In this document: one piece after another, positions 1 to 64,000 of the stretch
Layout: each line of letters opens with the position of its first letter
How positions within the stretch are numbered: position 1 is the stretch's first letter
IMG/VR virus record: IMGVR_UViG_3300042505_000752
Location: 64,967 to 128,966 of that record
Length of the DNA stretch: 64,000 nucleotides
Source of the DNA: a virus
Direction: 5' to 3' (one strand)
The notes under the pieces: model-generated
Database searches by the model: none
What the model was told of the DNA's origin: nothing
Seen by the model: the letters and a program-made list of their open reading frames with translations, nothing else
Made by a program: the position numbers and the translations under genes

Positions 1-1866
1 ACAAAAGTTGGCACTGTCAGTTCTGGTTCTGGCGTAGGACAGGCACTACAAGGTGCAGTTTCGTATGTAACTCCTGGTGATGTTAGTGGTGTAACTAGTC
101 CTGTTCGCTCTCGTCTTTACTCTGCCATCACTCCTGGTGGTCGCGGCTTGCGTCCTCGTGTCAATAGACCAAATGAGCGCGGATATCGTTGCCCTGAGGG
201 ATATCAGTTTGGTGGTCGTTTTACTGACTCTAAGTGGTCTACATGCGGACGACAGTTATTTGATATTCCATCACTATCACGGACTTTGCTCCAAATTGCT
301 GATAACGCTATTCGTGCAGGGCGTGGTATTGGATATCAAAATCCCGACACAAATCCACTTGGCGGAGCAGAAGTTACTGGCGTTTCATTGATCCAAAGCC
401 GTATGGCAAATGTTCCTCGTGTTGGTGCTTATGATAAAAAGAAGCGTGACGATGGCTTAAAGGCGGCAATTGACGAGTTAGTCAATCCATTGGCTCCAGC
501 GTCAATGATGATTCGGCGCGATGGTTTCCCAATGCAACCAGTCGTTTCTGCTGGAGAATTACGGAAAGTTCCAGACAATCGCAATATGGAAGGCGCAGTC
601 TTTCTATTGTCTGCATCCAATATTGATTCTTTTGGTGGCGATGAATTGGGTTTATTGTCAAATACTGGCGTGAGCACTTTGATTTATGTTCTACCTAATG
701 GTTCTACTGTTCGTATGGACAAAACCCGTGCGTTAACCGTAGGCGAACGGCGCAAGTTGGGCAAGACTGTCAGTTCGGCATCCAAGATTGACAATAGTAA
801 TGATCCATTGGCTCGTCTAAAAATGGTCATTTCAGACTCTGGTGGCGGAATTTCTATCAACAAAGATTTTTCTAAAATTCGCAATGCTGAAGAAGTTGTT
901 GATTCAGGCAAATTTAAAGGAAAGCCTCGCTGGGTTGCTGAAGCGTTTCGCAATAGTGGCAAAAAGCGTACTGTTTCTCCCCAGTCAATTGTTGATGATT
1001 CCAAGTTGGATTCCGAAACAGAAACTCAGGCAAGTAAAAATATCAATGATGTAGAAACCGCTATTGAACATATAAACAACGGTGGAAATCTTTCTGATAT
1101 TAATCCTGCTATTTTGCCTCAGGCTATTCGTCGTGCAAAAGTTTATCGTCAAAAGAATATTGGATCTGGTCGTATTCTTTTTGAGCGTACTGACGGCGGT
1201 GTTTCTTTTATAGAGGTTTCCAATGGAAAGCGCCTTGAGCATCTTGGTGCCCATTTTTCTGCCGCTATCGCTGAACATCTTGAATTGCCTACTCCTAAAA
1301 TCCGCATCATGGGTGAAGGAGACAATCGTCCTTACCTCGTTCAGAATATTGATACTGTCGTGCCAAATGGCAAATTACAATCTATGAAGTTGACAGATAT
1401 GCCAGCCAAAGACCTTGCTGGTATTTTTGTTTCTGATTACTTGACAGATGTTCGCAAACGAAATCCTTCTACTGTTTCGGCTGTTTCTGCTGATGGTAAA
1501 GTTCGCGCAATTGCAACGATGAATGCCCCCTCATCATTGGCTGGTTTATCTGCTGAAGAAATGATTAAGCGTCGTTCCATTGTTATTGGCGATTGGGCAA
1601 AATCAGATGGAAATAATATCCTAAAAGCCATCCAAAATCGCAATGAAGAAGTTCGTCGTCAAATTCTGGCTGTTTATGAAGATTTAATTCAACGAGCACG
1701 CGCTTTTAAATGGGATTCTTACATTAAGCAACTACGGTTAGACGGTAAACTTTCTAGTGCAGAACAAAAGCATATGGATATTGTGAAATCTCTATATGAC
1801 CAAAGACTAGACAATTTAGCCAAGTCTAAGGAATCTTTTGCTAATATTTTGGAGTTAGGCAAATGA
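1..1866 (+). CDS. 5'-truncated large putative virion protein with RCPxGxQFGG module and degenerate HipA/PI4K-like kinase fold
   Basis: Frame 1 is open from base 1. YRCPEGYQFGGRFTD motif; the C-terminal SDYLTDVRKRNPSTV aligns by eye with LDYVLDNQDRHAGNF of the next gene. Confidence 0.7.
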   Translation, partial: TKVGTVSSGSGVGQALQGAVSYVTPGDVSGVTSPVRSRLYSAITPGGRGLRPRVNRPNERGYRCPEGYQFGGRFTDSKWSTCGRQLFDIPSLSRTLLQIADNAIRAGRGIGYQNPDTNPLGGAEVTGVSLIQSRMANVPRVGAYDKKKRDDGLKAAIDELVNPLAPASMMIRRDGFPMQPVVSAGELRKVPDNRNMEGAVFLLSASNIDSFGGDELGLLSNTGVSTLIYVLPNGSTVRMDKTRALTVGERRKLGKTVSSASKIDNSNDPLARLKMVISDSGGGISINKDFSKIRNAEEVVDSGKFKGKPRWVAEAFRNSGKKRTVSPQSIVDDSKLDSETETQASKNINDVETAIEHINNGGNLSDINPAILPQAIRRAKVYRQKNIGSGRILFERTDGGVSFIEVSNGKRLEHLGAHFSAAIAEHLELPTPKIRIMGEGDNRPYLVQNIDTVVPNGKLQSMKLTDMPAKDLAGIFVSDYLTDVRKRNPSTVSAVSADGKVRAIATMNAPSSLAGLSAEEMIKRRSIVIGDWAKSDGNNILKAIQNRNEEVRRQILAVYEDLIQRARAFKWDSYIKQLRLDGKLSSAEQKHMDIVKSLYDQRLDNLAKSKESFANILELGK

Positions 1867-4800
1867 GTAAAATAGTTCTTATTAAAGACGCAATCAAGGA
1901 TGAGCCATACGCTCTTGTGTCTTACGACTCCATGGAGGTTAAGGCATTTGCGCTAACCGACGATGCCGAAGAATGGTCCGAATGGGCTAATCAGTCATGT
2001 AAAACAATTGACGAGATTCGTGAAAGTCTTACCTATTCACTTCAGACAGAACTCCCACGACCAGCAACTGAAATTGAATTAGATGGAATTAAACAATTCA
2101 CTACATCTGAGCGTTTTATTCAAATTAAGTCTGCAATTAGTGAATCAAAACTTGAAATGGTTGGCACATTTAGCCGTCAGAGTCGTCGCTTTGCCGTAAA
2201 GACATTGAAAGATTCGGAACTTCCAGAAAGTCCATCTTCATTGCCTTTGACTTCTTTTAGTGCTCAAAGTCGGCAGGCAATCATTGAGTACAAGGCATTG
2301 TCTTTTAGGGCTGACAATAAGTTTTCGGCTACAGCATTTGAAGCAAAGGGTGCGCGAGCATTATGGGACCCCGCCCTTGGACCGTCTGGTGGATGGCGAT
2401 GCCCTCAAGGTTCTCAGTTTGGTGGATACATCACTGACCGCTTCGGTCGTGGATGCGGTGGAGGGGTTCTCCGTCGTGTTGGGCGAGCATTAGTTGATGC
2501 AGGTCGTGGAATTGACAAATTGGGCGAGGCACGAGGCGCTCGTCGTCTTGGTCGTGCCGCTGATAAACTCAATGATAAGCCTGGTGGCGGACGCGCTCAG
2601 CGTGCCGTTGGTAATGCGGCTAACGCTCTTGAGCGTGGCGCGCAGGGTCTGGTTGGAGACTACAAGCCTGGTGATGCTGTTTCGCGTCGTCGTGGCGTGT
2701 CTGCCCCAGATATTGCTCCCGAGCGTAAGAAGGAAATTGATGACCGCCTGATGGCTATTCAGGCAGAACTTGATGATCTGGTTGATCAGCCCCCGACTGG
2801 CGATATTGAGAAGCGCATTACAGAACTTACCAATGAAAATAAGAAATTGCGTCGCGAGCGAGATGGCGCAATGCCAAAGCGTGTTTCTGCCGTCAAGCCC
2901 GCTCCATCAAAGCGCCGTGTTGTTAAGCCTGAGGCTGGACGCAATGAGCGAGTTCAAGGCAAGCGCCCTGTAAAGAAGCCAGTTACGCAAGGTCGTCGTC
3001 AGGGCGTTCTAGATCGTGCCGCTCAACGACTCGTTGGGGAATATGACCCATCAGAGTATAAGCCTGGTGACAAAAAGCGCATTAAAGACCGCGAAAATCG
3101 TTACGCAAAAGTTTCTGATGAAGCATTGATTAATGCGCTAAAGATGAACTCGCCCAAGGCTATTAAGCCGGGTCAGAATCGTGACATTGAGGCAAACAAG
3201 CGTCAAGAGCGACTTGAAGTTCTTCAGGAAATGCTCAATCGTGGCATTGATATTCCAGAACAATTTAAGAAAGAAGTCAAGCAGTATCGCTTAAAGCCCC
3301 AGCGTAAAAAGCGTGGTGCTAAGGCTGGTAGTCTCCGTAGTCGTGCCGCCAACGCCCTAGAGCGCGCCGCTCAGCGAGTTCTTGCTGGAGACAAGAATAA
3401 GAAGCGTCGTGACCGTAGTCGTCGTAAGCGTGCCGCTGATGCTTTTGAGCGTGGCGCACAGCGAATTCTTGATGGCAAGAAAAAGCCCAAAAAACAAGAT
3501 AATCGCAAAAAGCCACAACCAAACGGTGGGCTTAACCTACCTGGCGGTGGTCGTGGGATTATTGAACCGCGAGATACTGAAGGTTTGCCAAAACCAGGCA
3601 TGGGGGGTATGCGAAAGCCTGGTGAAGGTCAAATTACTCCTGAAGAACTTCAAGATTTAATAGATAGTAATTTAGGTATTACTGGTCTTTCCGAATTACG
3701 CAAACAGTTCAAAGATTATGACGATGCCCAGATTGACAATTTTTTAAGTCGTTTTGTTAAAGCACGCGAAAAAATGAATAATGATAATCCAGAAAGATTA
3801 AAACTTGACAAGTGGATCATCAATCTTGAAATGGAAAAAACCGCTCGTGAACTTGATCGCCTAAAGAATGGCAAGAGAGAACGAGACAATCAGCGTGTCC
3901 GTGCCCGTCGTGCCGTTACCGCTCAAAGCGCATTTACTCCCATTCGTCGTCCACGCCCAAAGAAAATGAAAGGCGACAAGATTGCTTGGGATGATATGGA
4001 TGCCCAGCAAAAAGCACGGATGCGTAATCGTGCTATCGCTGAACTTGACGACCTTGATGCAAGTTGGCGCAAGCGTCTTGGCTTAAAGAGTAATGAAAAA
4101 CTCACTGACAAGATGATTCGTGACTACATTAAAGAACGCGAGAACAACAAGCCTGGTGCTTACATCGGAGTTCTTAAGGCTAACGCCAATGACTGGGGCG
4201 TTCTCAAGGACTATGCAAATGACCTTGAAAATGGGGATATTCTTAATAATCTTGGTCCCAAGCGACGCAAGACACTCGTTGACGACTTGAACAATGCTTC
4301 TACCCCCAAGCGTGTCAAGACACCAAGTTCACCACGCCCCAAGTCTGCCCCAAGTGCAAAAAAGCGTGATGGTCTAAACGATAATGAAAAGAACCGTCTC
4401 AAAGAACTTGACGGACCTGAATTTGATAACCAAGTAGAAGCATTTGACGAAGCAGAGCGTTTGGCTAAAGCAAATAATGAATCTATGGTTGCGTTTGAAC
4501 AAGATGGAAAATTCCGTGTTGTTAAGGCGCAAGACTTTAACGATCTACTAGATGGTATTGATGATGATAGTCGTATGCAAAATGCGATTGGTAGTGTTCG
4601 CCATTTTGATGCCAATGGCAACGAGAGCAAGATTGATGTTTCCGAGTCTGCTCGCGTTAAGCAATCAATTAAAGAATCACTTGGCATTGATGCTCCAGAA
4701 TCGCTTGGTGGCTCAATACCCGATGATCGGTCACGACGAAATGTGCGTAATCGGTTCCCGAATAATGGACTCCCCGATAAGGCATTCTGGCGAGATAAAG

Positions 4801-7800
4801 ACTGGAAGCCTCGTACTGGTGGAGATGATGCAGAAAAGCATGAGCGTAGGTTTGGTCGCTACTTTGATTCCGACGGAAACATCAATGCTCGTGGTCGCTT
4901 TGTTAATGGTCAGTTAGAACAAGAGCGAGCAGAAAAGGCAAAGCCTAGGTTTAGCAAGACACCAGAATCTGTGATTCCAGAATCTGGTCGTAGAAAAACA
5001 TCTACTTATAGTTTTGGTAAACTTCAAGTTTTTGGCGAGGATAATAACGGAAGAGTTCTTTGGAAGGACAAAGATGGCTTTGTTATCCCTGACAACATCG
5101 TAAATGATGAAGCCGTACGACAACGCTACATGCGTTATGCAAAAGAGGGGCGAGATGCCTATCTAAATGCAGAATTTGCACGAAATCTTGGCAAAAAAAT
5201 TGATGACCTTTTAGTTAATAACGACCCTGAGAAGCGTCGTGAATTAAGGAATAATCTTCAAAATCTTATTGAAGATCGGCGTTTGTTGATTTCACGAGAA
5301 AACCCTGTTGCGGTTCGTGGTTCGTGGGCTGGGGAATTAGTTGCATTGCAAAATATGCTTAATGAGTTGGATTCTCATCCAAACGCAGTAGATATTTCTC
5401 CAATGAAAAATGAAGGACTTGATTCCTTACCCAAGGCTTCTATTAAGCGTCGCGATTCATCCCTTATTAAATTGCCTGAATTTAAAAAAGAAAAAGAAGT
5501 ATTCGTTCAATATTATGACCTTCGTAATGACAGGTTTAAAGCACATCTTGAAAACGACAGGCTTGATGATGCAAATATCATGATTGAAGGACTTGCTAAC
5601 GAAATTGATGGGCATAACAGGATGCTGGCTGACCCTGCAATGCCTGAAGAAGACAGGGTTAAAATTTTAGCGCGCCGTTCAGCCGCTCTTGAAAAAGTAG
5701 GTAAGTTTAACCAAGATTTGCAACTTCGTATGGATGAAATTAATAAACGAATTGGCGCAGAAAACGCTGCACGATGGGGAATCCCAAGACTTATGACCAA
5801 CCCCGAAGGTAACGCAACTCCAGATAGTGCTGAGGCACGACTTGCAATCCTTGGAAATAATTACCAGATTAAATTTGCAAAAAACATTCGTCTTGAAGGA
5901 GCAAAAGACCGCGCTGCGGAACTTGCAAAAGAAAAAAATGATGGCGAAGGAATCTATGTTACAAAAGATATAAAGAGTGGTAAATTCTTTTTATTAACTC
6001 GGGCTGATTTTGAAGAAGCAGTTAAAAACGATGCTTTTTCTGAAAATTATGTTGTTGATGCTGTCGTCTATGCCGCAAAGACCCCAGCGCCACCAAAGCC
6101 TCCTAGCGTTGCAAGAATTCCTGATTTGAATGATCCGTTTGATGGATTTAAATCGCGTTTTAGTCCTATGGATTTTGATGCGGATGATAAAGATAATCCA
6201 ATCAAGGCAGCAAGAAAATATGCTGTTGAATTTGATAGTGATTTTGTAGTTGCACAACGCTTGAATGATGGTAAGCAATTTGTTCTTGATGCCCGTGACT
6301 GGAACGACTTTGTAAACTCTCCAAAAATAAATAGTGATGATTTTGTCGCCGTAGGTATTTTTGGTGGGTATGGCAAAGATACCGATGGAATGCCCAAGTT
6401 AAATGATGGCAAAAAACGACTTATTGACGAAATGCAAAGTAGAGATTTAGGTCGCGTTTTCCCCAAGGGAAATCGTGTTTTTGGTAGTGGTGATAAAAAG
6501 GCAAGAGAACGCGCTCAAAAATTTGCCAAGCAGGGAGCAGATGATGATGGGCGCAATCGTTATGTTATTGATACGGGCAAACAATACATGGTCGTCAGTG
6601 AAAAAGAATATCAAGAACTACTAGCGGAATTTAACAATAATGAACAACGCTTAAACGCGACGCTTTCTCCCGAGAAGTTTATTAGAGAACGAAAAGGCAA
6701 CAATGCAGTAGGTAGGGATGCCCTTCTTGGTCCTCAACAAATGCCAATTGATGCCGACGAGTACAAGGATGCTGTCATTGCGGTGCATGACGGCAATGGT
6801 GCTATTGACCAAATACCTGATGCACTATTTGCTGCTGTTATATTTGACGAGAATCTTGAAGATACTATTCGTCCCGGAAATAGGGTGGCTCCGCAACCAT
6901 TAATAAATGATGACGGCAGTCAAGCCACATTTGAGGATATTTTTAGTGGACGAATGAAACCAGGCTACGGCGCTGAATTTGAAAACAAACGATTTAAATT
7001 TAAAAACTTTAAAGATGCGGGCGATTCATACGGTGGAATTTGGTCAGTATATAGAGTTGAGGACAAGCAGACTGGAGAAATTTGGTTTATTAAATCTTCC
7101 ACATATGGTGCCAATGACGCAATGCTGGAAGATATCGGCATGGAGGCTGCTGGTATTTTTAATTTTGCCGCCAAGAATGATGCAAAGCAAATAAGAATTT
7201 CCGCTCCGATTGCTGTTGAAAAAAATGGCAGGCAAGTCAGATGGACTGCCATGCGCGATATTGATCAATGGGATGCTCCAAATGGTGAGGCTTTAACTTG
7301 GGTAGATGCTGGCGATGGTGGAAATATTCAAGGGCGAAGTGTCAGCCTTGAAGATATGGCTGCCGTTTTAGTTCTTGACTATGTTCTAGATAACCAAGAT
7401 AGGCATGCAGGAAACTTTAAAATTGCGACTGATTCAAATGGCGTTCAGCGTCTAGGTGTCATTGACAATGGGCTAATGTTTGGCGGACGGGCATATGACA
7501 TGCTTCCACTAAGTCACGATGATGAAGTCACTCCAATGGGTCTTAATGAACTTGCCGAACAAAGAAAAGCCTTAGACCTTGAGGGTTACAAAAAAGGTAC
7601 TGGCCATATCTTATTACGGAGTCTACCAAGTACATTTATTGATCGTCTTCGTCAGAGTCAATTTGATAGAGATGAATTTAATCTTCAGGTAAAATACTCA
7701 ATTGAAACAATGCGAGAAAGTATTGACAGAATTCTTGATGAGCAAAGACTAAAGGGTAAGGGCATTTCACTTAGCGGTACAGAACTAGCACATTTAAAGG

Positions 7801-7982
7801 CAATGAAATTAGTTGCTGACGCTCGCTTGAAATATCTTGAATCAAACCCAGATGCATTCCTTGAGGTTTTTAACATAACTGGTTCAATACCTAGTCCAAT
7901 AAATGCCCCAATGTCGCCAATTCGTCGTCCTAGGGGATTAACTGGTCGTCAGGTTGGTTTGCCATCGGGTGGAGGATTATAA
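1863..7982 (+). CDS. 2039-aa multidomain putative virion protein with C-terminal HipA/PI3-4K-like kinase
   Basis: WRCPQGSQFGG module, K/R-rich linker, WFIK...LEDIG...DRHAGN...IDNG kinase motifs. Confidence 0.75.
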   Translation: MSKIVLIKDAIKDEPYALVSYDSMEVKAFALTDDAEEWSEWANQSCKTIDEIRESLTYSLQTELPRPATEIELDGIKQFTTSERFIQIKSAISESKLEMVGTFSRQSRRFAVKTLKDSELPESPSSLPLTSFSAQSRQAIIEYKALSFRADNKFSATAFEAKGARALWDPALGPSGGWRCPQGSQFGGYITDRFGRGCGGGVLRRVGRALVDAGRGIDKLGEARGARRLGRAADKLNDKPGGGRAQRAVGNAANALERGAQGLVGDYKPGDAVSRRRGVSAPDIAPERKKEIDDRLMAIQAELDDLVDQPPTGDIEKRITELTNENKKLRRERDGAMPKRVSAVKPAPSKRRVVKPEAGRNERVQGKRPVKKPVTQGRRQGVLDRAAQRLVGEYDPSEYKPGDKKRIKDRENRYAKVSDEALINALKMNSPKAIKPGQNRDIEANKRQERLEVLQEMLNRGIDIPEQFKKEVKQYRLKPQRKKRGAKAGSLRSRAANALERAAQRVLAGDKNKKRRDRSRRKRAADAFERGAQRILDGKKKPKKQDNRKKPQPNGGLNLPGGGRGIIEPRDTEGLPKPGMGGMRKPGEGQITPEELQDLIDSNLGITGLSELRKQFKDYDDAQIDNFLSRFVKAREKMNNDNPERLKLDKWIINLEMEKTARELDRLKNGKRERDNQRVRARRAVTAQSAFTPIRRPRPKKMKGDKIAWDDMDAQQKARMRNRAIAELDDLDASWRKRLGLKSNEKLTDKMIRDYIKERENNKPGAYIGVLKANANDWGVLKDYANDLENGDILNNLGPKRRKTLVDDLNNASTPKRVKTPSSPRPKSAPSAKKRDGLNDNEKNRLKELDGPEFDNQVEAFDEAERLAKANNESMVAFEQDGKFRVVKAQDFNDLLDGIDDDSRMQNAIGSVRHFDANGNESKIDVSESARVKQSIKESLGIDAPESLGGSIPDDRSRRNVRNRFPNNGLPDKAFWRDKDWKPRTGGDDAEKHERRFGRYFDSDGNINARGRFVNGQLEQERAEKAKPRFSKTPESVIPESGRRKTSTYSFGKLQVFGEDNNGRVLWKDKDGFVIPDNIVNDEAVRQRYMRYAKEGRDAYLNAEFARNLGKKIDDLLVNNDPEKRRELRNNLQNLIEDRRLLISRENPVAVRGSWAGELVALQNMLNELDSHPNAVDISPMKNEGLDSLPKASIKRRDSSLIKLPEFKKEKEVFVQYYDLRNDRFKAHLENDRLDDANIMIEGLANEIDGHNRMLADPAMPEEDRVKILARRSAALEKVGKFNQDLQLRMDEINKRIGAENAARWGIPRLMTNPEGNATPDSAEARLAILGNNYQIKFAKNIRLEGAKDRAAELAKEKNDGEGIYVTKDIKSGKFFLLTRADFEEAVKNDAFSENYVVDAVVYAAKTPAPPKPPSVARIPDLNDPFDGFKSRFSPMDFDADDKDNPIKAARKYAVEFDSDFVVAQRLNDGKQFVLDARDWNDFVNSPKINSDDFVAVGIFGGYGKDTDGMPKLNDGKKRLIDEMQSRDLGRVFPKGNRVFGSGDKKARERAQKFAKQGADDDGRNRYVIDTGKQYMVVSEKEYQELLAEFNNNEQRLNATLSPEKFIRERKGNNAVGRDALLGPQQMPIDADEYKDAVIAVHDGNGAIDQIPDALFAAVIFDENLEDTIRPGNRVAPQPLINDDGSQATFEDIFSGRMKPGYGAEFENKRFKFKNFKDAGDSYGGIWSVYRVEDKQTGEIWFIKSSTYGANDAMLEDIGMEAAGIFNFAAKNDAKQIRISAPIAVEKNGRQVRWTAMRDIDQWDAPNGEALTWVDAGDGGNIQGRSVSLEDMAAVLVLDYVLDNQDRHAGNFKIATDSNGVQRLGVIDNGLMFGGRAYDMLPLSHDDEVTPMGLNELAEQRKALDLEGYKKGTGHILLRSLPSTFIDRLRQSQFDRDEFNLQVKYSIETMRESIDRILDEQRLKGKGISLSGTELAHLKAMKLVADARLKYLESNPDAFLEVFNITGSIPSPINAPMSPIRRPRGLTGRQVGLPSGGGL

Positions 7983-7983
7983 A

Positions 7984-8325
7984 ATGGAACAAGATATTCA
8001 AAGAACAGAAAAATCGTTAAAAGATTTAAAAAAGGAAATTACATATCCTGCCGTTATTTACCATGAATCAGAAGCGGGAAATATTGCTCCAATTTTAGTA
8101 CTTGAACGAAAAGGCAGAATTACTCATTATTTTTGGGATGATGTAAATCGCTATGATTCTGATATGTACAATGTTGTTGGCGATATTGTAAAACTATCTA
8201 CAAATTCACAGTCAACGGCAAAGCAATTCTTTATTGACAATGCCACTCCTGTAGATATTAATAGAGTTATAGATCAGGCTAAGAAAAATAAGATAGTCAA
8301 ACCAGAACCTAAAGGCAAAAAATAA
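7984..8325 (+). CDS. small protein, candidate kinase partner/immunity protein
   Basis: GGAGGA RBS at 7971-7976; ATG 1 nt after the upstream stop. Confidence 0.7.
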   Translation: MEQDIQRTEKSLKDLKKEITYPAVIYHESEAGNIAPILVLERKGRITHYFWDDVNRYDSDMYNVVGDIVKLSTNSQSTAKQFFIDNATPVDINRVIDQAKKNKIVKPEPKGKK

Positions 8326-8327
8326 AA

Positions 8328-11300
8328 ATGACTACCGATTGCGAAACTTGTCGTCCTCTTGTAAAGGTCATGAACCCCCAGATGTCTACTGACCGCAGGC
8401 GGTTTATGATTGAGAGCAAGGCTGCCGAATATCGCAAACACATGGGTCAGCCGAGCGGTTTGTTGCAAAAGGGTGCTCGGGCAATATTTGACCCTAAACT
8501 TGGTCCGTCTGGTGGATATCGCTGTCCTGAAGGGAGCCAGTTTGGTGGTTACATTACCGACCGCTTCGGCAGAGGCTGTGGTGGGGGTATTATTCGCCGT
8601 GTCGGGCGAGCCTTTGGAAAACTAGGTCGTGGATTAGATAACATTGCAGACAGGCGTGACCGTAGTCGTTTGGGTCGTGCCGTCAATCGCCGTAGCAAGC
8701 CCAATCGCGTTACTCGCGCCGCTGGTGCTCTAGAGCGTGGAGCACAAAGACTTGTTGGCGAATACAAGCCTGGTGACTACAAACCAGGTGACGGCGGTCG
8801 TCGTAATAGGCGCAACCTACCTGGTGGATCATCCCTGAGGCGTTCTGCTGTTCCACGCAAACCTAAGCGTGAACGCAAACTGCCCAAAGACGGGGACAAG
8901 AAGCCTCGCACCCAAGGGGCAACTCCCAAAAAGCGCCCCATTGTTGAACGCGCTGCTGAAGGTCTAGAACGCGCTGCTCAGCGTGTTCTAGATGAAGATC
9001 GCAAGAAAAGAACACAAGGCGCTAAGCCTGCCAAACCCAAGAAGCCTGTTGCTCCTAAGGTTCCTTCGCTGAAGCCAAATCTCTCAGAAGATAAAAAACC
9101 AAACATCACTGACATCAATGATATTGACTGGGATAATTTAACTCCCGAACAGCGTGACGAAATTCAAGGCATCCGTTGGGATGCTTTTAGTGAACTTGAA
9201 GCCGAAATGTCCAAGTACATGGGTGTTCCAGCGGCTCGTATGGACCCTGATGGGTTTGTAAAACGAAATGAAAAAAATAAAAATGTTGAAAAATATGCAG
9301 GGGATGCTCGTAAGTGGAGACAATTACAAAACGACTTTGAAGATATGCCAGCAGAAGCAATTAAAGAGATTGACTGGACCGACGAAGAACGCAAGAAAAT
9401 TCTTGATGTCGTTAATGGGAATGCAAAGCCCAAGAAGCCCAAGACCCGTGGTGCTGACTTCTGGGAACGACGCAAGAATAACAAGCCGATTAAGCCTGAA
9501 GAATTAGATGTTGAAGATGCCCCAGAGATTTTTTCAAGCAAGCCAGACGGCGTACCCGAAAGTGCTCGTAATGTTAAGGCTTGGGAGCAGGCGTTTAAGG
9601 ATGAAATAGATAAGTATTTTGCTGAAAAAAATGTAGATCGCCTTGAAAAATTAAAAAAGACAATAGATTTGATTCTTAACAAAGATGTCATGAATCTATC
9701 TTCTGCTATGCGTCGGATGCTTCAGGAAAAAATTAATGACATAGAGAAAAAGACTGTTGCCCTTCGTGCACGAAAAGCACGAGGTGCACGCACTGCCACA
9801 CCAAAACCAAAACTTCCTAGTCTTGTAGGTAAGCCAGTAAAGCGTAATCCAAAAATTAATCGTATTAAAGATAATGTTATTGATGCTTTGCGTATCAACA
9901 ATATGCGTGACAATGCCATGGGCGACTTTGCACGCGACGCAATTGGCGATGGCTTAATTGCTTTTCCTGAGAATATTTTTAATGATGACATCAAAAATGT
10001 GACAGATGCAGTGAAGTGGCTTGATGATGGAAAATCATTATACGAAATTCCACAACATTATTGGGCTGAAGCAATAAATGAACATGTAGACAGTCGTAAT
10101 CCTGGTCCAAAGCAATATAAAAGAATTGATATCAATAATCCAGGTGCTATGAAATCTATTAACATGTATGAAAAATTAAATCAAGATGGCAGTGGTAGTG
10201 GGACTGGTGTTGTTTTTGCTCGTGCTCCAGGTAATGCACGGGATGGCATGGGCGAAGTTTTAGGTCAGCAAGTCCTCAATGCCCTTGGCATGAATGTTGC
10301 TCCAGCGCGGTTTGATGGAATTGTAAGAGAACAAAATAATGGCAGAGATGTACCAGTTGCTGTAATGCCATTTGCTTGGAACAGGGCTGCTGCTGGAAAA
10401 ATAGACCGAGGTAAGGCTGGTTATAACTTTGACAGGTCTGTCTTTGACCAATTTGAAGATAAAGCGTTACCTATGCGGTTAGCAAATTTATTAGGTAATT
10501 ATTTTATGGGAATTAGCGACAGGCACCACAATAATGGGATGGCAGGGGTTATTGATGGTCAGCCTTATATTGTCCCTATTGACCTTGGGTGGAACGGCAT
10601 AAAAAGAAAATTTTACGAGTATCAAGGCGATGATTGGCTTCATGGATTTTCAATGGACCCCGACTTGGTTGGCGTTATTAAGTCTCATTTAGCAAAACTT
10701 GAACCCAAAGAGGCTGAAAAACAACGCAATAAAATAATTGAAGTTTTTGATGGCATGATCTTACGAGGCGATGCAATACTTGCTCAAGGAAAAGATAAAT
10801 TTATTGAGGATGCCATAGGAATGATGCATCTTGGTGCTGATGCAGTGCCAAATATGCAAATGCGTAATGGAGTTGACAGAAAAGAACTTGAATCTATGAT
10901 GAAAGAAAAAGCATTAGGCATATTTACTGCTATGGAATCCAATATTGCATCATTGAAAAAAGAAAGAACAGATTTATTTGCTAAATGGGGATTAAAAAAT
11001 GCTCCCCCATTAGGAGTTCTTGAAGTAGTTAGCAAACCAAAGCCAAAAAACCCCAAGGCACCTAAGCCAAAAGCGCCCGCCCCTGCAAAGATTACCAATA
11101 ATGTGGCTTCAAAGGGTAAGAAAATTGGACCGCTCCCAGCACTTGTTGTAGCAGAACCACAAAAACGATACAACAAGGTTCCTGTACTTGGTAAAGCATC
11201 TGGAGACAATCCCCTACCAATTCCAGATGACATTGTTAATTCTGAAATTACAAACTTGGATGACGCAGTTAGATGGCTTGATGAGGGTAATCGTATTTCT

Positions 11301-12308
11301 CAAGTTCCTCAAAAGTTTTGGGCGCAAGCCATAAACGGTCATGTTGATGGAAATGCACCCAATAAACAATTTACTCGCCTTGCACAACAAGGTGGAATTA
11401 TAAAAATGACGCAAATTTTTGGTGCTCTTGATAACGATGGTAATTTTGTAAATCAGGGATTCTTATTGCAATACGATGGTGATGACCCCAAAAACGCTGT
11501 TGAGGTTTTTGCTCTTAACATTATGCATGGGCTTGGATTAAATGTTGAGCCTGCACGCTTTGACGGAGTTTTTAGACCTGACGAAGTTCCAGTTGCAGTT
11601 ATGCCATTTGCTTGGAACAACGCACCAGAAGGTGATGTTGTTCTTCCAAAAGATTTACCCCAGTGGGATGTAAATCGTTCTGATATTTATGTTGATGAAG
11701 ACTATATTCCAAATTTTGAACATCAACAATTTGACAATTTGCCAGACAAGGCATACCCGCAAAGAATTGCCGCAATGATAGGTAACTTCATTTTGCAAAT
11801 TCCAGATAGACATAATCAAAACGGCATGGGGGGAATGTTTGGTGGCAAGCCCCATGTTGTTCCAATTGACTTAGGTTGGGCTGGAAAAAATGGATATATT
11901 GGAAATATGAACATGTTCTTTTCACAACAATTCAAAATTGATAGGACTTTTGATGCGGACAACGGAGACATGGAGCCAGATTTCCGTAAAAATATTTCAA
12001 ATCATTGGTCATCAATAAGTGATGATGCCGAAAGAGTTAGACAACAAAAAGTTATTGTTGATCTTTATGATGACATGATCGCTCGTGGAAAAGCAATGAC
12101 TCAAGATAAAGATAAATTCATTAATGACCTGTTAATTGGACTTCACGATGCAGGAAATAACGCAATAATTAGAAACAAAGCAGAACAAGAAGCAAGAAAT
12201 ATGCTCAAGATGATGATGAGGTCAATTGCTAATATGGAAAGCGAAAGAGATAATTACCTTAAAAGTATTTTTAGTATTGATGAAGCCGTTATAAAAGGTG
12301 GTGCATGA
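8328..12308 (+). CDS. 1326-aa putative virion protein with two tandem HipA/PI3-4K-like kinase-fold domains
   Basis: YRCPEGSQFGG module; DRHHNN...IDLG and DRHNQN...IDLG. Confidence 0.75.
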   Translation: MTTDCETCRPLVKVMNPQMSTDRRRFMIESKAAEYRKHMGQPSGLLQKGARAIFDPKLGPSGGYRCPEGSQFGGYITDRFGRGCGGGIIRRVGRAFGKLGRGLDNIADRRDRSRLGRAVNRRSKPNRVTRAAGALERGAQRLVGEYKPGDYKPGDGGRRNRRNLPGGSSLRRSAVPRKPKRERKLPKDGDKKPRTQGATPKKRPIVERAAEGLERAAQRVLDEDRKKRTQGAKPAKPKKPVAPKVPSLKPNLSEDKKPNITDINDIDWDNLTPEQRDEIQGIRWDAFSELEAEMSKYMGVPAARMDPDGFVKRNEKNKNVEKYAGDARKWRQLQNDFEDMPAEAIKEIDWTDEERKKILDVVNGNAKPKKPKTRGADFWERRKNNKPIKPEELDVEDAPEIFSSKPDGVPESARNVKAWEQAFKDEIDKYFAEKNVDRLEKLKKTIDLILNKDVMNLSSAMRRMLQEKINDIEKKTVALRARKARGARTATPKPKLPSLVGKPVKRNPKINRIKDNVIDALRINNMRDNAMGDFARDAIGDGLIAFPENIFNDDIKNVTDAVKWLDDGKSLYEIPQHYWAEAINEHVDSRNPGPKQYKRIDINNPGAMKSINMYEKLNQDGSGSGTGVVFARAPGNARDGMGEVLGQQVLNALGMNVAPARFDGIVREQNNGRDVPVAVMPFAWNRAAAGKIDRGKAGYNFDRSVFDQFEDKALPMRLANLLGNYFMGISDRHHNNGMAGVIDGQPYIVPIDLGWNGIKRKFYEYQGDDWLHGFSMDPDLVGVIKSHLAKLEPKEAEKQRNKIIEVFDGMILRGDAILAQGKDKFIEDAIGMMHLGADAVPNMQMRNGVDRKELESMMKEKALGIFTAMESNIASLKKERTDLFAKWGLKNAPPLGVLEVVSKPKPKNPKAPKPKAPAPAKITNNVASKGKKIGPLPALVVAEPQKRYNKVPVLGKASGDNPLPIPDDIVNSEITNLDDAVRWLDEGNRISQVPQKFWAQAINGHVDGNAPNKQFTRLAQQGGIIKMTQIFGALDNDGNFVNQGFLLQYDGDDPKNAVEVFALNIMHGLGLNVEPARFDGVFRPDEVPVAVMPFAWNNAPEGDVVLPKDLPQWDVNRSDIYVDEDYIPNFEHQQFDNLPDKAYPQRIAAMIGNFILQIPDRHNQNGMGGMFGGKPHVVPIDLGWAGKNGYIGNMNMFFSQQFKIDRTFDADNGDMEPDFRKNISNHWSSISDDAERVRQQKVIVDLYDDMIARGKAMTQDKDKFINDLLIGLHDAGNNAIIRNKAEQEARNMLKMMMRSIANMESERDNYLKSIFSIDEAVIKGGA

Positions 12309-12700
12309 TGGCTCAATATTTAATTATTTTTGGACCTTTTGGAACACCACAGAATAATTCTAAAAATGCTGTTGCTTTTAAAACTTCTGGTTCAAATATT
12401 CAAATTACCTGTTCTAAAAACAAAATGAATTATTGGAAAAATCGCATTAATGAATCTTTAGTTTTGGCAAGTTCATTTAAAGGTAATGAAGTTCAATTAG
12501 ACAATTTTGCAAAAAACAGTAGTTATGTATCTTCTATATTTTTTGATGATTCTAATTATGATGAGTACAAAAAACTTTTTGAATCAGTTAATGGTGTTAA
12601 AAGTGTAGTAAAAATTGACAGAGTACCAACTTATGACGAACCAGATTTTGACCCTAAAAAAGTTGAAAATTTCTATAAAAAGTTTGAGAAGAAAAAATAA
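12305..12700 (+). CDS. small protein, candidate partner 1 (paralog of next gene)
   Basis: ATGA overlap with the upstream gene; alignable by eye with 12700..13029. Confidence 0.75.
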   Translation: MMAQYLIIFGPFGTPQNNSKNAVAFKTSGSNIQITCSKNKMNYWKNRINESLVLASSFKGNEVQLDNFAKNSSYVSSIFFDDSNYDEYKKLFESVNGVKSVVKIDRVPTYDEPDFDPKKVENFYKKFEKKK

Positions 12701-13029
12701 TGGCTGAGTATCTTATTTATCATGGCGACTTTGGTTCCAGTATTGACGACCCCGGTCTTATGTCTATTAAGGCTGATGGGGTTAAGTTAACCATTCGTGC
12801 ATCTCGCAACATGATGGAAGAGTGGAAGGGTCGTATTGAAAATTCTAGAGTTTTGCAGGGTTCGGTAAATGACGGTCAAGTAGACCTTGAAAGATATATT
12901 TTTGCTAACAAGTATTCCACATGGACATTCTTTACTCAAGAAGAATTTGATGACTATAAAAAAGTGTATAATTCTGTAAAAGGTTCAACTGTAGTTGTGA
13001 CTATCAAGCCAGAGAAAAAGGGCGACTGA
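12700..13029 (+). CDS. small protein, candidate partner 2
   Basis: TAATG coupling; MAEYLIYHGDFG versus MAQYLIIFGPFG. Confidence 0.75.
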   Translation: MAEYLIYHGDFGSSIDDPGLMSIKADGVKLTIRASRNMMEEWKGRIENSRVLQGSVNDGQVDLERYIFANKYSTWTFFTQEEFDDYKKVYNSVKGSTVVVTIKPEKKGD

Positions 13030-13030
13030 A

Positions 13031-16000
13031 ATGGCAAAGATGCGCGCGTCATCCAAAGAAGATGCAATGAAGATTGCACGCTATGTTGGATGTTCTGGCG
13101 CACACCAAGATAAGAAGGGGAATTGGATACCTTGTGCCAATCCCGAAGATCTTGTAGAGATTCTAGATAAATCTGCAAGAAACTCTACTGAAAAATTAAC
13201 TAAAAAGAAGCGTCGTCGGTTTGTTAATGGTCAATGGGAAAGACTCGGAGAACGAGGTCCTATCAGTATTGACACAATTGACGGCGGTGGACTTGTGTCT
13301 GGTATGGGCAAGTCCTTGACTCAATGGTTTAAAGAAGAATGGGTTGATATTTCAAGACCCAAAAAAGGTGGCGGTTTTGAGCCGTGCGGACGAGATGATG
13401 CAGACAAGGGCAAATACCCCAAGTGCGTTCCAGCATCACGAGCCAGCAATATGTCAGAAGAAGAAATTCGCTCTGCTGTTTCACGGAAAAGAAGAGCAGA
13501 ATCTACACAGAGTAGAGATGACAAAAAGCCTATTTATGTTCCTACTGATAAAAAGAACGACCCATTCGTTTTGGATGAAAAATCAGCAACACCCACAAAT
13601 CCAGAACTTTATGCACGGGTTAAGGCTGAAGCAAAAAAGAAGTTTGATGTTTACCCCTCTGCCTATGCAAACGCTTGGTTAGTAAGGGAATACAAAAAAC
13701 GAGGTGGTGGATATCGTTCTGAAAAAGCAGACGATGGCGATTATGAAGAATCTGTTGAAGATCTTACCGAAATGCAATTATCCGATTTTATTGATTGGGT
13801 AGATCAAAAAGAAAAAGCAGAAAAAGTATGCCCTCCAGCAACTTCTGACATTGGCTTAAATATCAAGAATCGTCAGAATGCCATCAATACTGCTGGTTAT
13901 GGTCCCCTAAACCCGAAAGAACCCAATGTGGACTTTTGGGAAAAGAAGGCAAAACGCTGGTCCGTAACGATTGAAGAATCCAAGAAACAAAAGTGCGGAA
14001 ACTGTGCTGTCTTTATTAAGACTCCTCGGATTCTTGAATGCATTGAGTCAGGTCTTGGTAATGAGGCTGGAGACACTGCTTGGGATGCAATCAATGCTGG
14101 CGACCTTGGATATTGCGAGGCATTTGACTTCAAGTGTGCTTCTGCCCGTACCTGTGATGCATGGGTCGGTGGAGGTCCAGTAACTGTTGAAAAGGGCAAG
14201 CAAGAGGAGAAGGCAGAAACTTCCACGATTATCATTGGTCGTGCCAAGCCTCGCATTGGCGATCCTGATGTTTACACCGACCCCAACTCTGCTCGTCTGC
14301 GTTCTCGTAAACTTGGTTGCATTGGTATCGCTCGTAGAGAAACGCCAGATGGAGAAGTTGTCTGGACACCCTGCACAAATATCTCAGATCAACGCAGATA
14401 CCAAGGCGAAACACCATTAGGTCAGCGAGATGAGGCTCGGCGTTTTGCTGACAGACTTGCTGAAGTTGGCGGTCCTGATCGTAAGCGCCGACGCATGCGT
14501 AAGTATAAGAGCCTTGAATTTGCAACAGACATTAAGGCATTTCGGACCTTAGGTTCAAGTATGAATAGTCGCGGCATTAGCGGTAATTGTCGCCAATTTA
14601 CTGGCATTGATGGTGACGGAGATGGATTCGTATGTAATCCCGCAACTCGCGAGGACGACTTGCCCCTTACGGACACTCGGAAAATTTTTAAGCGTGGCGG
14701 TAAAATGCTGTCAAGGGAAGAATTGGTAGAGCAAGACGAAACAATGCTTAATATGTTTGCCAAAGGTGAACCTTTATCGCGAATTGCTGAAGAAGTAGGT
14801 CTTGACAAAAGAGAAGTTGAATTTTTAATTAAAAATTTCCGTAAACAACAACCAAAAGTTGCATTTACAATATTCAACAATCGCGATATCAATATTCAAA
14901 AAAAACGCGAAGAGCGCAGAAAATTAGCGCTTGAGAATGTTAGGCGAGAGGCAAATGCCAACCGCAAATTAAATGCAAGAGGCGAAGACCCTACGCCAGA
15001 ATCTGATGATGATCTTGATTTTACTCTTGACCCAGATAAGGTTCCGCAATATCTTAAAAAGAATTTTGCTAAATATATGCAACGCTTAAAAGACCCTGAA
15101 TTTGCTGATGAAATAAAAAAAATTGCTGATGATTTGCGTGCTGGTCTTGGTTTGGCTGGAACGGCAAAAAAATACAAACGAGACTCAGCATTTATAGAAA
15201 TTGTTCGTAGAAATGAAAAAATTACAAAAACAAAAAAACTACAAAGAGAACTCCTAGGCGTTCCTGATTTTAACAATGATACCGATGACCCCGATTTCAC
15301 TCTTGACCCCGACAAAGTTCCAAAATTTTTACAAAGGAATTTGCTTAACAATATTAGGATAGCAAGAAGTCCTGAGTTTGCGGAAGAAAGAAAGAAAATT
15401 GCTGACGACTTACGCCTTGGTCTTGGAATTGCTTCCGTAAGATTGAAATACAAACGAGACTCGGCATTTGTAGACATAGTTCGCAGGCTTGAAAAAATTC
15501 CAAAATCAAGAGAAAACAAAAAAGTTGATCCTAAAATTAGACAGGATGTTGTTGACCTTGTAGATAAATTGATTAAAGATGATAATCCATTCATGTCGGT
15601 TGCCGAAATCGCAAAAGAATTTAAAATTACTGGAATAGATGCGCGTCGGATTATTAATGCTGCAAAATTGGAAAAATATTTTGATTTGCACAATAAATAT
15701 ACAGACGCAAAAAGAAAAAAACTTTTTGCTGAAGTTGCTGAACTTCATAAACTTGATCTTACATATGATGAAATTGGCAAGCGTTTAGGAATTAGTGAAA
15801 ACTCAGTAAATCACATTGCGAAAAAAATGAAACTACCTAAAAGAAAGTTTGTGACAAAACGGAATGTTCCTCAAGTAATAAGGAGGGGTGGTGATGTAAT
15901 TCCTCGTTCTTTAGCAATGAAACAAAATAAAGAAATGCTTGATCTATATGAGCGAGGCTGGTCTATTACGGATATTGCTAAAAAAATGGGAATTGGTGTT

Positions 16001-16273
16001 GCTACTGTAAAACAAATTCTTATAAAATTTGAAAAAGATAACAAAGTTCGCCTTCGTGGAAATAATGTTATTGAAAAAGAAAATCAAATAAGAAAACTTC
16101 TAAAAGAAGGTTTGCATCCTCGCGAGATTATGCGAGACATTATTGGCAATATTCCGTATGGCAGAATTTTAGAAATTGCAAAAGAAGAGGATATTGAAAT
16201 CCCATCTATGCGTAAATTTAAATCCGACAATCAAAACTTCAATTCATTTGAGAACGATGATTATTTTTACTAA
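13031..16273 (+). CDS. modular head-region polyprotein (Cys-rich modules, DUF5872-like module, HTH array)
   Basis: Two GCxG...WxPC modules, NPELYARVKAEAK...GGGY, CGNC...C...C module, several HTH-like segments. Confidence 0.65.
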   Translation: MAKMRASSKEDAMKIARYVGCSGAHQDKKGNWIPCANPEDLVEILDKSARNSTEKLTKKKRRRFVNGQWERLGERGPISIDTIDGGGLVSGMGKSLTQWFKEEWVDISRPKKGGGFEPCGRDDADKGKYPKCVPASRASNMSEEEIRSAVSRKRRAESTQSRDDKKPIYVPTDKKNDPFVLDEKSATPTNPELYARVKAEAKKKFDVYPSAYANAWLVREYKKRGGGYRSEKADDGDYEESVEDLTEMQLSDFIDWVDQKEKAEKVCPPATSDIGLNIKNRQNAINTAGYGPLNPKEPNVDFWEKKAKRWSVTIEESKKQKCGNCAVFIKTPRILECIESGLGNEAGDTAWDAINAGDLGYCEAFDFKCASARTCDAWVGGGPVTVEKGKQEEKAETSTIIIGRAKPRIGDPDVYTDPNSARLRSRKLGCIGIARRETPDGEVVWTPCTNISDQRRYQGETPLGQRDEARRFADRLAEVGGPDRKRRRMRKYKSLEFATDIKAFRTLGSSMNSRGISGNCRQFTGIDGDGDGFVCNPATREDDLPLTDTRKIFKRGGKMLSREELVEQDETMLNMFAKGEPLSRIAEEVGLDKREVEFLIKNFRKQQPKVAFTIFNNRDINIQKKREERRKLALENVRREANANRKLNARGEDPTPESDDDLDFTLDPDKVPQYLKKNFAKYMQRLKDPEFADEIKKIADDLRAGLGLAGTAKKYKRDSAFIEIVRRNEKITKTKKLQRELLGVPDFNNDTDDPDFTLDPDKVPKFLQRNLLNNIRIARSPEFAEERKKIADDLRLGLGIASVRLKYKRDSAFVDIVRRLEKIPKSRENKKVDPKIRQDVVDLVDKLIKDDNPFMSVAEIAKEFKITGIDARRIINAAKLEKYFDLHNKYTDAKRKKLFAEVAELHKLDLTYDEIGKRLGISENSVNHIAKKMKLPKRKFVTKRNVPQVIRRGGDVIPRSLAMKQNKEMLDLYERGWSITDIAKKMGIGVATVKQILIKFEKDNKVRLRGNNVIEKENQIRKLLKEGLHPREIMRDIIGNIPYGRILEIAKEEDIEIPSMRKFKSDNQNFNSFENDDYFY

Positions 16274-16435
16274 TATTTAACAATTTTTGTAATATAACTG
16301 TCAAAAAGTGCGGTGTTACACTAGAAGCACTTACATATCTGTTATTGTAAATTGAGACGCGGTAACTGGGTGCTTACCTGAGCATTACTGGTCAGAACAA
16401 CCAAACCAAATCAACATTCTCAAGGAGAGAAAATT

Positions 16436-17734
16436 ATGTCAGTAGACGAAGGTCGCCTCACAGAATTGCAGTCTGCACTGCGTTCAAAAATGGCTGATAA
16501 CAAGGCTATCGCTGATTCGTTCAGCATTGAAGATGGCGTTGTACAGGTCACCACCCAGCAAAAGTCAGCGTTTGACAAGAACATGTCAGACATCAAGGAA
16601 ATCAAGAGCCTCATTGAGGGTCTTGAGTCCATGCGTCAGGTTGAGCAGTGGGGTTCCGCCCCTATCAGCGATTCAATCGCTGCTACTGCCGCTGCTGCAG
16701 GATTCCACATTCCCCGTGGCGCTAAGAGCCTCGGTGAATTGTTCATTGATTCGCCTGAATTCAAGTCGCTTGCTGGCGGTAAGAATGGCGCAAACATGCC
16801 CAGCCCGTTCCAGTTGAACAGTAGCGTCGCAGGACTCGGTTCATTCAGCCAGAAGGACTTGTACTCGTCATTGCCGAGCGGTACTCCTGGTGCATTCGGT
16901 AGCGTTCAGCGCGACCCGATTGTTGTGCCCCCAATGCGTACCAAGCGCGTTCGTGACTTGTTCCCGACCCGTACCACCACTGCCGCCGTTATTGAATACT
17001 TCCGTATGACTGGCTTCACCAATGCCGCTTCAACCGTTGCCGAGCGCAATGGTGGAAACACCTCATTCGGTGCAAAGCCACAGTCGGGCTTCACTTTCGC
17101 TGGCGCTCAAGCACCCGTTCGTACCTTGGCTCACTGGGAAGCCGCTCACCGCAATGTTCTTGCCGATGAACCGCAATTGCGTTCAATCATTGACAACGAA
17201 TTGATGTACGGTCTGCGTCTTGCCGAAGATGACCAAATCCTCAACGGTGACGGAACTGGCGAAAACCTTGAAGGTGTTCTCCAGACCTCGGGCATTCAGG
17301 CATACGCAAAGGGCGACAGTGGCGTTGCTTCTGACAACTATGCTGACGCGATTCGTCGTGCGGCTACCTTGTCGTTCCTCGCTTACTACGAGCCAACGGG
17401 CGTTGTTATGCACCCGAATGACTGGGAGCAGATTGAATTGTCCAAGGACGACAATGGTCAGTACCTCGTTGCTGTCAGCGTCGCCCTCGGTGGCGAACCC
17501 CGCTTGTGGCGCATCCCCGTTGTGGAAACTCCAGCAATTGCTGAAGGAACCGCTTTGGTTGGTGCATTCGGCACTGGCGCACAGTTGTACGACCGTGAGC
17601 AGGCTTCAATTCGCATCAGCGAACAGCATGCTGACTTCTTCGTGCGTAACGCCATCGTGATTCTTGCCGAACAGCGCCTTGCGCTCGCCGTCAAGCGTCC
17701 TGAGGCATTCGTTGCCGTGGACTTCACTTCCTGA
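16436..17734 (+). CDS. major capsid protein, HK97 fold
   Basis: Coiled N-terminal delta-like domain; AHW...L.D.PQL.S.ID.EL.YGL...ED.QIL.GDG; MHPNDW; LAEQRLALAVKRPEAFV. AAGGAG RBS. Confidence 0.92.
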   Translation: MSVDEGRLTELQSALRSKMADNKAIADSFSIEDGVVQVTTQQKSAFDKNMSDIKEIKSLIEGLESMRQVEQWGSAPISDSIAATAAAAGFHIPRGAKSLGELFIDSPEFKSLAGGKNGANMPSPFQLNSSVAGLGSFSQKDLYSSLPSGTPGAFGSVQRDPIVVPPMRTKRVRDLFPTRTTTAAVIEYFRMTGFTNAASTVAERNGGNTSFGAKPQSGFTFAGAQAPVRTLAHWEAAHRNVLADEPQLRSIIDNELMYGLRLAEDDQILNGDGTGENLEGVLQTSGIQAYAKGDSGVASDNYADAIRRAATLSFLAYYEPTGVVMHPNDWEQIELSKDDNGQYLVAVSVALGGEPRLWRIPVVETPAIAEGTALVGAFGTGAQLYDREQASIRISEQHADFFVRNAIVILAEQRLALAVKRPEAFVAVDFTS

Positions 17735-17756
17735 TTCTAGAACGAATCAAGTGATT

Positions 17757-17781
17757 AGCCCCCCAGCAATGGGGGGCTTTT
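17757..17781 (+). terminator. intrinsic terminator after the capsid gene
   Basis: AGCCCCCCA-GCAA-TGGGGGGCT followed by TTT. Confidence 0.85.
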
Positions 17782-17839
17782 CGCCGTTCTGGGACAAGTT
17801 TAGGTTGTATAATTAGGTAGTCGTTTTAGGGAGAGTTTG

Positions 17840-18709
17840 ATGACGGTTTCTCAAAGTACTCGTTTGCAGGTATACAGATGGACTGAGGATACAGATGCAT
17901 TTACTCGTGCACAAATGGACCTCAGCCATTCAAATATTGAGTCATATGCTGCCAAGTTGACTACTGGCACTAGTTTGCCTGCTGTTTCTTCCGCATATGC
18001 CCGTTCTTTCTTTTTTAATACATCTACGGATAAACTTTATTTTTACGATGTTGGCGATGATACTGGAACATGGCGCGAAATTACATTAGATGCGTCAATT
18101 AATAAGTCAATTTTTACAACTGCTGGGCAAATTATTTATTCAACTGCTTCTGGCACTCCAGCAATCCTTGCTGCTGGGACTAGTGGTCAGTTTTTAACTA
18201 CTTCAGGAACTGCTGTAAGTTGGGCAGAAGCAGTAACTCCAACTGGAACTCAGACATTAACGAATAAGACACTTACTTCGCCAAACTTAAATACTCCAAC
18301 AGTTGTTCAGCCAGTATTGAGCCGAGCAATTGAGTCATGGACATATGCAACTACTGCACCAAGTGGCACCCTTACACTTGACCTTGCTGTATCCACTTCG
18401 TATTTCTATAACAATGCCACTGGCTCCAGTACAACATGGACTCCAACTTTTTCCAACATTACATCACTCCTTGATGTTAATAATGAGGCATTGACTGTTG
18501 CTGTTATTAATAAAGTAAGTTCTACCGCAGCGTTTGCTGCCAGTATCACAATTACTGGAGCAACAACAACAACACTTCTTTGGCAAGGAGGAGTTACGCC
18601 AAGTGCTTCAAATACTAGTGCTGGAACGGATGCTTATATCTATACAATAGTTCGTACTGCATCTAATACTTATACGGTATTTGCTTCCCGTACACGATTC
18701 GCATTATAA
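17840..18709 (+). CDS. tail/head fiber-like structural protein
   Basis: Thr/Ser-rich; TGTQTLTNKTLTSP motif; C-terminal beta-sandwich typical of aquatic phage fibers. Confidence 0.65.
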   Translation: MTVSQSTRLQVYRWTEDTDAFTRAQMDLSHSNIESYAAKLTTGTSLPAVSSAYARSFFFNTSTDKLYFYDVGDDTGTWREITLDASINKSIFTTAGQIIYSTASGTPAILAAGTSGQFLTTSGTAVSWAEAVTPTGTQTLTNKTLTSPNLNTPTVVQPVLSRAIESWTYATTAPSGTLTLDLAVSTSYFYNNATGSSTTWTPTFSNITSLLDVNNEALTVAVINKVSSTAAFAASITITGATTTTLLWQGGVTPSASNTSAGTDAYIYTIVRTASNTYTVFASRTRFAL

Positions 18710-18714
18710 ATAAT

Positions 18715-20439
18715 ATGCCCCTATTTACAAGTTTTTCAGCAATATCAGCCAGGTCACTTGGTATGACTAGTGGTATTGGTCCAGGGAAGCCGACTATGGG
18801 TTCCCCATCTGGCGTAACGGCAACAACAATAACAATTAACTTTACTATTGTTTTAGGTTCGTTTGCACTTTCAAAATTTGAATATAGCCTCAACGGTGGG
18901 GCATACACTGGAAGTATTTCTGGCGTTGCTACTTCTTTTCAATTTACTGGGCTAACACCCAGTACTTCATATACATTTAGAATTCGCGCAGTTGATGTAT
19001 CTGGTCAAATTAGTGAACCTTCTGATCTTGTAACGCAAAGCACCTCAAGCGAAGTTGCGCCATCTGCGCCAACTGTTACCGTTACTCAAAAAGAGTCCAC
19101 GGGAACACCAATTAACGCAACACGACTTGATGTTTCATTTGGAGCCGCCGCTGCTGGAACTTATCCAGTTGTTTATTATCAGTACTCCGTTTATCGTGGG
19201 GCGACATTAGTTACTGATTGGACGACGACACCAGTAGGTACGGGTACAACATTCACTTTGCTTAATTTGCTTCATAATGCTTCACATACTGTTTATGTTC
19301 GCGGTGTTGCTACAGCAAACGGAACAACCTTCGGAACTCAAGGTTCTGGCACTGCCTCTACGGATGCGGAAATTATCAATAGTGCCCCAACCGTAACTAT
19401 TGATAGTGAAACAACTACAAATGTGACTTTTACTCGTGGTTCTTCATCTGGCGGAACTTACGGGGTTTCTCTTTATCGTTATCAAATTAAAAATGGTAGT
19501 GGTACTGTAGTTACTGGTCCTTTTGATTTGTCAAATGCATCAACACAGTTTACTGTTGCTGCTGGTGTCGGCGTTAATGCTACTTTTTCTGTTGAAGTTT
19601 TCGCTATTTCCAGTACTTCGGGAACAAGTGGCTCTGTTGGTAGTGCTAGTGGTCAACTTGATCCAAGTACGCCAGACGCTCCTACGCTAAGTTTTGCCTC
19701 CACTGGCGCTAGCGAACGAGGAAGTGCATTTCTTTCTTGGAATGCACCAACTTATGCAACGCAATATAAAGTATTTAAAAATGGCGTTGAATACTCAACT
19801 ACAACTTCAACATCAATGACTGTCGCAGTTTCTGCTGGTGCTGATTTTAACTTTACTGTCAAGGCGGGAAATAGGCTGGACGCTTTTTCTGGTAATTCCA
19901 ATACCAAGTATATGACTACGGGCGCTCAGGTTGATTGGGACCAAACGGTTTCAACAGCAAAATATATCCAGAACTATGGTTCTTGCGTTCAAGGTGACTC
20001 AATTAGTAGTCTTATTATTCAAGCACCAGTTTCTGCCTCTTCTTCAAGTGATGCTGGATATTATTATATTAATACAATAAAATTTGAGGCGTTAAAAAGC
20101 AGCGCAAGTGCCTTTGGATTTAGTGTTGGAGATAGTAATAGTCGTCCTCTTTATTTCCACAAAACATCAGGTTCACTACCCGGTGGATGGGGCGCTGGAG
20201 GGTATCACTCAATACCAAAATTCGCGCTCAGTACAACAACTGGGTACTATTATGAATATGGTGTCTATCAAGGGGGTGCCGATATTTCAAATGTAGTTTT
20301 TAAATTAACTACAACTGTAGCATTTGGCAACAACTGGGGTGCCTATAGTAGTGGTTGTGTCGCTGACATTCCCAATTCTATTACTGGCAGAAACTTTACA
20401 TTAACTGGTTTTAGAATAACCTCAACAATATATGCTTAA
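18715..20439 (+). CDS. fibronectin type III repeat virion surface protein
   Basis: Repeated P.APT...F...Y.Y.V...YTFRIRAV FN3-like units. Confidence 0.75.
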   Translation: MPLFTSFSAISARSLGMTSGIGPGKPTMGSPSGVTATTITINFTIVLGSFALSKFEYSLNGGAYTGSISGVATSFQFTGLTPSTSYTFRIRAVDVSGQISEPSDLVTQSTSSEVAPSAPTVTVTQKESTGTPINATRLDVSFGAAAAGTYPVVYYQYSVYRGATLVTDWTTTPVGTGTTFTLLNLLHNASHTVYVRGVATANGTTFGTQGSGTASTDAEIINSAPTVTIDSETTTNVTFTRGSSSGGTYGVSLYRYQIKNGSGTVVTGPFDLSNASTQFTVAAGVGVNATFSVEVFAISSTSGTSGSVGSASGQLDPSTPDAPTLSFASTGASERGSAFLSWNAPTYATQYKVFKNGVEYSTTTSTSMTVAVSAGADFNFTVKAGNRLDAFSGNSNTKYMTTGAQVDWDQTVSTAKYIQNYGSCVQGDSISSLIIQAPVSASSSSDAGYYYINTIKFEALKSSASAFGFSVGDSNSRPLYFHKTSGSLPGGWGAGGYHSIPKFALSTTTGYYYEYGVYQGGADISNVVFKLTTTVAFGNNWGAYSSGCVADIPNSITGRNFTLTGFRITSTIYA

Positions 20440-20481
20440 TAACTATCACTATAAAGTAAACACCTATGTCATAATATAGTT

Positions 20482-20712
20482 GTGAAAACAATCCTTCTTC
20501 GCATCCTTGCAACATTTGCTGCTTCTGGTCTTGGCGTTATTGGAGCAGGAGCGATTGCTAATGTCCCCATTTGGAAAGCCATGATTATGGCTGGAATTGG
20601 TGGAGTTGCACTAGTTATAGAAGGTCTTTCACGGGCATATCTGGATGACGGCAAACTTAGTAAAGAAGAAATTAACGCCGTTTTCAGTAAGGTAGACAAG
20701 AAGGCCAAGTGA
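20482..20712 (+). CDS. small two-TM membrane protein (holin-like)
   Basis: Two hydrophobic segments and a charged tail, upstream of the endolysin region. Confidence 0.55.
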   Translation: MKTILLRILATFAASGLGVIGAGAIANVPIWKAMIMAGIGGVALVIEGLSRAYLDDGKLSKEEINAVFSKVDKKAK

Positions 20713-20713
20713 C

Positions 20714-22531
20714 ATGACGGGCTTTTTTGACCGTCTTAAAAATATAGCGAAAACGCTATTTCGTTATGGTGGGCTTATTTATACTCCTATTGCAATTCTT
20801 GCCTTTTTTGCCCCATCTACTGTACGGGCTACATCCGATCCTTTGCCTTTTACTCCCGCAAACAATGGTTGCGGTCCATATCAAGCATCTACTGTCACGG
20901 GATCTTCTGGCGGTGCGATATGGGGTTCTAATCCCTACACTGATGACTCAACATTCTCCTCGGCGGCTGTTCACGCGGGTTTAATTGCCATCGGTGAGAC
21001 CGCAATCATTGAGCCATACATGGTAGACAACTACCCGTCCTACAAGGGTAGTGCCGCAAATGGTGTATCAACCTACGACTGGGGAGGGTCTTGGTGCGGC
21101 TATTACATTCGTATTTTTGGTACTACAGGAGAGATTCCCACTACCACGGAACCAAACACCATTTGTCCTCCTCTGAATTTAAATGTCATAGATAACGGCT
21201 CGTCAGTATTCTTGGATTGGGATGCGCCAAATTGTGGAAATGTGCAACCAGAACGCTATGCAATTTCTTGGAATGTCCCCCCTAACAATGGAGTTGGTAT
21301 AGCAACAGGGAATAGCGGTGATGAAGAATCTTTAAAAACTTTCATGAACATTCCATACGAGACCGTAAATGATGCTGGAGCAATGCCTGCTGATTACAGA
21401 TTTTCTGTTCGTTCAGATAATGATACTTTGCGTTTATACTCGGAATGGTCTAATGAGGTCACTTTAAGTCTTGCCGAATATCCAACTACAACCTCGTCAA
21501 CTACGACAACGATTCCAGAAACGACAACAACATGGGTTCCAACTACAACATCCACAGTCCCTCCGACGACGAGTATTACTACTGCCCCAATAGAGACTGT
21601 CCCTGTAACGACGGAAGCACCGACGGAAACGACAATTACGGAAGAACCAGAGACCACACCGACAACTGAAGCGGAGGTTGCAGTTGAAACCAGTGCCCCA
21701 GAACCAGAACAAGAAGGACCCGACTCAACGGTTCCTGAATCAACAGAACCACCCGAAACAACGCCAACGACGAGCGAAGCGCCGATAGAAGTACCAGAAG
21801 ATGTTCAAGACGAGGCTGACGCTGCTGTAGATGAAATTCTAGCATCATCTGAAAATATTGAAGAACTATCCGATGCCGTTGATGAATTAGTTGCTGAGGC
21901 TGATACACCAGAAGAACTAGTGGCAGTTATTGACGCTCTTCTTGGAACCGATCTAACAGATGAGCAGTTTGATGCGGTTATTGATTCGGTATTCTCCGAG
22001 CCATTAACAGACGAGAACTTCTCCGCCGCTCTTGATGCCGTCTTTGATGAACCTCTTTCGGATGAACAGTTTGATTCTGTAATCACTGCAATTTTAGATG
22101 AACCTATCTCGGATGAACAATTTGAGGAACTAGTTAGTGTCCTTGAGTCTGATTCCGTCTCCGAGGAACAAGTCTCTGATGCTGTTGATGAAATTATCGC
22201 TAATGACATTTCAGGAGAGCAGGCTGTTGATCTTGCAACTAGCGCAAAAGTTTTGGAAAGTGTTAACGGGGATCAGGCAACTGAAATATTTGATGCTGTT
22301 GACATTTCTGCCGTCACATCAGAAGAAGCCGCTGAACTAATTTCTGCCGTTCAAGACGCTCCAACGGAAGTAAAAGAAGCATTTGAAACTGAAATCAATG
22401 TTTTCCAAGGGGCTATTGATACATATGTTCCTCTCGGCTCAAGTATTTCAGTTGGCGAACGGCGCGTAGTAGTTGCAGTTAGTGCCGTAATTGTTGTTGC
22501 CCCAGCCCCAATTATTTCTAGGAGACGCTAG
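20714..22531 (+). CDS. membrane-anchored LCCL + FN3 protein with T/P/E linker and acidic repeats
   Basis: IWGSNPYTDDS...AAVHAG...Y.GS..NGV.T..W (LCCL-type); hydrophobic N- and C-termini. Confidence 0.75.
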   Translation: MTGFFDRLKNIAKTLFRYGGLIYTPIAILAFFAPSTVRATSDPLPFTPANNGCGPYQASTVTGSSGGAIWGSNPYTDDSTFSSAAVHAGLIAIGETAIIEPYMVDNYPSYKGSAANGVSTYDWGGSWCGYYIRIFGTTGEIPTTTEPNTICPPLNLNVIDNGSSVFLDWDAPNCGNVQPERYAISWNVPPNNGVGIATGNSGDEESLKTFMNIPYETVNDAGAMPADYRFSVRSDNDTLRLYSEWSNEVTLSLAEYPTTTSSTTTTIPETTTTWVPTTTSTVPPTTSITTAPIETVPVTTEAPTETTITEEPETTPTTEAEVAVETSAPEPEQEGPDSTVPESTEPPETTPTTSEAPIEVPEDVQDEADAAVDEILASSENIEELSDAVDELVAEADTPEELVAVIDALLGTDLTDEQFDAVIDSVFSEPLTDENFSAALDAVFDEPLSDEQFDSVITAILDEPISDEQFEELVSVLESDSVSEEQVSDAVDEIIANDISGEQAVDLATSAKVLESVNGDQATEIFDAVDISAVTSEEAAELISAVQDAPTEVKEAFETEINVFQGAIDTYVPLGSSISVGERRVVVAVSAVIVVAPAPIISRRR

Positions 22532-22740
22532 TGGAAAGTCCAAAGAAGGGAATAGTAAAGAAAATGTTTAAAAAATTCCGCAAAGAAATTTTTGCACTTT
22601 CGTGGACTCTTGGCGGAACCGCAATGGTTCTTATTACGCTAAGTGGACAAACCTTAAATCAAGGTTTGTGGATTGTGCTTTTTTCATTTATTTTACACAT
22701 GATTGGCGTATTGTTTACCAAAGATGACAACGCTAAATAA
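22531..22740 (+). CDS. small two-TM membrane protein
   Basis: Hydrophobic segments; coupled to the upstream stop. Confidence 0.65.
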   Translation: MESPKKGIVKKMFKKFRKEIFALSWTLGGTAMVLITLSGQTLNQGLWIVLFSFILHMIGVLFTKDDNAK

Positions 22741-22772
22741 TGTATAATATATAAACCACTTCTGGAGAAAAA

Positions 22773-23576
22773 ATGACACTTCCTTTCATTAAACTCGTCG
22801 TACCAACCGCTCTTAAGCAATATAAGAATGGTCAGTTGGCAGAGAGTGTGCTTGCGCCAGTTAAGACTGGCGGAAAAATGTATGCACCTGTCGCCTCTCA
22901 ATTTAATAAGATGTATGACGCGGCGCTCGCTGCTGGGTTTAAACTGAAGAATGTTGGCGACTACCGCTCTTTTCAAGGTCAGTTGTCAATGTTTATGGAT
23001 CGTTATGTAACGACAGACACTGGCACGGGTGTAACTCGCCAATACGAAGGTAAGACTTGGTATCTCAAAAAGGGCAAGGCTCCTTCAGCCGCCCCAGACC
23101 CAACTGGTCTAAAGGGTTCTAATCATGGCTGGGGACTAGCAATTGACCTCGGTTACGATGTCAACGGTAAACTCACCTCAATGGGTGGTGCTTGCTTTGA
23201 TTGGATGTGCGCCAACGCCCCCAAGTATGGTTTCTACCTTCAGGGCAACAACAAGGCATCCAAGGAATTTGAAGCGTGGCACTGGCAGTACGCTCTTGGT
23301 GATGCTTCTCCAGACGGTTCAGTTCAAGCCGCTCCTACATCCGCCCCTGCACCTGCCCCCGCTGGCGGTGGAATGAAGTTTGATTACCCTGGCGCGCCAG
23401 TTAAATTAGGTTCAAAGGGAACTGCCGCCTCCCTTGTTCAAGCAATCATTGGTGCAAAAGCAGATGGAGACTTTGGTCCGAAGTCTGTCGCCTCACTAAA
23501 GGCTTGGCAAACTGCACATGGCTTAACTGCCGATGGTTCAGTCGGACCAGTCACATGGAAAAAGATGTTTGGCTGA
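22773..23576 (+). CDS. endolysin: M15 (VanY-like) Zn peptidase + peptidoglycan-binding domain
   Basis: YRS, SNHGWGLAID, EAWHW; C-terminal ADGDFGPK...WQ...GLTADG.VGP.TW. Confidence 0.88.
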   Translation: MTLPFIKLVVPTALKQYKNGQLAESVLAPVKTGGKMYAPVASQFNKMYDAALAAGFKLKNVGDYRSFQGQLSMFMDRYVTTDTGTGVTRQYEGKTWYLKKGKAPSAAPDPTGLKGSNHGWGLAIDLGYDVNGKLTSMGGACFDWMCANAPKYGFYLQGNNKASKEFEAWHWQYALGDASPDGSVQAAPTSAPAPAPAGGGMKFDYPGAPVKLGSKGTAASLVQAIIGAKADGDFGPKSVASLKAWQTAHGLTADGSVGPVTWKKMFG

Positions 23577-23582
23577 TAGTCA

Positions 23583-23930
23583 ATGGAACCATCTAAAATT
23601 GCACTAATTCAAGCACTGCTTAGTGGAGCGCAACTTAATGTTGTCCAAGAAGGTCCTCGGCTAAATCCAGCAGAAAAAGATTTAGCATCTGCACTTCTTG
23701 GTATTGCTCAAAAGCACGGAACATTTGATCATTCTGGTTGCGGAATCTATGCTTCCTATGAAGCAGGAGCGGTAAACGAGACGCAGAACATTGGCGTAAA
23801 GTGCGAAAACTGCGTTTTATTTGCTGGTGGGAATCGTTGTAAAATTGTTTCGTTCCCCGTTGAAGCAACTGGCAAGTGCAGATTCGCAGTTATCCCTGAC
23901 GGCGTAGTCAAGGGATACGGAAAACTGTGA
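23583..23930 (+). CDS. protein with HiPIP-like four-Cys domain
   Basis: KCENCVLF...RCKIV...GKCRF. Confidence 0.5.
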   Translation: MEPSKIALIQALLSGAQLNVVQEGPRLNPAEKDLASALLGIAQKHGTFDHSGCGIYASYEAGAVNETQNIGVKCENCVLFAGGNRCKIVSFPVEATGKCRFAVIPDGVVKGYGKL

Positions 23931-24307
23931 GTAACAGATTCTTCTACGAAGCGAAGGTTTTAAATGTTGTTGACGGTGATACTTTGGACCTCTTGGTGGA
24001 CCTTGGTTTCAGCGTACATCACAATATCCGCGTTCGTTTGCATGGCATCAATACGCCTGAATCAAAAACGACGGACATCAAAGAAAAAGAACTTGGATTA
24101 AAGGCAAAAGATTATACAAAGGACTGGATTAACAGACACCCTCAAGTTTTTGTTAGCACGGTTAAAGATAAAAAAGAAAAGTTTGGTCGCATTCTTGCAA
24201 ATATTTATAGCGACGAAACAAAAACAGTATCGTTAAACGAGTCCTTAGTTGACGCAGGGTACGCTCGCGTCTATAACGGCGAAAAAAGAACTGGGTGGTT
24301 TGATTGA
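23927..24307 (+). CDS. thermonuclease (SNase-like)
   Basis: VVDGDTL, RVRL.GINTPE, KFGRILA, LVDAGYARVY. Confidence 0.9.
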   Translation: MSNRFFYEAKVLNVVDGDTLDLLVDLGFSVHHNIRVRLHGINTPESKTTDIKEKELGLKAKDYTKDWINRHPQVFVSTVKDKKEKFGRILANIYSDETKTVSLNESLVDAGYARVYNGEKRTGWFD

Positions 24308-24347
24308 TATGGGACTCCAAAACCTACAGAAACAGTGGTATTAAATC

Positions 24348-24866
24348 ATGGCAGATAGAAATGGTGACCTTATTGTTTATCATCGCTCAGACTGCGGTTC
24401 TGGCTATGTAAGAATGTATGGCTTCGGCGGAGATGGCACAGGTCAATCTTGCGGAAAATGGGGATTAGAAGATTGGCAAATAGACATCATTCATCAATAT
24501 GACTGGAACTTCAAAGCGGAAGACCTGAACCAATTGAAAATCTATCGCGATGGTGATTTATTTGGCAACGGGAAGTTATCCCCAGAGCAATTTCAGTTGG
24601 CAGTGAATTATGTATCAGGATGCCATACGGATGCATATGGTCACCTACTCAACGACGATGGGAGTAGGCAGGATGGACAAAATCCTCAAGATTCCCAAGG
24701 TTTCTATTTGGCATTTAATGTAAACAATAGATGTCCAGATAGCACAAGAAGGGAATGCCCTGAGAATCACGCCCGTTGGAAAAGTTTAGAGGCATCAATG
24801 GGAGGGGACATGAGCGCTTTTGGCGGTGGACCCGAGACTTGGAAATTAATTCCGTACAACGGATAA
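24348..24866 (+). CDS. hypothetical protein
   Basis: 172-aa ORF in operon context. Confidence 0.65.
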   Translation: MADRNGDLIVYHRSDCGSGYVRMYGFGGDGTGQSCGKWGLEDWQIDIIHQYDWNFKAEDLNQLKIYRDGDLFGNGKLSPEQFQLAVNYVSGCHTDAYGHLLNDDGSRQDGQNPQDSQGFYLAFNVNNRCPDSTRRECPENHARWKSLEASMGGDMSAFGGGPETWKLIPYNG

Positions 24867-24883
24867 TAAAAGTTTGGATTGAT

Positions 24884-25084
24884 ATGGGACTACATGAAGC
24901 ACTTATTGGTTTTGCCGTAGCAATTATTGGTTTGCTGACTGCTTTAATTGAGAAAAGTCGTCGTGAAAATGTTCGTGACCATGGGATGGTTCGTGACAGA
25001 TTAGACGACATCAAGCAAGATGTTCGTGAAGTTCGTTCGGTTTTGACGGACCACTTAGAGGCTCACGCACAAGAAAAAAAGTAA
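24884..25084 (+). CDS. small N-terminal TM + coiled-coil protein (DUF2746-like)
   Basis: Hydrophobic N-terminus, then R.LDDIK.DV.EVR..L.DH. Confidence 0.55.
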   Translation: MGLHEALIGFAVAIIGLLTALIEKSRRENVRDHGMVRDRLDDIKQDVREVRSVLTDHLEAHAQEKK

Positions 25085-25306
25085 TTACTTTTTAGTTTTT
25101 TTCTTTTTCTTCTTAGCAAACTCAGCATCCTGTTGGCGTTTCCACACTATGTAATCTGGTGGATACTTGCGCTTATCTGGATGCATCATATACTCATGCA
25201 TGTCAAATGAGTTGACCATTTTTTTGCCACAATGCGGACATATCTCAATGTTGGCAGGGTAGTCGCTAGTTTGCCAAGTCACTGGTACTCCCCGCAGGAT
25301 GGGCAT
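25085..25306 (-). CDS. small CxxC protein
   Basis: CPHCG motif; basic tail. Confidence 0.5.
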   Translation of the reverse strand: MPILRGVPVTWQTSDYPANIEICPHCGKKMVNSFDMHEYMMHPDKRKYPPDYIVWKRQQDAEFAKKKKKKTKK

Positions 25307-25508
25307 TTATCATCGCCCCATTTTAGCGGTTGTCCGCAGTCATAGCAATACAGGATTTCTTCTTCTTCGTTACTATTTTCTTTACTTTCCACAGTTGGAT
25401 TGTACCCCATGATAAGTTTTACCTAGGTGAATGCATACTATGTAATAATAGTTATGCACGCCGAATTACGCAAGATAAGCCTGTATTTTCTAATTTATAT
25501 GGAGTAAA

Positions 25509-25841
25509 ATGAATGATGTAATTAGTAATGATATTTTTTGGCACAAAGACAACCATGTCATTCATTTACAATTAAACAAGAGCGAAGTATCCATTGTCCA
25601 TATCCACTGCCCTAACAACGAGGACAGGGAATGTCGTGTTGGAAAATTTGAATGCATTGTTTCTTGGTTTCTAGATCGCTACGGGCTTGAGTGCAATGTT
25701 GGCATTTGTGATATTTCTTCTGAGATTGAAATAGCATGGTCTGCTGTTGGCGAAGATTTTGACGATCCAGAACTATGTCAAGTTTGGGTTATCCCAGTAA
25801 ACGATGAAGCGTTCTCCGCTTGGCTTATTACTCAGGAGTAA
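25509..25841 (+). CDS. hypothetical Cys-rich protein
   Basis: GGAG RBS; 110 aa. Confidence 0.65.
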   Translation: MNDVISNDIFWHKDNHVIHLQLNKSEVSIVHIHCPNNEDRECRVGKFECIVSWFLDRYGLECNVGICDISSEIEIAWSAVGEDFDDPELCQVWVIPVNDEAFSAWLITQE

Positions 25842-26313
25842 CCACTTCTGGGGCTGTATATCTTTCGGTCTCTTCAACATACTTCTTAACCTCGGGCATC
25901 AGCGTGTCTAGGAAACGACTGATATCAGGGTGATTTAAGCCTTCTTTGAAATTAAAAGAATAAGTGTTTCTGTTTCTGACTTTTGTCTTTGTTATGAGTT
26001 TACTTTTCAAAAGCAGTTTTACCGAGTGATTAATATTTGATTCTGAAACTCCGATGTATTTTGATAATGCTCGTTGAGTAATACCAGAATCCTCAATGAT
26101 TGCTATAAGAACTCGCCCATGACTATTGAGTAGTTGTACCTGATTAGGTTTGGCGTATGTAACAAGATGATGCCTGTCAAGCAAGTGCATGATTTTGTCA
26201 GTGACTGCTTCAGCAGATTCACCTTTATCCATTGCAATTTGGATAGTTATCTTGAGTGGTTCAAAAATTTCAAGTTTACTATTAATTGACACTGTTTCAG
26301 CAGAATTAATCAT
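25828..26313 (-). CDS. winged-HTH (MarR-like) DNA-binding protein
   Basis: ITQRALSKYIGVSESNINHSVKLL...ITK...RN.Y. Confidence 0.75.
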   Translation of the reverse strand: MINSAETVSINSKLEIFEPLKITIQIAMDKGESAEAVTDKIMHLLDRHHLVTYAKPNQVQLLNSHGRVLIAIIEDSGITQRALSKYIGVSESNINHSVKLLLKSKLITKTKVRNRNTYSFNFKEGLNHPDISRFLDTLMPEVKKYVEETERYTAPEVVTPE

Positions 26314-26381
26314 ACAAATGAACTATAGTACACTGGACAACCACGGCACGCCCATTAAGCCTCAATTTATGGAGACAGTAA

Positions 26382-26624
26382 ATGAGCCTTGAAAACAAAC
26401 TGAATAGCCTGAAACAAATCAGGGATTTTAACAATGTGTGTACTGTTGGCGGCATTATCAATGAGTTACCAGAAGTAGAGAAAAAGGCGCTAGTCAGTGC
26501 CCTAAGTTCCAAAGCCTCAACACGAGGAATCTACGATGCTCTCAAATCTGAAGGTTTCAAGATTGATAGACAAACAATAACTCTTCACCGCAAGGGCTAT
26601 TGCCGATGTAAGGAGCAAGAATGA
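26382..26624 (+). CDS. hypothetical protein
   Basis: Coupled to the phosphoesterase; C...HRKGYCRC. Confidence 0.65.
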   Translation: MSLENKLNSLKQIRDFNNVCTVGGIINELPEVEKKALVSALSSKASTRGIYDALKSEGFKIDRQTITLHRKGYCRCKEQE

Positions 26625-27844
26625 CCAATCTATCCAAGCGTCTCGCTGCTGTAGAAAATCAAGCAGAACTTGAAGACGCAGTAAAGAAGAAGAAGTCACC
26701 CCAAGGATGGGAACCTGGTGTTGTCTGGGAAGGCGCAAAAGGAACCATTACCACAAGCGCGGTATACGAACCGCCGAAGGAATGGTCATCACTCCTTAAA
26801 GAACGAGGGCTAGACCCCGACATGTACGAGATTGTTGGGGACACAATTCGCTGGACATCTTTTGACGGATGGAAGCGAGATGCACCAGGTGACGAGGCAT
26901 ATAGCACTATTTGCTACTCATACAAGGCTGATATACGCCTGAAGTCCCCAGAACGACCCAATTTAGACGAGATATATCAGGCTGTTAAGAAGGCAAAAAA
27001 GCCCTCTAAAGAAGCACCCTCTGGAGACACTACTTTTGTCATTGCTCTGTCGGATTGGCAGACGGGAAACCGTGATGGTGGCGGAGTGCAAAAGCAAGTA
27101 GAAGAAATCGCTGCACTTCCAGATAAATTAGTTAAAAGAGTTCGTGACCTGCGCAAATGCGGTACGAAAATCAACCATATCCTGATTGTTGGCTTAGGCG
27201 ACCTAGTAGAAGGAACTTGCGGACACTACCCAGCCCAGCAATTCCGCATTGAAGTAGACCGCCGAGAGCAGATGAAGATCGTCCGAAGGGGAATCCGAGA
27301 CATCATTATGGCTCTTGCTCCCCTAGTAGAGCGCGTAACAATCACTGCTGTTGGTGGAAACCACGGCGAAAACAGAGGATTGAGCGGAAAAGCCTTCACG
27401 ACCACTGGGGACAACGACGATGTTGCCATCTTTGAGCAGATTGCCGAAGCCTTCCAGATGAATAAAGAAGCCTTCCCTAATGTGAGTTGGCGCATTCCGC
27501 TAGAACGACTGACCACTTCTGTTGAGATCAACGGCAAAATCATCGCCTTTACCCACGGACACCTCAGTAAGCCTTCTGGTAACGCCGCCCAATCTGTATG
27601 GAATTGGTGGAAAGACCAAGCCCACGGACGCGCTCACCCAGGTGTGGCAGATGCTGACATTCTCGTAACAGGGCATTATCACCACTTCAATGCCAAAGAA
27701 CAGGAAGGGCGAGCACTATTCGTCTGCCCAAGCATCGTATCTGTTGGTGAATACTTCCAAGATACCTATGGAGTCAAGACTCGTGCAGGCACTTTGACCT
27801 TCTGTGTCAATAGCGTCGGCTGGACAGAAATGTCAATCGTCTAA
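26621..27844 (+). CDS. calcineurin-like metallophosphoesterase / nuclease
   Basis: SDWQ, GDLVEG, GNHGE, HGH, GHYHH motifs. Confidence 0.85.
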   Translation: MTNLSKRLAAVENQAELEDAVKKKKSPQGWEPGVVWEGAKGTITTSAVYEPPKEWSSLLKERGLDPDMYEIVGDTIRWTSFDGWKRDAPGDEAYSTICYSYKADIRLKSPERPNLDEIYQAVKKAKKPSKEAPSGDTTFVIALSDWQTGNRDGGGVQKQVEEIAALPDKLVKRVRDLRKCGTKINHILIVGLGDLVEGTCGHYPAQQFRIEVDRREQMKIVRRGIRDIIMALAPLVERVTITAVGGNHGENRGLSGKAFTTTGDNDDVAIFEQIAEAFQMNKEAFPNVSWRIPLERLTTSVEINGKIIAFTHGHLSKPSGNAAQSVWNWWKDQAHGRAHPGVADADILVTGHYHHFNAKEQEGRALFVCPSIVSVGEYFQDTYGVKTRAGTLTFCVNSVGWTEMSIV

Positions 27845-27880
27845 GAAGTTCATATAAATCTAACGGGAAATTAGGGAAGT

Positions 27881-28492
27881 ATGACAACTATCATCGGATT
27901 ACAAGGCGACGACTGGTGCGTTATTGGCGCAGATAGCCGTATTACCTCTATGGACGAGAGCGGGTTCATCTCTAGTCAGCAAGTGCTTCCCCCAACCTCA
28001 TCTAAACTTATCTCAAAGAGGGGTTACATCATAGGAGCGGCAGGAGACATGCGCGCAATCAACATCCTGCATCATGTCTACGAACCCCCAGTTTCTCCTA
28101 AATCTAACCTAGTAGAGAAGATAGATCAGTTCATTACCAAGTCAGTAGTACCAAGCATACGAGAGTGCTTTGACAACCAAGGCTACAGTCCGCCAGATAA
28201 ATCTGACCGAGAACACCAAGCCCAACAAGACTCCACAATCCTCATAGCAATCAAAGCCCGTATCTACATTATTGACAACGACTACTCATGGGCACAGGAC
28301 GAAACAGGCATTTATACCATAGGCACAGGAAGCCAGTATGCCCGAGCAGTACTACATCTCCTAACGAACAATACAACTAAGAACCTCACCCTAGAGAAGG
28401 CAACTCTACATATCAAGAAAGCCCTGACTATCGCGTCTCACCACGACCCGTACACAGGACCGCCACATCACATCCACACTCAAACCACATGA
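27881..28492 (+). CDS. Ntn-hydrolase, proteasome-beta/HslV-like peptidase
   Basis: N-terminal MTTI, GADSR, GAAGD, IGTGS.YA. Confidence 0.8.
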   Translation: MTTIIGLQGDDWCVIGADSRITSMDESGFISSQQVLPPTSSKLISKRGYIIGAAGDMRAINILHHVYEPPVSPKSNLVEKIDQFITKSVVPSIRECFDNQGYSPPDKSDREHQAQQDSTILIAIKARIYIIDNDYSWAQDETGIYTIGTGSQYARAVLHLLTNNTTKNLTLEKATLHIKKALTIASHHDPYTGPPHHIHTQTT

Positions 28493-28510
28493 AAGCCACG
28501 CTCCTTCCAC

Positions 28511-28801
28511 ATGTTTCCCACAAGCCAACCAGTGTTCTTCAAGAAGGCTAACTGCCTAGGACAGACACACTTAATGTTCCCCCAGCACCATAAGGACATT
28601 ACTTACATCCAACAAGCACGAGAACTCTGTAGTACTTGCAGTGTGAGCAAACAATGCCTAGAATATGCTCTTGAATTTCCAGCAGCAGACATGCACGGAG
28701 TATGGGCAGGTCTGACAAGTAGGCAGTTATCTGCGGAACAAAAGCGCAGGGGAATCAAGGCTACACGACCCACATTGGCTCAAATGTGGGGGGATAAGTA
28801 A
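28511..28801 (+). CDS. whiB: WhiB-family Fe-S transcription factor
   Basis: C...C..C.V..QC Cys spacing, GVWAGL, RR tail. Confidence 0.9.
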   Translation: MFPTSQPVFFKKANCLGQTHLMFPQHHKDITYIQQARELCSTCSVSKQCLEYALEFPAADMHGVWAGLTSRQLSAEQKRRGIKATRPTLAQMWGDK

Positions 28802-28885
28802 GGCTTGCAGTATCTAACATAGATTTTACACAAAACACTACAAATTCATGTAATTTACCACTATACAAACAATAGAAGGATAGTT

Positions 28886-29116
28886 ATGTCTACAACCCTC
28901 ACCTACAACCAGTGGATAGCAATCGGAATAGATCAAGGATGGTGCGGACCAGCAGTCTGCTACACCCATGATGGACTACCGACTACGGCTGATGAGGACG
29001 AAGAGTTTCAATGGGGTGACCCGTGCATCCATATCGTAAGACTGTATGAGGATCACGAGACGAGACTGGCGATAGAGAACAACCATTCGGCTAGCAACTG
29101 GCGCAAACCTCTATGA
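28886..29116 (+). CDS. hypothetical protein
   Basis: AGAAGGA RBS. Confidence 0.7.
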   Translation: MSTTLTYNQWIAIGIDQGWCGPAVCYTHDGLPTTADEDEEFQWGDPCIHIVRLYEDHETRLAIENNHSASNWRKPL

Positions 29117-29319
29117 GCATCCTTGACGACCTCAAGGCGAGGATAGATCAACTCATGAAGGACACTGAGGCTCTTGATGAGGAGTTGGATGAGTGGCAGA
29201 TCACCAACAACAAGAACTGCATTGCAGAGTTGAAGAGTGACCTAGTGAGGTTACAGAAACTGATTGACGGGCACTTGAGTACTAAGCAACCCGAATCCGA
29301 CACTCAGGGCAAAAACTAG
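29113..29319 (+). CDS. coiled-coil hypothetical protein
   Basis: ATGA overlap; heptad pattern. Confidence 0.6.
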   Translation: MSILDDLKARIDQLMKDTEALDEELDEWQITNNKNCIAELKSDLVRLQKLIDGHLSTKQPESDTQGKN

Positions 29320-29635
29320 CACCGCCGAAACGCTCAGGGGAATCTGTGCCAGCACACCCCACGCCCTCGCGTCCGCACGGAAGCAGAATTTTGTCGCCAG
29401 TGAGGTAGGCGTGAATCATGTCGGTCTGAGTTGGGATCGGCACTCGCGCTGGCGGAGGCTCTGGTAATCCCAGTTCCTCGTCCAGTGCGCGCATCAGCAT
29501 CTGGATGCACCAGTTCGTGTAGGCTACACCTAACTTCTCTGCGTGCTCAACCAGTCGGTTCTTCTGTTTGCCCGGTAAGCGGAGAACGATTGTTGCTGGC
29601 TGGGTCTCGTTAGACTTGCGGGGTTTGGCGGGCAT
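29282..29635 (-). CDS. ribbon-helix-helix-like protein with C-terminal Cys motif
   Basis: TIVLRLPGKQKNRLVEHAEKLGVAYTNW; C...C...CPEC. Confidence 0.6.
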   Translation of the reverse strand: MPAKPRKSNETQPATIVLRLPGKQKNRLVEHAEKLGVAYTNWCIQMLMRALDEELGLPEPPPARVPIPTQTDMIHAYLTGDKILLPCGREGVGCAGTDSPERFGGASFCPECRIRVA

Positions 29636-29783
29636 CGCGCTCCACTAGCGTCAGCAGGTATTCGGTGATCGTCATGTCGTATCCTTCGGCTAGGGCGAGG
29701 ATCTGGTTCTTCGTTTTGCCAGCGATCTTGAGAGTGATAGTCGTCTTAGGGGAGGCGGTTGGTTTTGGGGGTCGTCCGATCAT
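29610..29783 (-). CDS. 57-aa ribbon-helix-helix (CopG-like) protein, not in ORF track
   Basis: Hand translation: MIGRPPKPTASPKTTITLKIAGKTKNQILALAEGYDMTITEYLLTLVERDARQTPQV. Confidence 0.7.
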   Translation of the reverse strand: MIGRPPKPTASPKTTITLKIAGKTKNQILALAEGYDMTITEYLLTLVERDARQTPQV

Positions 29784-29883
29784 GTTGGTAGTTTACTGAA
29801 AGGAGGTTGCTTTTTGGGGATGGGTCCTGTATAATAGTGTTATACCGAAAAGTATTCGGTTTAAATTACTAAGGAGTACTACT

Positions 29884-30438
29884 ATGAACCGTTTAGATTT
29901 AGGCGACTTCAAGTTCGCAAAAAGTCTTGAACGACTTGTCACTCGCCCAAAGACATTGAATGGCATTGCCCTTCCGACTGTCCGTAACCTAGCCGAGTCT
30001 CGCATTATCAATGCCGACTTTGACGCAGTGATTACATCAGGACCAGCAGAGCGCGAAGTTAACTGGGATCACCCCAACCATCGCGTCTGGGAGTTTGATG
30101 ACTCAGAAGACAAGTATGGTCCTAAGTTGGAGCAAGTAGAAGAGATGATCTTTTGGGGTGCACAGCACGACGATGTTCTTGTCCACTGTCACGCAGGGAT
30201 GAGTCGCTCTACTGCTACGGCTTGGGGTATCTGTATCGCTAAGGGCTTGGATGCCAAGGAGAGTCTTGTGGCTCTACTGGACGCTCACCCTACTGATGAT
30301 GGATACGACGAGAAGCGTTGGTTCTGCCCGAACGGACTTCTTGTCCAGCACATGCAGACCATCTTCAATGATCCGACTCTCATGGACATCCGTGAAGAAG
30401 TGTTACGCGACGATAAGCGCATCAGCCACTGGCTCTGA
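29884..30438 (+). CDS. protein-tyrosine/dual-specificity phosphatase-like protein
   Basis: VHCHAGMSRSTA P-loop; own promoter (GTTGCT...TATAAT) and AAGGAG RBS. Confidence 0.85.
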   Translation: MNRLDLGDFKFAKSLERLVTRPKTLNGIALPTVRNLAESRIINADFDAVITSGPAEREVNWDHPNHRVWEFDDSEDKYGPKLEQVEEMIFWGAQHDDVLVHCHAGMSRSTATAWGICIAKGLDAKESLVALLDAHPTDDGYDEKRWFCPNGLLVQHMQTIFNDPTLMDIREEVLRDDKRISHWL

Positions 30439-30891
30439 GAGTGCGTATAACTGTTTCTCGTATTCCTTGACAATCTTGTCGTAGGTAGAGAGGAACATCT
30501 CTCGGTCCCCATTCGTGTGGAGGTTGTAGGAACTAACTCCTCCTAGAGCCTTCACCGTTTGGGAGACTAGAGCGTGGATAGATTCAGATGAATAGTTGCC
30601 AGAGTGTGCCGCATCAGCAGCACGCCTGAACTGCTGCCATGCTTCTCCGCCAGTAGGTACTGATTCGCCGTGGATCAAATCAACAGTTCTACGCCGCACT
30701 TCGCCTACGCGAGGCATGTAACCGTTTTCTATAACAAGGTCGTCAAGCACGAGGTCAACATCATCCTTGTTTAAATCTTTGAGAATGCGCCACCATGCTT
30801 CATACGCCTGCTTCTGATAGACAGGGTTAATCTGCTGGTTCCAACTCAAATAAATTCTGTCAACAATTTGACACAGTTCTGTTTTAGTCAT
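30403..30891 (-). CDS. helicase loader/inhibitor (G39P-like)
   Basis: W..ILKDL..D.V...L..L......P.V.E.R pattern; downstream of an initiator-like gene. Confidence 0.55.
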   Translation of the reverse strand: MTKTELCQIVDRIYLSWNQQINPVYQKQAYEAWWRILKDLNKDDVDLVLDDLVIENGYMPRVGEVRRRTVDLIHGESVPTGGEAWQQFRRAADAAHSGNYSSESIHALVSQTVKALGGVSSYNLHTNGDREMFLSTYDKIVKEYEKQLYALSEPVADALIVA

Positions 30892-31291
30892 CTAAGAAGC
30901 CACCCTTGCTGTCATCCGCCACCGTGAGATTAGAGAACCGCTCAATATGAGACGAGTCCCGCAGGATTAATTCTAGCGAGTTGTAAACCGTTCCGCTTGG
31001 GTTCTGTCCCATATGCCAAGGAGATAGGGCACAGCCCCGTATCGCATCCTTAACAATGTCCGATCCAAATTGGTTGACTGCCACTGTGATCAACTTCGTC
31101 CGCTCGTCGGAGAGGCGGGGCTTCCTACCTTTACCTTGGAAGAAAGTATCTATATAGGTTTGCCAGACCTGAAGAATGATTGCGGGGCTAACAGGTTGTA
31201 GATAGTTAGCGCGCTTCTTCTCGGTACGGGACTGTTTAGTTGGTTCTTCTAAATCAAATAGACTTGGTTGTTCTGAAATAATTTCAGGCAT
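30884..31291 (-). CDS. replication initiator-like protein (DnaD/phage conserved C-terminal-like)
   Basis: AIRGC..SPWHMGQN...Y..LELILR..HIERF. Confidence 0.5.
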   Translation of the reverse strand: MPEIISEQPSLFDLEEPTKQSRTEKKRANYLQPVSPAIILQVWQTYIDTFFQGKGRKPRLSDERTKLITVAVNQFGSDIVKDAIRGCALSPWHMGQNPSGTVYNSLELILRDSSHIERFSNLTVADDSKGGFLDD

Positions 31292-31795
31292 AATTCTCCC
31301 CTTAAACTTTAGTAATTCTAAGTCTACCAATGAAGACAAACATATATCAACTTATTCCACGGAATATTTAACAAGAACAAAAGAACACATTACCCTGGAG
31401 TAATACGAAACTTGTTTCGTTTTACGACTCCAGTAAAGAGTGCAACATAACTAAAGAGAGATTAGGTAAGACCTGGAGGGGGGTCTGGGGGGAACCATCG
31501 TCTTTTGCTGTCGTACTTTGGGGTACGCTCAAGCAAGCCCTTTGGACTGGAGTGTGTTGTTCTGACGGGTATGAGGCCTCGTCGTATTTGTAAATATGAC
31601 TATAGCGTGTCTCATCCACCACCGTCGCATATTGAGCATCTTTTTTTAAAAAAGTTGCGCGACTGTAACATTCGCTGTTTGTTTTGGTGTAATGTATTGA
31701 CGCGGGGAATGTTTCGCCCCCTTATATTCACCGCACGGTTGAGGCGGTGGAGGTTAACGGTTCGTGTTTGTTCATTAACCTCCACCGACTCCCGC

Positions 31796-32266
31796 TTAAA
31801 CGATTGGGAGATTGAACTCTCGTCGTTCCACCATGATGCCGAGAGCGCAGTAGTTCACTAGATCCAAGAATGTATCTTGCATTGCTTCGTGATTGGGCTG
31901 TCTTCCGTCACCGTCAAGATTTTCTAAGCGTGCCACTTTGTCGTGGATGCGTACTAGTAATCCTTGTCGTCCAAAGCGAGTGATTGCTTCAGGACCGTAA
32001 TCTTTTTGTTTTGATACAAGAATATTTACACATTCTTTTTTATTTAGATTTAGTTCTCTTAATCGTGCAACTTCAATTGCTTCTGCACCAATCTGTGAGA
32101 AGAACACACAGGCTTGGATGTTTCCACCTCGTCGGTCGTAGAGTGATTCAATAAACCCATCTAGATACTTGCGTATCATTGCTGGTGATTTATCTTTCCT
32201 CTTTAATACGAGTGAGAAGATGGCATCAATTGCTGACTCTGCTGATTCGTTCCATGTTTGTGGCAT
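31796..32266 (-). CDS. nucleotide-modification-associated domain protein (DUF1599-like)
   Basis: KQKDYG...G..G..VR..DK..RL.NL...E...DT..DL.NY. Confidence 0.75.
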   Translation of the reverse strand: MPQTWNESAESAIDAIFSLVLKRKDKSPAMIRKYLDGFIESLYDRRGGNIQACVFFSQIGAEAIEVARLRELNLNKKECVNILVSKQKDYGPEAITRFGRQGLLVRIHDKVARLENLDGDGRQPNHEAMQDTFLDLVNYCALGIMVERREFNLPIV

Positions 32267-32313
32267 GAATCTATTTTTATCACAGAGTCATACACCACCG
32301 TCGTTTGTTGAGA

Positions 32314-32544
32314 TCAGCCCTGCCAGATTTTTTGGTATGACAGTGGCCACTGAGCGACTGGTTCGCATCCCTTGTCAAAGTGATCCTTGAGTGCTTCGTC
32401 GGTACCGCACGCGGAGCAGATCTCCGTCTTGTTGTCCGCTCGCGAGATTGCGCCAGGGTATGCGCCTGGTGTGTCGTTGTTTGGAATGTGATTAACCACA
32501 CAGCGCGGACAGATCTTGTGAATTGCTTTAGTCTTAGTATTCAT
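32314..32544 (-). CDS. small Zn-finger protein
   Basis: CPRC...GAISRADN.TEICSACG. Confidence 0.65.
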   Translation of the reverse strand: MNTKTKAIHKICPRCVVNHIPNNDTPGAYPGAISRADNKTEICSACGTDEALKDHFDKGCEPVAQWPLSYQKIWQG

Positions 32545-32584
32545 TTTTACTCCTAGTTAGTAGATGATTTATTAGATAAGTTTA

Positions 32585-32872
32585 TCAAGAATCTTCAAAA
32601 TCGTCAATGATCATTTCAAACTTCAGTGATGTTAAGTACGCAATCACTGTGTCGGTTAGACATATCCAGAGTTCTTGATCCTCAAGGATCTGCTCTCCTA
32701 ATATTTCTAAATCCAAATCAGTGAGTTCATACACAAAGTCGTACAGACTGTTGGGCATCACGGGTTCAAGATTGTCATTGACAATGCTTCTGATTAATTG
32801 TGGGGATAGAACAAGCACATTAAACGGTGGCTTCTGATTCCTCTTCCACCACCGTCGCTTGTTGAGATTCAC
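32585..32872 (-). CDS. hypothetical protein
   Basis: GTGA overlap in operon. Confidence 0.6.
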   Translation of the reverse strand: MNLNKRRWWKRNQKPPFNVLVLSPQLIRSIVNDNLEPVMPNSLYDFVYELTDLDLEILGEQILEDQELWICLTDTVIAYLTSLKFEMIIDDFEDS

Positions 32873-33147
32873 CCTTCTCCGACCCAGCGGGCGAAGATGT
32901 CATAACGCTGTTTGCCGTCTTCCGATTGGATGTATCGGCAAGTTGTTTCAATGCCGGGGTAAGCAATCTTCAGTCGTGTTGAGAATGTTGGCGACGATGC
33001 TCGCTTGAACACTGCCCATGACTTCGGCTTTTGCTTCAGTTCCTCCACGAATGGGAGATACTTCTTCATTGACTTCTCTGATGTGTCTTTCTTTTCTGTG
33101 CTCTTGCTGTGGGAAGGCTTTGGGTCTTCCCATTGAATGTCAATCAT
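32869..33147 (-). CDS. hypothetical protein
   Basis: AAGGA RBS; ATGA overlap. Confidence 0.6.
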   Translation of the reverse strand: MIDIQWEDPKPSHSKSTEKKDTSEKSMKKYLPFVEELKQKPKSWAVFKRASSPTFSTRLKIAYPGIETTCRYIQSEDGKQRYDIFARWVGEG

Positions 33148-33332
33148 TTCCTTGTTTCCTTGTTCTGTGTAACCCCCATTAACCATGGGGTGTATTGGCT
33201 TGCGTACATTGACGCTTCAAAGAATGTTCTGAAGCGTCTCACTGTATCGTTATAAGGAAAGTCTACACACCAATTGCGTGTGTCGCTATCCTGCTGAGTG
33301 ATTTCTTCGTAGTAAATCGTAACCTTTCTCAC
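33144..33332 (-). CDS. hypothetical protein
   Basis: GTGA overlap. Confidence 0.55.
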   Translation of the reverse strand: MRKVTIYYEEITQQDSDTRNWCVDFPYNDTVRRFRTFFEASMYASQYTPWLMGVTQNKETRK

Positions 33333-33784
33333 TTCACCCCTCTTCCCTTAAACCTGTCGTGGGCTTCACGGATACCTTCCATGAATGAGAGATTGTAGGT
33401 TTCCCATAAATCGTCATCGCTCAAAATCCAACTACCTGTCTCTTGGAGTTCTTCGTCAGTTGCGATACCAGCAACCCACAGGAGTGCGTCCTTGGTATCG
33501 GGGAATAAATCATAAGCACCAATGCCAATCACTTCCCGTGCGTTCTCACGAAGCGCAGAGGGAGAGAACAGCATGGCATTGCCGTAGGTGACATCTGCTG
33601 GTACAGATGTGTTGACAGGGCGACCGAGCCGTTCGGCAAGTTCGCACATAACACCATCGTCAAAGTAGTCGTCGCCAGTAATGCGAGCCTCGTCGTGGTC
33701 GTCAAGGTCGTCCATATCTATGATGACGCATTCGCTAGCGTCAATGATTGTCTCAGTTCCTAAGTGAACAATAAACTTTGCCAT
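33329..33784 (-). CDS. acidic hypothetical protein, cassette gene
   Basis: Cassette promoter/leader directly upstream. Confidence 0.7.
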   Translation of the reverse strand: MAKFIVHLGTETIIDASECVIIDMDDLDDHDEARITGDDYFDDGVMCELAERLGRPVNTSVPADVTYGNAMLFSPSALRENAREVIGIGAYDLFPDTKDALLWVAGIATDEELQETGSWILSDDDLWETYNLSFMEGIREAHDRFKGRGVK

Positions 33785-33865
33785 AAGTAATCCTTTGTTA
33801 GTAGTTGCGTGTGTAATCATTATAGCAGGGTTATGTAGATTACACAACCCTGCTACTTAGATTTA

Positions 33866-34561
33866 TCAGATTATTTGTTCTGCTCGCTCTTTCATTTTAT
33901 CTAGAGCGTCTTCAAAGAAGTTGTAAAACTTCTCATAACCGTCATCGTCATCAAGAATATCGCCCGATGGTGATGGCTCTTCGCATTCGTCAAACAAGAC
34001 CCAGCCATTAGTGACGACGATATGACCGACATATCCCATTCCAGTTTCGCTGTACGAAACACGGAAAACTAAATGAGGATACATCTCAGAGATTTTGACT
34101 AGGAAGCCGTTTGAGAATGGACTCCAAGCAGTCTGGTAGTAAAACTCCAACTGTCCACTTGGCGTAGCACTTCCTATGGGTGCGTTTGTAATTTCTGTAT
34201 CGTAGTCGCCCCACTTAGTTCCCCAGTTGCTATTTGCCCAGTCGTACCAGTTGCTATAACCAGTCTCGGCTAGAGACTTCTGCCCAGCCTCATACTTCTC
34301 CACAGTGTCCTTGACTAGGTGGTCGTACCATTCCTGAGTCATCTTGCCATCGTCCAGCATGACCTTCCAATTTGGGTGAGGTTCAGGGGATGTTGGGGTT
34401 GGTGACTGCGTGCCATCTAGAGCACTAGGCATTGGGACTAGTGAGGCAATTTTGACAATTCGGTTGCCATCCTTATCGGTAGATTGGATATCGTTCCAAA
34501 AACGAGATAGTAGGGCATTGTCGCCCTGAACAATCATAGTATTTTCGCAATGGTTAGGCAT
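33866..34561 (-). CDS. YubB ferredoxin-like / DUF1281 family protein
   Basis: MPNHCEN start; WYDW..SNWGTKW; F.TAWSP. Confidence 0.8.
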   Translation of the reverse strand: MPNHCENTMIVQGDNALLSRFWNDIQSTDKDGNRIVKIASLVPMPSALDGTQSPTPTSPEPHPNWKVMLDDGKMTQEWYDHLVKDTVEKYEAGQKSLAETGYSNWYDWANSNWGTKWGDYDTEITNAPIGSATPSGQLEFYYQTAWSPFSNGFLVKISEMYPHLVFRVSYSETGMGYVGHIVVTNGWVLFDECEEPSPSGDILDDDDGYEKFYNFFEDALDKMKERAEQII

Positions 34562-34618
34562 TGTGTGTCCTTTCGGTAGTAGTTGATTGTATAAGTATAC
34601 ACGGTATTTTGTGTAATG

Positions 34619-34915
34619 TCAACACGCAGAGTTAATAAAATCCTGAGCGAGGACACTAAAATCTTTATTGTCGTGCTTGAAAAATCTTTCCCAATCGCTA
34701 TCGCCACAAGCAAGCAATACAGCAAGCCCTGCTAGAGCAACGGGAAGCGAGTCATATGTTTCGGTGTAATCGTTGGCAACGAAGTCTGTCCACCAAAGCG
34801 AATACTTGCCATCGTTCTCGTGGAGTTCTATGCCGATATGGTACTTGTCCACGATGAATGAGTAGAGGGAAATACCGTTCTCATTGTCTGTGCTGAAATC
34901 TTTGAAAATCTTCAT
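34619..34915 (-). CDS. acidic hypothetical protein
   Basis: ATGA overlap with the upstream gene. Confidence 0.65.
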   Translation of the reverse strand: MKIFKDFSTDNENGISLYSFIVDKYHIGIELHENDGKYSLWWTDFVANDYTETYDSLPVALAGLAVLLACGDSDWERFFKHDNKDFSVLAQDFINSAC

Positions 34916-35223
34916 TTGTAGTTTCTCCTTAGTGAGTTAGTACGGCTTTTTGCGTCCATTGCTTCTTTGCCCCACAGACTGTGGAGTGTGTAATGTTGGA
35001 TAAGTAACCCAACAGCCTTCCAGATATCCTCTGCTGTCCATTCACTGTCGTCGCCCATGTCAGGGTTATCAAAGTCAATGTCGTAGATAAATCCATCTAA
35101 AGCAACTTCAGGAGTGCTGAGAAGCGTGTAGTAGTGCTCGTCAATAATCTCAGCGAGTTCGTGAATTGCCCGACTTTCGTTGGCAAGTTCTTCCATCTCT
35201 GCGTGCTGTTCCCATGAAATCAT
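34912..35223 (-). CDS. acidic hypothetical protein, cassette gene
   Basis: Cassette leader upstream. Confidence 0.7.
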   Translation of the reverse strand: MISWEQHAEMEELANESRAIHELAEIIDEHYYTLLSTPEVALDGFIYDIDFDNPDMGDDSEWTAEDIWKAVGLLIQHYTLHSLWGKEAMDAKSRTNSLRRNYK

Positions 35224-35309
35224 TACTGTGTCCTTTCGTAGTAGGTATAGGTGTAAGTATACACGCTGAGAAGCAATAAAGCAACCCAGCGTGTAAACTT
35301 TTTAAAAAA

Positions 35310-35774
35310 TCACCAAGATGATGAGTAGTTAAACTCCCAGTCTTCGGGGAGTGTCAGTAACTTCCCAATAGCGTCGGCGGTATATTGGACATTGCCCATA
35401 TACCACTCGTCGTATTCCGTGCCCCCAAAGAAAAAGCCCTCTTGGACTGGCAGGAGTTCGCTAGCGAGAGAGTTGTCAGCGAGAACCTTTTTACAAATGT
35501 CCACGAGTTCCGTTAGTTGGTCTCGTGATACATAGGAAGTCTGACAGTTGTCTAAACCGTCTTGACAGTTCTTGACGAACCAGCCGTGAACGGCATTAGC
35601 CTTTCGCCAGTAGGCAACCTTCACTTCAATAGAAGCAGATGGACAATCGTCGCTAACGAAATCGCCAATCTTGGAAAGTTCCATAAGTGACTGATAGAGA
35701 GCATTACTCTCAGGTGTGCTCCACTTCGTTCCCGAAGCGTATTTGCGTGCGTATAAAAATTGGTCAAGTCCCAT
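35310..35774 (-). CDS. conserved phage protein (MGLD...YWRKAN..HGWF family)
   Basis: Recognisable phage motif, FFFG..YDEWY; cassette leader. Confidence 0.7.
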   Translation of the reverse strand: MGLDQFLYARKYASGTKWSTPESNALYQSLMELSKIGDFVSDDCPSASIEVKVAYWRKANAVHGWFVKNCQDGLDNCQTSYVSRDQLTELVDICKKVLADNSLASELLPVQEGFFFGGTEYDEWYMGNVQYTADAIGKLLTLPEDWEFNYSSSW

Positions 35775-35856
35775 TGTTGTGTCCTTTGTTGGTAGTTGTG
35801 TGTGTAACCATTATACAGTATCTGTAGGGGTTTCGCAACCCCTACAGACAGATTTA

Positions 35857-36168
35857 TCAGAGCGACCGAAAGTAATAGCCATCTGTTTCCCAAAAGTCGC
35901 CACCTTGGAATAGGTCATGGGCATACTTGGCGAAATCAAAGTATCGCCAAACTCGCTCGTGAATGCCATCCATAAAGCAACTCTCGTAAGCATGGAACTC
36001 TCCGAACTCTTTATGCGAGCCGAAGTACCCATAATAGGAGTCGGTATAGTCACTGATTTCGCCCTCTGCGTCCTCGGCAGAAATATGGTAGTTGAGGCAG
36101 AACTCAGTGAATGAATTAGCATCTAAGCCGTTGTCTTGGGCAATGCTTTCGTAAGTAATGGTGTCCAT
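35857..36168 (-). CDS. ArdA-like antirestriction protein (C-terminal-like)
   Basis: Y.G.F.S..EF.E...YFDF..YA.DL...D....GYYFR; acidic. Confidence 0.7.
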   Translation of the reverse strand: MDTITYESIAQDNGLDANSFTEFCLNYHISAEDAEGEISDYTDSYYGYFGSHKEFGEFHAYESCFMDGIHERVWRYFDFAKYAHDLFQGGDFWETDGYYFRSL

Positions 36169-36246
36169 AGTAATCCCTTCGTAGTGGTGTTAGATAAGTA
36201 TAGCAGGTCTGTGTAACAATTACAACCTTATTATTAGATTTCTTTC

Positions 36247-36543
36247 TCAGAGCCGACCACCGTAGTCTCGCTCGTTGTAGTAGCGATTTTCCCACTGTGC
36301 TTGCTTTTCAGCATCAGAGATTTCGGTTTCCAACTCTTCAAAGATTTTCTTCATTGCTCCAATGACGAGTGAGTGGATATCGGCAACGGTGCCGTGGTTT
36401 TTAATTCCGATACCGACATTCTGTGCTTCTCGCACTTCGTCGTACCAATTGAAAAGTGCTTGCCACTCTCCGATATTGCGAGCGTCGTATTCATCAGCAA
36501 TAAGTTGCTTGATGACTTCCGTAAAGTTAGTGGTGGTTTCCAT
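36247..36543 (-). CDS. hypothetical cassette gene
   Basis: Cassette leader upstream. Confidence 0.7.
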   Translation of the reverse strand: METTTNFTEVIKQLIADEYDARNIGEWQALFNWYDEVREAQNVGIGIKNHGTVADIHSLVIGAMKKIFEELETEISDAEKQAQWENRYYNERDYGGRL

Positions 36544-36855
36544 AGTTGTCCTTTTCCGTAGTAGTGGCTTACCAGATAAGTATAGCAGATATGTGTAACA
36601 ATTACAACATCTAAATAGATATTTATTAGATTTTTTTTGCGCCGTAACTTATAGGACAAGTATAGCAGATGAGTGTAACAATTACAACCTATTTATAGAT
36701 AAAGTTATCCACAGACTTATCCACAGGCAAAAAATAGGGGGTCATCCGCCACCGTACGAAAAAGAGACACACAGTCCCGTGCCCCAAATCGGGGAGCGGG
36801 GCTATCAACCTTATTGACAAATTCTGTCAATACTTGCAAGCATTAGCCCCGCAAC

Positions 36856-36869
36856 CGAACTAATGTTCG
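36856..36869. promoter_or_regulatory. LexA-type SOS box
   Basis: CGAAC-TAAT-GTTCG, 4 nt before the ATG at 36874. Confidence 0.65.
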
Positions 36870-36873
36870 TAGC

Positions 36874-37239
36874 ATGATCAACCAGAATAAGTGGACAACC
36901 CACATCACAGCACTCCGCTCATATGCGGAACGAACAGGAACTACACGAGTGCCTCGGACTCATGTAGAAAATACAGAGACAGGTGAAGTACGACTCGGCG
37001 CTTGGGTGTCGTATGTTCGTCACCGCCAGCGCAAGGGACACTTGTCCGATACACAAATTCAGGAACTTTCGTCGCTCCCAAATTGGCACTACGAACCACT
37101 GCCCGCAGGACGGACAGGCGACACTGCTCGTGACACCATGATTCAAGCGAGGGCGGAAGATGGCGCACGAGTTCGTGAACTATCACAAGAGTTTGGTCTT
37201 ACTCGCCAGCGGATTCATCAGATCATCTCATCTAAGTGA
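36874..37239 (+). CDS. helicase-associated (HA) domain + HTH protein
   Basis: W......L..Y....G...VP......LG.WV...R...R.G.L...I..L; C-terminal FGLTRQRIHQI. Confidence 0.8.
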   Translation: MINQNKWTTHITALRSYAERTGTTRVPRTHVENTETGEVRLGAWVSYVRHRQRKGHLSDTQIQELSSLPNWHYEPLPAGRTGDTARDTMIQARAEDGARVRELSQEFGLTRQRIHQIISSK

Positions 37240-37520
37240 ACAAGATGAACGAGTCGTATGCCGAGTGGCAGAGAGAGTTTAGGAAGTCACAAACGATTCC
37301 TAAGAATGAGAAAGCGAAACCAAAAGGCTTCGTGCTTTTTGTTGCCATGATCTTTTACTCACTGATCGTGACTGTTGTCTTTTTCTTTGTTGTCAGCATT
37401 GCCCTACGCATTGCAGGGTGGTCAGACTTCCTGTCTGCTCGTCAAGTGTTCGGACTTTGTTTTGGCATCTCATCACTAAGAGGACTAGACAGAGTTTTCT
37501 ACGGTAGTAATCCTTTTTAG
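37236..37520 (+). CDS. two-TM membrane protein
   Basis: Hydrophobic segments. Confidence 0.6.
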   Translation: MNKMNESYAEWQREFRKSQTIPKNEKAKPKGFVLFVAMIFYSLIVTVVFFFVVSIALRIAGWSDFLSARQVFGLCFGISSLRGLDRVFYGSNPF

Positions 37521-37527
37521 ATATAGC

Positions 37528-37564
37528 AAAGAGCGGTAGGTGATAAACACCTACCGCTCTTTTA
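37528..37564 (+). terminator. intrinsic terminator
   Basis: AAAGAGCGGTAGGTG-ATAAA-CACCTACCGCTCTTTTT. Confidence 0.85.
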
Positions 37565-37606
37565 TGAGGCAGAGAGGAAAGGACAAGTAACCCTCTGCTA
37601 AGAAAG

Positions 37607-38956
37607 TCAGTCGTCTAAGTTTCGTTCTTTCCAAAATGACGAGTTCTTGATTTCACCAACAGCGTTAGCCTTGAGTCGCTTACCTTGCTTGACTTGTTTC
37701 AATGCCTTGATAGCACCTACAACATCATTAACTTGGTGAATACTGTGCTTAATAACAAGGTTCGCACACTCGTCAGTCAGGTTGGCAAAGTTATTGTCGC
37801 CCTTGCCATCAGTAACATAACCATCGCAAACCCAAATGAATGGTTCGCCTTGCTTACGCTTGGCTTGTGCGAAACGAATAGCAGGACCATCAACACCGTT
37901 ACCGCCGTTGCCAGCAGGAACTTTCTCAACAACCTTGCCTCGTTCTGCCATTACCCAAACATTCGGGATTTCCTCAGAACCAGTTCGGTGAGAGTAACCA
38001 ATGATTACGCAACCGGGCGCTTCCTCAATGATCTCCCACAAGTTTTCTGTTTCCAAACGCATTGAACCTGATTGGTCAATAAGAACAACACCGCCTCGTC
38101 CCTTGGCACGACGATCAAAAATGCGTCGTTCAGGGTCTGTCAACATTCGTCCAATGCGACGAGGGTTGCGACCAATGTTAGTAGCAACTCTTTTTCGTCC
38201 AAGGTTTCCGTCAACAGCACGAGGCTTTGGAAGTTCTAATTCAATAAGTCTAGCGAACGCACCAGCGCCTGATTTTGCAATGTTCTTGACATCAGGGATT
38301 TCCTCGTTACCAAACTCATCAGGAGTTCCATCGTTACTCTCAGGCTTTAGCAAACTTTCAAGAAGCCGTGCAATGGGAACAGTCAACTTGTTGAAACCTT
38401 GCGGTAGACCATTCTCATCCGCCACCGTGGAAGCAACAGCAGGTGTTTTTTTCCATATCTTGGCGAGTGCTTTTTGCAATTCTCGTGCTTGCTTCTCAAA
38501 CTCAGGATTCGTTGTCTTGAGTCCTCGTAAGAAGTTTGCACCAGCCTTAGTGCCAGCGACAGCAGGAAGGAAACGAACAACTCCGTTCCAATCTCCGTTC
38601 TCGCCAATGATTTTTCCTGTCTGCGATTCAGAACCGTCTGCTAGTGCGTCAATAGGGAAGCCCTGTTTTGCAACCAACATATTCACACGAAACTCCTCTG
38701 CCATCATAAGCAGATCGGTTTCAATTCCTAGTGCCAGCATTGCTTCAGGATTCGTTGGCGAAACCTTTGCGTGCATGAGTTCGTGAGCACGAACGACACG
38801 AGAAGTGTCGTCAGCACCGTACGGTACTCGCATTTTTGCCGCTCGCATTTCTGTCCATGCGTCGCCTCGCACGGGGTTGCCCTCTTGGACTTCCCACGCA
38901 CGAGGCTCAATGTCACGCCTGTTGATAAATTCGGGCATTGCTTTCATGACTTGCAT
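37607..38956 (-). CDS. HExxH + vWA (CobT-like) protein; start uncertain
   Basis: RAHELMH; DQSGSM MIDAS; adjacent to an AAA ATPase. Confidence 0.8.
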   Translation of the reverse strand: MQVMKAMPEFINRRDIEPRAWEVQEGNPVRGDAWTEMRAAKMRVPYGADDTSRVVRAHELMHAKVSPTNPEAMLALGIETDLLMMAEEFRVNMLVAKQGFPIDALADGSESQTGKIIGENGDWNGVVRFLPAVAGTKAGANFLRGLKTTNPEFEKQARELQKALAKIWKKTPAVASTVADENGLPQGFNKLTVPIARLLESLLKPESNDGTPDEFGNEEIPDVKNIAKSGAGAFARLIELELPKPRAVDGNLGRKRVATNIGRNPRRIGRMLTDPERRIFDRRAKGRGGVVLIDQSGSMRLETENLWEIIEEAPGCVIIGYSHRTGSEEIPNVWVMAERGKVVEKVPAGNGGNGVDGPAIRFAQAKRKQGEPFIWVCDGYVTDGKGDNNFANLTDECANLVIKHSIHQVNDVVGAIKALKQVKQGKRLKANAVGEIKNSSFWKERNLDD

Positions 38957-38957
38957 A

Positions 38958-39677
38958 TCAAGAAACTCCGTTCACTAAGATTGCGTCTAATACGGACTGA
39001 TAGTGCTTTCCGAAAGTAAGGCGTGCCGCCTTCTCCACAGAAACCGTTTTGCGTAGAGTGTCAAACGCCATGAATGCTCGGATAGAGAAACGCCTATCAC
39101 GATCAGCGTCAGCCGAGGCGGCCGCCGCTCCTCGCAAGTCAGGCGAGAGCATTGTCAGAGCGTCAGGGTGGGGAGTGTTGATTCGCACAGCAACGGGAAA
39201 GCGGTCTTTGAGTGCTTGTGGCAACTCACGCATATCCTCAATGTTGGTGGTCATGAACACCGAGAAACCTTTTTTCGGCTTCAAGATTCGTCCTGTCTCG
39301 GGGTGTTCCCAAGAGGCAGATTCCTCACTGTCAAACATCGCAAGTAGTTGCGACATAACATCGCCTGACGCACGGTCAATTTCGTCAGCGACAACTCGTC
39401 CGCCGTTGATACCGTCGCCTTGCCACGCCTTGATAACAGTGCCATCTTGCCACTTCCAAGTACCATCGCCTGATGGCTTGAAGTGACCAGTAACATCGGC
39501 GCTTGTCATATCCTCGTTACAGATAAGACGGTGAGCACCTGCCGAAACATTGCCAAATGTAAGACCAGCGAAAGTCTTGCCCGTTCCTGGCGGTCCGAAC
39601 AGAATTAGTTTGTTGATTCCTGAGTCAAGAATGTCATTGACATCTTGCCAGCATTCGGGGAGATTAGTAGTAGTCAT
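38958..39677 (-). CDS. MoxR/CbbQ-type AAA+ ATPase
   Basis: GPPGTGKT, ADEIDRA, TTN, ALKDRF. Confidence 0.88.
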   Translation of the reverse strand: MTTTNLPECWQDVNDILDSGINKLILFGPPGTGKTFAGLTFGNVSAGAHRLICNEDMTSADVTGHFKPSGDGTWKWQDGTVIKAWQGDGINGGRVVADEIDRASGDVMSQLLAMFDSEESASWEHPETGRILKPKKGFSVFMTTNIEDMRELPQALKDRFPVAVRINTPHPDALTMLSPDLRGAAAASADADRDRRFSIRAFMAFDTLRKTVSVEKAARLTFGKHYQSVLDAILVNGVS

Positions 39678-39819
39678 AGTTTGTCCTTTGCTAGTAGCGG
39701 GTTTTCCCGTGTTTGATAAGTATACACCTTGTGTGTAGAAATTGCAACTTTATTTCAGAAATTATTTGACATTTTTTTAGAATGTAGTGGCAGGGAGATT
39801 TCCCCCTGCCACTCACTCA

Positions 39820-40218
39820 TCAGGCGACCTGAGAGAGTCCTACGACTGCCTCAGTCTCGTTGGCGATTTCCGTAACTCGCACTTGGTCGTACTTAGTGAC
39901 GGTAGTAATCGCCTCAGCGATATCGCTAGGGATAACGCCCAACTCAACGGCGGACTTGAATTTCTTACCGTCCACTTCAAGTTTGGTAACTTGCTTGAGA
40001 ACGATAGGCGAGACAAGTTCAGTCAATGCCTTCAAGTTGTACTTGGGTCGCTCACCATTAACGATGAGAACCTTTTGTCCGTCCACGACATTGAAGTTGA
40101 GTCCCTTTTCAGCGTAGGCAAGTTTCAAGTCTGCCTCTGCTTGGGCTTTTGCCTTTTCAGCATTTTCCAATGCTTGCTTGGCATTCAAGTAGTTGAGAGT
40201 GATTTGTGTGAGATTCAT
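39820..40218 (-). CDS. hypothetical cassette gene
   Basis: Cassette leader; downstream hairpin at 39787-39813. Confidence 0.7.
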   Translation of the reverse strand: MNLTQITLNYLNAKQALENAEKAKAQAEADLKLAYAEKGLNFNVVDGQKVLIVNGERPKYNLKALTELVSPIVLKQVTKLEVDGKKFKSAVELGVIPSDIAEAITTVTKYDQVRVTEIANETEAVVGLSQVA

Positions 40219-40296
40219 AATTTGTCCCTTCAGTAGTGGTGTGTATTCATTATACAGGTTGTGCGTAACAATTGCAACCTTATTTCTAAATTATTT

Positions 40297-40515
40297 TCAG
40301 AATTCGTATTCGCCATCGGATACCCATGCGATTTCGCCATCTTGGAAACCTTGGCGGTAAAGTTTGCCAAGAACGATGGTCAAGCCGTTAGATGTAGTAC
40401 CCAACTTGCCCGTGATGTACTTTTCTGCAAGAGCGTCAGTATCAAAAATTTTGTAATCAGTGGCAATATAATCGCCGTGCATTTCTCCATAAAGTACTGC
40501 TTGAAAGTTATTCAT
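40297..40515 (-). CDS. hypothetical cassette gene
   Basis: Cassette leader. Confidence 0.65.
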   Translation of the reverse strand: MNNFQAVLYGEMHGDYIATDYKIFDTDALAEKYITGKLGTTSNGLTIVLGKLYRQGFQDGEIAWVSDGEYEF

Positions 40516-40598
40516 ATTGTGTCCTCTCGGTAGTAATTGCTTGCGGAGATAAGTATATCAGGTGGGTGTATGGATTACAACCTTATTACTTAGATTTA

Positions 40599-40664
40599 TC
40601 AGATATTTTTCAGAACCATAGATAATGTTCCGAGTAGGTATAGACCAATGAATAAGAGTCCCAT
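40599..40664 (-). CDS. 21-aa hydrophobic micropeptide
   Basis: Hand translation MGLLFIGLYLLGTLSMVLKNI; full cassette promoter and AGAAGGA RBS. Confidence 0.55.
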   Translation of the reverse strand: MGLLFIGLYLLGTLSMVLKNI

Positions 40665-40847
40665 AGTAATCCTTCTGTAGTAGGTGAAATATAAGTATAC
40701 AGGTTGAGTGTAAGAATTACAACCTTATTTATGTTACAGAATGACTACAATAATTGTAACAGAAATGTTATATTAAAATGTTGTATTTGTTACACAGAAG
40801 TGCTATACTTATATTCGTAAGTTACTACTACCGAAAAGGACAAAACT

Positions 40848-41045
40848 ATGGAAGCGAAATGTTGCGCCGATAAGCCGATGTTGGAAGTTTATGGTTACGA
40901 GGGTTGTGCGGATTGTTACGATAAATGGTGCGAGGGTGAACTTATTGCCTATGAAGATTTACGCCGTGCAGAGTTCGCAAACTCTTGGGTGATTGGTGGC
41001 GGTTACGCCTCAGACGCTGATCTCGCTTACGAACAGTTTGCGTGA
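40848..41045 (+). CDS. small acidic Cys-rich cassette gene
   Basis: Canonical cassette at 40781-40847. Confidence 0.7.
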   Translation: MEAKCCADKPMLEVYGYEGCADCYDKWCEGELIAYEDLRRAEFANSWVIGGGYASDADLAYEQFA

Positions 41046-41240
41046 TGGCGAGTCCCACTGCTGAAAGGCGGTGGGACAACCACTTAGTCCCGCTTGGGCA
41101 GTCTCATCCGCCACCGTCATTCATTGGGAGCGCGCGTGCGGGGCTATCTCGGTATCCCCCACCCCTGAAGCCCCGTACCCCCCAAAAATTTCTGGGGGTT
41201 TTCCACAGGCTGGGGATAACCTGTGGATAACTTTGATCCG

Positions 41241-41417
41241 TCAGCAAGCCCCCTCGCAATACTCGCAAGTGGTCTCGTCAACTTCGTGACAGCCGTTCCA
41301 GCCTTCGTCAACTTTGTTGTTGTCGGCGCAATACTGTATGCGACACCAGTCAGAACAGAAAACAATTCTGTCAACGATATCGCCACTCTTATCTTCAATC
41401 AAAAGTAGGTGAGCCAT
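41241..41417 (-). CDS. 58-aa Cys-rich cassette gene, not in ORF track
   Basis: Hand translation MAHLLLIEDKSGDIVDRIVFCSDWC...CEYCEGAC; cassette leader. Confidence 0.7.
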   Translation of the reverse strand: MAHLLLIEDKSGDIVDRIVFCSDWCRIQYCADNNKVDEGWNGCHEVDETTCEYCEGAC

Positions 41418-41546
41418 TATTTTGTCCCTTCGGTAGTAGTGCCTTACCTTATCTATTATAGCAGGCGGGTGTAGAAATTACAACATCGAGATTAGATTTA
41501 TTTAGAACTTTAGGGGCGGACTTTCGCCCGCCCCCGACGCTGATAA

Positions 41547-41825
41547 TCAGCACTCGCAATCTTCGTGGAGTTCTTCGCACCAACCGCAGAAACGGCGAGT
41601 GTCTAGGTCGTCGTCCTCGTCGTCCTGAATGTCAAAGGACACCCAAGTCATAACGGTACGAAGCAGGTGATCGTAATCACCAGCAGTAGCCTGCTGAACG
41701 AACTCAGCGATTACTTCCCGAGACACGCCGTGAGTACGGAGTGCTTGGCTAACTCTAGCGATAATGCTAAACGCATTACCGTCCTGCTCAACGAGCAGAA
41801 TGGAAACTTCAGGATACTTAACCAT
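41547..41825 (-). CDS. conserved small phage protein (DGNAF...GDYDHLL family)
   Basis: Motif plus cassette leader. Confidence 0.7.
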   Translation of the reverse strand: MVKYPEVSILLVEQDGNAFSIIARVSQALRTHGVSREVIAEFVQQATAGDYDHLLRTVMTWVSFDIQDDEDDDLDTRRFCGWCEELHEDCEC

Positions 41826-41902
41826 AATTTGTCCCTTCGTTAGTAGTTTTTCCTTACCTGATAAGTATAACACATGGGTGTAACAACTACACCATTGTAG
41901 AG

Positions 41903-41918
41903 CGTGTCGTTTGTCACA
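41903..41918. promoter_or_regulatory. CRP-like palindromic box between divergent promoters
   Basis: CGTGT-CGTTTG-TCACA; equivalents at 43925, 45999, 46943, 48531, 51320, 52486, 63238. Confidence 0.6.
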
Positions 41919-41998
41919 TAAGATTTATTCGTAAAAGTGTGTAAATGCTACACGCACCTGCTATAATATATATATCACCTACTACGAAAGGACAAAAT

Positions 41999-42331
41999 AT
42001 GATTTGGAAGGCAAAAGTCTCCGATGTTATTGACCATCTCGTTTATTCGGGAGCAGACACTTACGAGTGGTATCACGAACTCACCGTGACGAAGGACGGA
42101 CAAATTGTCTGCACGATGGAAACGGGCGAGTACGACGATGAGTCTGAGCCGTTGACCAAGAGCGTTGCGTTCTCCCCGACTCACGCCCTGACAGTCGCTA
42201 ATGCGATTATCAAGGGACAGGAAGCGGGTTGGCGTACCGTTCAGTCAGCAGTCGCTAGTGACGACTTTGACTCCGATGCCGCAGACATCGTTCTCCAGCA
42301 CATTGTGCTGAGCGACTTGGTGTTCGGCTGA
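41999..42331 (+). CDS. hypothetical cassette gene
   Basis: Cassette leader; GAAA-loop hairpin downstream. Confidence 0.7.
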   Translation: MIWKAKVSDVIDHLVYSGADTYEWYHELTVTKDGQIVCTMETGEYDDESEPLTKSVAFSPTHALTVANAIIKGQEAGWRTVQSAVASDDFDSDAADIVLQHIVLSDLVFG

Positions 42332-42691
42332 GAGCGCAGGGCGGGGGAGGGAAACCTCCCCCAAGACCCTGTGGATAACCTTTATCCACAGCCTGTGGAT
42401 AAACCTGTGGATAACTTTCCCGATAGCCCCGTATATAAAGTGCGGGTGCGGGACTGTCACGATAAATAGTCGTGGAAATTCTTGAATTGAAAAAGCGGTG
42501 CGGGGCTAACAAACTAAATAGCAGGGGTCAAGCCCCTGCCACACTAGTCACTCGGTCCACGAGAACCCGCAGATCCAGCAGAATGTCTGTCATTTTGCCC
42601 GCTTCGGCAATGTTCACTCCCCGCAAATCACGGAGAGTGTCGTCAATGAGATTATAAATCTCCTCGGTTGGCGTGAGTAAATTTAACTCGC

Positions 42692-43084
42692 TCATACGCT
42701 TGCCCCTTCCTTGATCTTGGCTAGTTGTTCGGCACGAATTGCGTTTACTTCCTCGGCTGAGAATACCTTACCGAACACGCTCAACATGGTACGAATGTCG
42801 TCGTCCACGCCCGTAGTGTTGCCTTCCTCGTCGTACCCTGCGATAACAGCAGGTCCGACAAGTCGGTAGCCTTCGCCAGCCAAAGTGGAAGCGAACTCGT
42901 TTAAGGCGAAGTCAGAACGGAATAAACCTTCCTCGTTCAACCATAAGTCAAGACCGTCCACCAATTGAACGCTCTCAATGAGTCCCTGAACGAGACTCTG
43001 GAGAAACTCCAAAGACTTTTGACCTTCGGGCTTCTGAACAATGTACGGCGAACCGTCTAAATCGTTGATGTAAATGACTTGCAT
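42692..43084 (-). CDS. DUF3846-like protein
   Basis: LE.LQ.LV.G.IE.V.....DLWLNEEG......N..AS......LVG.AVI.G.D.EG.T.G. Confidence 0.75.
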   Translation of the reverse strand: MQVIYINDLDGSPYIVQKPEGQKSLEFLQSLVQGLIESVQLVDGLDLWLNEEGLFRSDFALNEFASTLAGEGYRLVGPAVIAGYDEEGNTTGVDDDIRTMLSVFGKVFSAEEVNAIRAEQLAKIKEGASV

Positions 43085-43162
43085 AATTAGTCCCTTTCGT
43101 AGTAGTGTTTATATATTATAGCCTTGTGGGGCAGGAAAGTCAAATCCTGCCCCACAATTATT

Positions 43163-43582
43163 TCATTTAATCCAAGCAGTATTATCTGCGAGGAGTTCGT
43201 GCGCTGACTCAATAGCGTCGCTCAGCGTGTGCTGAACCGAGTCAAACCAATCTTGACCCTCGGCGTATAAATCAAACCAAGAGTTATTTATCCATTCAAT
43301 GCGCCCAATTTCGGCAGACTCATAAATGTCGTTGTCGTTGTTGATCTCCCATTGTTCCCATTGGTCGCAGTAGCGAATAACCGAGTGCCCTTGTGCCCAA
43401 TCAAGAGGAGAGTAAGCAATATGCACTCGCATTTCGCCATCGGCATAAATACGGATAGTGCGCTCGCCATTGCTGACGCTCGCCACTAGGTCATGCGTGA
43501 AGTATGTATACCAAGCCGAGTCCTCACGCCCCATAGGACGCATATCAGGCTGATGCCAAGTGATGGTGATGGTAGTAGTCAT
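43163..43582 (-). CDS. acidic Trp-rich cassette gene
   Basis: Hairpin-type cassette leader. Confidence 0.7.
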   Translation of the reverse strand: MTTTITITWHQPDMRPMGREDSAWYTYFTHDLVASVSNGERTIRIYADGEMRVHIAYSPLDWAQGHSVIRYCDQWEQWEINNDNDIYESAEIGRIEWINNSWFDLYAEGQDWFDSVQHTLSDAIESAHELLADNTAWIK

Positions 43583-43667
43583 AATTAGCCCTTTCGTAGT
43601 AGTTGCTTATAAAGATAATTATACACAAAGGGTGCGTTAGAGTTTCCCCCAACGCACCCCTTGAGTA

Positions 43668-43856
43668 TCAGACTGCGACCTTGCGTGCCTTGCGTCGCGC
43701 GCGGACCTTGCGGATCTCTGCGCGAAGTGATGCGGTGAGTCCAGCCTTGATCCAAATGGCGGTTATCAAAGAAGCGTTGATCATAACCAGTAAGCCTCTG
43801 ATTACTTCCAAGGTGTAATCCGAGAGAGTGAAGTTGATAGTGTATTGAGCAATCAT
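43668..43856 (-). CDS. small single-TM protein
   Basis: Hydrophobic core and basic tail; cassette leader. Confidence 0.65.
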   Translation of the reverse strand: MIAQYTINFTLSDYTLEVIRGLLVMINASLITAIWIKAGLTASLRAEIRKVRARRKARKVAV

Positions 43857-44010
43857 TTTGTGCCTTTCGTAGTAGGTATGAGATAAGTATAGCGACCTTG
43901 TGTAATATTTACAACCTTCTAGTAAGTGTCATTTGTCACACTACTCAATGTTGTAATTTCTACACAGACTCGCTATAATATACTTGTACACAACTACTAA
44001 AGGAGAAATT

Positions 44011-44244
44011 ATGCTCAGCACCAAAATTGGAAATAGTGACTGGTACTTCGTTCTCAACAACGGAGCGACTCGCAAGTTCTCAGTTCAGTTTCTCGGCAGA
44101 CGACGAGGAGACGACAAGCGAGACATCGTGACATTCCGTGAAGGTGCGCCACACTACGAGGCGTACACGACCGAGACGGGCAAAGCAATTCCAAAGTTCG
44201 TCGCAAAAGCAATTTGGGAAGCAATGGAAAAGTCCCCCGCCTGA
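44011..44244 (+). CDS. hypothetical cassette gene
   Basis: Cassette leader, AAGGAG RBS. Confidence 0.7.
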   Translation: MLSTKIGNSDWYFVLNNGATRKFSVQFLGRRRGDDKRDIVTFREGAPHYEAYTTETGKAIPKFVAKAIWEAMEKSPA

Positions 44245-44424
44245 CAAGCGGGGGAAACCCTTTAGCCCCGTTGGATATATGCGTGCGTGGAAAGTTTTGA
44301 CGCTTCTCTTCCGCCACCGTCAATAGTAGGGAACACAGGGGCGGGGCTGGCACCCCTAAATAGGGGTGTTCAGGGGCGTACCTCACGATACGCCCCCTTC
44401 GGGTGGCCAAACTCCCCACTCGCC

Positions 44425-44871
44425 TCACTCCTCGTTGAACAAGTCGTTTAGCATTTGCGTTTCTAAGTTCCGCATAGTAGAACTTTCAACGACATCACTA
44501 ACTATCTTGCCTAGGTCAAAGCCCGCTTCAGCGAGTTCTGCTAGAAGTTCCTCAGACGGTTCTTCCTCAACTTCGGCGTAGTGCTTTTGCTTCTCATCGT
44601 CGCTCATCGCTTGGATACTGCGGTCATAGCCAACCCAATTCCCAATGGTTGAGTACTCATTTAGTTGGTCGTGAGTAAGATTGAACTCACGCATAACACG
44701 CTCGGTCATGACCGATGAAGGTATACCCTCACCTAACTCCACGCTTCGCTTAGCGTTCTCTATGAGAAGGCTCGTACGGTAGTTACAGAGCCGTACGAAG
44801 TGGTCAGGGTAGTAGAACGACACTCCATCAGGGAATTCGCTATCAGGGAAAAAATCGGACTTGGTAATCAT
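44425..44871 (-). CDS. acidic hypothetical protein
   Basis: GAAAGGA RBS. Confidence 0.65.
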   Translation of the reverse strand: MITKSDFFPDSEFPDGVSFYYPDHFVRLCNYRTSLLIENAKRSVELGEGIPSSVMTERVMREFNLTHDQLNEYSTIGNWVGYDRSIQAMSDDEKQKHYAEVEEEPSEELLAELAEAGFDLGKIVSDVVESSTMRNLETQMLNDLFNEE

Positions 44872-44887
44872 TAGTAATCCTTTCGGG

Positions 44888-45115
44888 TCAGAGTGTTGGT
44901 AAGTAATCAAATTCTACGGTTGTCTCCCAAGAGATATCTTTCATTTCCCACCCGTAGTGGTAGCGAAGGTTCTTGGTTGCCATGTCAATGGCGACTTCCT
45001 CTAGTTGGTCATTATCCAAGTTGGTGAATGACGGCTCCTCTAAATCTATCTCAACAAAGTGAGTCAGAGAAAAGAAATCTCCAACAAAGGTGACATTACA
45101 ACTTGCGTGCTTCAT
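44888..45115 (-). CDS. acidic hypothetical protein
   Basis: GAAAGGA RBS. Confidence 0.65.
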   Translation of the reverse strand: MKHASCNVTFVGDFFSLTHFVEIDLEEPSFTNLDNDQLEEVAIDMATKNLRYHYGWEMKDISWETTVEFDYLPTL

Positions 45116-45158
45116 AGTAATCCTTTCGGTTGTAGTTGGTATGGGGTGAAGTTGGGGG

Positions 45159-45674
45159 TCAGACCCCCAACTCCTCGGCTAGTTGCTTCTGAGTCTTACC
45201 TAGGTGCTTCTTAGCGCACACTGGGCCGACTCCGACACGATGACCGTAGCCATCTTTGTCGTCTAGTTCGGCGTTACAGAACAAACAAACGCCCGTACGC
45301 ACGCCGTACTCCATAGCGACGAGTGCGGTGACCTTTTCGGTTGGCGAGAGCAGGGAGATCGCTCCACGCTCGTAAATCCAACCGCTTTCGCCACGACGCA
45401 TTGCGTAGAGATTGCCACCTTCGGATTGCTTCACCTTGTAGATCAAGTGACCGACGAGGTAGAAACCGACTTCGGTAACCTTTTCGGCAGGCTTGGCTTC
45501 CTTGGCAGGCTTAGCCATAACCTTGGCGAACATTGAACGGATAGCCTTTTCTTGCGCTTCGCTCAATGCGCCCTTGTTCTCAAAAGTCTTAGCGATTGAG
45601 ATTGCGAACGCACTCCACTCTTGGGCTTTTGCCCATTCAATGACGGAAGTAATCGGGGTCAATGTGGTAGTCAT
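45159..45674 (-). CDS. DUF6011-like Zn-finger protein
   Basis: C..C...L.D......GVGPVCAKK. Confidence 0.7.
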   Translation of the reverse strand: MTTTLTPITSVIEWAKAQEWSAFAISIAKTFENKGALSEAQEKAIRSMFAKVMAKPAKEAKPAEKVTEVGFYLVGHLIYKVKQSEGGNLYAMRRGESGWIYERGAISLLSPTEKVTALVAMEYGVRTGVCLFCNAELDDKDGYGHRVGVGPVCAKKHLGKTQKQLAEELGV

Positions 45675-45745
45675 AATTTCTCCTTAGTAGTAGTGGTGAT
45701 AAATACAAGTATACACGATGGGTGTATGGATTACAACCATTTGCC

Positions 45746-45913
45746 TCAGATTTCCTCAGGCAAACGGTTGTAGCGTTCCTCGTTAGTCTCGTTCTCGTAC
45801 TCGTCGGACTCACGCTCGTACTTCATGTCAAGGCGCAATTGCTCACGCTCGTACTGCTCCATGTCGTCAATTTCGTTGTAGTCATTCCATAGGTTGTCGT
45901 CGTCGTGCCACAT
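45746..45913 (-). CDS. 55-aa highly acidic cassette gene, not in ORF track
   Basis: Hand translation MWHDDNLWNDYNEIDDMEQYERE...; cassette leader. Confidence 0.7.
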   Translation of the reverse strand: MWHDDDNLWNDYNEIDDMEQYEREQLRLDMKYERESDEYENETNEERYNRLPEEI

Positions 45914-46228
45914 AAGCAATTCCCCTTTGTAGTAGTTGGTATTTAATAAGTATACAGGCTTCGTGTAAGAATTACAACCTTATTCACAAGATTGTTGGTG
46001 TGACATTGGTCACAGGCCAGTCGTCTGGGGGCTTGGGGGTCGTCGGCCGGGTTTGGGGAGTTTGGCCACCCTGTTTCGGAGGCATTTAGTCCCGCTTGGT
46101 TATGGCAAGTTTCCCGTGTTTGTCGCAAGCCCCGCAGGTGAAAACGGCGAAGCGGAGATGCGGGGCTAATGGTGGTTTTTGGCGGGGATTATGCCCCCAC
46201 CTTTCGGCAGGGGCACTTTCACCCATTC

Positions 46229-46405
46229 TCATCTCGCCACTTGGATCATTTCAATTGGTGAGAATTTGATCTTGTCGTTGTCACGCTTAGACTCGTAATA
46301 CTTCATTGCCTGAGTACGAGTGTCAAACCAAAGTTCGGTGACAGTGTTCGTAACGAAATCCCATTCGTGAATTCGTGCCATCATTGGGTAGGTGTAGGTA
46401 GTCAT
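46229..46405 (-). CDS. 58-aa cassette gene, not in ORF track
   Basis: Hand translation MTTYTYPMMARIHEWDF...; hairpin-type leader. Confidence 0.65.
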   Translation of the reverse strand: MTTYTYPMMARIHEWDFVTNTVTELWFDTRTQAMKYYESKRDNDKIKFSPIEMIQVAR

Positions 46406-46490
46406 AATTTGCCCTCTCAGTAGTAGTTGCTTACTTAGTAATTATACATTAGGGGTGTGGCAGGGTTTCCCCCGCCACACCATGCCCCTG

Positions 46491-46859
46491 TCACCACACA
46501 GGAGTAAATCGTCGCTCGTCGGCGTTGTAAGCGTGTTCGTAGTGAGTGCCTTTATTCTCAAGATTACGAACTTCAATTTCTTGAACGAGACGCTTGGCAA
46601 TTGCGCTGAAGTTCAAGCCATCAGTGCCTGCCACCATTCGCTTGCGTCGGTGGGCGATAAGCGAAGCGGTAACCAATTCCGAACGCTTGAGTGCGTTCTC
46701 GTCGGCGTACACTTTCGTTACTGCTTCGGCTACTTGTTGGTAATCCCAACAGGCGTTATACATTCCGCCGAGCAGTGAAATCAAATCAAATCGTGACGGA
46801 AGTGAATAGTAATCGCCTTGTAATTTAGAAGGCTTATTCTTATGCCATTTGGTAAGCAT
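46491..46859 (-). CDS. hypothetical cassette gene
   Basis: Cassette leader. Confidence 0.7.
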   Translation of the reverse strand: MLTKWHKNKPSKLQGDYYSLPSRFDLISLLGGMYNACWDYQQVAEAVTKVYADENALKRSELVTASLIAHRRKRMVAGTDGLNFSAIAKRLVQEIEVRNLENKGTHYEHAYNADERRFTPVW

Positions 46860-47032
46860 ATTTTTTCCTTTCGTAGTAGTGGTTATAAATATAAGTATAC
46901 ACCTTGCGTGTAAGAATTACAACTTCTAGCGTCAAATAATTGTGTGACAAATGACACTAGGCAGAACTGTGTAAATGCTACACCCACCTGCTATACTTGT
47001 ATATGTAAGGAAAACCTACCGAAAGGACTACT

Positions 47033-47215
47033 ATGAATAACGCAGAATTGTTCGTATGGAATGAAATTGAAGAGGGCTTCATTCGTGAGTATGGAATTGA
47101 AGACGGCATACGAGTGTGCGATTACGCACAGCGTGTATATTACAGGCGTGGCAACATGACCCTAGCCGTCAAGGCGGCAACGGAATGGGCTAGCAGAATG
47201 AGAATGGGAGTCTGA
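47033..47215 (+). CDS. small helical protein, paralog family A
   Basis: Similar by eye to 49049..49228 and 52248..52415. Confidence 0.7.
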   Translation: MNNAELFVWNEIEEGFIREYGIEDGIRVCDYAQRVYYRRGNMTLAVKAATEWASRMRMGV

Positions 47216-47216
47216 T

Positions 47217-47417
47217 ATGGCAAGTGTTTCAGTAAGCGGTGTCGCCCTACTAGGTAAGACAACGGCAGTAGGTTCTCATATAGATTTACGAGAACGCCTA
47301 GCCTACCTAGAGGGCGTTCTCAGCGGACTAGAGAACACTGGAGTAGTTCTGCCTACGGGAGACTACGAGACGCTCTATAAGACGCTCAAAGATACCAAAG
47401 AATTTCTTTACGAATAA
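47217..47417 (+). CDS. hypothetical protein
   Basis: Directly follows the upstream stop. Confidence 0.55.
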   Translation: MASVSVSGVALLGKTTAVGSHIDLRERLAYLEGVLSGLENTGVVLPTGDYETLYKTLKDTKEFLYE

Positions 47418-47482
47418 CTTGACATTCCTACACCTAGGGTGTATAATATACCTATAACGAAAACTAACCGAAAGGACTACTA

Positions 47483-47653
47483 ATGGCTACCGTTCCCAAC
47501 TACGAAATTGAACGACTAAATGAGTTTGTCGCAGAAATGGACATCGCAATTAAGGAACACGGTTACGCATATGCGTACGGTGCGACAATGTTCAACTTGA
47601 AGTATTTGCTCAACCAAATTACCCGTGAGCCAGCACCTTGGGAGAACCTATGA
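47483..47653 (+). CDS. 56-aa cassette gene, not in ORF track
   Basis: TTGACA-N17-TATAAT promoter, GAAAGGA RBS. Confidence 0.7.
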   Translation: MATVPNYEIERLNEFVAEMDIAIKEHGYAYAYGATMFNLKYLLNQITREPAPWENL

Positions 47654-47772
47654 AATACAAATGGAATGAACTAGAAAAGTTCGCCTTCGCCACGCAGAAG
47701 TTGCGGGCGAACCGAATTCCTGACAAGAAAAAAGAGTCAAACCGAAAGGCGTGTAGGAAGCGAGACTACTGA
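47650..47772 (+). CDS. 40-aa basic peptide
   Basis: ATGA overlap; hand translation MKYKWNELEK...RANRIPDKKKESNRKACRKRDY. Confidence 0.5.
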   Translation: MKYKWNELEKFAFATQKLRANRIPDKKKESNRKACRKRDY

Positions 47773-48038
47773 GTCTCGCCAACTACTCCGCTAGCCCCGC
47801 CCTCATCTTGAGCGTGCGGGGCTTTTGCTTTCCATAAACCAATTGGACATTCTGCATTGGACAGGGTTGTCTTCAATGGCATGAAGCACCCGCAAATTCC
47901 GCAAGTGCTTAGACGCTTACTGAAGTGGTCACAGCCCCGACAGATGTCTAAGCGTTCTTTTCGTTCCAAGCGGGTCAAGCGGGGGATTGACGGGCGTAGT
48001 AGATCCGTGAATTGCGCAGGGGACTGTTCTTCGTTCAT
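47766..48038 (-). CDS. Cys-rich protein (DUF6171-like)
   Basis: RL.IC..C......C..CGCF...KT......CP.G.W. Confidence 0.7.
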   Translation of the reverse strand: MNEEQSPAQFTDLLRPSIPRLTRLERKERLDICRGCDHFSKRLSTCGICGCFMPLKTTLSNAECPIGLWKAKAPHAQDEGGASGVVGETQ

Positions 48039-48108
48039 ACGCTAATTGTATCCACGGAAGTATACCTAAGGGGTATGACATAGTTACCCATGCCATACCC
48101 CCCGATTA

Positions 48109-48462
48109 TCACAATTGGATAAACCTACCCAATTTGAATATCTCTTGAAGCAATGCGCCCCATGAGCAGTAGTAGTGCATGACTACCAATTTCTTGCTCG
48201 CTGGGTAATACTTGCCCGTACCCCAAGTGTCTGTCTTAGTGGGGTTCTCGCCCTTATTAACGGCGTACGGTTGATTCAGCGCCACTCCGCAACAGGAGCA
48301 GGGCAGTGAACCGAATTCGCCATCAAGGGCTAAGTGAATCATCTGCATATTTCGCTTACGCTTCATGCCTTGGCGGAGTGCTTCAAGCGTGTCCGCTTGA
48401 GCGTATGCCTTAGCACCGTGTTCCCACGGTTTACGGTAAGCGGGTTTAGTAATGGTAGTCAT
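48109..48462 (-). CDS. hypothetical Zn-binding cassette gene
   Basis: CSCCG...HYYC; cassette leader. Confidence 0.7.
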   Translation of the reverse strand: MTTITKPAYRKPWEHGAKAYAQADTLEALRQGMKRKRNMQMIHLALDGEFGSLPCSCCGVALNQPYAVNKGENPTKTDTWGTGKYYPASKKLVVMHYYCSWGALLQEIFKLGRFIQL

Positions 48463-48861
48463 TAGTAGTCCTCTCAGTAGTTGTAAATATAAGTATACAG
48501 GAGAAGTGTAACAATTACAACATTGCATAGTATGACAATTGTCACTATCGGTATTGCGCCTAATTACTTATGAGTATATTATACACGATAGGTGAATGAA
48601 TGTCAAGTATTTACACAAAATAATTTATTATATTTAGTTTTATAAATAATATCTATAATATATAAATGTCTTCCGCCACCGTCAATAATAGAAGCGCTTA
48701 GCCCCGTTCATTTTTTGGCAAATTTATATCATTTCTGCCAATTTCATATCAGTTCGGGTGCGGGGCTGTCAGCCTTCTGAAATACTTTGTAATACAAGGT
48801 GATACAGAGAATTACTGCGTGCGGGGCTAATAGGTTTCTTGCCCGCCAATCAAGTTGCTCC

Positions 48862-48966
48862 TCACTCCATCAGATCCTTCAAGTCATCCCAAAACAGCGC
48901 GACAATAATTCCCGCCACAAAACCAAGCGCGCCAAGTCCAATCAAAAAATCGTTTAGCAATTCCAT
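48862..48966 (-). CDS. 34-aa single-TM micropeptide
   Basis: MELLNDFLIGLGALGFVAGIIVALFWDDLKDLME; hairpin-type leader. Confidence 0.65.
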   Translation of the reverse strand: MELLNDFLIGLGALGFVAGIIVALFWDDLKDLME

Positions 48967-49048
48967 AATTTCTCCTTTGTAGTAGTTGGTTACATAGACA
49001 ATTATACAGGAGGGGTGTGGCAGAGTTTCCCCTGCCACCCCCAAGCGA

Positions 49049-49228
49049 TCAGTAGACCGCTCGCTCTCGGCGTTCCCACTCAATCGCATTGGCGACTGCC
49101 TTGGCAATCCCCTTGGCGGTTTGGCTATGAGTACGACTGGCTCGTTCACCAATTCGCAACCCTCGCTCTAACCCGTACTGGCGGATTAGGTTTTCGTGGA
49201 TCTCATCCCATAAGAATTTGTTATTCAT
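49049..49228 (-). CDS. small helical protein, paralog family A
   Basis: LWDEIHENLIRQYGLERGLRI; cassette leader. Confidence 0.7.
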   Translation of the reverse strand: MNNKFLWDEIHENLIRQYGLERGLRIGERASRTHSQTAKGIAKAVANAIEWERRERAVY

Positions 49229-49337
49229 TATTTTCTCCTTAGTAGTGGTGACTTCCTGACAAATATAAGTATACACCCTAGGTGTAACGAATACTCACTT
49301 TAGTAAGTGGTATCCGTCACACCCTGACGCTCGGCTA

Positions 49338-49502
49338 TCAGCCAATGTTCTTCAACTCGTGCCAGTTGATCCCAGCCACATTGATCCCACGGAGGCGTAA
49401 CTCTGCCTCTGCGATCTTGGCTTGAACCGTATTGTAGTGACAAGGATTTACCATCCAGTGTTGAATTTTCTTGACTAGTTGCTGGTTTGTTTTGTTCTTC
49501 AT
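49338..49502 (-). CDS. 54-aa cassette gene, not in ORF track
   Basis: Hand translation MKNKTNQQLVKKIQHW...; hairpin-type leader. Confidence 0.65.
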   Translation of the reverse strand: MKNKTNQQLVKKIQHWMVNPCHYNTVQAKIAEAELRLRGINVAGINWHELKNIG

Positions 49503-49592
49503 AATTTGCCCTCTCTAGTAGTTTTGCCTTACCTAGTAATTATACACAAGGGGTGTGGCAGAGTTCCCTCCGCCACACCCTGACGCTTGGGA

Positions 49593-49808
49593 TCAGATCT
49601 CAGCCTCCCACATACGGCAGATCTCCTTGGTGATATGGAGACCCTGAACAAGTGCCAAGCCAATGGCTCGCTTTAGTTCGTTGGGCGTTGCCAAGGGGAG
49701 GTAGTTGTCAATGTCCTCCCAAGCCTTGAGACCAGCAAGGATTTCCTCGTAGGTCTTGCTGGCATAAGCCTTGTCATTACTAGTTGGGAACTTGGTTTCG
49801 GTATTCAT
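49593..49808 (-). CDS. hypothetical cassette gene
   Basis: Hairpin-type leader. Confidence 0.7.
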   Translation of the reverse strand: MNTETKFPTSNDKAYASKTYEEILAGLKAWEDIDNYLPLATPNELKRAIGLALVQGLHITKEICRMWEAEI

Positions 49809-49892
49809 AATTTGTCCTCTCGGTAGTAGTTGCTTCCTTACTTAGTAATTATACACAAGGGGTGTGGCAGAGTTTCCTCTGCCACACCTCAC

Positions 49893-50093
49893 TCACACCC
49901 CTTCGTATTCACGGGCATGAATTGTGTAGCGACCACGGAGGTCTTGGGCGAACTCAACGAGCCAGTGCCCACAGTCATCAAAGGGATACTCACGAGTGAC
50001 CTCAAAAGCGCCACAAGCCTTCCCATTGGTTACGACAGCAGTGACGGTCACTGTGTCGGTTTCTAGATCAACGGAGTATGTCAAGTTATTCAT
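49893..50093 (-). CDS. hypothetical cassette gene
   Basis: Cassette leader. Confidence 0.65.
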   Translation of the reverse strand: MNNLTYSVDLETDTVTVTAVVTNGKACGAFEVTREYPFDDCGHWLVEFAQDLRGRYTIHAREYEGV

Positions 50094-50432
50094 ATGTCTC
50101 CTTTAGTAGTGGTTTTTCCTTACCTAGTAAGTATACACCTAGGGTGTAGCACTTACACCCTTATTTGTGTTACAGAATGGTTACAGATTTATGACGGAAA
50201 TGTAATGGAGAGCCAAAATGCCGATATGGGCAATGTGTCACCATTACACCCTAGAACGCTCTCTAAGCGCCTGACCCCCCTCTCCGCCCCTAGCACCTAT
50301 TCTTGAGCCTGAAACGGCTCAGAGACGATTTCCACAGATTTATACACAGCCTCTGAGCAGGGGAAATGTGGCAAAACCCCAGCGTGAGGGCACTTTTTAC
50401 ATAACCCCTGCTAGTTGGCTTACACACGGTGG

Positions 50433-50771
50433 TTATCCACAGAAGTGACCACTTACCACCAGATTTCACCAGTAGTTATCCACAGGGGTGTGTATAAAGT
50501 TGGGGATAAGGTTATCCACAGGATATCCACAGGGTGTGGATAAAGTAGTTGTACAGTACAAGTAAGTTATCCACAGGGTTGTGGATAAAGTTATCCACAG
50601 GGTGTGGATAAAGGTGTGGATAAAGTTTTCCACAGGGTGTGGATAAACCTGTGGAAAAGATAGTTGTAGTCTACAAGTAAGTTTTCCACAGGTTGTGGAT
50701 AAAGTTGTGGATAAAGTAGTTGTAGTATACAAGTAAGTTATCAACAGGGCTGTGGATAAAGTTGTGGATAA
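50433..50771. promoter_or_regulatory. DnaA-box array (oriC-like or titration locus)
   Basis: 14 exact TTATCCACA (both orientations) plus 7 single-base variants in about 340 bp. Confidence 0.88.
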
Positions 50772-51004
50772 CTTTTCGCTCTGTAAAAAATTCTCTTCCG
50801 CCACCGTCAAAGTTTTAGAAACGAGGGGGCGGGGCTAGTCCCCTACTAATAAGAAGTGAAAAATCTGAACTTATAAAAAAAGCATTAGCCCCGTTTGTTT
50901 TTTCAAGAAGCATTAGCCCCGTTTGACTTTTGAGTTTTCCACAGGTTTTTCCACAGGCTGTGGATAAAGGGGGTAGGGTTTAACCCCCACCCCCACTTGG
51001 TCAC

Positions 51005-51235
51005 TCAGTAGAAATCGGCAGGGGCACAGAAGTGGTCGGCAACACTGCCCTGAATGACATACTCATGAAGTAGTTCGGCGTACTCATCAGACTCTAGGTA
51101 CTCCGCACGAGTCATGCCCGTCTCAACATGAACCCAATTCTCATCAAACATTTCCTCAAACATTGTGGTATCGGGGTAGCGACTCGTGATGTACTCAAGG
51201 TCTGACTCGTAGTAGTTCATATTATATCGTGCCAT
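51005..51235 (-). CDS. acidic Tyr-rich cassette gene
   Basis: Cassette leader. Confidence 0.7.
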   Translation of the reverse strand: MARYNMNYYESDLEYITSRYPDTTMFEEMFDENWVHVETGMTRAEYLESDEYAELLHEYVIQGSVADHFCAPADFY

Positions 51236-51415
51236 TATTTTACTCCCTCTAGTAGTTCCTTACAAATACAAGTATAGCACGCTTGTGTAACTATTACAAC
51301 ATTTATCAACAAATATCTTTGTGACAAAAGACACGCCATACAATGGTGTAAACTCTACACCCCCGTGCTATACTTATGGAGTACGGAAAACCTACTACTA
51401 CAAAAGGGAGACAGT

Positions 51416-51694
51416 ATGAAGTTCATGACCGAAACGCTAGTGACAGACACGCTCTGCTACGAAGTAATTGCCGAGACAGCCAAGACGCTGACAATCAGGT
51501 CAATGGCACGAGGCGAGCAGGTGTACACCGATGGCGCACCATTGCCAGTAATCGGACTCCGAGCAATCTCTGACCCGCACGGGGACACCAAAGTGGTGAG
51601 ACTCCGCAAGGACGGAACTTACCGCAAGGCTCAGGGGTACAACCCCCTACGGTTCACCGAGACCCCAATCTTCTACACGGACTACAAGTTCTGA
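51416..51694 (+). CDS. hypothetical cassette gene
   Basis: Cassette leader; GAAA-loop hairpin at about 51700-51728. Confidence 0.7.
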   Translation: MKFMTETLVTDTLCYEVIAETAKTLTIRSMARGEQVYTDGAPLPVIGLRAISDPHGDTKVVRLRKDGTYRKAQGYNPLRFTETPIFYTDYKF

Positions 51695-51873
51695 AAGATG
51701 GGCGGGGGGCGAAAGCCCCCACTTGCCCACAGGGTTTTCCACAGGGGTGTGGATAACTTTGCGCGAAAAATCCGTGCGGGGCTAAGGGCTTGCCGACGCT
51801 CCCGCTAGCCCCGTTGCCTCAAAATCTGGCGGACTCGCGATATGGACAGAACCCCGCAGGGCTTAGCGCCCCC

Positions 51874-52170
51874 TCAATCGGGGACGCTTGCCCATGCTTC
51901 AACTTCGGTACTGAACTCGCCAAACTCGGAGACAGTACGAACTTCGGTCAGGCTTATGGCTTGACGAACAGTAAAGCGACGCTCACCGTCCCAAGCGAAG
52001 CCGTTAGGGTCTTGCTCGGAAGTGACGAAGTAGCCCGTCTCGCCTACCATGTAGATATCCCCGTGAACTTGTGACGAGAACCATCGCATAGTGCTGTCCG
52101 AGAAAAAGTGGTAGCCAGCGTCTTTACTAGCCTCCACGAACTCGCTTAGTGTCATGGTTGAAATACTCAT
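51874..52170 (-). CDS. conserved small phage protein (G.HFF...TMRWF.S family)
   Basis: Motif; hairpin-type leader. Confidence 0.7.
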   Translation of the reverse strand: MSISTMTLSEFVEASKDAGYHFFSDSTMRWFSSQVHGDIYMVGETGYFVTSEQDPNGFAWDGERRFTVRQAISLTEVRTVSEFGEFSTEVEAWASVPD

Positions 52171-52247
52171 AGTTATCTCCTTAGTAGTTGATGGATAAAT
52201 TATACCGAGGGGGTGTGGCTTAGTTCCCCAAGCCACACCGAAGCCCC

Positions 52248-52415
52248 TCAGAACCGAGGTAGTTGGCTCAGGACATAATCCTCGGCACGGGTGATGTACT
52301 TAGCCGTAACAGCGCCTCGTGCTTTTCTATAAGCGAGGTCATAGATACGGTCAGCAACTTCAAAGCCATGCTTACGGATAAGAGCCTCGTAAAGTTCATT
52401 TTCTGAGAATGTCAT
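52248..52415 (-). CDS. small helical protein, paralog family A
   Basis: LYEALIRKHGFEVADRI; cassette leader. Confidence 0.65.
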   Translation of the reverse strand: MTFSENELYEALIRKHGFEVADRIYDLAYRKARGAVTAKYITRAEDYVLSQLPRF

Positions 52416-52510
52416 TATTTTCTCCTTAGTAGTGGTGACAGATATAAGTATACACCCGCCGAGTGTAGAAACTACAACCATACGGTGTGTCTTTTGTCAC
52501 ACTACCTAAC

Positions 52511-52676
52511 CGAACAGGTGTTCGCACGGAGACACCGAACAAGTGTTCCCCGAACAAGTGTTCCCCGAACGGGTGTTCGTACCGAACGAATGTTCTCCGA
52601 ACAAGTGTTCGCATTATAAAAATACGCACCGACGCATAAAAATACACCGAACAGATGTTCTACGAACAGGTGTTCG
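52511..52676. promoter_or_regulatory. array of 8 LexA-type SOS boxes
   Basis: CGAAC-N4-GTTC with GAAC at 52512, 52537, 52552, 52567, 52584, 52599, 52649, 52664. Confidence 0.82.
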
Positions 52677-52763
52677 CTTGACGAATGTAGACACATTGCC
52701 GCCAAATGTAGCCACATTTTTGGGCGTGGAACAGAGGCGGGGCTATGCCGATAGACTGAGCAT

Positions 52764-54671
52764 ATGAATGGGCAACTAATACTAGGAACGGACACGCTTG
52801 TTGCCGTGTTCCCGTACGATAAGGCGCAAGTTGCGCGGATTAGAACGATACGCGGGGCTGTATGGGACAACGCATCTAAAACATGGCGGATACCCCTTAC
52901 TCAATTCTCCAAGGCAACCGAACTTGCGCTGGAACTTGGCTGGTGGATTAGCCCCGAAGTAGCAATGCTGAACATACCCAGTGAACCCGTGGACATGATG
53001 ACGGTGAACAGCAAAACTGTGAGGCTTTCATTCTCGTTTGACCCAGTAAAAGTGCGTGCGGTGAAGCGGATACCAGGCATAACTTGGGACAAAAAGACGG
53101 CATCGTGGGAAGCCCCGCTCTCATCGCTATCGGAATGTGCTGACTGGGCGAAGCAGTTTGACATGGAAGTAAGCGAAGATACGCAGACGCAAATATCAGA
53201 AATAACCGAAACCAGGTCAAAACTGATTGAGCAATCACGGCAAACAGATGCTGACCTTGAAGTGGCGGGACTACCACTGCTTCCGTACCAAAGAGCGGGC
53301 GTGAAGTACGCTGCTGAGGCACGCAGATGCTTCATTGCTGACGACATGGGACTTGGCAAAACACTTCAAGCAATCGCAACGCTGGAGTATGTTATGGATA
53401 GTTACCCCGCAGTTGTTGTCTGCCCACCCACGCTGGTACTGAACTGGAAGAACGAGTACAACAAGTGGCTACCAGGTAGAAATGTCGTCACGGTGAAGAA
53501 CCGAAGCGAATTCCCAGACGGGGCTTATGATGTTGTCGTCGTTGGTTACTCAAACATCAACGCATGGGCGAACAAACTCCAAAAACACCGAAGTTATGTG
53601 TTTGACGAGTCGCATTACTGCAAAAGTGCTGATGCGCAGCGCACCAAGGCTGCCATCAAGATGGCGAAGTCGGCACCGAAAGAAGGAATTGTTCTTTGTT
53701 TGACTGGTACGCCCGTGACCAACCGCCCCGCTGAATACGCCCCGCAGTTGGACATGCTTGGAAAACTCGCAGACTTTGGGGGCAAATGGGGGTTCTACCG
53801 ACGGTATTGCGCAGCGTTCCGAGACAGATTTGGTCAATGGAACATTTCAGGCAACTCAAACTTGGAAGAACTCAACGACAGGCTTCGCGGAAACTGTTAT
53901 ATCCGAAGAACCAAGGACCAGGTACTGGAAGAACTCCCACCCGTGCGCCACAACACGATCCTGATTGAAGGCACTGATGCGGGGCTGAAGGAGTATCGCA
54001 AAGCAGAAAACGACATCGTGAAGTATCTGATGGAGCGCGCTCGTCAAATTGCTGAAGAACTTGGTGAATCACCGAACTCCGCTGCGGTGCGAGCGAAGAT
54101 GAAGGCAGAACGGAACGAACATTTGATCCGCATCGGCGTTCTTCGGAAGTTAGCCGCCAAAGCGAAGATGCCCGCTGTTATTGAGTGGGTTGACGGGCGC
54201 ATTGAAGCGGGGCAAAAGGTAGTTATCGCCGCTCACCACCGTGAAATCGTTGATGAACTCGCACAGAAGTATGGAAACATAAAGATTCAGGGAGGCATGG
54301 ATGTCAATGATGTGGAAGCAAACAAGAAGATGTTTCAAGAGAAAAGTGTCACGGAAAGCCCCGTTATCGTTCTTTCCATCCAAGCAGCGAAAACAGGTCA
54401 CACGCTGACCGCTTCTCAAGATGTCCTCTTCGTGGAACTCCCATGGACACCGAGCGATGTTGATCAAACTTACTCAAGATGCCACCGACTGGGACAAAAG
54501 GGCAGTGTAACAGCAACTTATCTACTTTGTCAAGGAACTGTTGATGAGCAAATCTACGATGTCATTGAACAGAAGCGTGGAGTTGTCAACGCTGCCACCG
54601 AGGGAATTGAAGTCAGCGGGGCAGGTGGAGAATTGTTTGACTACTACCTCCAACTGTCAATGAAATACTGA
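52764..54671 (+). CDS. SNF2-family helicase with two N-terminal HARP-like repeats
   Basis: LLPYQ, ADDMGLGKT, DESH, LTGTP, YIRR, QTYSRCHRLGQ. TAGACT -10 ends 7 nt before the ATG (likely leaderless). Confidence 0.92.
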   Translation: MNGQLILGTDTLVAVFPYDKAQVARIRTIRGAVWDNASKTWRIPLTQFSKATELALELGWWISPEVAMLNIPSEPVDMMTVNSKTVRLSFSFDPVKVRAVKRIPGITWDKKTASWEAPLSSLSECADWAKQFDMEVSEDTQTQISEITETRSKLIEQSRQTDADLEVAGLPLLPYQRAGVKYAAEARRCFIADDMGLGKTLQAIATLEYVMDSYPAVVVCPPTLVLNWKNEYNKWLPGRNVVTVKNRSEFPDGAYDVVVVGYSNINAWANKLQKHRSYVFDESHYCKSADAQRTKAAIKMAKSAPKEGIVLCLTGTPVTNRPAEYAPQLDMLGKLADFGGKWGFYRRYCAAFRDRFGQWNISGNSNLEELNDRLRGNCYIRRTKDQVLEELPPVRHNTILIEGTDAGLKEYRKAENDIVKYLMERARQIAEELGESPNSAAVRAKMKAERNEHLIRIGVLRKLAAKAKMPAVIEWVDGRIEAGQKVVIAAHHREIVDELAQKYGNIKIQGGMDVNDVEANKKMFQEKSVTESPVIVLSIQAAKTGHTLTASQDVLFVELPWTPSDVDQTYSRCHRLGQKGSVTATYLLCQGTVDEQIYDVIEQKRGVVNAATEGIEVSGAGGELFDYYLQLSMKY

Positions 54672-54780
54672 AATCGCCCCATCCGCCGTATCCATTTGAT
54701 AAACTAGAGGGGCACAGAAAAGACTGCTACTTGCTATCGGCGTATGCGCCTGACCTTATCCACCGAACAACGGAGTAACA

Positions 54781-55338
54781 ATGAAAAAATCAACTGTAGC
54801 GAAGCATTATCTAATACCAATTTCTATCATCGCAAGTGCCATCATGTTCATCTCAAGTACATTTGGAAGTAATTCAAGTAACGCAACATCGGTCTCTATA
54901 ACCCCAACAGAAACCTCAACAACTACTAGCGTTTTGGTAACAGCGCCACCCACCTTAGCCCCGTCAACTACGACGACAACGCTTCTTCCTCCGAACTGGA
55001 CTCCACCGACATTGCCGTCTGATGTCCCATGCCAAGAGTGGACACGGACAGCACTTGATGCTGGCTGGCCATGGGAACTCTTGCCTGAACTACTCCGTGA
55101 AGTGTGGTCTGAGTCTCGTTGTCAGAATGTCATTGAGGGTCACCCACAATGGAATGGACATGACCGTGGACCTCTTCAAATCAACCAAGTTTGGCTTGAC
55201 GACATTGAGGCAAAGTATGGGCACTGGGAAGTGGTCAATGATCCACGCTATAACTTTGCGTGGGCATGGGAGATGTATCGCTGGTACGAGGACCATGGCT
55301 ACTGCGGTTTCAAGCCGTGGTCACGCCCGTGTAAGTGA
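54781..55338 (+). CDS. secreted lysozyme-like transglycosylase (SLT-like)
   Basis: Signal-like N-terminus, Thr linker, W.ESRC...DRGPLQIN. Confidence 0.75.
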   Translation: MKKSTVAKHYLIPISIIASAIMFISSTFGSNSSNATSVSITPTETSTTTSVLVTAPPTLAPSTTTTTLLPPNWTPPTLPSDVPCQEWTRTALDAGWPWELLPELLREVWSESRCQNVIEGHPQWNGHDRGPLQINQVWLDDIEAKYGHWEVVNDPRYNFAWAWEMYRWYEDHGYCGFKPWSRPCK

Positions 55339-55345
55339 GGAGAAA

Positions 55346-55858
55346 ATGAACATATTTAACAAATGGATCATCGGAGTCACCCTCTCCTTCGCAGTCATCG
55401 GCGTTTCCTTATGCGGGACTGCGGACAACAAAGCGAGTGCTGAAAAAATAGTTCCAGCAACAGCACCGATTGACCTTTCGGGAGTGAATTGGACTGAACT
55501 CGCTCGTTTGATGTACGGAAGATGCGGGGAATACCATGACCTCGCCATTGCAGTTGGCTGGAGTGAAGCGCAATGGAAGAAGTTGAGTTTCGTCATGTAC
55601 CGCGAGTCCCGCTGTAACACGATGGCGTTCAACAAAACTGATCCAAACGGCGGAAGTCGTGGACTTATCCAAATCAACGGTTTCTGGTGTAAACCAAGCA
55701 AGTACAACAAATCTGGTTGGTTACAGGCGCAGGGGGTACTCAACACTTGCGAGGATCTGTTCATTCCCGAAGTAAACCTTCGTGCGGGGCTAGCGATGTG
55801 GAACTACAGCCAACAGCGAAACAAGTGCGGCTGGCAGCCATGGGCGACTCGTTGCTAA
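55346..55858 (+). CDS. secreted lysozyme-like transglycosylase (SLT-like)
   Basis: Signal-like N-terminus, YRESRC...SRGLIQIN...NLRAG...GWQPW; GAGGAG RBS. Confidence 0.8.
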   Translation: MNIFNKWIIGVTLSFAVIGVSLCGTADNKASAEKIVPATAPIDLSGVNWTELARLMYGRCGEYHDLAIAVGWSEAQWKKLSFVMYRESRCNTMAFNKTDPNGGSRGLIQINGFWCKPSKYNKSGWLQAQGVLNTCEDLFIPEVNLRAGLAMWNYSQQRNKCGWQPWATRC

Positions 55859-55932
55859 AGTTTCACGGAAGAGTTGCTTTTTCGTAGCGAAGTGTGTATA
55901 ATGATTACAACTACTAACGAAGGGGTGCATTT

Positions 55933-56223
55933 ATGAGTAACTTAAAATACTTTTTAGTGGCGAGCGAGGACTACCCCACGCCCGCACTCATTCTAGAGGA
56001 CAACAACAACTGGGGCGAGGTCTATTGCAGTCGCCACGCCGTTGAGGACACACTGAACCAATTAATTGACGGTTGCTGGTTTGTGGAAGTACCACAAGAA
56101 CTGAGCGACTGTATCACTCACGGTTCGTGTCCTTCTTGTCACGACGAGTATGCAGATGACCTTCGGGAATCCTGCGAGCGTGACCAAGTTGCCCGCTACG
56201 AAGCATGGTTGGAGGCAAGATGA
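55933..56223 (+). CDS. Cys-rich acidic cassette gene
   Basis: Cassette leader. Confidence 0.7.
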   Translation: MSNLKYFLVASEDYPTPALILEDNNNWGEVYCSRHAVEDTLNQLIDGCWFVEVPQELSDCITHGSCPSCHDEYADDLRESCERDQVARYEAWLEAR

Positions 56224-56441
56224 CCACCGATTACATAGTTTCGCCTGACTACATGGGGCGACCCGACTGGTGCGGGTGTGGAGAGTTCCACGAGTCCGTT
56301 ATCTGCGCTAACTGCGAGGATATGGAGTGCCCATCACAGCGGGCGCGCGATATTCACTATCATGACCGCATTGGTCAGTATCTCTGCTCGGAATGTTTAT
56401 GCGGATATGCCGAGGGGCTATCAGCACGAGGACGAGAGTGA
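56220..56441 (+). CDS. Cys-rich Zn-finger protein
   Basis: ATGA overlap; multiple CxxC motifs. Confidence 0.6.
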   Translation: MTTDYIVSPDYMGRPDWCGCGEFHESVICANCEDMECPSQRARDIHYHDRIGQYLCSECLCGYAEGLSARGRE

Positions 56442-56619
56442 GAAAGGCGGGCGGTGGGTACGCTCACCGCCCGACCACCCATCGGGGCTATCGGCGTTTC
56501 TGATAAATCTAATGGAACACGAAAGTGCTGGTCAGAGGCTTTTTTGCGATATGACTTGCTTTAGATAAATCCATACGCTAGTATTTCATATAAATCCAAA
56601 CAGATACTAAGGAGAAATC

Positions 56620-57648
56620 ATGGCACATGAACTAGAAATGAAAGCAGACGGAACAGCGAAGTTCGCTTACTCGCTCAAGGGCGGTATCCCGTGGCATCGC
56701 CTCGGAGTCCCGCTTGAAGGTTTACAGACAGTGGACGCAATGCTCAAAGCATCGGAAGCCGACTACGAAGTAAAACTCACCAAAGTGGCGGCAGTTGATG
56801 ATGATGGCAACTTCATTCTTGATGGCAACGGAAAGCCAATCATTATTGAAGATACCCGTGCCACTATCCGAGACAACGGAGATGGAACGCTTGACGCACT
56901 TTCTTCAGTTGGAACTCGCTATGTGGTCAAACAGAACAGGGAAGTAGCAGAACGCGCGCTTGCCGTAGTCGGGGCTTCAGAGGGAGAGGCAGTCGTTGAT
57001 ACCGCTGGCGTTCTTCAGAACGGAAAGCGTTTCTTCATGACCCTTGACTTGGGAGCACTCATCATTGATCCGATGGGCGTGAATGACCGCATTGCTCGCT
57101 ACCTCGTTGTATCCACGGGACATGACGGAGTGTGGCCAGTTCGCTACGCAAATACCGACATTCGTGCTGTTTGCAACAACACTGTTCGCCTTGGACTCAA
57201 GGAAGCAGAACGAGTGTTCGTAGCACGACACACAAAGAACATGGACTCAGCGTTTGACGATGCGAAAGAAGTCTTGCGCATCAGCGTTGACTGGGCGAAG
57301 AACTTCAAGGTCATGGCAGAGGAGATGCTGTCTATCGCAGTCCCGAAAGATTCAGGCAAGGTGGACAAGGTTCTCAACCGAGTCTTCCCCATCAAGAAAG
57401 ACGAGACGGATCGCCAACGCACGAATCGTGAACGCACGAACATGATTATCCGTTCACTTTACGAATCGGACAAGAACGCTGGTGGTTTTGGACATAATGG
57501 CTGGAGCATGTATAACGCCATTGGCGAATACCTTGACCATCACCGAGACGCAGAGTTAGATGAGCGAGCATTTGCTTCACTTGACGACAACTCATGGGTG
57601 ACACGCATCAAGTTGGAAACCCAGCAGGCTGTTCTTTCACTAGTCTGA
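56620..57648 (+). CDS. DUF932-family phage/plasmid protein
   Basis: MAHELE...PWH.LG; Y...QN; GKRFF; RAVCNNT; W..YNA..EY.DH. Confidence 0.88.
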   Translation: MAHELEMKADGTAKFAYSLKGGIPWHRLGVPLEGLQTVDAMLKASEADYEVKLTKVAAVDDDGNFILDGNGKPIIIEDTRATIRDNGDGTLDALSSVGTRYVVKQNREVAERALAVVGASEGEAVVDTAGVLQNGKRFFMTLDLGALIIDPMGVNDRIARYLVVSTGHDGVWPVRYANTDIRAVCNNTVRLGLKEAERVFVARHTKNMDSAFDDAKEVLRISVDWAKNFKVMAEEMLSIAVPKDSGKVDKVLNRVFPIKKDETDRQRTNRERTNMIIRSLYESDKNAGGFGHNGWSMYNAIGEYLDHHRDAELDERAFASLDDNSWVTRIKLETQQAVLSLV

Positions 57649-57717
57649 CAAACATCAAAAATAGAGTCATAATGGGGTGGGACAAAATAGTCCCGCCCCA
57701 TTTTATTTGGAGAAAAA

Positions 57718-58083
57718 ATGAACTACGAAGGCATGGACCCTGACAAACTTCATAAAATAGTTCAATCCGCAATCAACCCACTTGAGGTTTTTCGGAGGGC
57801 TTTCTGCCAGCGAGTAGTTGAATCTGTAAACAACCAGTTCGGTAACGAAGGTTTGTACGACTTACTTCTTGGAATAGACGCAGTGGGAAACTTTGGTTCA
57901 GTAGTTGTTATCAACCGAGATGAAATAGATAACTACATGTTTACTAACTTCGGGACTTTTGACGAGTTTATGTACGACAAAATTGTTATGTCAGAAGAAT
58001 GGGCGGACTTCTTGGGTCATGTCATGGCGGAAGCGGGCGCAACCTTAGGCAAAATCATTGACGACGCAATGGATAACGACTAA
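57718..58083 (+). CDS. hypothetical protein
   Basis: GGAGA RBS. Confidence 0.65.
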   Translation: MNYEGMDPDKLHKIVQSAINPLEVFRRAFCQRVVESVNNQFGNEGLYDLLLGIDAVGNFGSVVVINRDEIDNYMFTNFGTFDEFMYDKIVMSEEWADFLGHVMAEAGATLGKIIDDAMDND

Positions 58084-58313
58084 CTCCAGCCGTTGATGGG
58101 GTGGAACTCAGCGTAAGCGGTGTCATCGGAGAACGCAGTAACTACTAATCCAAGTTCCGTAACGAGAAGGTCTGCGACTTGACCGAAATGGTCCCGCATC
58201 ATATCTAAGTCAACTTCTTCTGTGCCGTCATTTGCTAGATCAACGAGCAGATCACGAATGTAGTTGGAAATGAAAAGTTGAGCGGTGTGAGTTTCTGAAA
58301 TTTCTGAATCCAT
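58080..58313 (-). CDS. acidic hypothetical protein
   Basis: 77-aa ORF. Confidence 0.55.
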   Translation of the reverse strand: MDSEISETHTAQLFISNYIRDLLVDLANDGTEEVDLDMMRDHFGQVADLLVTELGLVVTAFSDDTAYAEFHPINGWS

Positions 58314-58385
58314 GTTGACAATCTAGCACGGTGCTGGTAACCTATTGAGCAACAACCCCATAAGGGGAACACGAGGAGAATACGA

Positions 58386-58844
58386 ATGTCAGCATCACCG
58401 ACAACACTTACAGGAAACCTTGTTTCAGATCCCGAACTTAAGTTCTTGGATAATGGAACAGCGAAATTATCAGGCTCTATTGCCGTTGGTCACTATTGGA
58501 CAGACGCATCGGGCGAAAAGCAAGAAAAGACTTCATTCATTGACTTCGTTGCATGGCGCTATCTTGCCGACGACGCAGCACGAGTGTTGGAAAAAGGCGT
58601 TCGTATCATTGTTACGGGTCGTCTTGAACAGCGTTCGTGGGAACAAGACGGGGCTAAGCGAAGCAAGGTTGAACTTATCGCTGACGACATCGCTGTCGCA
58701 GTGAAGTCAATTGAGTCGTTTGACCGTCGCCGTGCTGGTGAAAAGGGTGCTGTTGCGCCGAAGCCCGCAGCCGCTAAGCAGGCACAACGCACTGCGTACA
58801 AAGCACCGACACAATCCGTAATGGAAGATGCCGAGCCGTTCTGA
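58386..58844 (+). CDS. ssb: single-stranded DNA-binding protein
   Basis: GNLVSDPEL, T.F.D.VAWR.LA, KG.R.IVTGRL.QRSW, C-terminal EPF. Confidence 0.93.
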   Translation: MSASPTTLTGNLVSDPELKFLDNGTAKLSGSIAVGHYWTDASGEKQEKTSFIDFVAWRYLADDAARVLEKGVRIIVTGRLEQRSWEQDGAKRSKVELIADDIAVAVKSIESFDRRRAGEKGAVAPKPAAAKQAQRTAYKAPTQSVMEDAEPF

Positions 58845-58933
58845 GCGAATTCTCGTTCTTTATAGTGTGTCTACTAGGTACATACGCTGTAGTGAAATTG
58901 GTTGATGGTCGGGGCAAGAAATAGCCCCGACCA

Positions 58934-59137
58934 TTACCATTTCTGATGTATGAATTCCCACACTTCAGGGGATACAAAGTCCTCGTAGTACGGATCAAGG
59001 ATCGTACCGATGAGTTCCGAAGCAATGTCGGGTCTGACCATCGCAAGGAAGTTTGACACCGCCTGTCCTAGTCGTTGAGTTTCCCTATTGCGTTCAAAGT
59101 AATCGGTTGAGTTACTAAGGAACTCTATGTAGTTCAC
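58934..59137 (-). CDS. hypothetical protein
   Basis: GTGA overlap; QRLGQA..N motif. Confidence 0.6.
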   Translation of the reverse strand: MNYIEFLSNSTDYFERNRETQRLGQAVSNFLAMVRPDIASELIGTILDPYYEDFVSPEVWEFIHQKW

Positions 59138-59397
59138 TCTGTCCACTCCCAAGTTCCATCTTGATGAAGCGTAGCATTTGACGGAGCGTCGCATTTAGTA
59201 ATGTCCACGAACATCTGCCCGTCATTCTCCCAAGTGAAGTTGGTGTTTAGGACTATTCGGCACGGGTTGTCGTTGTCGGGGTCTACAATGTCTGCTAGGT
59301 GTCCTATACCAAGCATAGAGAGTAGCCCTACTCCACCCCAAAAGGTGAAGCGAACTATTGAACGGATAAAGTAGTAGTGTGGTGTTTTAGTAGTCAT
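59134..59397 (-). CDS. single-TM protein
   Basis: Hydrophobic segment near the N-terminus. Confidence 0.55.
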   Translation of the reverse strand: MTTKTPHYYFIRSIVRFTFWGGVGLLSMLGIGHLADIVDPDNDNPCRIVLNTNFTWENDGQMFVDITKCDAPSNATLHQDGTWEWTE

Positions 59398-59425
59398 AGT
59401 TACATTATACAAAACCTATCTATGA

Positions 59426-59881
59426 ATGTCAAGGATTGTTATGTCGGATAAGATAAATAAAAAATCAGCGCCACGACAGAAAATACTAGGGATAGAACGG
59501 GAAGGCGCATGGGGCAGGGTTGAGTATCTCCACCTATTGGCGTGCGGGCATACCGAGCGACGGAAGCGCCCAGCGAAAACTGGAATCATCTCCTGCTCAT
59601 GGTGCGTAGTTGCCGAGAAGCAAACGGAAGTTCTACAAAGTTTTGCCACGAAGCGACCACAAAGCCCCGCTGAAGACGATGTTTTTGACCGACTGAGTTC
59701 GTTGATGGCGGTGTCGGAGAGGGAAGTTTCCAAACTAAAAGCGGAAATTGCATCTAAGTTCAATGTTCCCGTGGACTATGTTGATGTCGTTGTGGAAGAC
59801 GATGACGGGACTCTTTCTGTTTCGTACGCAATCATTTTCTTATCGGCGCAAGATATCAAGACTATTTTCCTACACTCTTAA
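59426..59881 (+). CDS. hypothetical protein (HLL.CGH...CSWC); start uncertain
   Basis: Long ORF. Confidence 0.6.
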   Translation: MSRIVMSDKINKKSAPRQKILGIEREGAWGRVEYLHLLACGHTERRKRPAKTGIISCSWCVVAEKQTEVLQSFATKRPQSPAEDDVFDRLSSLMAVSEREVSKLKAEIASKFNVPVDYVDVVVEDDDGTLSVSYAIIFLSAQDIKTIFLHS

Positions 59882-59960
59882 GGAAAACACTTGACATTCA
59901 CTAACTTGCCCGTTAGACTATGGCTTAAGTTACTACTAACAACAACAGAAGGATAAACCC

Positions 59961-60383
59961 ATGAAGCGACTTATTCCAATCATCATCACCACCCTCGCAC
60001 TTACTGCGTGTGGAACAAAAACCGTCTATGTCACGAGCACCGAAGTGCCGAACAGTCCCGAAACAACTGAGAAAGTTGTCAAGACAACCGACGCACCGAT
60101 TGCGACATCAGCACCTGAACCTGTCTACACCACAGAAGATGAGTTCATCTACGACATTGAGAGTAACTACGACGGAACTATCTACTTGGAAAACCAAGAC
60201 ATGATTGACGCTGGTTATTCAACCTGCGATGGTCTACGCAGTGGTATGAGCGGTTACGATGTACTTGATGTAATCCTTTCATCATCTGATGGAATCGCGA
60301 GTGTTGAAGAACTACTCGGGACTGTCGTCGCTGCTGCTGTCGTAAACTTCTGCCCTGAACAGCAGTACAAATTCAACGACTGA
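59961..60383 (+). CDS. lipoprotein, DUF732-like
   Basis: Lipobox LTAC; DEF......G...C..L..G....V......AV..FCP. Confidence 0.75.
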   Translation: MKRLIPIIITTLALTACGTKTVYVTSTEVPNSPETTEKVVKTTDAPIATSAPEPVYTTEDEFIYDIESNYDGTIYLENQDMIDAGYSTCDGLRSGMSGYDVLDVILSSSDGIASVEELLGTVVAAAVVNFCPEQQYKFND

Positions 60384-60619
60384 TGAAGCGGATTGTTGAA
60401 TTTTTTCGCAACTCTGATGTCGTACTGATCGTACGGGCATTGTTGTTCACTGTAGTTGCTGCGGTTGTCATAGGAATCGTTGTACTAAGCCTTCAGATTG
60501 AGCGTTTTATTAAGTTTCTTAGTAGGTTTTATACGCTTTTCGTATGGACATTTTTGATTGTCGGCTCTTGGGCTGTAGTTATAGGCTTTACTCTGCTAGT
60601 TATCTCTATTTGGAAGTGA
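60383..60619 (+). CDS. two-TM membrane protein
   Basis: Hydrophobic; coupled start. Confidence 0.6.
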   Translation: MKRIVEFFRNSDVVLIVRALLFTVVAAVVIGIVVLSLQIERFIKFLSRFYTLFVWTFLIVGSWAVVIGFTLLVISIWK

Positions 60620-60625
60620 ACAATT

Positions 60626-61063
60626 ATGAAACTGATTACCAAACTCGCACTACTAGTCCCGTTACTCACTGCGTGTAGCGCAACCATGAGCAACGAAACA
60701 ACGACTCTTCAGCCGCTACCAACAACGATAAACATTCCCGTTATTGACACAATTCCAAGTACTGATGTGCAATTCACTTCAGAACAAACTGCGTTCGTAG
60801 ATGATGTGTACTTCTTCTATGGAGGAGTCCCGTCAATCGCAGATGAAGAACTCGTAGAAATTGGCGAGTTGTGGTGTCAGTTGATGACCGATGGCATGAG
60901 TGCCAAAGATGTCATCGGGCGGATCAACGAAGGATCAAGCGATAATGCCGATGCTCTTCTTCATTTTTCTATCGTAAATGCAGGGATTGAGAACCTATGC
61001 CCCTCGCAGTGGGATAAGGCGGAGTATATTGCTCTCAATACTCCTTACTGGGCAACTCCGTAG
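60626..61063 (+). CDS. lipoprotein, DUF732-like
   Basis: Lipobox LTAC; AFV...G...C..M..G...LCP. Confidence 0.75.
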   Translation: MKLITKLALLVPLLTACSATMSNETTTLQPLPTTINIPVIDTIPSTDVQFTSEQTAFVDDVYFFYGGVPSIADEELVEIGELWCQLMTDGMSAKDVIGRINEGSSDNADALLHFSIVNAGIENLCPSQWDKAEYIALNTPYWATP

Positions 61064-61484
61064 TTGTACGGGGCTATCGGAAAGTGTGGGAAACTTTGTG
61101 ATGGGAAAAAAAATTAGAATAGTCTTAGTCAGCCTTCTTACTATTTTTCTTTCGTATGTTCTAGCGGCGACACTTTTTCTCATCTTCGCGCTGAGTCTCA
61201 TGAACCCTACGCCTCGTGTACGGGAAGTATTCCTACAGCCCCGTACTACGGGTCGTCGGCGTGGGTCGCTTTCCGACTTCACTTCATAGGTTTGTCGGTG
61301 AGTCTGATGTACGGACTTGCCATCGCTTTCGCATAGGCGCGCGAGTGGCTTAGTCCGTGATGATGGCGGTGGAGAACATACTCTGTAGAGAACGCTCTGC
61401 TCCACCTATTCGCTTTCATTGCTTTGAGTGTTAGTAGTTGGTAACTCATTCGTTGCCCTCCGTTCTAGGGGAACAGTACAGCGG

Positions 61485-61748
61485 TCACCACCCGCTGTAC
61501 TGTTCGTATTCTTCCCGTGTTGGCACTTCGTTCTTCATGGCTTGGTAAGACTCAACCGAACTCATATAGTCGGCGGTCTCTTGCCATTCTGCTTCAGACT
61601 TGCCTTCGTTGGTCTCTAGCCAAAAGCCGTAGTCCTCTTGGTAGTAGTCAGAGTCTCTGTAAGCCTCTTCTGCTTCGTCGTAAGCGTCTTGCGCTTCGTG
61701 CCTATCTTGATATGGCTTCTGTAACCAAGTGTCGTAGTCAACGCCCAT
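61485..61748 (-). CDS. highly acidic Tyr/Trp-rich cassette gene
   Basis: Cassette leader; hairpin at about 61476-61504. Confidence 0.7.
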   Translation of the reverse strand: MGVDYDTWLQKPYQDRHEAQDAYDEAEEAYRDSDYYQEDYGFWLETNEGKSEAEWQETADYMSSVESYQAMKNEVPTREEYEQYSGW

Positions 61749-61923
61749 TGTCTTGCTCCTTTGTAGTAGTTGCTTCCTTATGAATACAAGTATAGCGAGA
61801 ATGTGTAAGGTTGTCAACCTTTTGTTGGAAAATATTTATAAATATATTTTTGGGAAATAGTTGACATTCTCTCACCTATCCCCTATAATGTATTCATACA
61901 CAAAATACTAGAAAGGTATTGCT

Positions 61924-62112
61924 ATGAAAATCTTGGAAATCCCCGAAGGCGAAACTATTGAAATTGTCTCCCCGAACATTATTGAGTTTTGGCGAGACGG
62001 GCAACTCATGGGCGATACCTACAAGGGTCTAGCCGACACGCTCCGCCTGACGGGTATCAAGGGACTCACCATAGTGATGACCGACAGACTCCCCAACGAG
62101 AGTGAGCGGTGA
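61924..62112 (+). CDS. hypothetical cassette gene
   Basis: TTGACA-N17-TATAAT; GAAAGG RBS. Confidence 0.7.
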   Translation: MKILEIPEGETIEIVSPNIIEFWRDGQLMGDTYKGLADTLRLTGIKGLTIVMTDRLPNESER

Positions 62113-62280
62113 AAGCCGACCACGCTTATCGGGCGGGGCTAGTGAAGTAATTGGGGCTTGCGACCTGTTTAGTCGTGAGTTAAACGAAGTGAGTACCTAG
62201 TGCTTGATGCGAGCCGAGCGGGAAGCCCATGCTACCTGCGATGAAGCCAGCCATTGCGATAGGGAACGGCTGAACCCCGA

Positions 62281-62308
62281 ACGACCTGAGTATGTCGTAA
62301 AAGTGCTC
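62281..62308 (+). ncRNA. putative H-type pseudoknot at the 3' end of a structured intergenic RNA
   Basis: ACGAC/GTCGT stem plus GAGTA/TGCTC stem. Confidence 0.4.
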
Positions 62309-62465
62309 TTCTTCGCTATCTACCGATAGCCCCGTACTCGCCACATACTCGGATTTTTTTATGACGGACTTTTACATACTCGGATTTTTTCAGTACGGGC
62401 TTTTATGCGAAAAAAAAGTTATCCACAGGCTGTTGATAAACCTGTGGATAACTCTCATTGCTAGA

Positions 62466-63161
62466 TCAGACAAACTCCATAATCAGAACTGAGTCGTCTT
62501 CCATTGTGTCTCTACCAAGCACATGAACTTCCGTGCCTTCGCTATCCCATATTGCTCGCACATGATGATGACCGCAAATGTGAAAGCGAGGCTTCACCTT
62601 CTGCTGGATCTCAAGCACCAACTCTCGCTGGTACACAGATACGGGAATGTCGTCCTTGTATGTGAGTTCAACTCCGTAGGGTGCGTCATGAGTAATGAGC
62701 ACATCTACTTCGTCGTCGCTGAGTGTGTCAATGTGGTACGGGCTGATGAGTTCTTGCTTCCACCAACTGCGCCCGAGTTCCCTGTCTTTCCAGTCCACGC
62801 TATACGCTCCGCCATACCCCATAAAGGTATAGCCGTTCATATCAAAGCGACAGCCACGAGGTATCCACTTCACCCATTCATTGGGCGTAGGGATAGGGCT
62901 AGTGTCTCCGTGCTGAGTGCGTAGGTCGTCTAGTAGGTCGTGGTTCTCGTGGTTGCCGTCTACCCACATGAGCGGGATATTGTTGGCTTCTGCGAGTGCC
63001 ACACAGCGTGCTAGGAACTTCTTACCGAAAGGTAAATGTACCCAGTAGCCAAAGTCACCGCAAGCGATAATCGTATTCACTTCGTTCTTATGTGCGTGGG
63101 CGTATAGCCATTCAAGGTGCTGAATGTTCCCGTGAATGTCGCCTGCGAATAGTACTTTCAT
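62466..63161 (-). CDS. metallophosphoesterase
   Basis: GDIHG, GDFG, GNHE, THD.P, GHHH. Confidence 0.88.
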   Translation of the reverse strand: MKVLFAGDIHGNIQHLEWLYAHAHKNEVNTIIACGDFGYWVHLPFGKKFLARCVALAEANNIPLMWVDGNHENHDLLDDLRTQHGDTSPIPTPNEWVKWIPRGCRFDMNGYTFMGYGGAYSVDWKDRELGRSWWKQELISPYHIDTLSDDEVDVLITHDAPYGVELTYKDDIPVSVYQRELVLEIQQKVKPRFHICGHHHVRAIWDSEGTEVHVLGRDTMEDDSVLIMEFV

Positions 63162-63256
63162 TATGTTCACCTCCAAGGTGATTAGTAGTTATGTATACAT
63201 TATATCAAGGTTGTAACCTATATACAACCCTGATGAGCGTGTGGTTGGTCACACGA

Positions 63257-63562
63257 TTACTTGACATCTCCCCAACCTCGCCAAGCCTTACCCCAACGAG
63301 GCGAGGTAGTGCGTAGGTAGCACGCCCACAAGGGGTGACGCTCTACGACCATCTCAGGCAAGATGACATGAACGAATAGGTCTAGTCGCCGTATGAACCT
63401 ACAAGGCGAACCTACTCTATAGCGAGACACAGGGGCGCTCTCATGAGCCTCCACGAACTCCCTAAGGCTCGTAGGGTCAATATCCCAAGGGTCAAGCCCT
63501 ACTCTGTCTGCGAGTGTGCGTATCAAACTAGTTCGTACCACTTCATGATATGAGGACCGCAA
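63257..63562 (-). CDS. hypothetical protein
   Basis: Overlapping operon ORF. Confidence 0.45.
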   Translation of the reverse strand: MRSSYHEVVRTSLIRTLADRVGLDPWDIDPTSLREFVEAHESAPVSRYRVGSPCRFIRRLDLFVHVILPEMVVERHPLWACYLRTTSPRWGKAWRGWGDVK

Positions 63563-63789
63563 CCCCCATAGTGGATAGCCATGATCTCGGCAAGGACTAA
63601 CTCAAACTCCTTGCCTTGTGAGTAGGTCAAGGTAGGGTCGTTGCCTAGTACTTGCTTGACTCCCTTGTATGTGTCTGCGATGAGTTGTGCCTGTCTGAGC
63701 GACTCAAGGCGAGGCGTTGTATTCTTTGATACTGCCTTGCTCCTGACGATCTCTCGTACTTGCTCTATGTTGCTGAGTAGGTCGTTCAT
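63523..63789 (-). CDS. hypothetical protein
   Basis: GAAGGG RBS. Confidence 0.6.
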   Translation of the reverse strand: MNDLLSNIEQVREIVRSKAVSKNTTPRLESLRQAQLIADTYKGVKQVLGNDPTLTYSQGKEFELVLAEIMAIHYGGCGPHIMKWYELV

Positions 63790-63790
63790 C

Positions 63791-63997
63791 TCATTTCCCC
63801 TTCGTTGTTTGTAGTCGTACTCGTGTGCTCGTGACTTTCTTTTGCTCTGTTGCCTTGCGTGTCAAGCGACCCCAACCCCAACTAGTAGGTGACTTCACTT
63901 CGCTTTGCTTTGCCTTGCGTGTCAAGTAAAAGTGTGCGACAAGTGTGTCATTGGGATTGAACTCTGACAATTCATCTATGAGCATTTGTACTGTCAT
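63791..63997 (-). CDS. hypothetical protein (may extend beyond the window)
   Basis: ORF at the window edge. Confidence 0.45.
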   Translation of the reverse strand: MTVQMLIDELSEFNPNDTLVAHFYLTRKAKQSEVKSPTSWGWGRLTRKATEQKKVTSTRVRLQTTKGK

Positions 63998-64000
63998 CTT

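Follow-up and report, generated by a model that had tools for sequence, protein, structure and literature searches.

What do kinase-like domains do in the middle of a phage head module? In the stretch of DNA analyzed here (the window; 64,000 nucleotides of the uncultured phage recorded as IMGVR_UViG_3300042505_000752), three co-oriented ORFs of 645, 2039, and 1326 amino acids lie between the head protease and capsid genes, and contain one, one, and two units of a single kinase family, respectively. The gene order is terminase (on the opposite strand), portal-MuF, S78 protease, two unknown genes, ORF1, ORF2, s1, ORF3, s2, s3, an HTH protein, and the HK97 capsid protein; the tape measure and tail fibres are encoded away from this module. 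The junctions of the kinase and small partner genes (s1 to s3) are overlaps or gaps of 1–3 nt, and promoter or terminator signals are not enriched. The same head gene order is kept in other phages (L016–L022). Moreover, the kinase–partner layout is also present in eight more distant phage contigs, and since it recurs in this way, it is not due to chance. The host is actinobacterial, judging by two WhiB genes in the phage genome and by the relatives of the capsid protein. A search for integrases and resolvases in the 129 kb phage genome found none, and the phage is probably lytic (virulent).

ORF2 (positions 1863–7982, plus strand) starts with an acidic N-terminus followed by a shared N-terminal module (the N-module; aa about 131–215), a basic linker with ALERGAQR repeats inside (aa 216–850), and a repeat region (aa 851–1625), and ends in kinase K2 (6738–7979, plus strand). 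K2 is a canonical atypical kinase unit with Lys (IWFIK), Glu (LEDIG), DRHAGN, and IDNG; in the alignment of K2-type units, K, E, D, N, and D are all invariant. ORF3 (8328–12308, plus strand) comprises the N-module (aa about 19–100), a basic linker, a middle region, K3a (9963–11027, plus strand; DRHHNN and PIDLGW), a Pro/Lys linker, and K3b (11223–12305, plus strand; DRHNQN and PIDLGW). K2, K3a, and K3b can be aligned with invariant E, DRH..N, and ID.G. The DRHxxN and IDxG motifs are present in all three and in P0010, a kinase encoded elsewhere in the genome, and are missing in the remaining unit, K1. Of 198 family domains, all have the catalytic Asp and Asn, 196 have the metal-binding Asp, and 188 have the helix-C Glu. 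The family is represented by about 200 clusters among 1.8 billion proteins, and tblastn found no member in 50,697 GenBank phages.

The K3 units lack the beta3 Lys and instead carry a Lys on a preceding strand. K3a has Ala at the canonical position (VVFAR) and the earlier Lys in GAMKS; K3b has Gln (FLLQY) and the earlier Lys in GIIKM. Across the family, no member has a Lys at both positions: 104 have it at one, 45 at the other, and 14 at neither. As the canonical Lys is missing, K3a and K3b could, on sequence, be pseudokinases.

The AlphaFold model of K2 (pLDDT 79.7, pTM 0.83) is structurally closest to CotH (Z 15.5, rmsd 3.7 over 273 residues, 9% identity). Other matches include HipA (Z 12.4), CtkA (12.3), PI4KIIIb (11.8), and MavQ (11.6), and Z ranges from 8 to 15.5 across CotH, HipA, CtkA, PI4K, ATM, and Vps34. 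CotH, the nearest structural neighbour, is itself an assembly kinase and not a toxin, which counts against reading the units as weapons. Foldseek matches of the K2 model are kinases only, as are those of the K3a model, which matches PI3K with E 2.8e-5. At the sequence level, the family profile matches the catalytic and activation loop of PI4KIIIb (E 0.004), and PF00454 (PI3_PI4_kinase) matches 5 of 41 relatives at E up to 1e-4, the best being 9.1e-14. ORF2 scores 25.6 bits against this family (E 1.3e-5), which is under its gathering cut-off of 27.1 bits; Pfam gave no PF00454 match in ORF1 or ORF3. None of the window's proteins reaches the cut-off for the Pfam families of atypical kinases, a Pfam search gave no match to the HipA or CotH families, and no HipB-like gene was found.

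By these models and profiles, the K units belong to one atypical kinase family of the PI3K/PI4K-CotH-HipA-CtkA structural group. The original prediction had described three ORFs ending in one, one, and two kinase-fold units and had proposed fold prediction as a check; the units are indeed homologous, with K1 degenerate, and both the structural matches of the models and the profile match to PI4KIIIb agree with the kinase fold. All four helical lead-ins it quoted are present, and in both models the lead-in is the first helix of the unit. Its appeal to HipA-type kinases that poison translation is an analogy only, as CotH is the best match, PI4K, CtkA, and MavQ score similarly to HipA, and the link of K2 to HipA is structural.

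ORF1 (1–1866, plus strand), a conserved protein of the head module, is truncated by the window edge: its gene begins 71 nt further upstream, and the first 24 codons are outside. Its core of ~340 aa carries the RCPEGYQFGGRFTD motif (window about 181–228) and has homologues in L016, L017, L020, and L021 (E 1e-49 to 1e-56); omega for ORF1 is 0.07 in the comparison with a sister phage. K1 (1006–1863, plus strand), a kinase-like C-terminal extension of ORF1, has the lead-in helix INDVETAIEHINNGG and aligns with the kinase family profile in hhalign at 87% probability (E 3.7e-6, 266 columns). It is a degenerate pseudokinase: it has neither the catalytic Asp, His, and Asn nor the IDxG motif, no partner gene follows, and the unit is kept under purifying selection (omega 0.15). 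Because K1 is degenerate and the extension is absent from ORF1 homologues of more distant phages, it does not count as an equal fourth effector.

All three ORFs have the Cys-containing N-terminal motif RCPxGxxFGGxxTD. ORF2 and ORF3 share the N-module, aligning with 40% identity over ~260 residues (E 4e-31), and ORF1 shares with them only the core GYRCPEGxQFGGxxTD (E 1e-5). Comparison of the N-module with known families gave no match. Strongly basic segments are found in ORF2 (residues 216–580, pI 10.7, net charge +44) and ORF3 (residues 101–260, pI 11.6, net charge +31). Hence, of the N-module and basic linker that had been ascribed to all three ORFs, the module extends to ORF1 by its core, and the linkers belong to ORF2 and ORF3. 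The same kinase family is carried by two different N-terminal leaders, found in 74 and 24 of 150 representatives.

Each competent kinase unit has one ORF of ~100 aa directly downstream, as had been predicted: s1 (7984–8325, plus strand; 113 aa from the ATG start; family C) follows the single-kinase gene as the partner of K2, and s2 (12305–12700, plus strand; 131 aa) and s3 (12700–13029, plus strand; 109 aa), both of family A, follow the double-kinase gene. s2 and s3 are paralogues (36% identity, E 1e-20), and s1 is not related to them. In nine contigs, an ORF of ~100 aa comes after every kinase gene, and the partner family tracks the kinase subtype, so that the matching holds at the family level; in particular, s1 orthologues adjoin K2-type kinases, downstream, in L008 and L013. 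A fifth pair, P0010–P0011, is encoded in the replication region, outside the window, with P0011, an s1 paralogue (31% identity, E 9e-19), directly after the kinase. No HTH domain and no homology to any part of a kinase were found in the partners. In addition, we consider complex prediction, which the original prediction had proposed for cognate and non-cognate pairs. The predicted complex of K2 with s1 scored 0.58 against 0.00 for the best control, with one of three runs at 0.14, and this lies in a range, passing scores of at most 0.60, that contains just 7 of 80 solved complexes and both of the mismatched pairs that pass; in all, 58 of the 80 solved complexes attained the mark, as did 2 of 110 mismatched pairs. 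The runs agreed in at least 31% of contacts, with a partner pLDDT of at least 67. The prediction weakly suggests that s1 binds K2.

The sister phage is nearly identical in its capsid protein (98.6%) and ORF1 (97%), and far more different in the kinases, with identities of 61–68% for K2, 64–74% for K3a, and about 40% for K3b. This conserved N-terminus with variable C-termini, as originally described, is seen across relatives. In sister-phage comparisons, dS is 0.15–0.2 in the N-terminal parts and 1.07, 0.81, and 2.9 in the kinases, at omega of 0.2–0.26. By sequence divergence, the kinase domains carry old alleles. K3b and s2 are replaced as one block: the window region of about 11064–12692 retains only three short weak nucleotide matches to the sister phage (70–74% over 76–145 nt), and s2 is 36% identical to its counterpart, while the flanking s3 is 92% identical. 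K3b has two allele classes, 40% identical to each other, and s2 has two allele classes in the protein database too. In P0174, the window's K3b allele is joined to a different K3a. The co-variation of K3b and s2 could arise from adjacency alone.

We put the probability at roughly 0.55 that ORF1–ORF3 encode capsid-delivered, host-targeting kinase cargo with cognate small regulators. Judging by gene position and analogy, the N-module and the very basic linker would place the protein inside the capsid with the DNA, and the kinase domains would be ejected with the genome. They may then phosphorylate host targets before phage gene expression, for host takeover or counter-defence. The domains are kept as divergent alleles and swapped as cassettes among otherwise near-identical phages, and the small partner would most likely bind and restrain its kinase, or otherwise regulate it, in the producing cell. 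As P0010 sits among replication genes and lacks the N-module, not all such kinases need be capsid cargo.

The kinases might instead target head or core proteins of the phage while still in the producing cell, in the way that CotH drives assembly by phosphorylating spore-coat proteins, with partners that time or limit their activity. The position between the protease and capsid genes, CotH as the best structural match, the long basic linkers of ORF2 and ORF3 as a possible substrate, and the purifying selection on degenerate K1 are all consistent with this. However, the kinases are the most variable part of a 97–99% conserved head module and carry old alleles, a pattern more in keeping with a role directed at the host than with a structural role, and a paralogous kinase–partner pair is found in the replication region; we consider assembly kinases improbable. 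The toxin/immunity system originally proposed, with HipA-like growth-arresting virion toxins and small ORFs providing immunity to phage-carrying or infected cells, appears similarly unlikely. It would account for the conserved N-terminus, the variable C-terminus, the small downstream gene, and the cassette exchange, and is in line with the stand-alone P0010–P0011 pair and with HipA among the structural neighbours. It is still a poor fit in the polymorphic-toxin sense, because MuF toxins occur only in temperate phages (Jamet et al., 2017, PMC5576092), and no integrase or resolvase was found here. Moreover, killing a freshly entered cell brings no obvious gain, the partners are translationally coupled to late head genes, unlike the expression expected of immunity genes, the HipA family match and HipB-like gene are lacking, and the word “kinase” is absent from the text of the MuF survey (PMC5576092).

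Even if the kinases are cargo, the small ORFs could be chaperones or adaptors for packaging or ejection and not inhibitors, similar to the effector chaperones of type III secretion, with one small protein per effector domain directly downstream. The predicted K2–s1 complex would agree with that role, as would the pI of 4.6–5.4 in 10 of 21 distinct small ORFs. On the other hand, s1 and s2 are basic (pI 8.8–9.5), the P0010–P0011 pair is encoded away from the head module and lacks the N-module, and K1, although dead, would have to be packaged too but has no partner; we regard chaperones as doubtful, though less so than the toxin or assembly alternatives. As for the substrate, lipid kinases of the phosphoinositide type, with the host membrane as their site of action, would fit an actinobacterial host, as actinobacteria make phosphatidylinositol. 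The sequence-level matches are only to PI3K/PI4K, and K2 resembles PI4KIIIb, PI4KIIa, MavQ, and Vps34, among others, in structure (Z 10–11.8), but the protein kinases CotH, HipA, CtkA, and actin-fragmin kinase match as well or better, and no lipid-binding element was identified. A lipid substrate therefore seems unlikely.

Among the known systems close to capsid-delivered kinase cargo are the polyvalent proteins of phages (Iyer et al., 2017, PMC5512222). Like ORF2 and ORF3, these are giant, multidomain, and thought to be packaged and delivered with DNA; they also include kinase domains that may phosphorylate host proteins, and neighbouring cassettes suggest variation by recombination. The polyvalent kinase, from (pro)phages of Verrucomicrobia, Chlamydia, and Bacteroidetes, is of the Ser/Thr/Tyr type and has lost the C-terminal subdomain, whereas the kinase described here is PI3K/PI4K-CotH-HipA-like, has a helical C-terminal part, occurs in actinophage head modules, and differs in its N-terminal module and in having one small partner for each kinase. 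On balance, we lean toward viewing the kinase ORFs as a variation on phage polyvalent or internal effector proteins. MuF toxins share a head-associated conserved N-terminus, a variable C-terminal effector, and a small downstream ORF, which directly follows 89% of the toxin genes (PMC5576092). Unlike them, ORF1–ORF3 have no PF04233 (MuF) match in Pfam, and MuF instead forms part of the portal protein (residues 667–752), which bears out the proposed independence from MuF. The layout also resembles polymorphic toxin systems (Zhang et al., 2012, PMC3482391) in its conserved N-module with recombining C-terminal domains and in its small cognate gene directly downstream of the effector domains. In other phages, structural comparison found kinase-like domains in proteins with portal, head-morphogenesis (MuF), and ADP-ribosyltransferase annotations.

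CotH, HipA/HipT, CtkA, PI4K, and MavQ have the same bilobal kinase fold, D-x-H-x-x-N type loop, and metal-binding Asp, but sequence identity to them is only 9–16%. In T7, the kinase gp0.7 is the product of an early gene that is expressed after entry and lies outside the head module, and we know of no polymorphic cassettes or cognate small partner for it. The likeness is that of a phage kinase acting on host proteins, including translation factors, as related in the polyvalent-protein study (PMC5512222, its ref. 60). Compared with HipBA and HipBST, there is no HipB or HipS arrangement here, and the partner is downstream, without an HTH, and not kinase-homologous.

Proteins that enter the cell along with phage DNA act ahead of phage gene expression, which makes them leading candidates for roles in counter-defence and host takeover; to our knowledge, few enzymatic examples are known. 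Here, a whole phage lineage from uncultured hosts devotes ~10 kb of its head module to exchangeable kinases and matched partners. Going further, and only tentatively, one may envisage a novel capsid-delivery system of actinophages, in which the RCPxGxxFGGxxTD module would load exchangeable atypical kinases, some with a relocated catalytic Lys, and cognate inhibitors would hold them until ejection, the targets being host proteins or phosphatidylinositol lipids and the outcome disarmed defence or seizure of the cell. If true, this would mean a new delivery module and a new branch of atypical kinases with an apparently relocated catalytic lysine, and the pairing of kinase and inhibitor would be directly testable in E. 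coli or a model actinobacterium.

The three giant co-oriented genes ORF1, ORF2, and ORF3 (645, 2039, and 1326 aa; window 1-12308) form an array that agrees with the original prediction in its ORFs, N-terminal module, linkers, helical lead-ins, and small ORFs. ORF2 and ORF3 are homologous over about 260 N-terminal residues (E 4e-31), and ORF1 has in common with them the core motif GYRCPEGxQFGGxxTD. Both ORF2 and ORF3 have a strongly basic linker (net charge +44 and +31, respectively). The four lead-in strings are the first helices of the C-terminal units in structural models, these units being K1 in ORF1, K2 in ORF2, and the tandem K3a and K3b in ORF3. ORF2 is followed by one small ORF, s1, and ORF3 by two, s2 and s3 (window 7984-13029); s2 and s3 are paralogous (E 1e-20), while s1 is unrelated to them. 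All junctions from ORF1 to s3 overlap or are 1-3 nt apart. Internal promoters and terminators were rejected, since promoter-like and terminator-like sites in the array are no commoner than in shuffled sequence. Repeats of the type A-L-E-R-G-A-Q-R-L-V-G-E-Y-K-P-G-D occur three to four times in the ORF2 linker (window 2625-3500) and twice in the ORF3 linker (window 8727-9000), and might be protease cleavage or binding sites.

To characterize the C-terminal units, we built a family profile from K2, K3a, and K3b of this phage and its sister phage L008. A search of 1.84 billion proteins with this profile yielded 197 cluster representatives, with the kinase domain nearly always C-terminal in proteins of 600-3000 aa. 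The Pfam PI3_PI4_kinase domain was matched by 5 of 41 family members (best E 9.1e-14), with ORF2 slightly below the cut-off. Among PDB sequences, the profile matched PI4KIIIb best, in its catalytic and activation loop (E 0.004); phmmer searches of the PDB sequences with single units returned only noise. The model of K3a (pLDDT 63) matches PI3K catalytic subunits (E 2.8e-5). For the better K2 model (pLDDT 79.7, pTM 0.83), Foldseek returned only kinases, and a second, independent aligner matched it to CotH (Z 15.5, rmsd 3.7, 273 residues aligned), HipA (Z 12.4), CtkA (12.3), PI4KIIIb (11.8), MavQ (11.6), PI4KIIa (11.1), and actin-fragmin kinase (10.6). Taken together, these matches assign the modeled units a predicted atypical-kinase fold, for which no one known family accounts.

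The catalytic residues are well kept across the family: the catalytic Asp and Asn in 198 of 198 domain instances, the metal-binding Asp in 196, the helix-C Glu in 188, and a His in 185. The beta3 Lys is retained in K2-type units, whereas in K3a and K3b this position is Ala or Gln and a Lys lies on an earlier strand. Family-wide, the two lysines are mutually exclusive (104 instances with the beta3 Lys only, 45 with the earlier one only, 14 with neither, and none with both). This pattern fits a relocation of the catalytic lysine in K3-type units, similar to the arrangement in WNK kinases; the alternative is common descent of the 45. All four K2-type proteins of the phage group (ORF2, window 7971-7979; ORF2 of L008; P0010; and the protein of the relative L013) end in Gly-Gly-Leu.

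K1 differs from the other units. It is related to the family profile (hhalign probability 87%), but its catalytic residues are lost, and it is missing from the ORF1 homologues of more distant phages. Its conservation between the sister phages (omega 0.15) marks K1 as a retained pseudokinase. This dead unit has no partner ORF.

A fifth kinase, P0010 (680 aa, K2-type), is encoded outside the window on the minus strand (genome 3712-5754) in the replication region, next to genes for a primase-helicase, ThyX, and a methylase. It matches the C-terminus of ORF2 with E 1e-99, and the gene directly after it, P0011, is a paralogue of s1 (E 9e-19), the pair spanning genome 3380-5754 on the same strand. 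The same head module is found in eight more distant contigs, where a single ORF of about 100 aa comes after each gene with a terminal kinase. The partner families track the kinase subtype: A and B accompany K3-type kinases, C and D the K2-type, and E and G a third type, with F found after one further kinase, L017_g2. In two relatives, a second small ORF was found after a single-kinase gene (L021:10116-10409 and L022:7989-8282), and in a third, L019, a third kinase gene lies at the same position; the extra ORF is perhaps an orphaned partner whose kinase was lost.

Two accounts of the partners were considered and rejected. A single superfamily comprising all partner families has only weak hints on its side (E 0.004 for A-B and 0.0018 for C-D), and an origin as a split-off kinase subdomain, similar to HipS, is ruled out by an hhalign probability of 0.1%. 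The ESM Atlas had no usable match for s1 or s3. The predicted complex of K2 and s1 lends weak support to binding, as its score was 0.58 with 0.00 for the best control. Of 80 solved complexes, 58 attain this mark, as do 2 of 110 mismatched pairs; however, only 7 of the 80 do so with scores at 0.60 or under, as do both passing mismatches. At least 31% of the contacts agree between runs, with partner pLDDT of at least 67.

The kinases are not tied to one N-terminus. The ORF3-type module, which is homologous to the conserved core of ORF1, a stand-alone head-module protein in relatives, is present in 74 of 150 kinase-family representatives, while 24 of the 150 carry the leader of P0010, EPYDPDAxDADGDGIVQEGTAWERP (EPYDPDAIDADNDGIVQEGTAWERP at the start of P0010 itself). 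Therefore, one effector domain family is combined with two or more N-terminal modules. A search of PDB sequences with the ORF1-family profile found no match. Residues 850-1625 of ORF2 (window 4400-6720) contain three to four copies of a short module, each ending in a pattern like GKFRVVKAQDFNDLL, and P0010 has a single copy of such a module immediately before its kinase.

The source record is 128,966 bp long and estimated to be 87% complete, the window being its right half. The gene order is the large terminase on the opposite strand, the portal protein (genome 58604-60874, plus strand, upstream of the window), whose C-terminus carries a fused head-morphogenesis MuF domain at residues 667-752, the S78 prohead protease, two proteins without assignment (521 and 207 aa), then consecutively ORF1, ORF2, s1, ORF3, s2, and s3, a 1080-aa protein (window 13031-16273, plus strand), and the HK97-type major capsid protein. 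Given these neighbors and the location of the tail genes elsewhere, the giant ORFs occupy the usual place of scaffold or internal head protein genes. They are not tape-measure or tail proteins, as the tape-measure and tail-fibre genes map to the opposite strand, between 20 and 44 kb of the genome. The closest cultured relatives by capsid protein are Brevibacterium and Gordonia myoviruses (about 50% identity), the genome has two WhiB genes, and no tyrosine or serine recombinase was found in it; hence the phage is an actinophage, and probably virulent. No tRNA genes were found in the window, and PADLOC returned nothing meaningful.

The 1080-aa protein, whose gene is in the expected scaffold position directly upstream of the capsid gene, has N-terminal DUF3721 and DUF5872 domains and, in its C-terminal half, at least four helix-turn-helix motifs of the sigma-70 region 4 and resolvase types. 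Its C-terminal half has omega of 0.29 versus 0.04 for the N-terminal one, and the protein may be a further packaged DNA-binding cargo. As an ORF1 homologue in another relative (L020:6007-7680) has a DUF5872-like insert, a segment that in the window is part of the helix-turn-helix protein, domains seem to be shuffled among head-module proteins.

Comparison with the sister phage shows where the array varies. The capsid proteins are 98.6% and the ORF1 proteins 97% identical, while identity is 61-68% for K2, 64-74% for K3a, and about 40% for K3b, and 81, 36, and 92% for s1, s2, and s3, respectively. The block of K3b and s2 (window about 11064-12692) has only three short, weak DNA matches in L008 (70-74% over 76-145 nt), with flanks 78% and 92% identical. 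The N-terminal parts have dS of 0.15-0.2 and omega of 0.05-0.1, whereas dS and omega are 1.07 and 0.23 for K2, 0.81 and 0.26 for K3a, and 2.9 and 0.20 for K3b. This contrast shows the kinase domains to be old alleles that purifying selection maintains and recombination has moved. In ten close orthologues of ORF3, identity is 88-100% for the N-terminal module and 66-94% for K3a, and K3b forms two classes with 40% identity between them; in one protein, P0174, the K3b allele of the window is joined with a different K3a. A second fast-evolving spot is the pair of post-capsid genes (window 17837-20439; 290 and 574 aa, the latter with an fn3 domain), whose products are 65% and 59% identical between the sisters. 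No match to ORF3, the ORF1 core, K2, or the P0010 leader was found by tblastn in GenBank phages, scans of metagenome contigs yielded no relatives, and a further scan of viral contigs recovered the sister phage alone.

Kinase-like domains that structurally match the K2 model (E 1e-5 to 4e-4) occur in other phages, one of them Mycobacterium phage Onyinye, within proteins whose annotations are HK97 portal, head-morphogenesis (MuF) domain protein, and ADP-ribosyltransferase. From these domains, the head-module position, the homology of the N-terminal module to the ORF1 core, and the basic linkers, we infer that the kinase proteins are delivered by the capsid. The proposed kinase effector/immunity system is borne out in part: the kinase fold and the polymorphic-toxin-like architecture hold, while classical immunity is unlikely in an apparently virulent phage.

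Closest to this locus in concept are phage polyvalent proteins, whose kinase family lacks the C-lobe and occurs in phages of other phyla (PMC5512222), and MuF polymorphic toxins, which are found exclusively in temperate phages and in whose survey text kinases are nowhere mentioned (PMC5576092). The locus shares its architecture with both but differs from them in the kinase family, the N-terminal module, and the presence of one putative partner per predicted kinase domain, tandem units included, and from MuF toxins in residing in an apparently virulent phage.

Follow-up and report, generated by a model that had tools for sequence, protein, structure and literature searches.

The window analysed here is a 64,000-nucleotide stretch from the 129-kb genome of an uncultured lake-water phage, and it is present in 22 lake-water runs. 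The host is probably an actinobacterium, given the Pfam families encoded (DUF732, HA domain and DUF6011), the nearest phages and the lake-water habitat. The early-gene region of the window contains a block of some 35 small gene cassettes, most of them leftward (33329–52415, minus strand), and each made up of a promoter (TTGTAA-N17-TATACT), a conserved leader and a single short gene. Gene calls based on the recurring leader (ACTACTAC..AAAGGA..ATG) left ten gene-free joints between cassettes, confirming the claim of a first-pass annotation that these gaps lack credible genes; together they measure ~3.4 kb. No Rfam families or tRNAs were found in the joints, which contain ordinary promoters and terminator-like hairpins in addition to the arrays of short sites described below.

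The most abundant of these sites is the DnaA-box, recognised as a clustered 9-mer matching TTATCCACA or TT(A/T)TNCACA. Perfect TTATCCACA boxes occur 25 times in the window (~0.5 expected), and 53 are found when up to one mismatch is allowed (16.2 ± 4.2 in shuffles). Genome-wide there are 31 perfect boxes, all except one within the early region, and around strong boxes the exact match to the DnaA consensus extends into the flanks (GTTATCCACAGG). Clusters occupy six of the ten gaps, at 36.7, 41.2, 42.4, 50.4–51.0 (21 + 3 boxes), 51.75 and 62.4 kb, and none was found in the gaps at 44.3, 46.1, 48.7 and 52.5 kb; thus the site types that had been proposed to combine repeatedly in the islands are real, but the DnaA component is restricted to a subset. 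A seventh cluster of about ten same-strand boxes lies just past the window end (genome 318–470), adjoining a modest AT tract (genome 270–317), which brings the sum to ~48 boxes in seven clusters. The main array (50433–50967) is housed in island G (50094–51004) and begins with a block of 21 boxes in mixed orientation (50433–50771), separated mostly by 2–3 bp plus three 22-bp spacers; its spacers include trio-like TAG/TTG sequences that are ambiguous. Following this block are a 14-mer (50794), three CGGGRCT words and a further three boxes (50935–50967).

LexA-type boxes (CGAAC-N4-GTTC(G)) were also confirmed in two islands. Nine copies are present, eight in tandem within island I (array 52511–52676; joint 52416–52763) and one in island A, with six of the eight tandem boxes fitting GAAC-A-NN-T-GTTC. 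By their sequence they are of the Cheo (Gram-positive/actinobacterial) class rather than the E. coli class, a motif that the probable actinobacterial host may use. The array begins 30 bp upstream of the -35 of a leftward promoter (52443–52481) and ends ~75 bp upstream of the -10 (TAGACT, 52752) of an SNF2 helicase gene that is apparently leaderless. The overlap with a promoter expected of classical SOS operators was not seen for the eight-box array. Instead, this array, the DnaA pair at 36.7 kb and the out-of-window cluster all lie ~20–40 bp upstream of leftward -35 elements.

LexA serves as a switch in the tectivirus GIL01, in CTXphi and, through tum, in coliphage 186, temperate phages in which one or two operators overlap a promoter. 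The present phage resembles them in carrying host-type LexA sites within its control DNA and no repressor of its own, but differs in having eight tandem boxes, none of them on a promoter, and no sign of lysogeny. The plasmid-like latent state that had been offered as an alternative found no support: neither an integrase nor an S24/CI-like repressor nor a LexA-type domain was found in the phage. Nor did the search for parAB point to partition, as no ParA was present among the scanned proteins, and the two ParB_N proteins lie on either side of a PAPS-reductase-like gene, an arrangement more suggestive of a DNA-modification trio than of a partition locus.

Two further words accompany the boxes. 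CGGGGCTA, with 26 copies against 0.75 expected, is part of a wider word, CGGGRCT, which is strongly enriched between 31 and 64 kb (59 versus 6.9 expected) and depleted between 0 and 31 kb (1 versus 5.5 expected). The second is a 14-mer, TC[AT]TCCGCCACCGT, present in seven copies that are all on the plus strand. Both had been described as island components, which holds only in part: CGGGRCT also runs through genes, and two of the seven 14-mers are in coding DNA, leaving five in islands. Across the replication-gene module, 30 CGGGRCT copies are dispersed in both orientations (52738–62334), one about every 320 bp and within genes, and those in coding DNA occupy all three reading frames. Cluster A mycobacteriophages have comparable elements, the stoperators, which are asymmetric 13–14-bp sites present in many copies at gene joints in one orientation relative to transcription. 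The 14-mer resembles these in its confinement to one strand, but it has only seven copies and an unrelated sequence, and no phage repressor was found.

Individual islands differ in composition. Island A, a divergent joint (36544–36873), carries two leftward promoters (36579–36607 and 36659–36687), two perfect DnaA-boxes (36705–36725), a 14-mer (36742–36757), CGGGRCT words at 36773, 36797 and 36845, and the single, perfect LexA-type box (36856–36869). At the convergent joint of island B (41046–41240) there are words at 41086, 41139 and 41169, a 14-mer (41104–41119), three DnaA-boxes (41199–41230) and a hairpin, while the convergent island C (42332–42527) has four perfect DnaA-boxes spaced by 3 bp (42370–42414), words at 42425, 42449 and 42501, and hairpins at 42344–42363 and 42518–42542, the latter extending 15 bp beyond the joint. 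Island D (44245–44424), also convergent, has words at 44264 and 44342 and a 14-mer (44307–44322) and no DnaA-box. Similarly devoid of a DnaA cluster is island E (45914–46228), with a leftward promoter (45949–45977) and words at 46088, 46128 and 46161. Island F (48463–48861) contains promoters, a 14-mer (48669–48684), words at 48700, 48761 and 48822 and no DnaA-box; the 80-bp stretch with the highest AT content in the genome (GC 14%) starts within it at 48588. The convergent island H (51695–51873) holds a head-to-head DnaA pair (51735–51756), an inverted pair of CGGGGCTA (51777 and 51806) and a hairpin. Finally, at the convergent joint of island J (62113–62465), words at 62134 and 62328 precede two T-rich 31-bp direct repeats (62343–62405), of which a relative has three copies, and three DnaA-boxes (62419–62451).

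DnaA clusters are over-represented at convergent gene ends (four of eight, versus two of 46 other joints; p = 0.003). Their positions are nonetheless mixed, including convergent ends, promoter-upstream sites and one tandem joint, and no single local role therefore fits all clusters.

The arrays are not an assembly artefact. Four further lake-water runs yielded single contigs that cross the whole DnaA array, and the LexA-type array is matched by short contigs with zero differences. Conservation of the islands, which the first-pass annotation had named as a check on its proposal, was borne out. The relative G001 (92–97% identical) retains every cluster, and in island J it preserves the boxes and one word intact although the flanks have diverged. 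Distant relatives (helicase 59–66% identical) keep LexA-type arrays adjoining DnaA arrays, the two being 0–41 bp apart in L199, L194, L244, L283 and L004. Relatives L002 and L006 have no arrays in the DNA examined, and thus array location is not fixed. The pairing also occurs in apparently unrelated viral contigs; across relatives, these contigs and T5 the gap is mostly 0–41 bp, with ~170 bp at one locus. Around 118 viral LexA-type arrays, DnaA-boxes have a density of 0.95 per kb versus 0.083 per kb elsewhere, and 30 permuted control words gave 0–0.06 per kb.

The layout of the boxes, judged on sequence, matches that of chromosomal DnaA arrays. At least 120 bacterial genomes, most of them from Actinomycetota or Clostridia, contain the module TTATCCACA-N3-TGTGGATAA-N3-TGTGGATAA, and in three of five genomes checked it lies immediately upstream of dnaA; arrays that flank dnaA in actinobacteria have 17–18 perfect boxes, which is comparable in scale to the phage array. 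Chromosomal clusters (oriC, dnaA-upstream, datA and the B. subtilis DBCs) thus share with the phage arrays the 9-mer, the 2–3-bp spacing, mixed orientation and scale. In contrast to them, the phage arrays are at seven places, are paired with LexA-type boxes, and have neither a dnaA or dnaN gene nor a clear unwinding element alongside.

The phage encodes a replication set consisting of a Toprim+AAA_25 primase-helicase, an SSB, a Rad52-type annealase and an exonuclease. Because no DnaA (including its domain IV), LexA, CI-like repressor, integrase, ParA or recognisable DNA polymerase was found in it, the readers of the DnaA and LexA-type sites are likely to be host proteins. We tentatively suggest that the islands are cis-acting docking sites for host DnaA and LexA, a reading that may be correct although we would not call it probable. 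Host DnaA, received by boxes laid out like a chromosomal origin or dnaA-upstream region, would together with LexA coat defined joints of the early gene-cassette region and build large nucleoprotein blocks. Blocks at gene ends could act as roadblocks or insulators, and those beside promoters and the replication module as gates, so that transcription of the early genes, and perhaps also the onset of phage DNA synthesis, would be coupled to the replication and SOS state of the host. Draining of DnaA and LexA during phage genome multiplication would then be a by-product, itself maybe useful to the phage.

The first-pass annotation had placed this draining at the centre, proposing that the arrays are a sponge or decoy which, once the genome is amplified, depletes the free pools of DnaA and LexA, thereby stopping host initiation and switching on SOS. 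On this reading the stop would also free the host polymerase on which the phage seems to depend. Such titration is physically plausible once copy number is high, because the 31 perfect boxes per phage genome approximate those of a whole chromosome (28 and 35 in two actinobacterial chromosomes of 3.0–3.6 Mb). No DNA polymerase of family A, B or C was detected in the 129 kb, several clusters sit at convergent ends without a nearby cis target, and DnaA-box clusters are known to hold DnaA and restrain initiation, as at E. coli datA and the DBCs of the B. subtilis chromosome (PMC3245932). The elements of the proposal that stood are that the sites are host-type, non-coding, conserved and have no phage reader. 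As the main purpose, however, a sponge is not supported, because it needs neither the adjacency of LexA-type and DnaA sites nor their confinement to the early region, and both are observed; moreover, there is a single genome copy at entry, and a multicopy plasmid carrying a DnaA-box cluster in B. subtilis bound DnaA but failed to complement, leaving over-initiation uncorrected (PMC3245932). We consider it unlikely. With the two site types side by side, we favour over a sponge alone a putative cis-acting docking element, which could be a gate, a roadblock or possibly an origin, and note that sink and local function are not mutually exclusive.

An origin in the strict sense, at which host DnaA opens the DNA, the phage primase-helicase or a host helicase loads and LexA gates firing, is similarly improbable. 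The sites that could serve are the main array, the cluster of about ten boxes outside the window, and island J. In favour of this, the array of boxes is comparable in scale to oriC and lies 2–5 kb from the replication module in this family (G000, L199 and L004), the ten same-strand boxes are beside an AT-rich tract, T-rich direct repeats adjoin the boxes of island J, iteron-like repeats adjoin the composite in L201, and no phage replication initiator was recognised. Against this, the clusters are seven and dispersed, the 25 most AT-rich 80-bp stretches all lie further than 400 bp from any DnaA cluster, a replication set of the kind encoded here usually works without DnaA, and for T5 it has been argued that the boxes are not an origin (Davison 2020, bioRxiv 10.1101/866236).

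T5 is among the closest known parallels. Its first-step-transfer repeat regions and injection stop signal, with their DnaA-boxes, have been described (Davison 2020) and are annotated in NC_005859. The present analysis verified the pairing in that record, placing the LexA box CTGTATAAATATACAG at 6213, 10 bp after a DnaA-box, with a mirrored copy at 9411 inside iss. Both phages are large lytic siphoviruses (~120–130 kb) in which untranslated DNA is interspersed with small early genes under strong promoters, and the arrangement of the T5 region, consensus DnaA-boxes paired 3 bp apart with a host-type LexA box alongside, is found here too. They differ in that T5 has 7–8 DnaA-boxes and this phage ~48 in seven clusters, in the up to eight tandem LexA-type boxes of actinobacterial type, and in that no IRC/IRD arms with a 52-bp spacer were seen here. 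The shared layout, together with the stronger palindrome avoidance of some early-region segments, is consistent with an entry checkpoint, in which arrays would pause or anchor incoming DNA via membrane-associated DnaA while early genes act first. We regard this as very unlikely: there are seven clusters rather than one or two, palindrome avoidance has no sharp edge, the assemblies are circularised, with overlaps of 193 bp and 11.3 kb in the records, and do not show the physical ends, neither phage metallophosphatase resembles T5 A1 by BLASTP, and the underlying T5 model is itself hypothetical.

Equally doubtful is that the sites are read by phage proteins sharing host specificities, or are functionless selfish repeats spread between cassettes: cassettes and repeats have been gained and lost between G000 and G001, and CGGGRCT and the 14-mer are lineage-specific words without a known host reader, but phage DnaA domain IV and LexA-type domains were not found, the same host consensuses recur in phages of GC 26–66% (with the E. 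coli LexA motif in T5), and boxes are intact where flanks diverge.

Looking beyond this family, phages of at least three host phyla might independently have assembled non-coding DNA that captures DnaA and LexA, as a general protein-free device for takeover or sensing. We put this forward as a speculation with a low chance of being right; the examples are T5 (Proteobacteria), this phage family (Actinobacteria) and a GC-26% contig with Firmicutes-type boxes. No description of DnaA-box or LexA-box arrays in actinobacterial phages was found in the literature searched. If the speculation is true, paired arrays would read or drain the two regulators of the host that report on replication status, such as by stopping host initiation and derepressing the SOS regulon to the benefit of a polymerase-less phage. 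The DnaA-boxes in the first-entering DNA of T5, known since 1987, still lack an explanation, and this phage family has the T5 theme at a much larger scale, with its ~48 boxes and tandem LexA-type arrays. Because the pairing recurs in apparently unrelated viral contigs, each with its own host LexA motif, the T5 oddity would become a general feature of large lytic phages, one that is testable and would show non-coding phage DNA using the master regulators of the host.

The window makes up the second half of a viral record 128,966 bp long, which begins and ends with the same 193 bases. The whole genome (G000) encodes an HK97-type capsid protein, terminase and tail proteins, together with a replication and repair set: an SNF2 helicase, SSB, a Toprim+AAA_25 primase-helicase, ribonucleotide reductase, thymidylate synthase, methyltransferases, a Rad52-type annealase, a Cas4-like nuclease and RuvC. 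Despite the primase-helicase, SSB, reductase, annealase, nuclease and RuvC, searches of the 129 kb of G000 detected no DNA polymerase of family A, B or C, and no DnaB, DnaA, LexA-type domain, S24 repressor or integrase either. A trio of genes encoding ParB_N, PAPS-reductase-like and ParB_N proteins (genome 49976-52523, - strand; L044:9976-12523) looks like a DNA-modification module rather than a partition system. Twelve kb of the phage DNA gave no megablast match among cultured-phage records. The nearest relatives of the capsid protein (50% identity) and helicase (32-35%) belong to phages of actinobacteria, several early proteins contain the Pfam families DUF732, HA and DUF6011, which occur mainly in actinobacteria and their phages, and the stretch is present in 22 lake-water metagenome runs; the probable host is therefore a low-GC freshwater actinobacterium. 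Two RNA runs cover a small share of the stretch only.

From ~33 to 52.4 kb the window carries a run of ~35 small gene cassettes, leftward for the most part, each composed of a promoter (TTGTAA-N17-TATACT), a conserved leader (ACTACTAC...AAAGGA...ATG) and one short gene, while the replication genes at 52.76-62.1 kb are mostly rightward. Genes were called from the leader; a caller trained on long, mostly late genes did poorly on the small early ones. The first-pass annotation had listed ten gaps lacking credible genes, and leader-based calling leaves the same ten gene-free joints, or islands (~3.4 kb in total), in which Rfam and tRNA scans found nothing. Ordinary promoters and hairpins are also present in the islands. 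The SNF2 helicase gene is apparently leaderless, with a -10-like TAGACT ending 6 bases before the ATG (window 52752-52766). A palindrome-like motif (exactly or nearly GGATAAAT(N)TATCC) lies near islands in G000 (genome ~555-580), L194, L244, L283 and L002; the exact pattern was counted twice in each of two viral contigs, L194 and L286.

The window contains 25 copies of the perfect DnaA-box TTATCCACA (~0.5 expected) and 53 within one mismatch (16.2 +/- 4.2 expected); the early region holds 30 of the genome's 31 perfect copies. The first-pass annotation had noted DnaA-boxes repeatedly in the gaps. Clusters were found at 36.7 kb (two boxes), 41.2 kb (three), 42.4 kb (four), 50.43-50.97 kb (the main array, 21+3), 51.75 kb (two) and 62.4 kb (three), but none at 44.3, 46.1, 48.7 or 52.5 kb. 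Just beyond the window end lies another cluster of ~10 boxes, all on one strand (genome 318-470). Convergent gene ends beside hairpins are the site of 4/6 in-window clusters, and clusters occupy 4/8 convergent joints versus 2/46 other joints (p = 0.003); given this location, these four cannot be promoter inputs. For the 36.7-kb pair, the out-of-window cluster and the LexA-type array, the start lies upstream of a leftward promoter, ~20-40 bp from its -35, and the layout of a relative (L004) is similar. The most AT-rich DNA (48588, GC 14%) is 1.8 kb away from any DnaA-box, and no strongly AT-rich stretch adjoining a DnaA cluster was found. Three spacers inside the main array (window 50545-50566, 50660-50681 and 50716-50737) resemble, on the - strand, a compressed promoter -10 and leader start (TGTATACT-ACAACTACT).

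LexA boxes had also been reported in two gaps, and these proved to be of the CGAAC-N4-GTTC type: a tandem array of eight at 52511-52676, with one more box at 36856. Gram-positive and actinobacterial hosts use this LexA motif, which is not that of E. coli. The eight-box array overlaps no promoter, and in L002, L004 and L006 it is absent from this position upstream of the helicase. Elsewhere, a run of at least three consecutive LexA-type boxes occurs in at least 119 viral contigs (L173-L290), most of which lack nearby DnaA-boxes. Across the whole genome palindromes are avoided (observed/expected 0.2-0.9). ATGCAT is missing over 43 kb (window 25652 to genome 5265) and TTTAAA over 32 kb (window 35301 to genome 3666), both stretches spanning the early region; CGCG is missing between 32.5 and 41.1 kb, and TGCA between 48.5 and 53.6 kb. 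These site-free stretches are word-specific and share no sharp edge at any array.

The islands contain a further word, CGGGRCT, whose commonest form CGGGGCTA is present in 26 copies (0.75 expected). CGGGRCT was found 59 times in 31-64 kb versus 6.9 expected, and once in the late half (0-31 kb) versus 5.5 expected, with enrichment also in L004, L006, L199 and L263. In 36-52 kb nearly all copies lie in islands, often forming inverted pairs spaced by 17-70 nt, and the word occurs in 6/6 DnaA-bearing gaps versus 8/19 others (p = 0.017); in the replication module (52738-62334) it recurs every ~320 bp in both orientations. Because copies within genes occupy all three reading frames and spell different amino acids, CGGGRCT is a DNA-level signal. 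We rejected CGGGGCTA as a promoter element, general cassette terminator or fixed-spacing operator pair: it occurs in both orientations and at irregular distances from its partner (17-109 nt), is missing from the majority of cassette ends in 36-52 kb and is present in coding DNA. One copy falls within the promoter spacer of the SNF2 helicase gene. The oriented 14-mer described earlier, TC[AT]TCCGCCACCGT, was recovered in seven copies, every time on the + strand; it was rejected as a promoter -35, with a usable -10 at one copy only.

Contigs from four other lake samples each cover 50000-51791 or more with 16-32 substitutions, and single contigs thus span the main DnaA array; the arrays are not assembly artefacts, a concern raised in the first-pass annotation. 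Conservation of the islands was borne out in a close relative, G001 (90-97% identity across most of the region), which retains all seven clusters despite cassette gain and loss. Two slippage-type indels are the only difference in the main array, and in the island at 62113-62465 the left flank has been replaced, leaving the DnaA triple, T-rich repeats and CGGGRCT word intact. The G001 record has an 11.3-kb terminal overlap (contig 1-11341 and 133702-145042, 99.6% identity), giving a unit length of ~133.7 kb; sitting in late genes, the overlap is uninformative about the ends of the early region. In more distant relatives sharing the helicase/DUF932/SSB module (L199/L191, helicase identity 66%; L004, 59%) or related through other genes (L194/L286, L244/L252, L283), the LexA-type array lies 0-41 bp from the DnaA array; four cassettes separate the two in G000, a distance of 1.5 kb. 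A spacer beside a box in L199 is identical to one in the G000 main array. No arrays were found in the few kb compared of L002, L006 and L007.

DnaA-boxes occur at 0.95 per kb in the +/-300-bp flanks of viral LexA-type arrays, compared with 0.083 per kb in the remainder of these loci and 0-0.06 per kb for permuted control words (n=30). At least two DnaA-boxes lie near a LexA-type array in 14/118 loci, partly from the family of G000; L201/L261/L270, L218, L263, L269 and L040/L021 have no protein likeness to G000 in the DNA compared. The pairing is a general one. One contig of GC 26% combines nine CGAACAAATGTTC-type boxes with a DnaA triple. The apparently unrelated L201 (GC 42%; ~10640-10800, also L261 and L270) has three LexA-type and four to five DnaA-boxes, then ~80-90-bp direct repeats resembling iterons. 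In phage T5 (NC_005859), DnaA-boxes at 6121-6202 are followed 10 bp on by a perfect E. coli LexA box, CTGTATAAATATACAG (6213-6228), with a mirror copy (9411-9426) inside the annotated injection stop signal; both adjoin published DnaA-boxes in first-step-transfer DNA. Across 25 T5-like phages, eight DnaA-boxes in pairs 3 bp apart have been described, a replication role argued against and a DnaA-mediated injection stop proposed (Davison, bioRxiv 10.1101/866236).

A triple module (one forward and two reversed boxes, 3 bp apart) was found in 34 viral contigs (GC 26-66%) and in at least 120 bacterial genomes. The latter are mostly from Rubrobacteraceae, other Actinomycetota and Clostridia, and in 3/5 genomes checked the module lies just upstream of dnaA. 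The total of perfect boxes is 28 in one actinobacterial chromosome and 35 in another, and 17-18-box arrays beside dnaA account for most of them. The main phage array is therefore built like a host origin region, and a single phage genome matches an entire actinobacterial chromosome in its number of perfect boxes. The phage has no DnaA-like or LexA-like protein, making host DnaA and LexA the likely readers of the boxes.

Because DnaA and LexA-type sites are adjacent, the strongest discriminating fact, we tentatively favour, at less than even confidence, paired arrays serving as docking arrays with local effects. The sponge put forward in the first-pass annotation, in which the arrays titrate DnaA and LexA, is plausible but unlikely: it agrees with the number of sites and the missing polymerase, but the only published multicopy test in a Gram-positive bacterium gave a negative result (PMC3245932), and adjacency and restriction to early DNA are unneeded by a sink while being needed by a cis-acting nucleoprotein element. 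It is likewise doubtful that any array is an oriC-type origin of phage replication, since the clusters are dispersed, lack a clear unwinding element and coexist with the phage's own primase-helicase and recombination genes, even though such an origin would fit how the main array is built, how near it lies to replication genes and the presence of repeats next to some arrays. A T5-like entry checkpoint, whose assessment would depend on the physical genome ends of G000, seems improbable; BLASTP of the two metallophosphatases found no likeness to T5 A1. The proposed plasmid-like latent state gained no support from the search for parAB, integrase and repressor genes, with no integrase or S24 repressor detected and the ParB_N trio apparently of modification type. 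Under the docking interpretation that we prefer, occupied arrays would form roadblocks at convergent gene ends and may gate promoters or the replication module.

Follow-up and report, generated by a model that had tools for sequence, protein, structure and literature searches.

The window, i.e., the whole 64,000-nucleotide stretch of DNA that was analyzed, is the second half of a 128,966-bp IMG/VR virus record (G000) that originates from lake-water metagenomes. The ends of the record overlap by 193 bp, which gives a complete circular map of approximately 128.8 kb; CheckV rates the genome at 87% despite the overlapping ends. The phage carries the myovirus genes for tail sheath, tape measure, baseplate J, terminase, portal, and capsid, and a nucleotide search against isolated phages returned no match. 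Two WhiB genes and two DUF732 proteins are encoded, and the terminase and helicase have relatives, as distant protein matches, in Gordonia and Arthrobacter phages. These features indicate an actinobacterial host.

Genes associated with DNA replication and metabolism include a T7 gp4-like primase-helicase, ThyX, ribonucleotide reductase, a single-strand DNA-binding protein, and an SNF2 helicase. Six-frame family searches of the phage identified neither DnaA nor a DnaA-type DNA-binding domain, and among the ORFs scanned there was no initiator, partition protein, integrase, or rep gene. Six-frame searches of the closed genome, that of a 129-kb lytic-looking myovirus, also gave no family A, B, or C DNA polymerase (PolA, PolB, Pol III alpha). 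Within the head-gene block, a 1080-aa protein (window 13031-16273, plus strand) contains several helix-turn-helix (HTH) and sigma-70 region 4-like domains and could be a packaged DNA-binding protein.

Transcription of the early region is organized in cassettes. The window contains 24 near-identical cassette promoters between 33819 and 61817 with the consensus GTTGTAAT-N-TTACAC-N7-TG-N-TATACT, which are followed by an ACTACTA leader and an AAGGA ribosome-binding site and mostly drive single small genes. An earlier note on this DNA placed a cluster of DnaA boxes in a phage early region, and rightly so, as the array occupies a gap of approximately 810 bp, which is bordered on the right by the terminator-like hairpin of gene 51005-51235 and on the left by the following cassette promoter (Table 1). 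This gap is probably not transcribed and is the largest untranscribed one near the point of transcription divergence, which lies 0.5-2 kb away. A generic sigma-70 scan revealed no promoter within the island, Rfam no RNA family in the window, and no IHF-type site is recognizable in the array. An ORF spanning the array (50466-50810) was rejected as a real gene, given that it consists of translated boxes and that a 22-bp indel in the related genome G001 would break its frame.

Table 1. Positions of the DnaA-box clusters, LexA-type boxes, and neighboring elements (window coordinates unless stated otherwise).
Feature	Position	Strand	Remarks
Tandem DnaA-box pair	36705..36725	+	18 bp upstream of cassette promoter at 36687; LexA box at 36856
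Head-to-head DnaA-box pair	41199..41230	.	
Four-box DnaA cluster	42370..42414	.	TAGCCCCG 18 bp past edge
Next cassette promoter, GTGTAA-N17-TATACT	50130..50158	-	275 bp beyond array; left island border
Outlying degenerate boxes (ATTTCCACA, TTATACACA)	50328..50348	+	Left of array; box scan
Main DnaA-box array	50433..50771	.	21 boxes on both strands; mostly three-box modules
Spacer palindrome 1	50549..50561	.	TTGTAC-A-GTACAA; 23-bp spacer, flanking boxes face away from each other
Spacer palindrome 2	50664..50676	.	TTGTAG-T-CTACAA; paired changes keep palindromy
Spacer palindrome 3	50720..50732	.	TTGTA-GTA-TACAA; lost with 21 bp in 92%-identical G001
CGGGGCTA motif	50830..50837	+	67 bp past right-hand edge box
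AT-rich, low-stability tract	50843..50882	.	Between main array and three-box satellite
Two 27-nt direct repeats	50877..50931	.	Each with TAGCCCCG (reverse of CGGGGCTA)
Satellite three-box module (+)(+)(-)	50935..50967	.	Three perfect boxes, directly after terminator; missed by the earlier note
Intrinsic-terminator-like hairpin, gene 51005-51235	50969..50994	-	10-bp stem, then UUUAU; right island border
Head-to-head DnaA-box pair	51735..51756	.	Followed by two CGGGGCTA motifs
LexA-type array, eight CGAAC-N4-GTTC boxes	52511..52676	.	Within 165 bp, upstream of SNF2 helicase gene
Head-to-head DnaA-box pair	62419..62451	.	
Second-largest cluster	genome 318-470		About ten co-oriented TGTGGATAA-type boxes; adjoins window end on the circle
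Composite islands	L198:2918-3169, 5112-5267; L180:9632-9797; L170:4841-5030, 9812-9960		

The claimed content of about 21 boxes (14 perfect and 7 variant) in 340 bp proved exact on recount. Fourteen copies of TTATCCACA and three of TTTTCCACA make 17 perfect TT[A/T]TCCACA boxes, where approximately 0.005 would be expected by chance in 339 bp, and four one-mismatch boxes (TTATACACA, TTATCCCCA, ATATCCACA, and TTATCAACA) occur once each. The looser pattern TTWTNCACA has 41 matches in the window against 7.5 expected, a number reached in none of 100 shuffles. Within blocks, the boxes start 11-13 bp from each other and tend to be connected in a three-box module, (+)NNN(-)NNN(-) or its mirror image, with 3-bp spacers and two of the boxes facing each other. 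Five such modules lie in the main array and one more in the satellite. The edge boxes of the array point inward, and any “spreading” side has a box facing it 3 bp away.

The “roughly three repeats” of the earlier note are real: Tandem Repeats Finder returned periods of 114 (2.0 copies) and 56 (4.2 copies), and three 32-bp gaps (start to start, corresponding to 23-bp spacers) each bear a palindrome. The palindrome, TTGTA-N3-TACAA, is found three times in the array (0.1 expected) and is absent from the rest of the window, and these copies could be candidate sites for a second factor. When read on the minus strand (ACTTGTAC...ACAACTACT), the palindromic spacers resemble the cassette-promoter leader.

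The assignment of these sites to DnaA holds for both the motif and its degenerate position. Among the clustered boxes (172 boxes from 17 phage loci), position 3 is A more often than T and T more often than G, and never C; position 3 is the known degenerate position of DnaA boxes. At least 120 bacterial genomes contain the exact three-box module, most of them from Rubrobacter-like Actinomycetota or Clostridia, and in three of the five genomes checked it flanks dnaA, which implies that chromosomes truly use it as a unit for DnaA binding. At the highest density among the chromosomal loci retrieved, 18 boxes occupy 400 bp, compared to 17 perfect boxes in 340 bp in the phage.

These observations bear on the idea that the boxes are ordinary iterons bound by a phage-encoded protein, such as an HTH protein beside the primase-helicase or the 1080-aa multi-HTH head protein. 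Several HTH proteins are encoded by the phage, and P4-type primase-helicases, which bind their own iterons, provide a precedent. Against this, motif and variable position match the DnaA box exactly, the module also occurs beside bacterial dnaA, and the phage has no DnaA-type DNA-binding domain in the six-frame searches. We regard a phage-encoded binder as the least probable of the explanations considered, and a very improbable one.

Strain comparison supports the idea that the box sequences matter to the phage. G001 (IMGVR_UViG_3300042484_001840) has approximately 92% nucleotide identity to G000 and shares its clusters. In the aligned DNA up to 200 bp around them, 6 of 312 box sites differ between the two genomes (1.9%), compared to 188 of 3081 other sites (6.1%); boxes thus change threefold less than their flanks (Fisher p = 0.0012), so the box positions are under purifying selection and hence functional. 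Given this selection, engagement of host DnaA is the natural reading of the array and, at the level of sequence, well supported. Whole array units have been lost in G001 through 22-bp and 21-bp deletions, which, together with the few box substitutions, indicates that box sequence is constrained while box number is flexible.

In a third variant, from other lake samples, the length of the array is unchanged and six substitutions occur in it, two of them in boxes, of which one falls on the free N of TT(A/T)TNCACA. With 6 changes in the 339-bp array and 20 in 1547 bp of flanks, the array as a whole is no more conserved there than its surroundings. The G001 assembly has 11.3-kb duplicated ends (1-11341 and 133702-145042, 99.6% identity) in the tail-fiber region, probably representing an assembly overlap of a circular map and not a true terminal repeat.

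Boxes are not limited to the main array. Of 39 perfect boxes in the genome, 37 fall in eight clusters across the 27-kb early region, where six smaller DnaA-box clusters lie away from the main array and its satellite. No 10- to 14-mers are more frequent in the genome than words of the GTTATCCACAG type, and the genome word-frequency count gave no second iteron family. The motif CGGGGCTA is confined to the early region, where both strands carry it, with 27 genome copies, 26 of them in the window (31183-62334; 0.75 expected) and the other at genome position 490. Of 13 DnaA-cluster edges, 7 have the motif no more than 100 bp away, and it is not located within obvious hairpins. LexA-type boxes are also enriched, with 16 strand-hits in the window against 0.5 expected. 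Besides the array, which separates the SNF2 helicase gene from a cassette promoter on the minus strand, single LexA-type boxes are present at 36856, 57208, and 58433.

More than 498 relatives of the SNF2 helicase, which is encoded 2 kb from the array, were found in metagenomes from freshwater and estuaries. Perfect boxes at the loci of these relatives reach eight times the chance level and occur as 12-bp-spaced pairs and as clusters. For 27 relatives, the sequence extends 4 kb or more upstream of the helicase; of these, 15 lack boxes in that region and only 6 carry at least three. Next to the helicase in the relatives, no homologues of the small genes that border the array were found, which gives no support to synteny of the array slot. 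A terminase search gave no kinship with five other IMG/VR contigs bearing the three-box module.

Loci L198 (17 boxes) and L180, from the relatives, and L170, on a separate contig, have DnaA boxes that abut LexA-type boxes. In these composite islands, runs of LexA boxes adjoin runs of co-oriented DnaA boxes at a junction ...GTTC|TGTGGATAA, and the islands often terminate in CTTTT...AAAA(C/G)TTGACAA. The L198 array and the array described here have a spacer segment ...TACAAGTAAG-TTATCCACA in common, which implies that the L198 and phage modules are homologous. The comparison shows the array to belong to a wider set of host-regulator box islands in the phage family.

One explanation of such islands is that they are regulatory inputs, where DnaA and LexA boxes would report the replication and damage state of the host, or a roadblock or insulator between cassettes; the array would then time the early-to-middle switch. 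In line with this, the divergent promoter regions of L198, L180, and L170 have DnaA boxes directly beside LexA boxes, the tandem pair at 36705 lies close to both a promoter and a LexA box, and the second-largest cluster, which has CGGGGCTA behind it, starts approximately 30 bp upstream of a promoter on the minus strand. The bacterial three-box module is likewise found in dnaA upstream regions. Promoter-adjacent boxes are, however, seen only at these two small clusters (36705 and genome 318-470); the main array is located behind a terminator and far from the next promoter, and only 3 of the 24 cassette promoters have boxes within 300 bp upstream. Furthermore, 21 sites far exceed the needs of any known operator. 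A regulatory role for the main array is unlikely in our estimation, if less so than a phage-encoded binder.

The main rival explanation is a host-DnaA-dependent origin or a site of host-replisome recruitment. DnaA on the array would load the host helicase, or aid the T7 gp4-like primase-helicase, at the AT-rich tract, after which host polymerase would copy the phage. The missing genes for DnaA, PolA, PolB, and Pol III alpha in a complete genome fit this proposal, as do the presence of a primase-helicase and a single-strand DNA-binding protein, the single iteron array type in the genome, and the position in the largest untranscribed gap near the transcription divergence. The tract, which has boxes on both sides, ranks within the lowest 1.6% of 40-mers in the genome for duplex stability. 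The earlier note had seen no clear adjacent AT-rich unwinding element and missed the tract. The origin reading also agrees with the occurrence of the three-box module beside dnaA in bacteria.

An origin would be expected to carry an unwinding module. In the basal unwinding system, tandem boxes are followed by a GC-rich 4-mer, then by (C/T)T(A/T) repeats, and finally by AT-rich DNA (PMC8287927). The defining feature is a run of three or more DnaA-trios (NAN, consensus 3'-GAT-5') no further than 16 bp 3' of a box in TTATCCACA orientation. A stricter box-plus-trio pattern matched 42 times in the correct orientation among the 120 bacterial loci listed, compared to 7, 1, and 3 times in the control orientations. 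Rubrobacter-like origins, including L025, L027, and L042, show a regular TTATCCACA-(T)ATCCACA-GGCC-(TTA)4-5 followed by AT-rich DNA, and this unwinding module lies a few kilobases from the three-box module.

In the phage, a genome-wide scan identified no DnaA-trio tract beside any cluster, the stricter pattern had zero matches in any orientation, and no box appears to have a GC-rich spacer leading into AT-rich DNA on its correct flank. The low-stability tract, 72 bp from the array, is on the side of both flanking box pairs where unwinding would not be expected. The array thus shares with oriC and the basal unwinding system (PMC8287927) the 9-bp consensus, here as a cluster of 21 boxes in 339 bp, and the 3-bp-spaced three-box module known beside dnaA in Rubrobacter-like actinobacteria and Clostridia. 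It differs from oriC in having no trio tract, apparently no GC-rich spacer with AT-rich DNA beyond it on the correct side, no linkage to dnaA/dnaN, and boxes that point inward. An inflection of skew at the array, which the earlier note had proposed as a check, was not seen in cumulative GC or AT skew, as the curves follow gene orientation.

Other observations also speak against an origin. The boxes are spread across eight loci, 15 of the 27 relatives have none in the comparable region, whole array units change between close strains, and interleaving with LexA boxes would not be expected. The missing unwinding module, the inward boxes, the dispersal, the patchy distribution among relatives, and the LexA pairing together disfavor a copied oriC and favor a platform that holds DnaA, and the interleaving of DnaA and LexA boxes in L198, L180, and L170 likewise points to a protein-binding platform. 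We consider an origin or recruitment site rather unlikely, though it is a stronger candidate than regulatory input. The earlier note's preference for a sink over an origin mimic stands, and the missing DnaA-trio module is a stronger reason for it than the lack of a clear AT-rich element given there, as an AT-rich tract is present.

Some mobile elements use host DnaA. The iteron origins of P1 (oriR), pSC101, F, and RK2 have one to five DnaA boxes beside Rep iterons and a rep gene, and DnaA acts at the pR promoter of phage lambda. The array resembles these in being part of a mobile element that would use host DnaA via consensus boxes, but unlike the iteron origins, it has neither a rep gene among the ORFs scanned nor, by the word-frequency count, a further iteron family.

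Chromosomal sites for titration or inactivation of DnaA are represented by datA in E. coli and the DnaA-box clusters in B. subtilis (PMC4585315, PMC12371093). Like the array, they have high-affinity boxes outside the origin and are proposed to hold or inactivate DnaA, and the array shares with a datA-like sink the presence of several boxes outside an origin with no unwinding module. By analogy, datA-type sites may be the closest match for how the array works. They differ in that datA is chromosomal with about five boxes and an IHF site, whereas the phage array has 21-27 boxes, is viral, and multiplies with the phage genome.

A phage counterpart is the injection-stop (iss) region of T5-like phages, which is untranslated and repeat-rich and contains eight DnaA boxes (Davison, bioRxiv 10.1101/866236). 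The role proposed for these boxes is to hold the DNA at membrane-associated DnaA (bioRxiv 10.1101/866236). Both systems belong to lytic phages and consist of an untranslated, palindrome-rich region with box pairs 3 bp apart, including the variants TTATCAACA and TTATCCCCA, and the function is putative in both. In T5, the eight boxes form two inverted-repeat modules with 52-bp spacers in the terminal repeat, the part of the DNA that is first to enter the cell, whereas the array has 21 boxes in three-box modules, 23-bp palindromic spacers, and seven further clusters, in an unrelated family with an actinobacterial host.

If the analogy held, the array would tether or pause incoming or replicating phage DNA at membrane-associated DnaA. 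The untranslated and palindrome-rich character of the island, with its 3-bp-spaced pairs, agrees with such a tether. The T5 model is itself a bare proposal, however, the circular assembly leaves no genome end or terminal repeat that could be placed, and terminal-repeat modules with 52-bp spacers are absent, the boxes being dispersed instead. We find a tether improbable, and well below regulatory input in likelihood.

The reading we prefer, tentatively and at somewhat less than even odds, is that the array is a non-unwinding, high-capacity dock or sink for host DnaA. Each three-box module would hold three DnaA molecules via the DNA-binding domain, and the island of approximately 640 bp would hold about 27. 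With boxes facing each other at 3 bp and no trio on the spreading side, DnaA would be kept on the DNA without unwinding it. Five small genomes of the same phylum contain 9-56 perfect boxes each, which is about the level of a reversed-pattern control. One phage genome, with its 39 perfect boxes, is comparable to such a whole small actinobacterial chromosome and would thus roughly double the high-affinity sites of the cell. As the phage multiplies, its sites would outnumber those of the host and drain free DnaA, which may block new rounds of host chromosome replication and shift DnaA-controlled genes. The host replisome and nucleotides would then be left to a phage without a DNA polymerase of its own. 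DnaA binding, DnaA titration, and a benefit to the phage are each inferred here.

Several points weigh against a dock or sink. The likely hosts are small, slow-growing lake actinobacteria that initiate replication rarely, and blocking initiation may gain the phage little. The phage also needs an origin somewhere; no other iteron family was found, and the island is the largest untranscribed gap near the divergence point and has an AT-rich tract. In addition, the overall conservation of the array in the third variant is no higher than that of the flanks. A phage-borne DnaA sink has no proven precedent, and the literature on phage DnaA sinks and actinophage DnaA boxes yielded only the T5 preprint and one Ori-Finder prediction. 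What is distinctive here is the box density, the selection test, the clean negative for an unwinding module, and the composite DnaA/LexA islands.

A broader form of the sink proposal is that freshwater actinobacterial phages carry “decoy DNA”, where islands of perfect DnaA and LexA sites, often adjoining and joined by CGGGGCTA as a third conserved motif, would increase in number along with the phage genome and soak up both regulators. We think this doubtful, at perhaps one chance in four; if true, such islands would turn host initiation off and the damage response on without any phage protein.

If the island were instead an origin, DnaA would start replication there without the supposedly ancestral unwinding module. 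If the arrays do capture DnaA, nature would have provided a test of the titration model of replication control, which has long been debated, and for this test the 340-bp array, the natural unit-deletion variants, and relatives with and without arrays provide material. Host takeover by phages is normally credited to proteins. Should arrays of sites alone capture DnaA, and possibly LexA, takeover would here be coded purely in non-coding DNA.

Follow-up and report, generated by a model that had tools for sequence, protein, structure and literature searches.

Eight LexA-operator-like boxes in tandem in a divergent control region of a lake phage genome, a possible LexA-sensing element

Co-option of host LexA is textbook knowledge for temperate phages, plasmids and integrons, in which it triggers induction. 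On the E. coli chromosome, datA, a dense cluster of high-affinity sites, titrates DnaA, and no LexA equivalent of this locus is known. In the betatectivirus GIL01/Bam35, host LexA acts at dinBoxes of promoter P1 together with the phage proteins gp7 and gp6 (PMC4551915, PMC6182141), and in colicin operons close LexA sites bind several dimers, giving tight repression that is released late (PMC2994835). LexA sites were also sought in actinobacterial tectiviruses, and none were found (PMC6950372). Virulent phages can carry sites for host master regulators, as seen in the Spo0A boxes of phi29 and in the CtrA boxes associated with 'lytic deferment' (PMC9437464), and a preprint on the DnaA boxes of coliphage T5 proposes DnaA-mediated arrest of injection, with no mention of LexA (bioRxiv 10.1101/866236). 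Our literature search found LexA use in temperate elements (GIL01, colicins), and neither LexA-box arrays in virulent phages nor a LexA decoy. The operator consensus described for mycobacterial and Streptomyces LexA is TCGAAC-N4-GTTCGA (PMC3381160) or tCGAAC-N4-GNNCGa (PMC9380542).

The locus that we compare with these systems is found in a 128,966-bp IMG/VR virus record, estimated to be 87% complete, whose right half, a stretch of 64 kb (hereafter the window), was analyzed. Eight exact CGAAC-N4-GTTC boxes lie at 52511-52676, starting at 52511, 52536, 52551, 52566, 52583, 52598, 52648 and 52663, with box-to-box spacings of 25, 15, 15, 17, 15, 50 and 15 bp. They form two blocks separated by an AT-rich spacer, as listed here (in this and the following lists, the strand is given where one applies):

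52511..52611: block A, six LexA-type boxes (sequence, motif scan, Tandem Repeats Finder)
52511-24: block A, box 1, CGAACAGGTGTTCG
52536-49 and 52551-64: block A, boxes 2 and 3, CGAACAAGTGTTCC
52566-79: block A, box 4, CGAACGGGTGTTCG
52583-96: block A, box 5, CGAACGAATGTTCT
52598-611: block A, box 6, CGAACAAGTGTTCG
52612..52647: spacer of 36 bp, AT-rich, containing CGCA(TTA)TAAAAATAC twice (CGCAyTAAAAATAC)
52648..52676: block B, two boxes, CGAACAGATGTTCT at 52648-61 and CGAACAGGTGTTCG at 52663-76
57207..57220: isolated box within the DUF932 gene, differing from the 14-mer at one base
58433..58446: isolated box with one mismatch, within the SSB gene (58386-58844), in its 5' part

Over the 64-kb window, CGAAC-N4-GTTC gives 16 strand matches, compared with 0.53 expected from dinucleotide-preserving shuffles (shuffle maximum 3), and the eight boxes and periods that the first-pass annotation had reported as exceeding chance were confirmed as exact matches. 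Tandem Repeats Finder describes the array by a 15-bp unit, CCGAACAAGTGTTCC. Half of the boxes (4/8) are perfect 14-mers (CGAAC-N4-GTTCG), the other four have a mismatch at the last base only, and the outer T and A of the 16-mer (TCGAAC-N4-GTTCGA) are mostly missing. The eight units show 13 differences, all of them confined to five variable positions (the first three spacer positions and the flanks); the last spacer base (T) and the nine bases of the core are the same in 8/8 units, an outcome with a chance of ∼6e-7 if changes were evenly spread. The cores of the array boxes are conserved while the remaining positions drift. A scan for degenerate boxes between 52380 and 52800 found none beyond the eight, and in the whole 129-kb record boxes are confined to 101.8-123.4 kb.

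The array occupies part of a 348-bp gene-free stretch between a leftward gene (ATG 52415) and a rightward helicase gene (ATG 52764), and the following features flank it:

52248..52415, minus strand: 55-aa gene, first of the leftward one-gene cassettes; no Pfam match
52447-52452, minus strand: TATACT, -10 of the leftward 55-aa gene, 59 bp from box 1
52486..52501: CRP-like box TGTGTCTTTTGTCACA (TGTGT-N6-TCACA), flanked by the leftward promoter and box 1
52684..52718: two palindromes, AATGTAGACACATT and AATGTAGCCACATT (AATGTAGnCACATT type), 21 bp apart, after TTGACG (52678-83)
52752..52757, plus strand: TAGACT, probable -10 for a leaderless mRNA of the helicase, 76 bp past the array; ATG 52764 follows after 6 nt
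52764..54671, plus strand: SNF2-family helicase with a HARP-like N-terminus (Pfam PF00176, 2.8e-27; Helicase_C)

The helicase, whose best cultured relatives are Arthrobacter phage helicases (31-35% identity), is the first gene of a rightward replication/recombination block, and two secreted SLT-like proteins, DUF932 and SSB are encoded to its right. Its leaderless geometry is repeated in L009, a 145-kb record with a 99%-identical helicase locus, and in L014 (TTGTCA-N17-TAAGAT-N7-ATG). Neither of the recognizable -10 elements (TATACT, TAGACT) is overlapped by any array box, the gaps being 59 and 76 bp, and the earlier statement that the array stops about 75 bp before TAGACT (52752), clear of the helicase -10, was correct. 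A scan of 52200-52900 for consensus promoters and terminators detected no promoter in the array or the AT-rich spacer, and a weak terminator-like hairpin in the spacer only. The array showed no overlap with a recognizable -10, in contrast to a single box at 36856 that is described below. The AT-rich spacer is kept in L009, where it reads TTGATA-N17/18-(A)TAAAAA, and could be either a tract that melts easily or a weak candidate promoter with box 6 on one side and box 7 on the other. The AATGTAGnCACATT palindromes beside the array, which are unique in the window and likewise kept in L009, may be the site of another factor, and a CRP-like box similar to the one at this locus stands alongside the array of L032. 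Searches of cultured phage records by megablast (51000-56000) or blastn (array) gave no match.

Other readings of the repeats were tried and rejected. An Rfam search of 50000-53500 returned no known RNA family, and a fold z-score of -3.1 reflects the palindromes only. A leaderless ORF across the array (ATG 52614, minus strand) translates the repeats, and its ATG is missing in L009. The half-sites are in reverse order to those of parS, and the two ParB_N genes are ∼65 kb off. Iterons of a replication origin bound by a phage initiator would be expected beside the initiator gene and an AT-rich tract, and such a tract of 36 bp is present, but the repeat is the host LexA operator and no neighbor gene is common to the 111 viral loci considered below.

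To compare the boxes with those of potential hosts, one genome per prokaryote species was scanned for two boxes 15 bp apart, which yielded at least 120 loci, mostly from Actinomycetota. Among the 120 matches listed, 39 have lexA within an 8-kb stretch, and at 36 of these 39 lexA loci the tandem boxes precede the aligned LexA N-terminus by 100-335 bp, the side being correct for genes on either strand. This placement just upstream of lexA indicates that tandem boxes phased at 15 bp are the operator by which actinobacterial lexA natively regulates itself; in one host genome (G046) four boxes precede the gene. The first spacer base, which the search pattern left free, is a purine in 94% of the host lexA-proximal boxes (n = 101), in 92% of the viral boxes (n = 373), and in 8/8 boxes of the window. 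Of 151 Actinomycetes genomes sampled, 149 have a LexA above the curated cut-off, and these include genomes of 1.4-1.5 Mb (the tally counts five unpublished genomes, G056, G071, G076, G079 and G084, which contributed no sequence to the present analysis, and is 145/146 minus these). Six complete Actinomycetes genomes of 1.38-1.50 Mb carry TCGAACACTTGTTCGA and a degenerate second box before lexA, and the core of TCGAACACTTGTTCGA is identical to boxes 2, 3 and 6 of the window. Each of these six streamlined genomes, which are host-like and may not include the phage's own host, has 3-5 perfect palindromic boxes in total, with the spacers AAGT (at lexA), AGAT and AGGT, which are shared by 6/8 of the phage array boxes.

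The phage genome itself also points to such a host. It encodes two WhiB proteins above the Pfam cut-off, a level reached, among 14 control genomes, by Corynebacterium alone. WhiB marks actinobacteria and their phages, and the host is, judging from the gene content, actinobacterial. The first-pass assignment of the boxes to the actinobacterial LexA consensus is therefore strongly supported by the host lexA-operator test, the shared spacer preference and the WhiB genes, and the array boxes would be genuine actinobacterial LexA operators in both sequence and layout. It is very probable, on this resemblance, that host LexA binds the array. The likeness to the actinobacterial lexA operator (PMC3381160, PMC9380542) extends to the 14-bp palindrome, the purine/pyrimidine spacer rule, the 15-bp phasing and the position between divergent genes; the differences are that hosts have one to four boxes rather than eight, that the virus is without lexA, and that there is no visible promoter overlap in the array.

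The window contains one further perfect box, which is placed differently:

36856..36869, plus strand: single perfect palindromic box CGAACTAATGTTCG, ending 4 nt before ATG 36874
36874..37239, plus strand: gene whose 121-aa product combines an HA domain with a sigma-70-region-4/Mor-like helix-turn-helix at its C-terminus (domain search)

The center of the 36856 box, TAATGT, fits the actinobacterial -10 pattern TANNNT, with the ATG 7 nt on. A homologue of the 36874 protein (L082:153-533) matches HA, Sigma70_r4 and Mor, and the product is a putative phage transcription regulator under LexA control. The identical CGAACTAATGTTCG box is found before the same gene in G008, G025 and G003, and in an unrelated contig (L073, 7077-7500) the homologous ATG comes exactly 4 nt after the end of a tandem pair, the last box of which carries TAGTGT. 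The 36856 box thus appears to have the layout of a leaderless promoter occluded by LexA, conserved in two phage lineages. Boxes that lie in a promoter depart from the purine-first spacer rule, as a -10 is built into them, whereas 8/8 array boxes obey it and contain no TANNNT, and the different spacers suggest ordinary LexA repression at one gene and an array that is built differently.

The location of the 36856 box also raises the idea that a phage protein, e.g., the HA-HTH product, binds the boxes instead of host LexA or in competition with it. A box preceding the HA-HTH gene 36874 could mean autoregulation, HA-HTH genes are found at most ∼700 bp from boxes in 8 of the 13 HA-bearing records, and in GIL01 SOS-like sites are bound by a LexA-like protein of the phage (PMC6182141). 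However, HA-HTH is present in only 13 of the 45 array-bearing records tallied below and in only 3 of the 19 near-complete ones, and it was rejected as a general box binder; host lexA promoters from many actinobacterial families show this motif in this tandem layout; and the array-bearing contigs span 33-71% GC without a common neighbor gene. We consider binding by a phage protein very improbable.

Comparison with related genomes showed that the number of boxes is not fixed. L009 carries the same array with six boxes, i.e., two 15-bp units fewer, and a complete 128.6-kb record with terminal repeats (L032/L024) has a homologous array of five boxes (spacings 24, 15, 15, 17), immediately followed by about ten DnaA boxes; block A accordingly corresponds to 4 boxes in L009 and to 5 in L032/L024. 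In the more distant L012 (59% helicase identity), DnaA boxes directly adjoin an array of four boxes, of which two are flanked by the full TCGA. No boxes were found in the sequenced stretch of L010 (80% helicase identity) or upstream of the helicase in L014 (55%). The array is conserved in relatives with a changing copy number of 8, 6, 5 and 4.

Beyond these relatives, the tandem pattern was detected in 111 viral stretches of IMG/VR, compared with 8 for a control consisting of the same pattern read backwards. Most of the viral arrays hold 2-4 boxes, with 3-6 common, and the eight boxes of the window are the largest number found. Gene content was tallied in the 45 array-bearing viral records of at least 29 kb:

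WhiB: 32/45 array-bearing records
LexA DNA-binding domain: 2/45 array-bearing records
HA-domain protein: 13/45 array-bearing records
Tyrosine integrase: 0/45 array-bearing records
Serine recombinase: 1/45 array-bearing records

Among the array-bearing records that are at least 90% complete, 0/19 have a tyrosine or serine integrase, and no neighbor gene is conserved across the 111 loci, the largest cluster being WhiB with 12 loci. The prevalence of WhiB, the lack of a common phage protein and the lack of integrases suggest that the shared factor is the actinobacterial host and that these phages do not integrate. Tandem LexA-operator arrays would then be widespread among phages that lack integrases (111 viral contigs; 0/19 near-complete records), mostly actinophages. 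When the high-GC array of L097 was used as a blastn query, Gordonia phages were matched, among them Outis (OR159651.1), which has three boxes at 59.46-59.52 kb, two of them perfect and one degenerate, in the divergent region between genes 78 and 79, no further box in its 68 kb, and no tyrosine integrase in a search for that type. Gordonia phages such as Outis, with its three boxes, offer a cultured, testable analogue. In two other phages (G009, G034), boxes are scattered over many intergenic sites.

The lifestyle of the phage bears on how LexA might be used. Profile searches of the phage record found neither LexA_DNA_bind nor Peptidase_S24, and no tyrosine or serine integrase and no HTH_3 (Cro/CI-type) repressor scored above cut-off in the record or in five large relatives. 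Two ParB_N-domain proteins (frames of 261 and 206 aa) are encoded outside the window, at G000:C1:50261-52478; the gene content gives no sign of a temperate or plasmid-prophage lifestyle of the GIL01 type, although a plasmid-like state would be compatible with the two ParB_N proteins. The comparison with GIL01 made in the first-pass annotation therefore holds for the use of host LexA and fails for lifestyle. Both are phages without a CI-type repressor of their own, and both have several adjacent SOS boxes of the Gram-positive type for host LexA, a use that is predicted for the present phage; GIL01, however, is a temperate linear plasmid prophage with boxes over its promoter, unlike the present phage, whose eight boxes are off the -10 elements and in which neither integrase nor HTH_3 was found. 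With no integrase or repressor found, there is no obvious decision left for a damage switch to control.

The phage was found in 23 lake-water metagenome DNA runs, and a single RNA run, labelled marine, contained only short contigs of relatives. One RNA contig starts at 52748 and, having 20 mismatches, marks no start site of this phage. Public short-read contigs from several lake metagenomes break within 52535-52564 (the DNA contigs at 52541), and because these breaks are caused by the repeat, the copy number of the array in the population is unreadable from assemblies.

As the strong sites of the array outnumber those of an entire small host genome, the virus probably either reads LexA or drains it. 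We favor the first of these and tentatively regard the array as a LexA-sensing control element, an enlarged version of the tandem, 15-bp-phased operator of host lexA, with a probability of roughly 45%. When the phage genome enters, LexA dimers would occupy its array cooperatively; the activity of the flanking promoters, and perhaps the start of replication, would then depend on the level of free LexA, and release would follow either cleavage of LexA in the SOS response or its dilution over many phage genomes. The position of the array is consistent with such a role, since it lies where the leftward early cassettes diverge from the rightward helicase/SSB block, as in host lexA regions and in Outis. 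The motif and layout are equal to those of the host lexA operator, and the 36856 box sits on the -10 of a phage regulator gene. A phage-encoded LexA is absent, no phage binder stands out, and the tandem pattern is enriched in viruses (111 vs. 8), in some of which (G009, G034) the boxes are spread over many intergenic sites. Precedent for strong repression by grouped sites comes from the colicin operons, in which two overlapping SOS boxes give very tight repression (PMC2994835). The array resembles these operons in its close LexA sites, and differs in having eight boxes upstream rather than two boxes on the promoter. It also resembles phi29 and the CtrA phages in that early promoters or replication regions are accompanied by several sites for a global regulator of the host, which would allow the state of the host to be read, and differs from them in that LexA, so far described for temperate elements, is the regulator and that the sites are packed head to tail and not spread over promoters.

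Several observations fit a control element less well. No array box is on a recognizable core promoter (gaps of 59 and 76 bp, with the promoter scan empty), eight sites far exceed the needs of any known operator, and the copy number differs between 99%-identical genomes without other change, which suits dosage better than geometry. These same observations raise the possibility that the array is a sponge, with the multiplying phage genomes soaking up a small host LexA pool so that the host SOS regulon, comprising repair, recombination and division arrest, is turned on for the benefit of the phage, and any effect on the flanking phage promoters is secondary. The 8+1 strong phage boxes would outnumber the 3-5 perfect boxes per streamlined Actinomycetes genome (host-like, and not necessarily the host), and, as for a decoy, the sites are many, strong, more numerous than the cell's own and off promoters. 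The array avoids promoters, the sole promoter-overlapping box having a different, -10-bearing spacer; copy number varies (8, 6, 5, 4); integrases are found in 0/19 near-complete array-bearing records; and the same genome has ∼27 DnaA boxes in 535 bp, which is likewise beyond regulatory need. Such a sponge would resemble datA in acting through its capacity to bind a limiting regulator, and would differ from it because datA is chromosomal and binds DnaA. On the other hand, our literature search found no precedent for a DNA decoy of LexA, titration would be buffered because lexA is autoregulated, most viral arrays hold only 2-4 boxes, and both the fixed place of the array in a divergent control region and the boxes scattered between genes in G009 and G034 look regulatory. 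A titrating role is possible but doubtful as the principal function. We accordingly rank the control element first, with titration of LexA as a close rival or a second function, the readings not being mutually exclusive. Of the two functions put forward in the first-pass annotation, a cooperative damage switch would draw support from the 36856 box, and a LexA sponge from the surplus of array boxes over whole streamlined genomes and from the lack of integrases in phages with such arrays.

A scheme in which the two functions are combined is unlikely; it casts LexA as a replication-coupled timer of a virulent phage. On entry, a few LexA dimers would occupy the array and the box covering the -10 of the HA-HTH gene (36874); the replicating eight-box arrays would then drain the LexA pool of the streamlined host, and the phage regulator and the host SOS regulon would be switched on together, without DNA damage. 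If this were so, the arrays would, with the neighboring DnaA arrays, represent a class of phage DNA elements that capture host master regulators. More generally, if LexA binds, virulent phages would time their program by the SOS state of the host, or reset that state by DNA titration alone, and neither was found described in our literature search. In abundant lake actinobacteria, with tiny genomes and few SOS boxes, one infecting genome would double or triple the LexA sites of the cell.

DnaA boxes are the second class of host-type sites in the window, and their main cluster is close to the LexA array:

50433..50967 (535 bp): array of ∼27 DnaA boxes matching TTATCCACA with at most 1 mismatch; the LexA array is 1.5 kb to its right

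Five small clusters are located at 36705-36725, 41199-41230, 42370-42414, 51735-51756 and 62419-62451, and the whole window has 53 DnaA-box matches compared with 16 expected. In other phages the two types of site are in direct contact, with LexA boxes adjoining DnaA boxes in L012, L032, L028, L077, L079, L038 and L126, and a zero-gap junction, GTTC|TGTGGATAA, in nine places. At least three DnaA boxes are present within 500 bp of 19/128 viral arrays, all at loci retrieved by LexA boxes alone, compared with 2.5% of locus bases as background, and a DnaA cluster is near 0/121 bacterial arrays. Coliphage T5 (NC_005859, L274) shows a similar pairing in its first-step-transfer DNA, where two perfect LexA boxes of the E. 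coli type, CTGTATAAATATACAG, are found at 6213 and 9411; each adjoins DnaA boxes (6194-6228 and 9411-9460), and the second is inside the annotated injection stop signal. The LexA motif thus changes with the host while the DnaA pairing stays, which points to host proteins in both T5 and the actinophages. T5 is like the present phage in being a virulent phage of ∼120 kb whose gene-free control DNA combines host DnaA boxes and LexA boxes of the host type, and unlike it in having single E. coli-type boxes beside DnaA pairs instead of a LexA array 1.5 kb from a DnaA array.

These pairings invite the suggestion that LexA beside DnaA boxes forms a docking module acting on the DNA itself, either gating a DnaA-dependent origin or holding or pausing the entering genome. 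Such a module would account for the 19/128 viral arrays with DnaA clusters (2.5% background; 0/121 bacterial), the nine zero-gap junctions, the adjacent LexA and DnaA arrays of L012 and L032, the AT-rich tracts beside arrays, and the T5 boxes at 6213 and 9411, one of them in the injection stop signal. In the window, however, the LexA and DnaA arrays are not adjacent, being 1.5 kb apart with genes in the gap, 85% of viral arrays have no nearby DnaA cluster, and the T5 injection-stop model is itself a proposal. A docking role at the present locus is quite unlikely, and a LexA-sensing control element remains our preferred reading.

Some further sequence features were recorded near LexA boxes or elsewhere in the window. 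In the lexA upstream regions of the six 1.4-1.5 Mb Actinomycetes genomes (L268-L273), inverted DnaA-box-like words, TT(A/T)T(C)CCACAnCCTGTGGAA, are present between the second box and the lexA ATG, suggesting that the host lexA control region may also combine LexA and DnaA sites. Palindromes of the TGTTAGGCATGCCTAACA type flank LexA arrays in unrelated viral contigs (L086:7580-7700, 10330-10460 and 12900-12980; L055:340-360; L077:1280-1300; L079:10310-10330) and may be sites for a further factor. An inverted repeat, GTGAGAC...GTCTCAC, fills the 48-bp gap in the three-box arrays of one contig family (L019, L063, L069, L118, L049, L119) and stands after the array in L032. Within the window, the octamer CGGGGCTA occurs at 26 sites between 31183 and 62334, compared with 0.75 expected, on both strands and both inside and between genes; it is often part of gtgCGGGGCTAa, one copy lies 6 nt before the helicase TAGACT, and two copies flank the 36.8-kb island.
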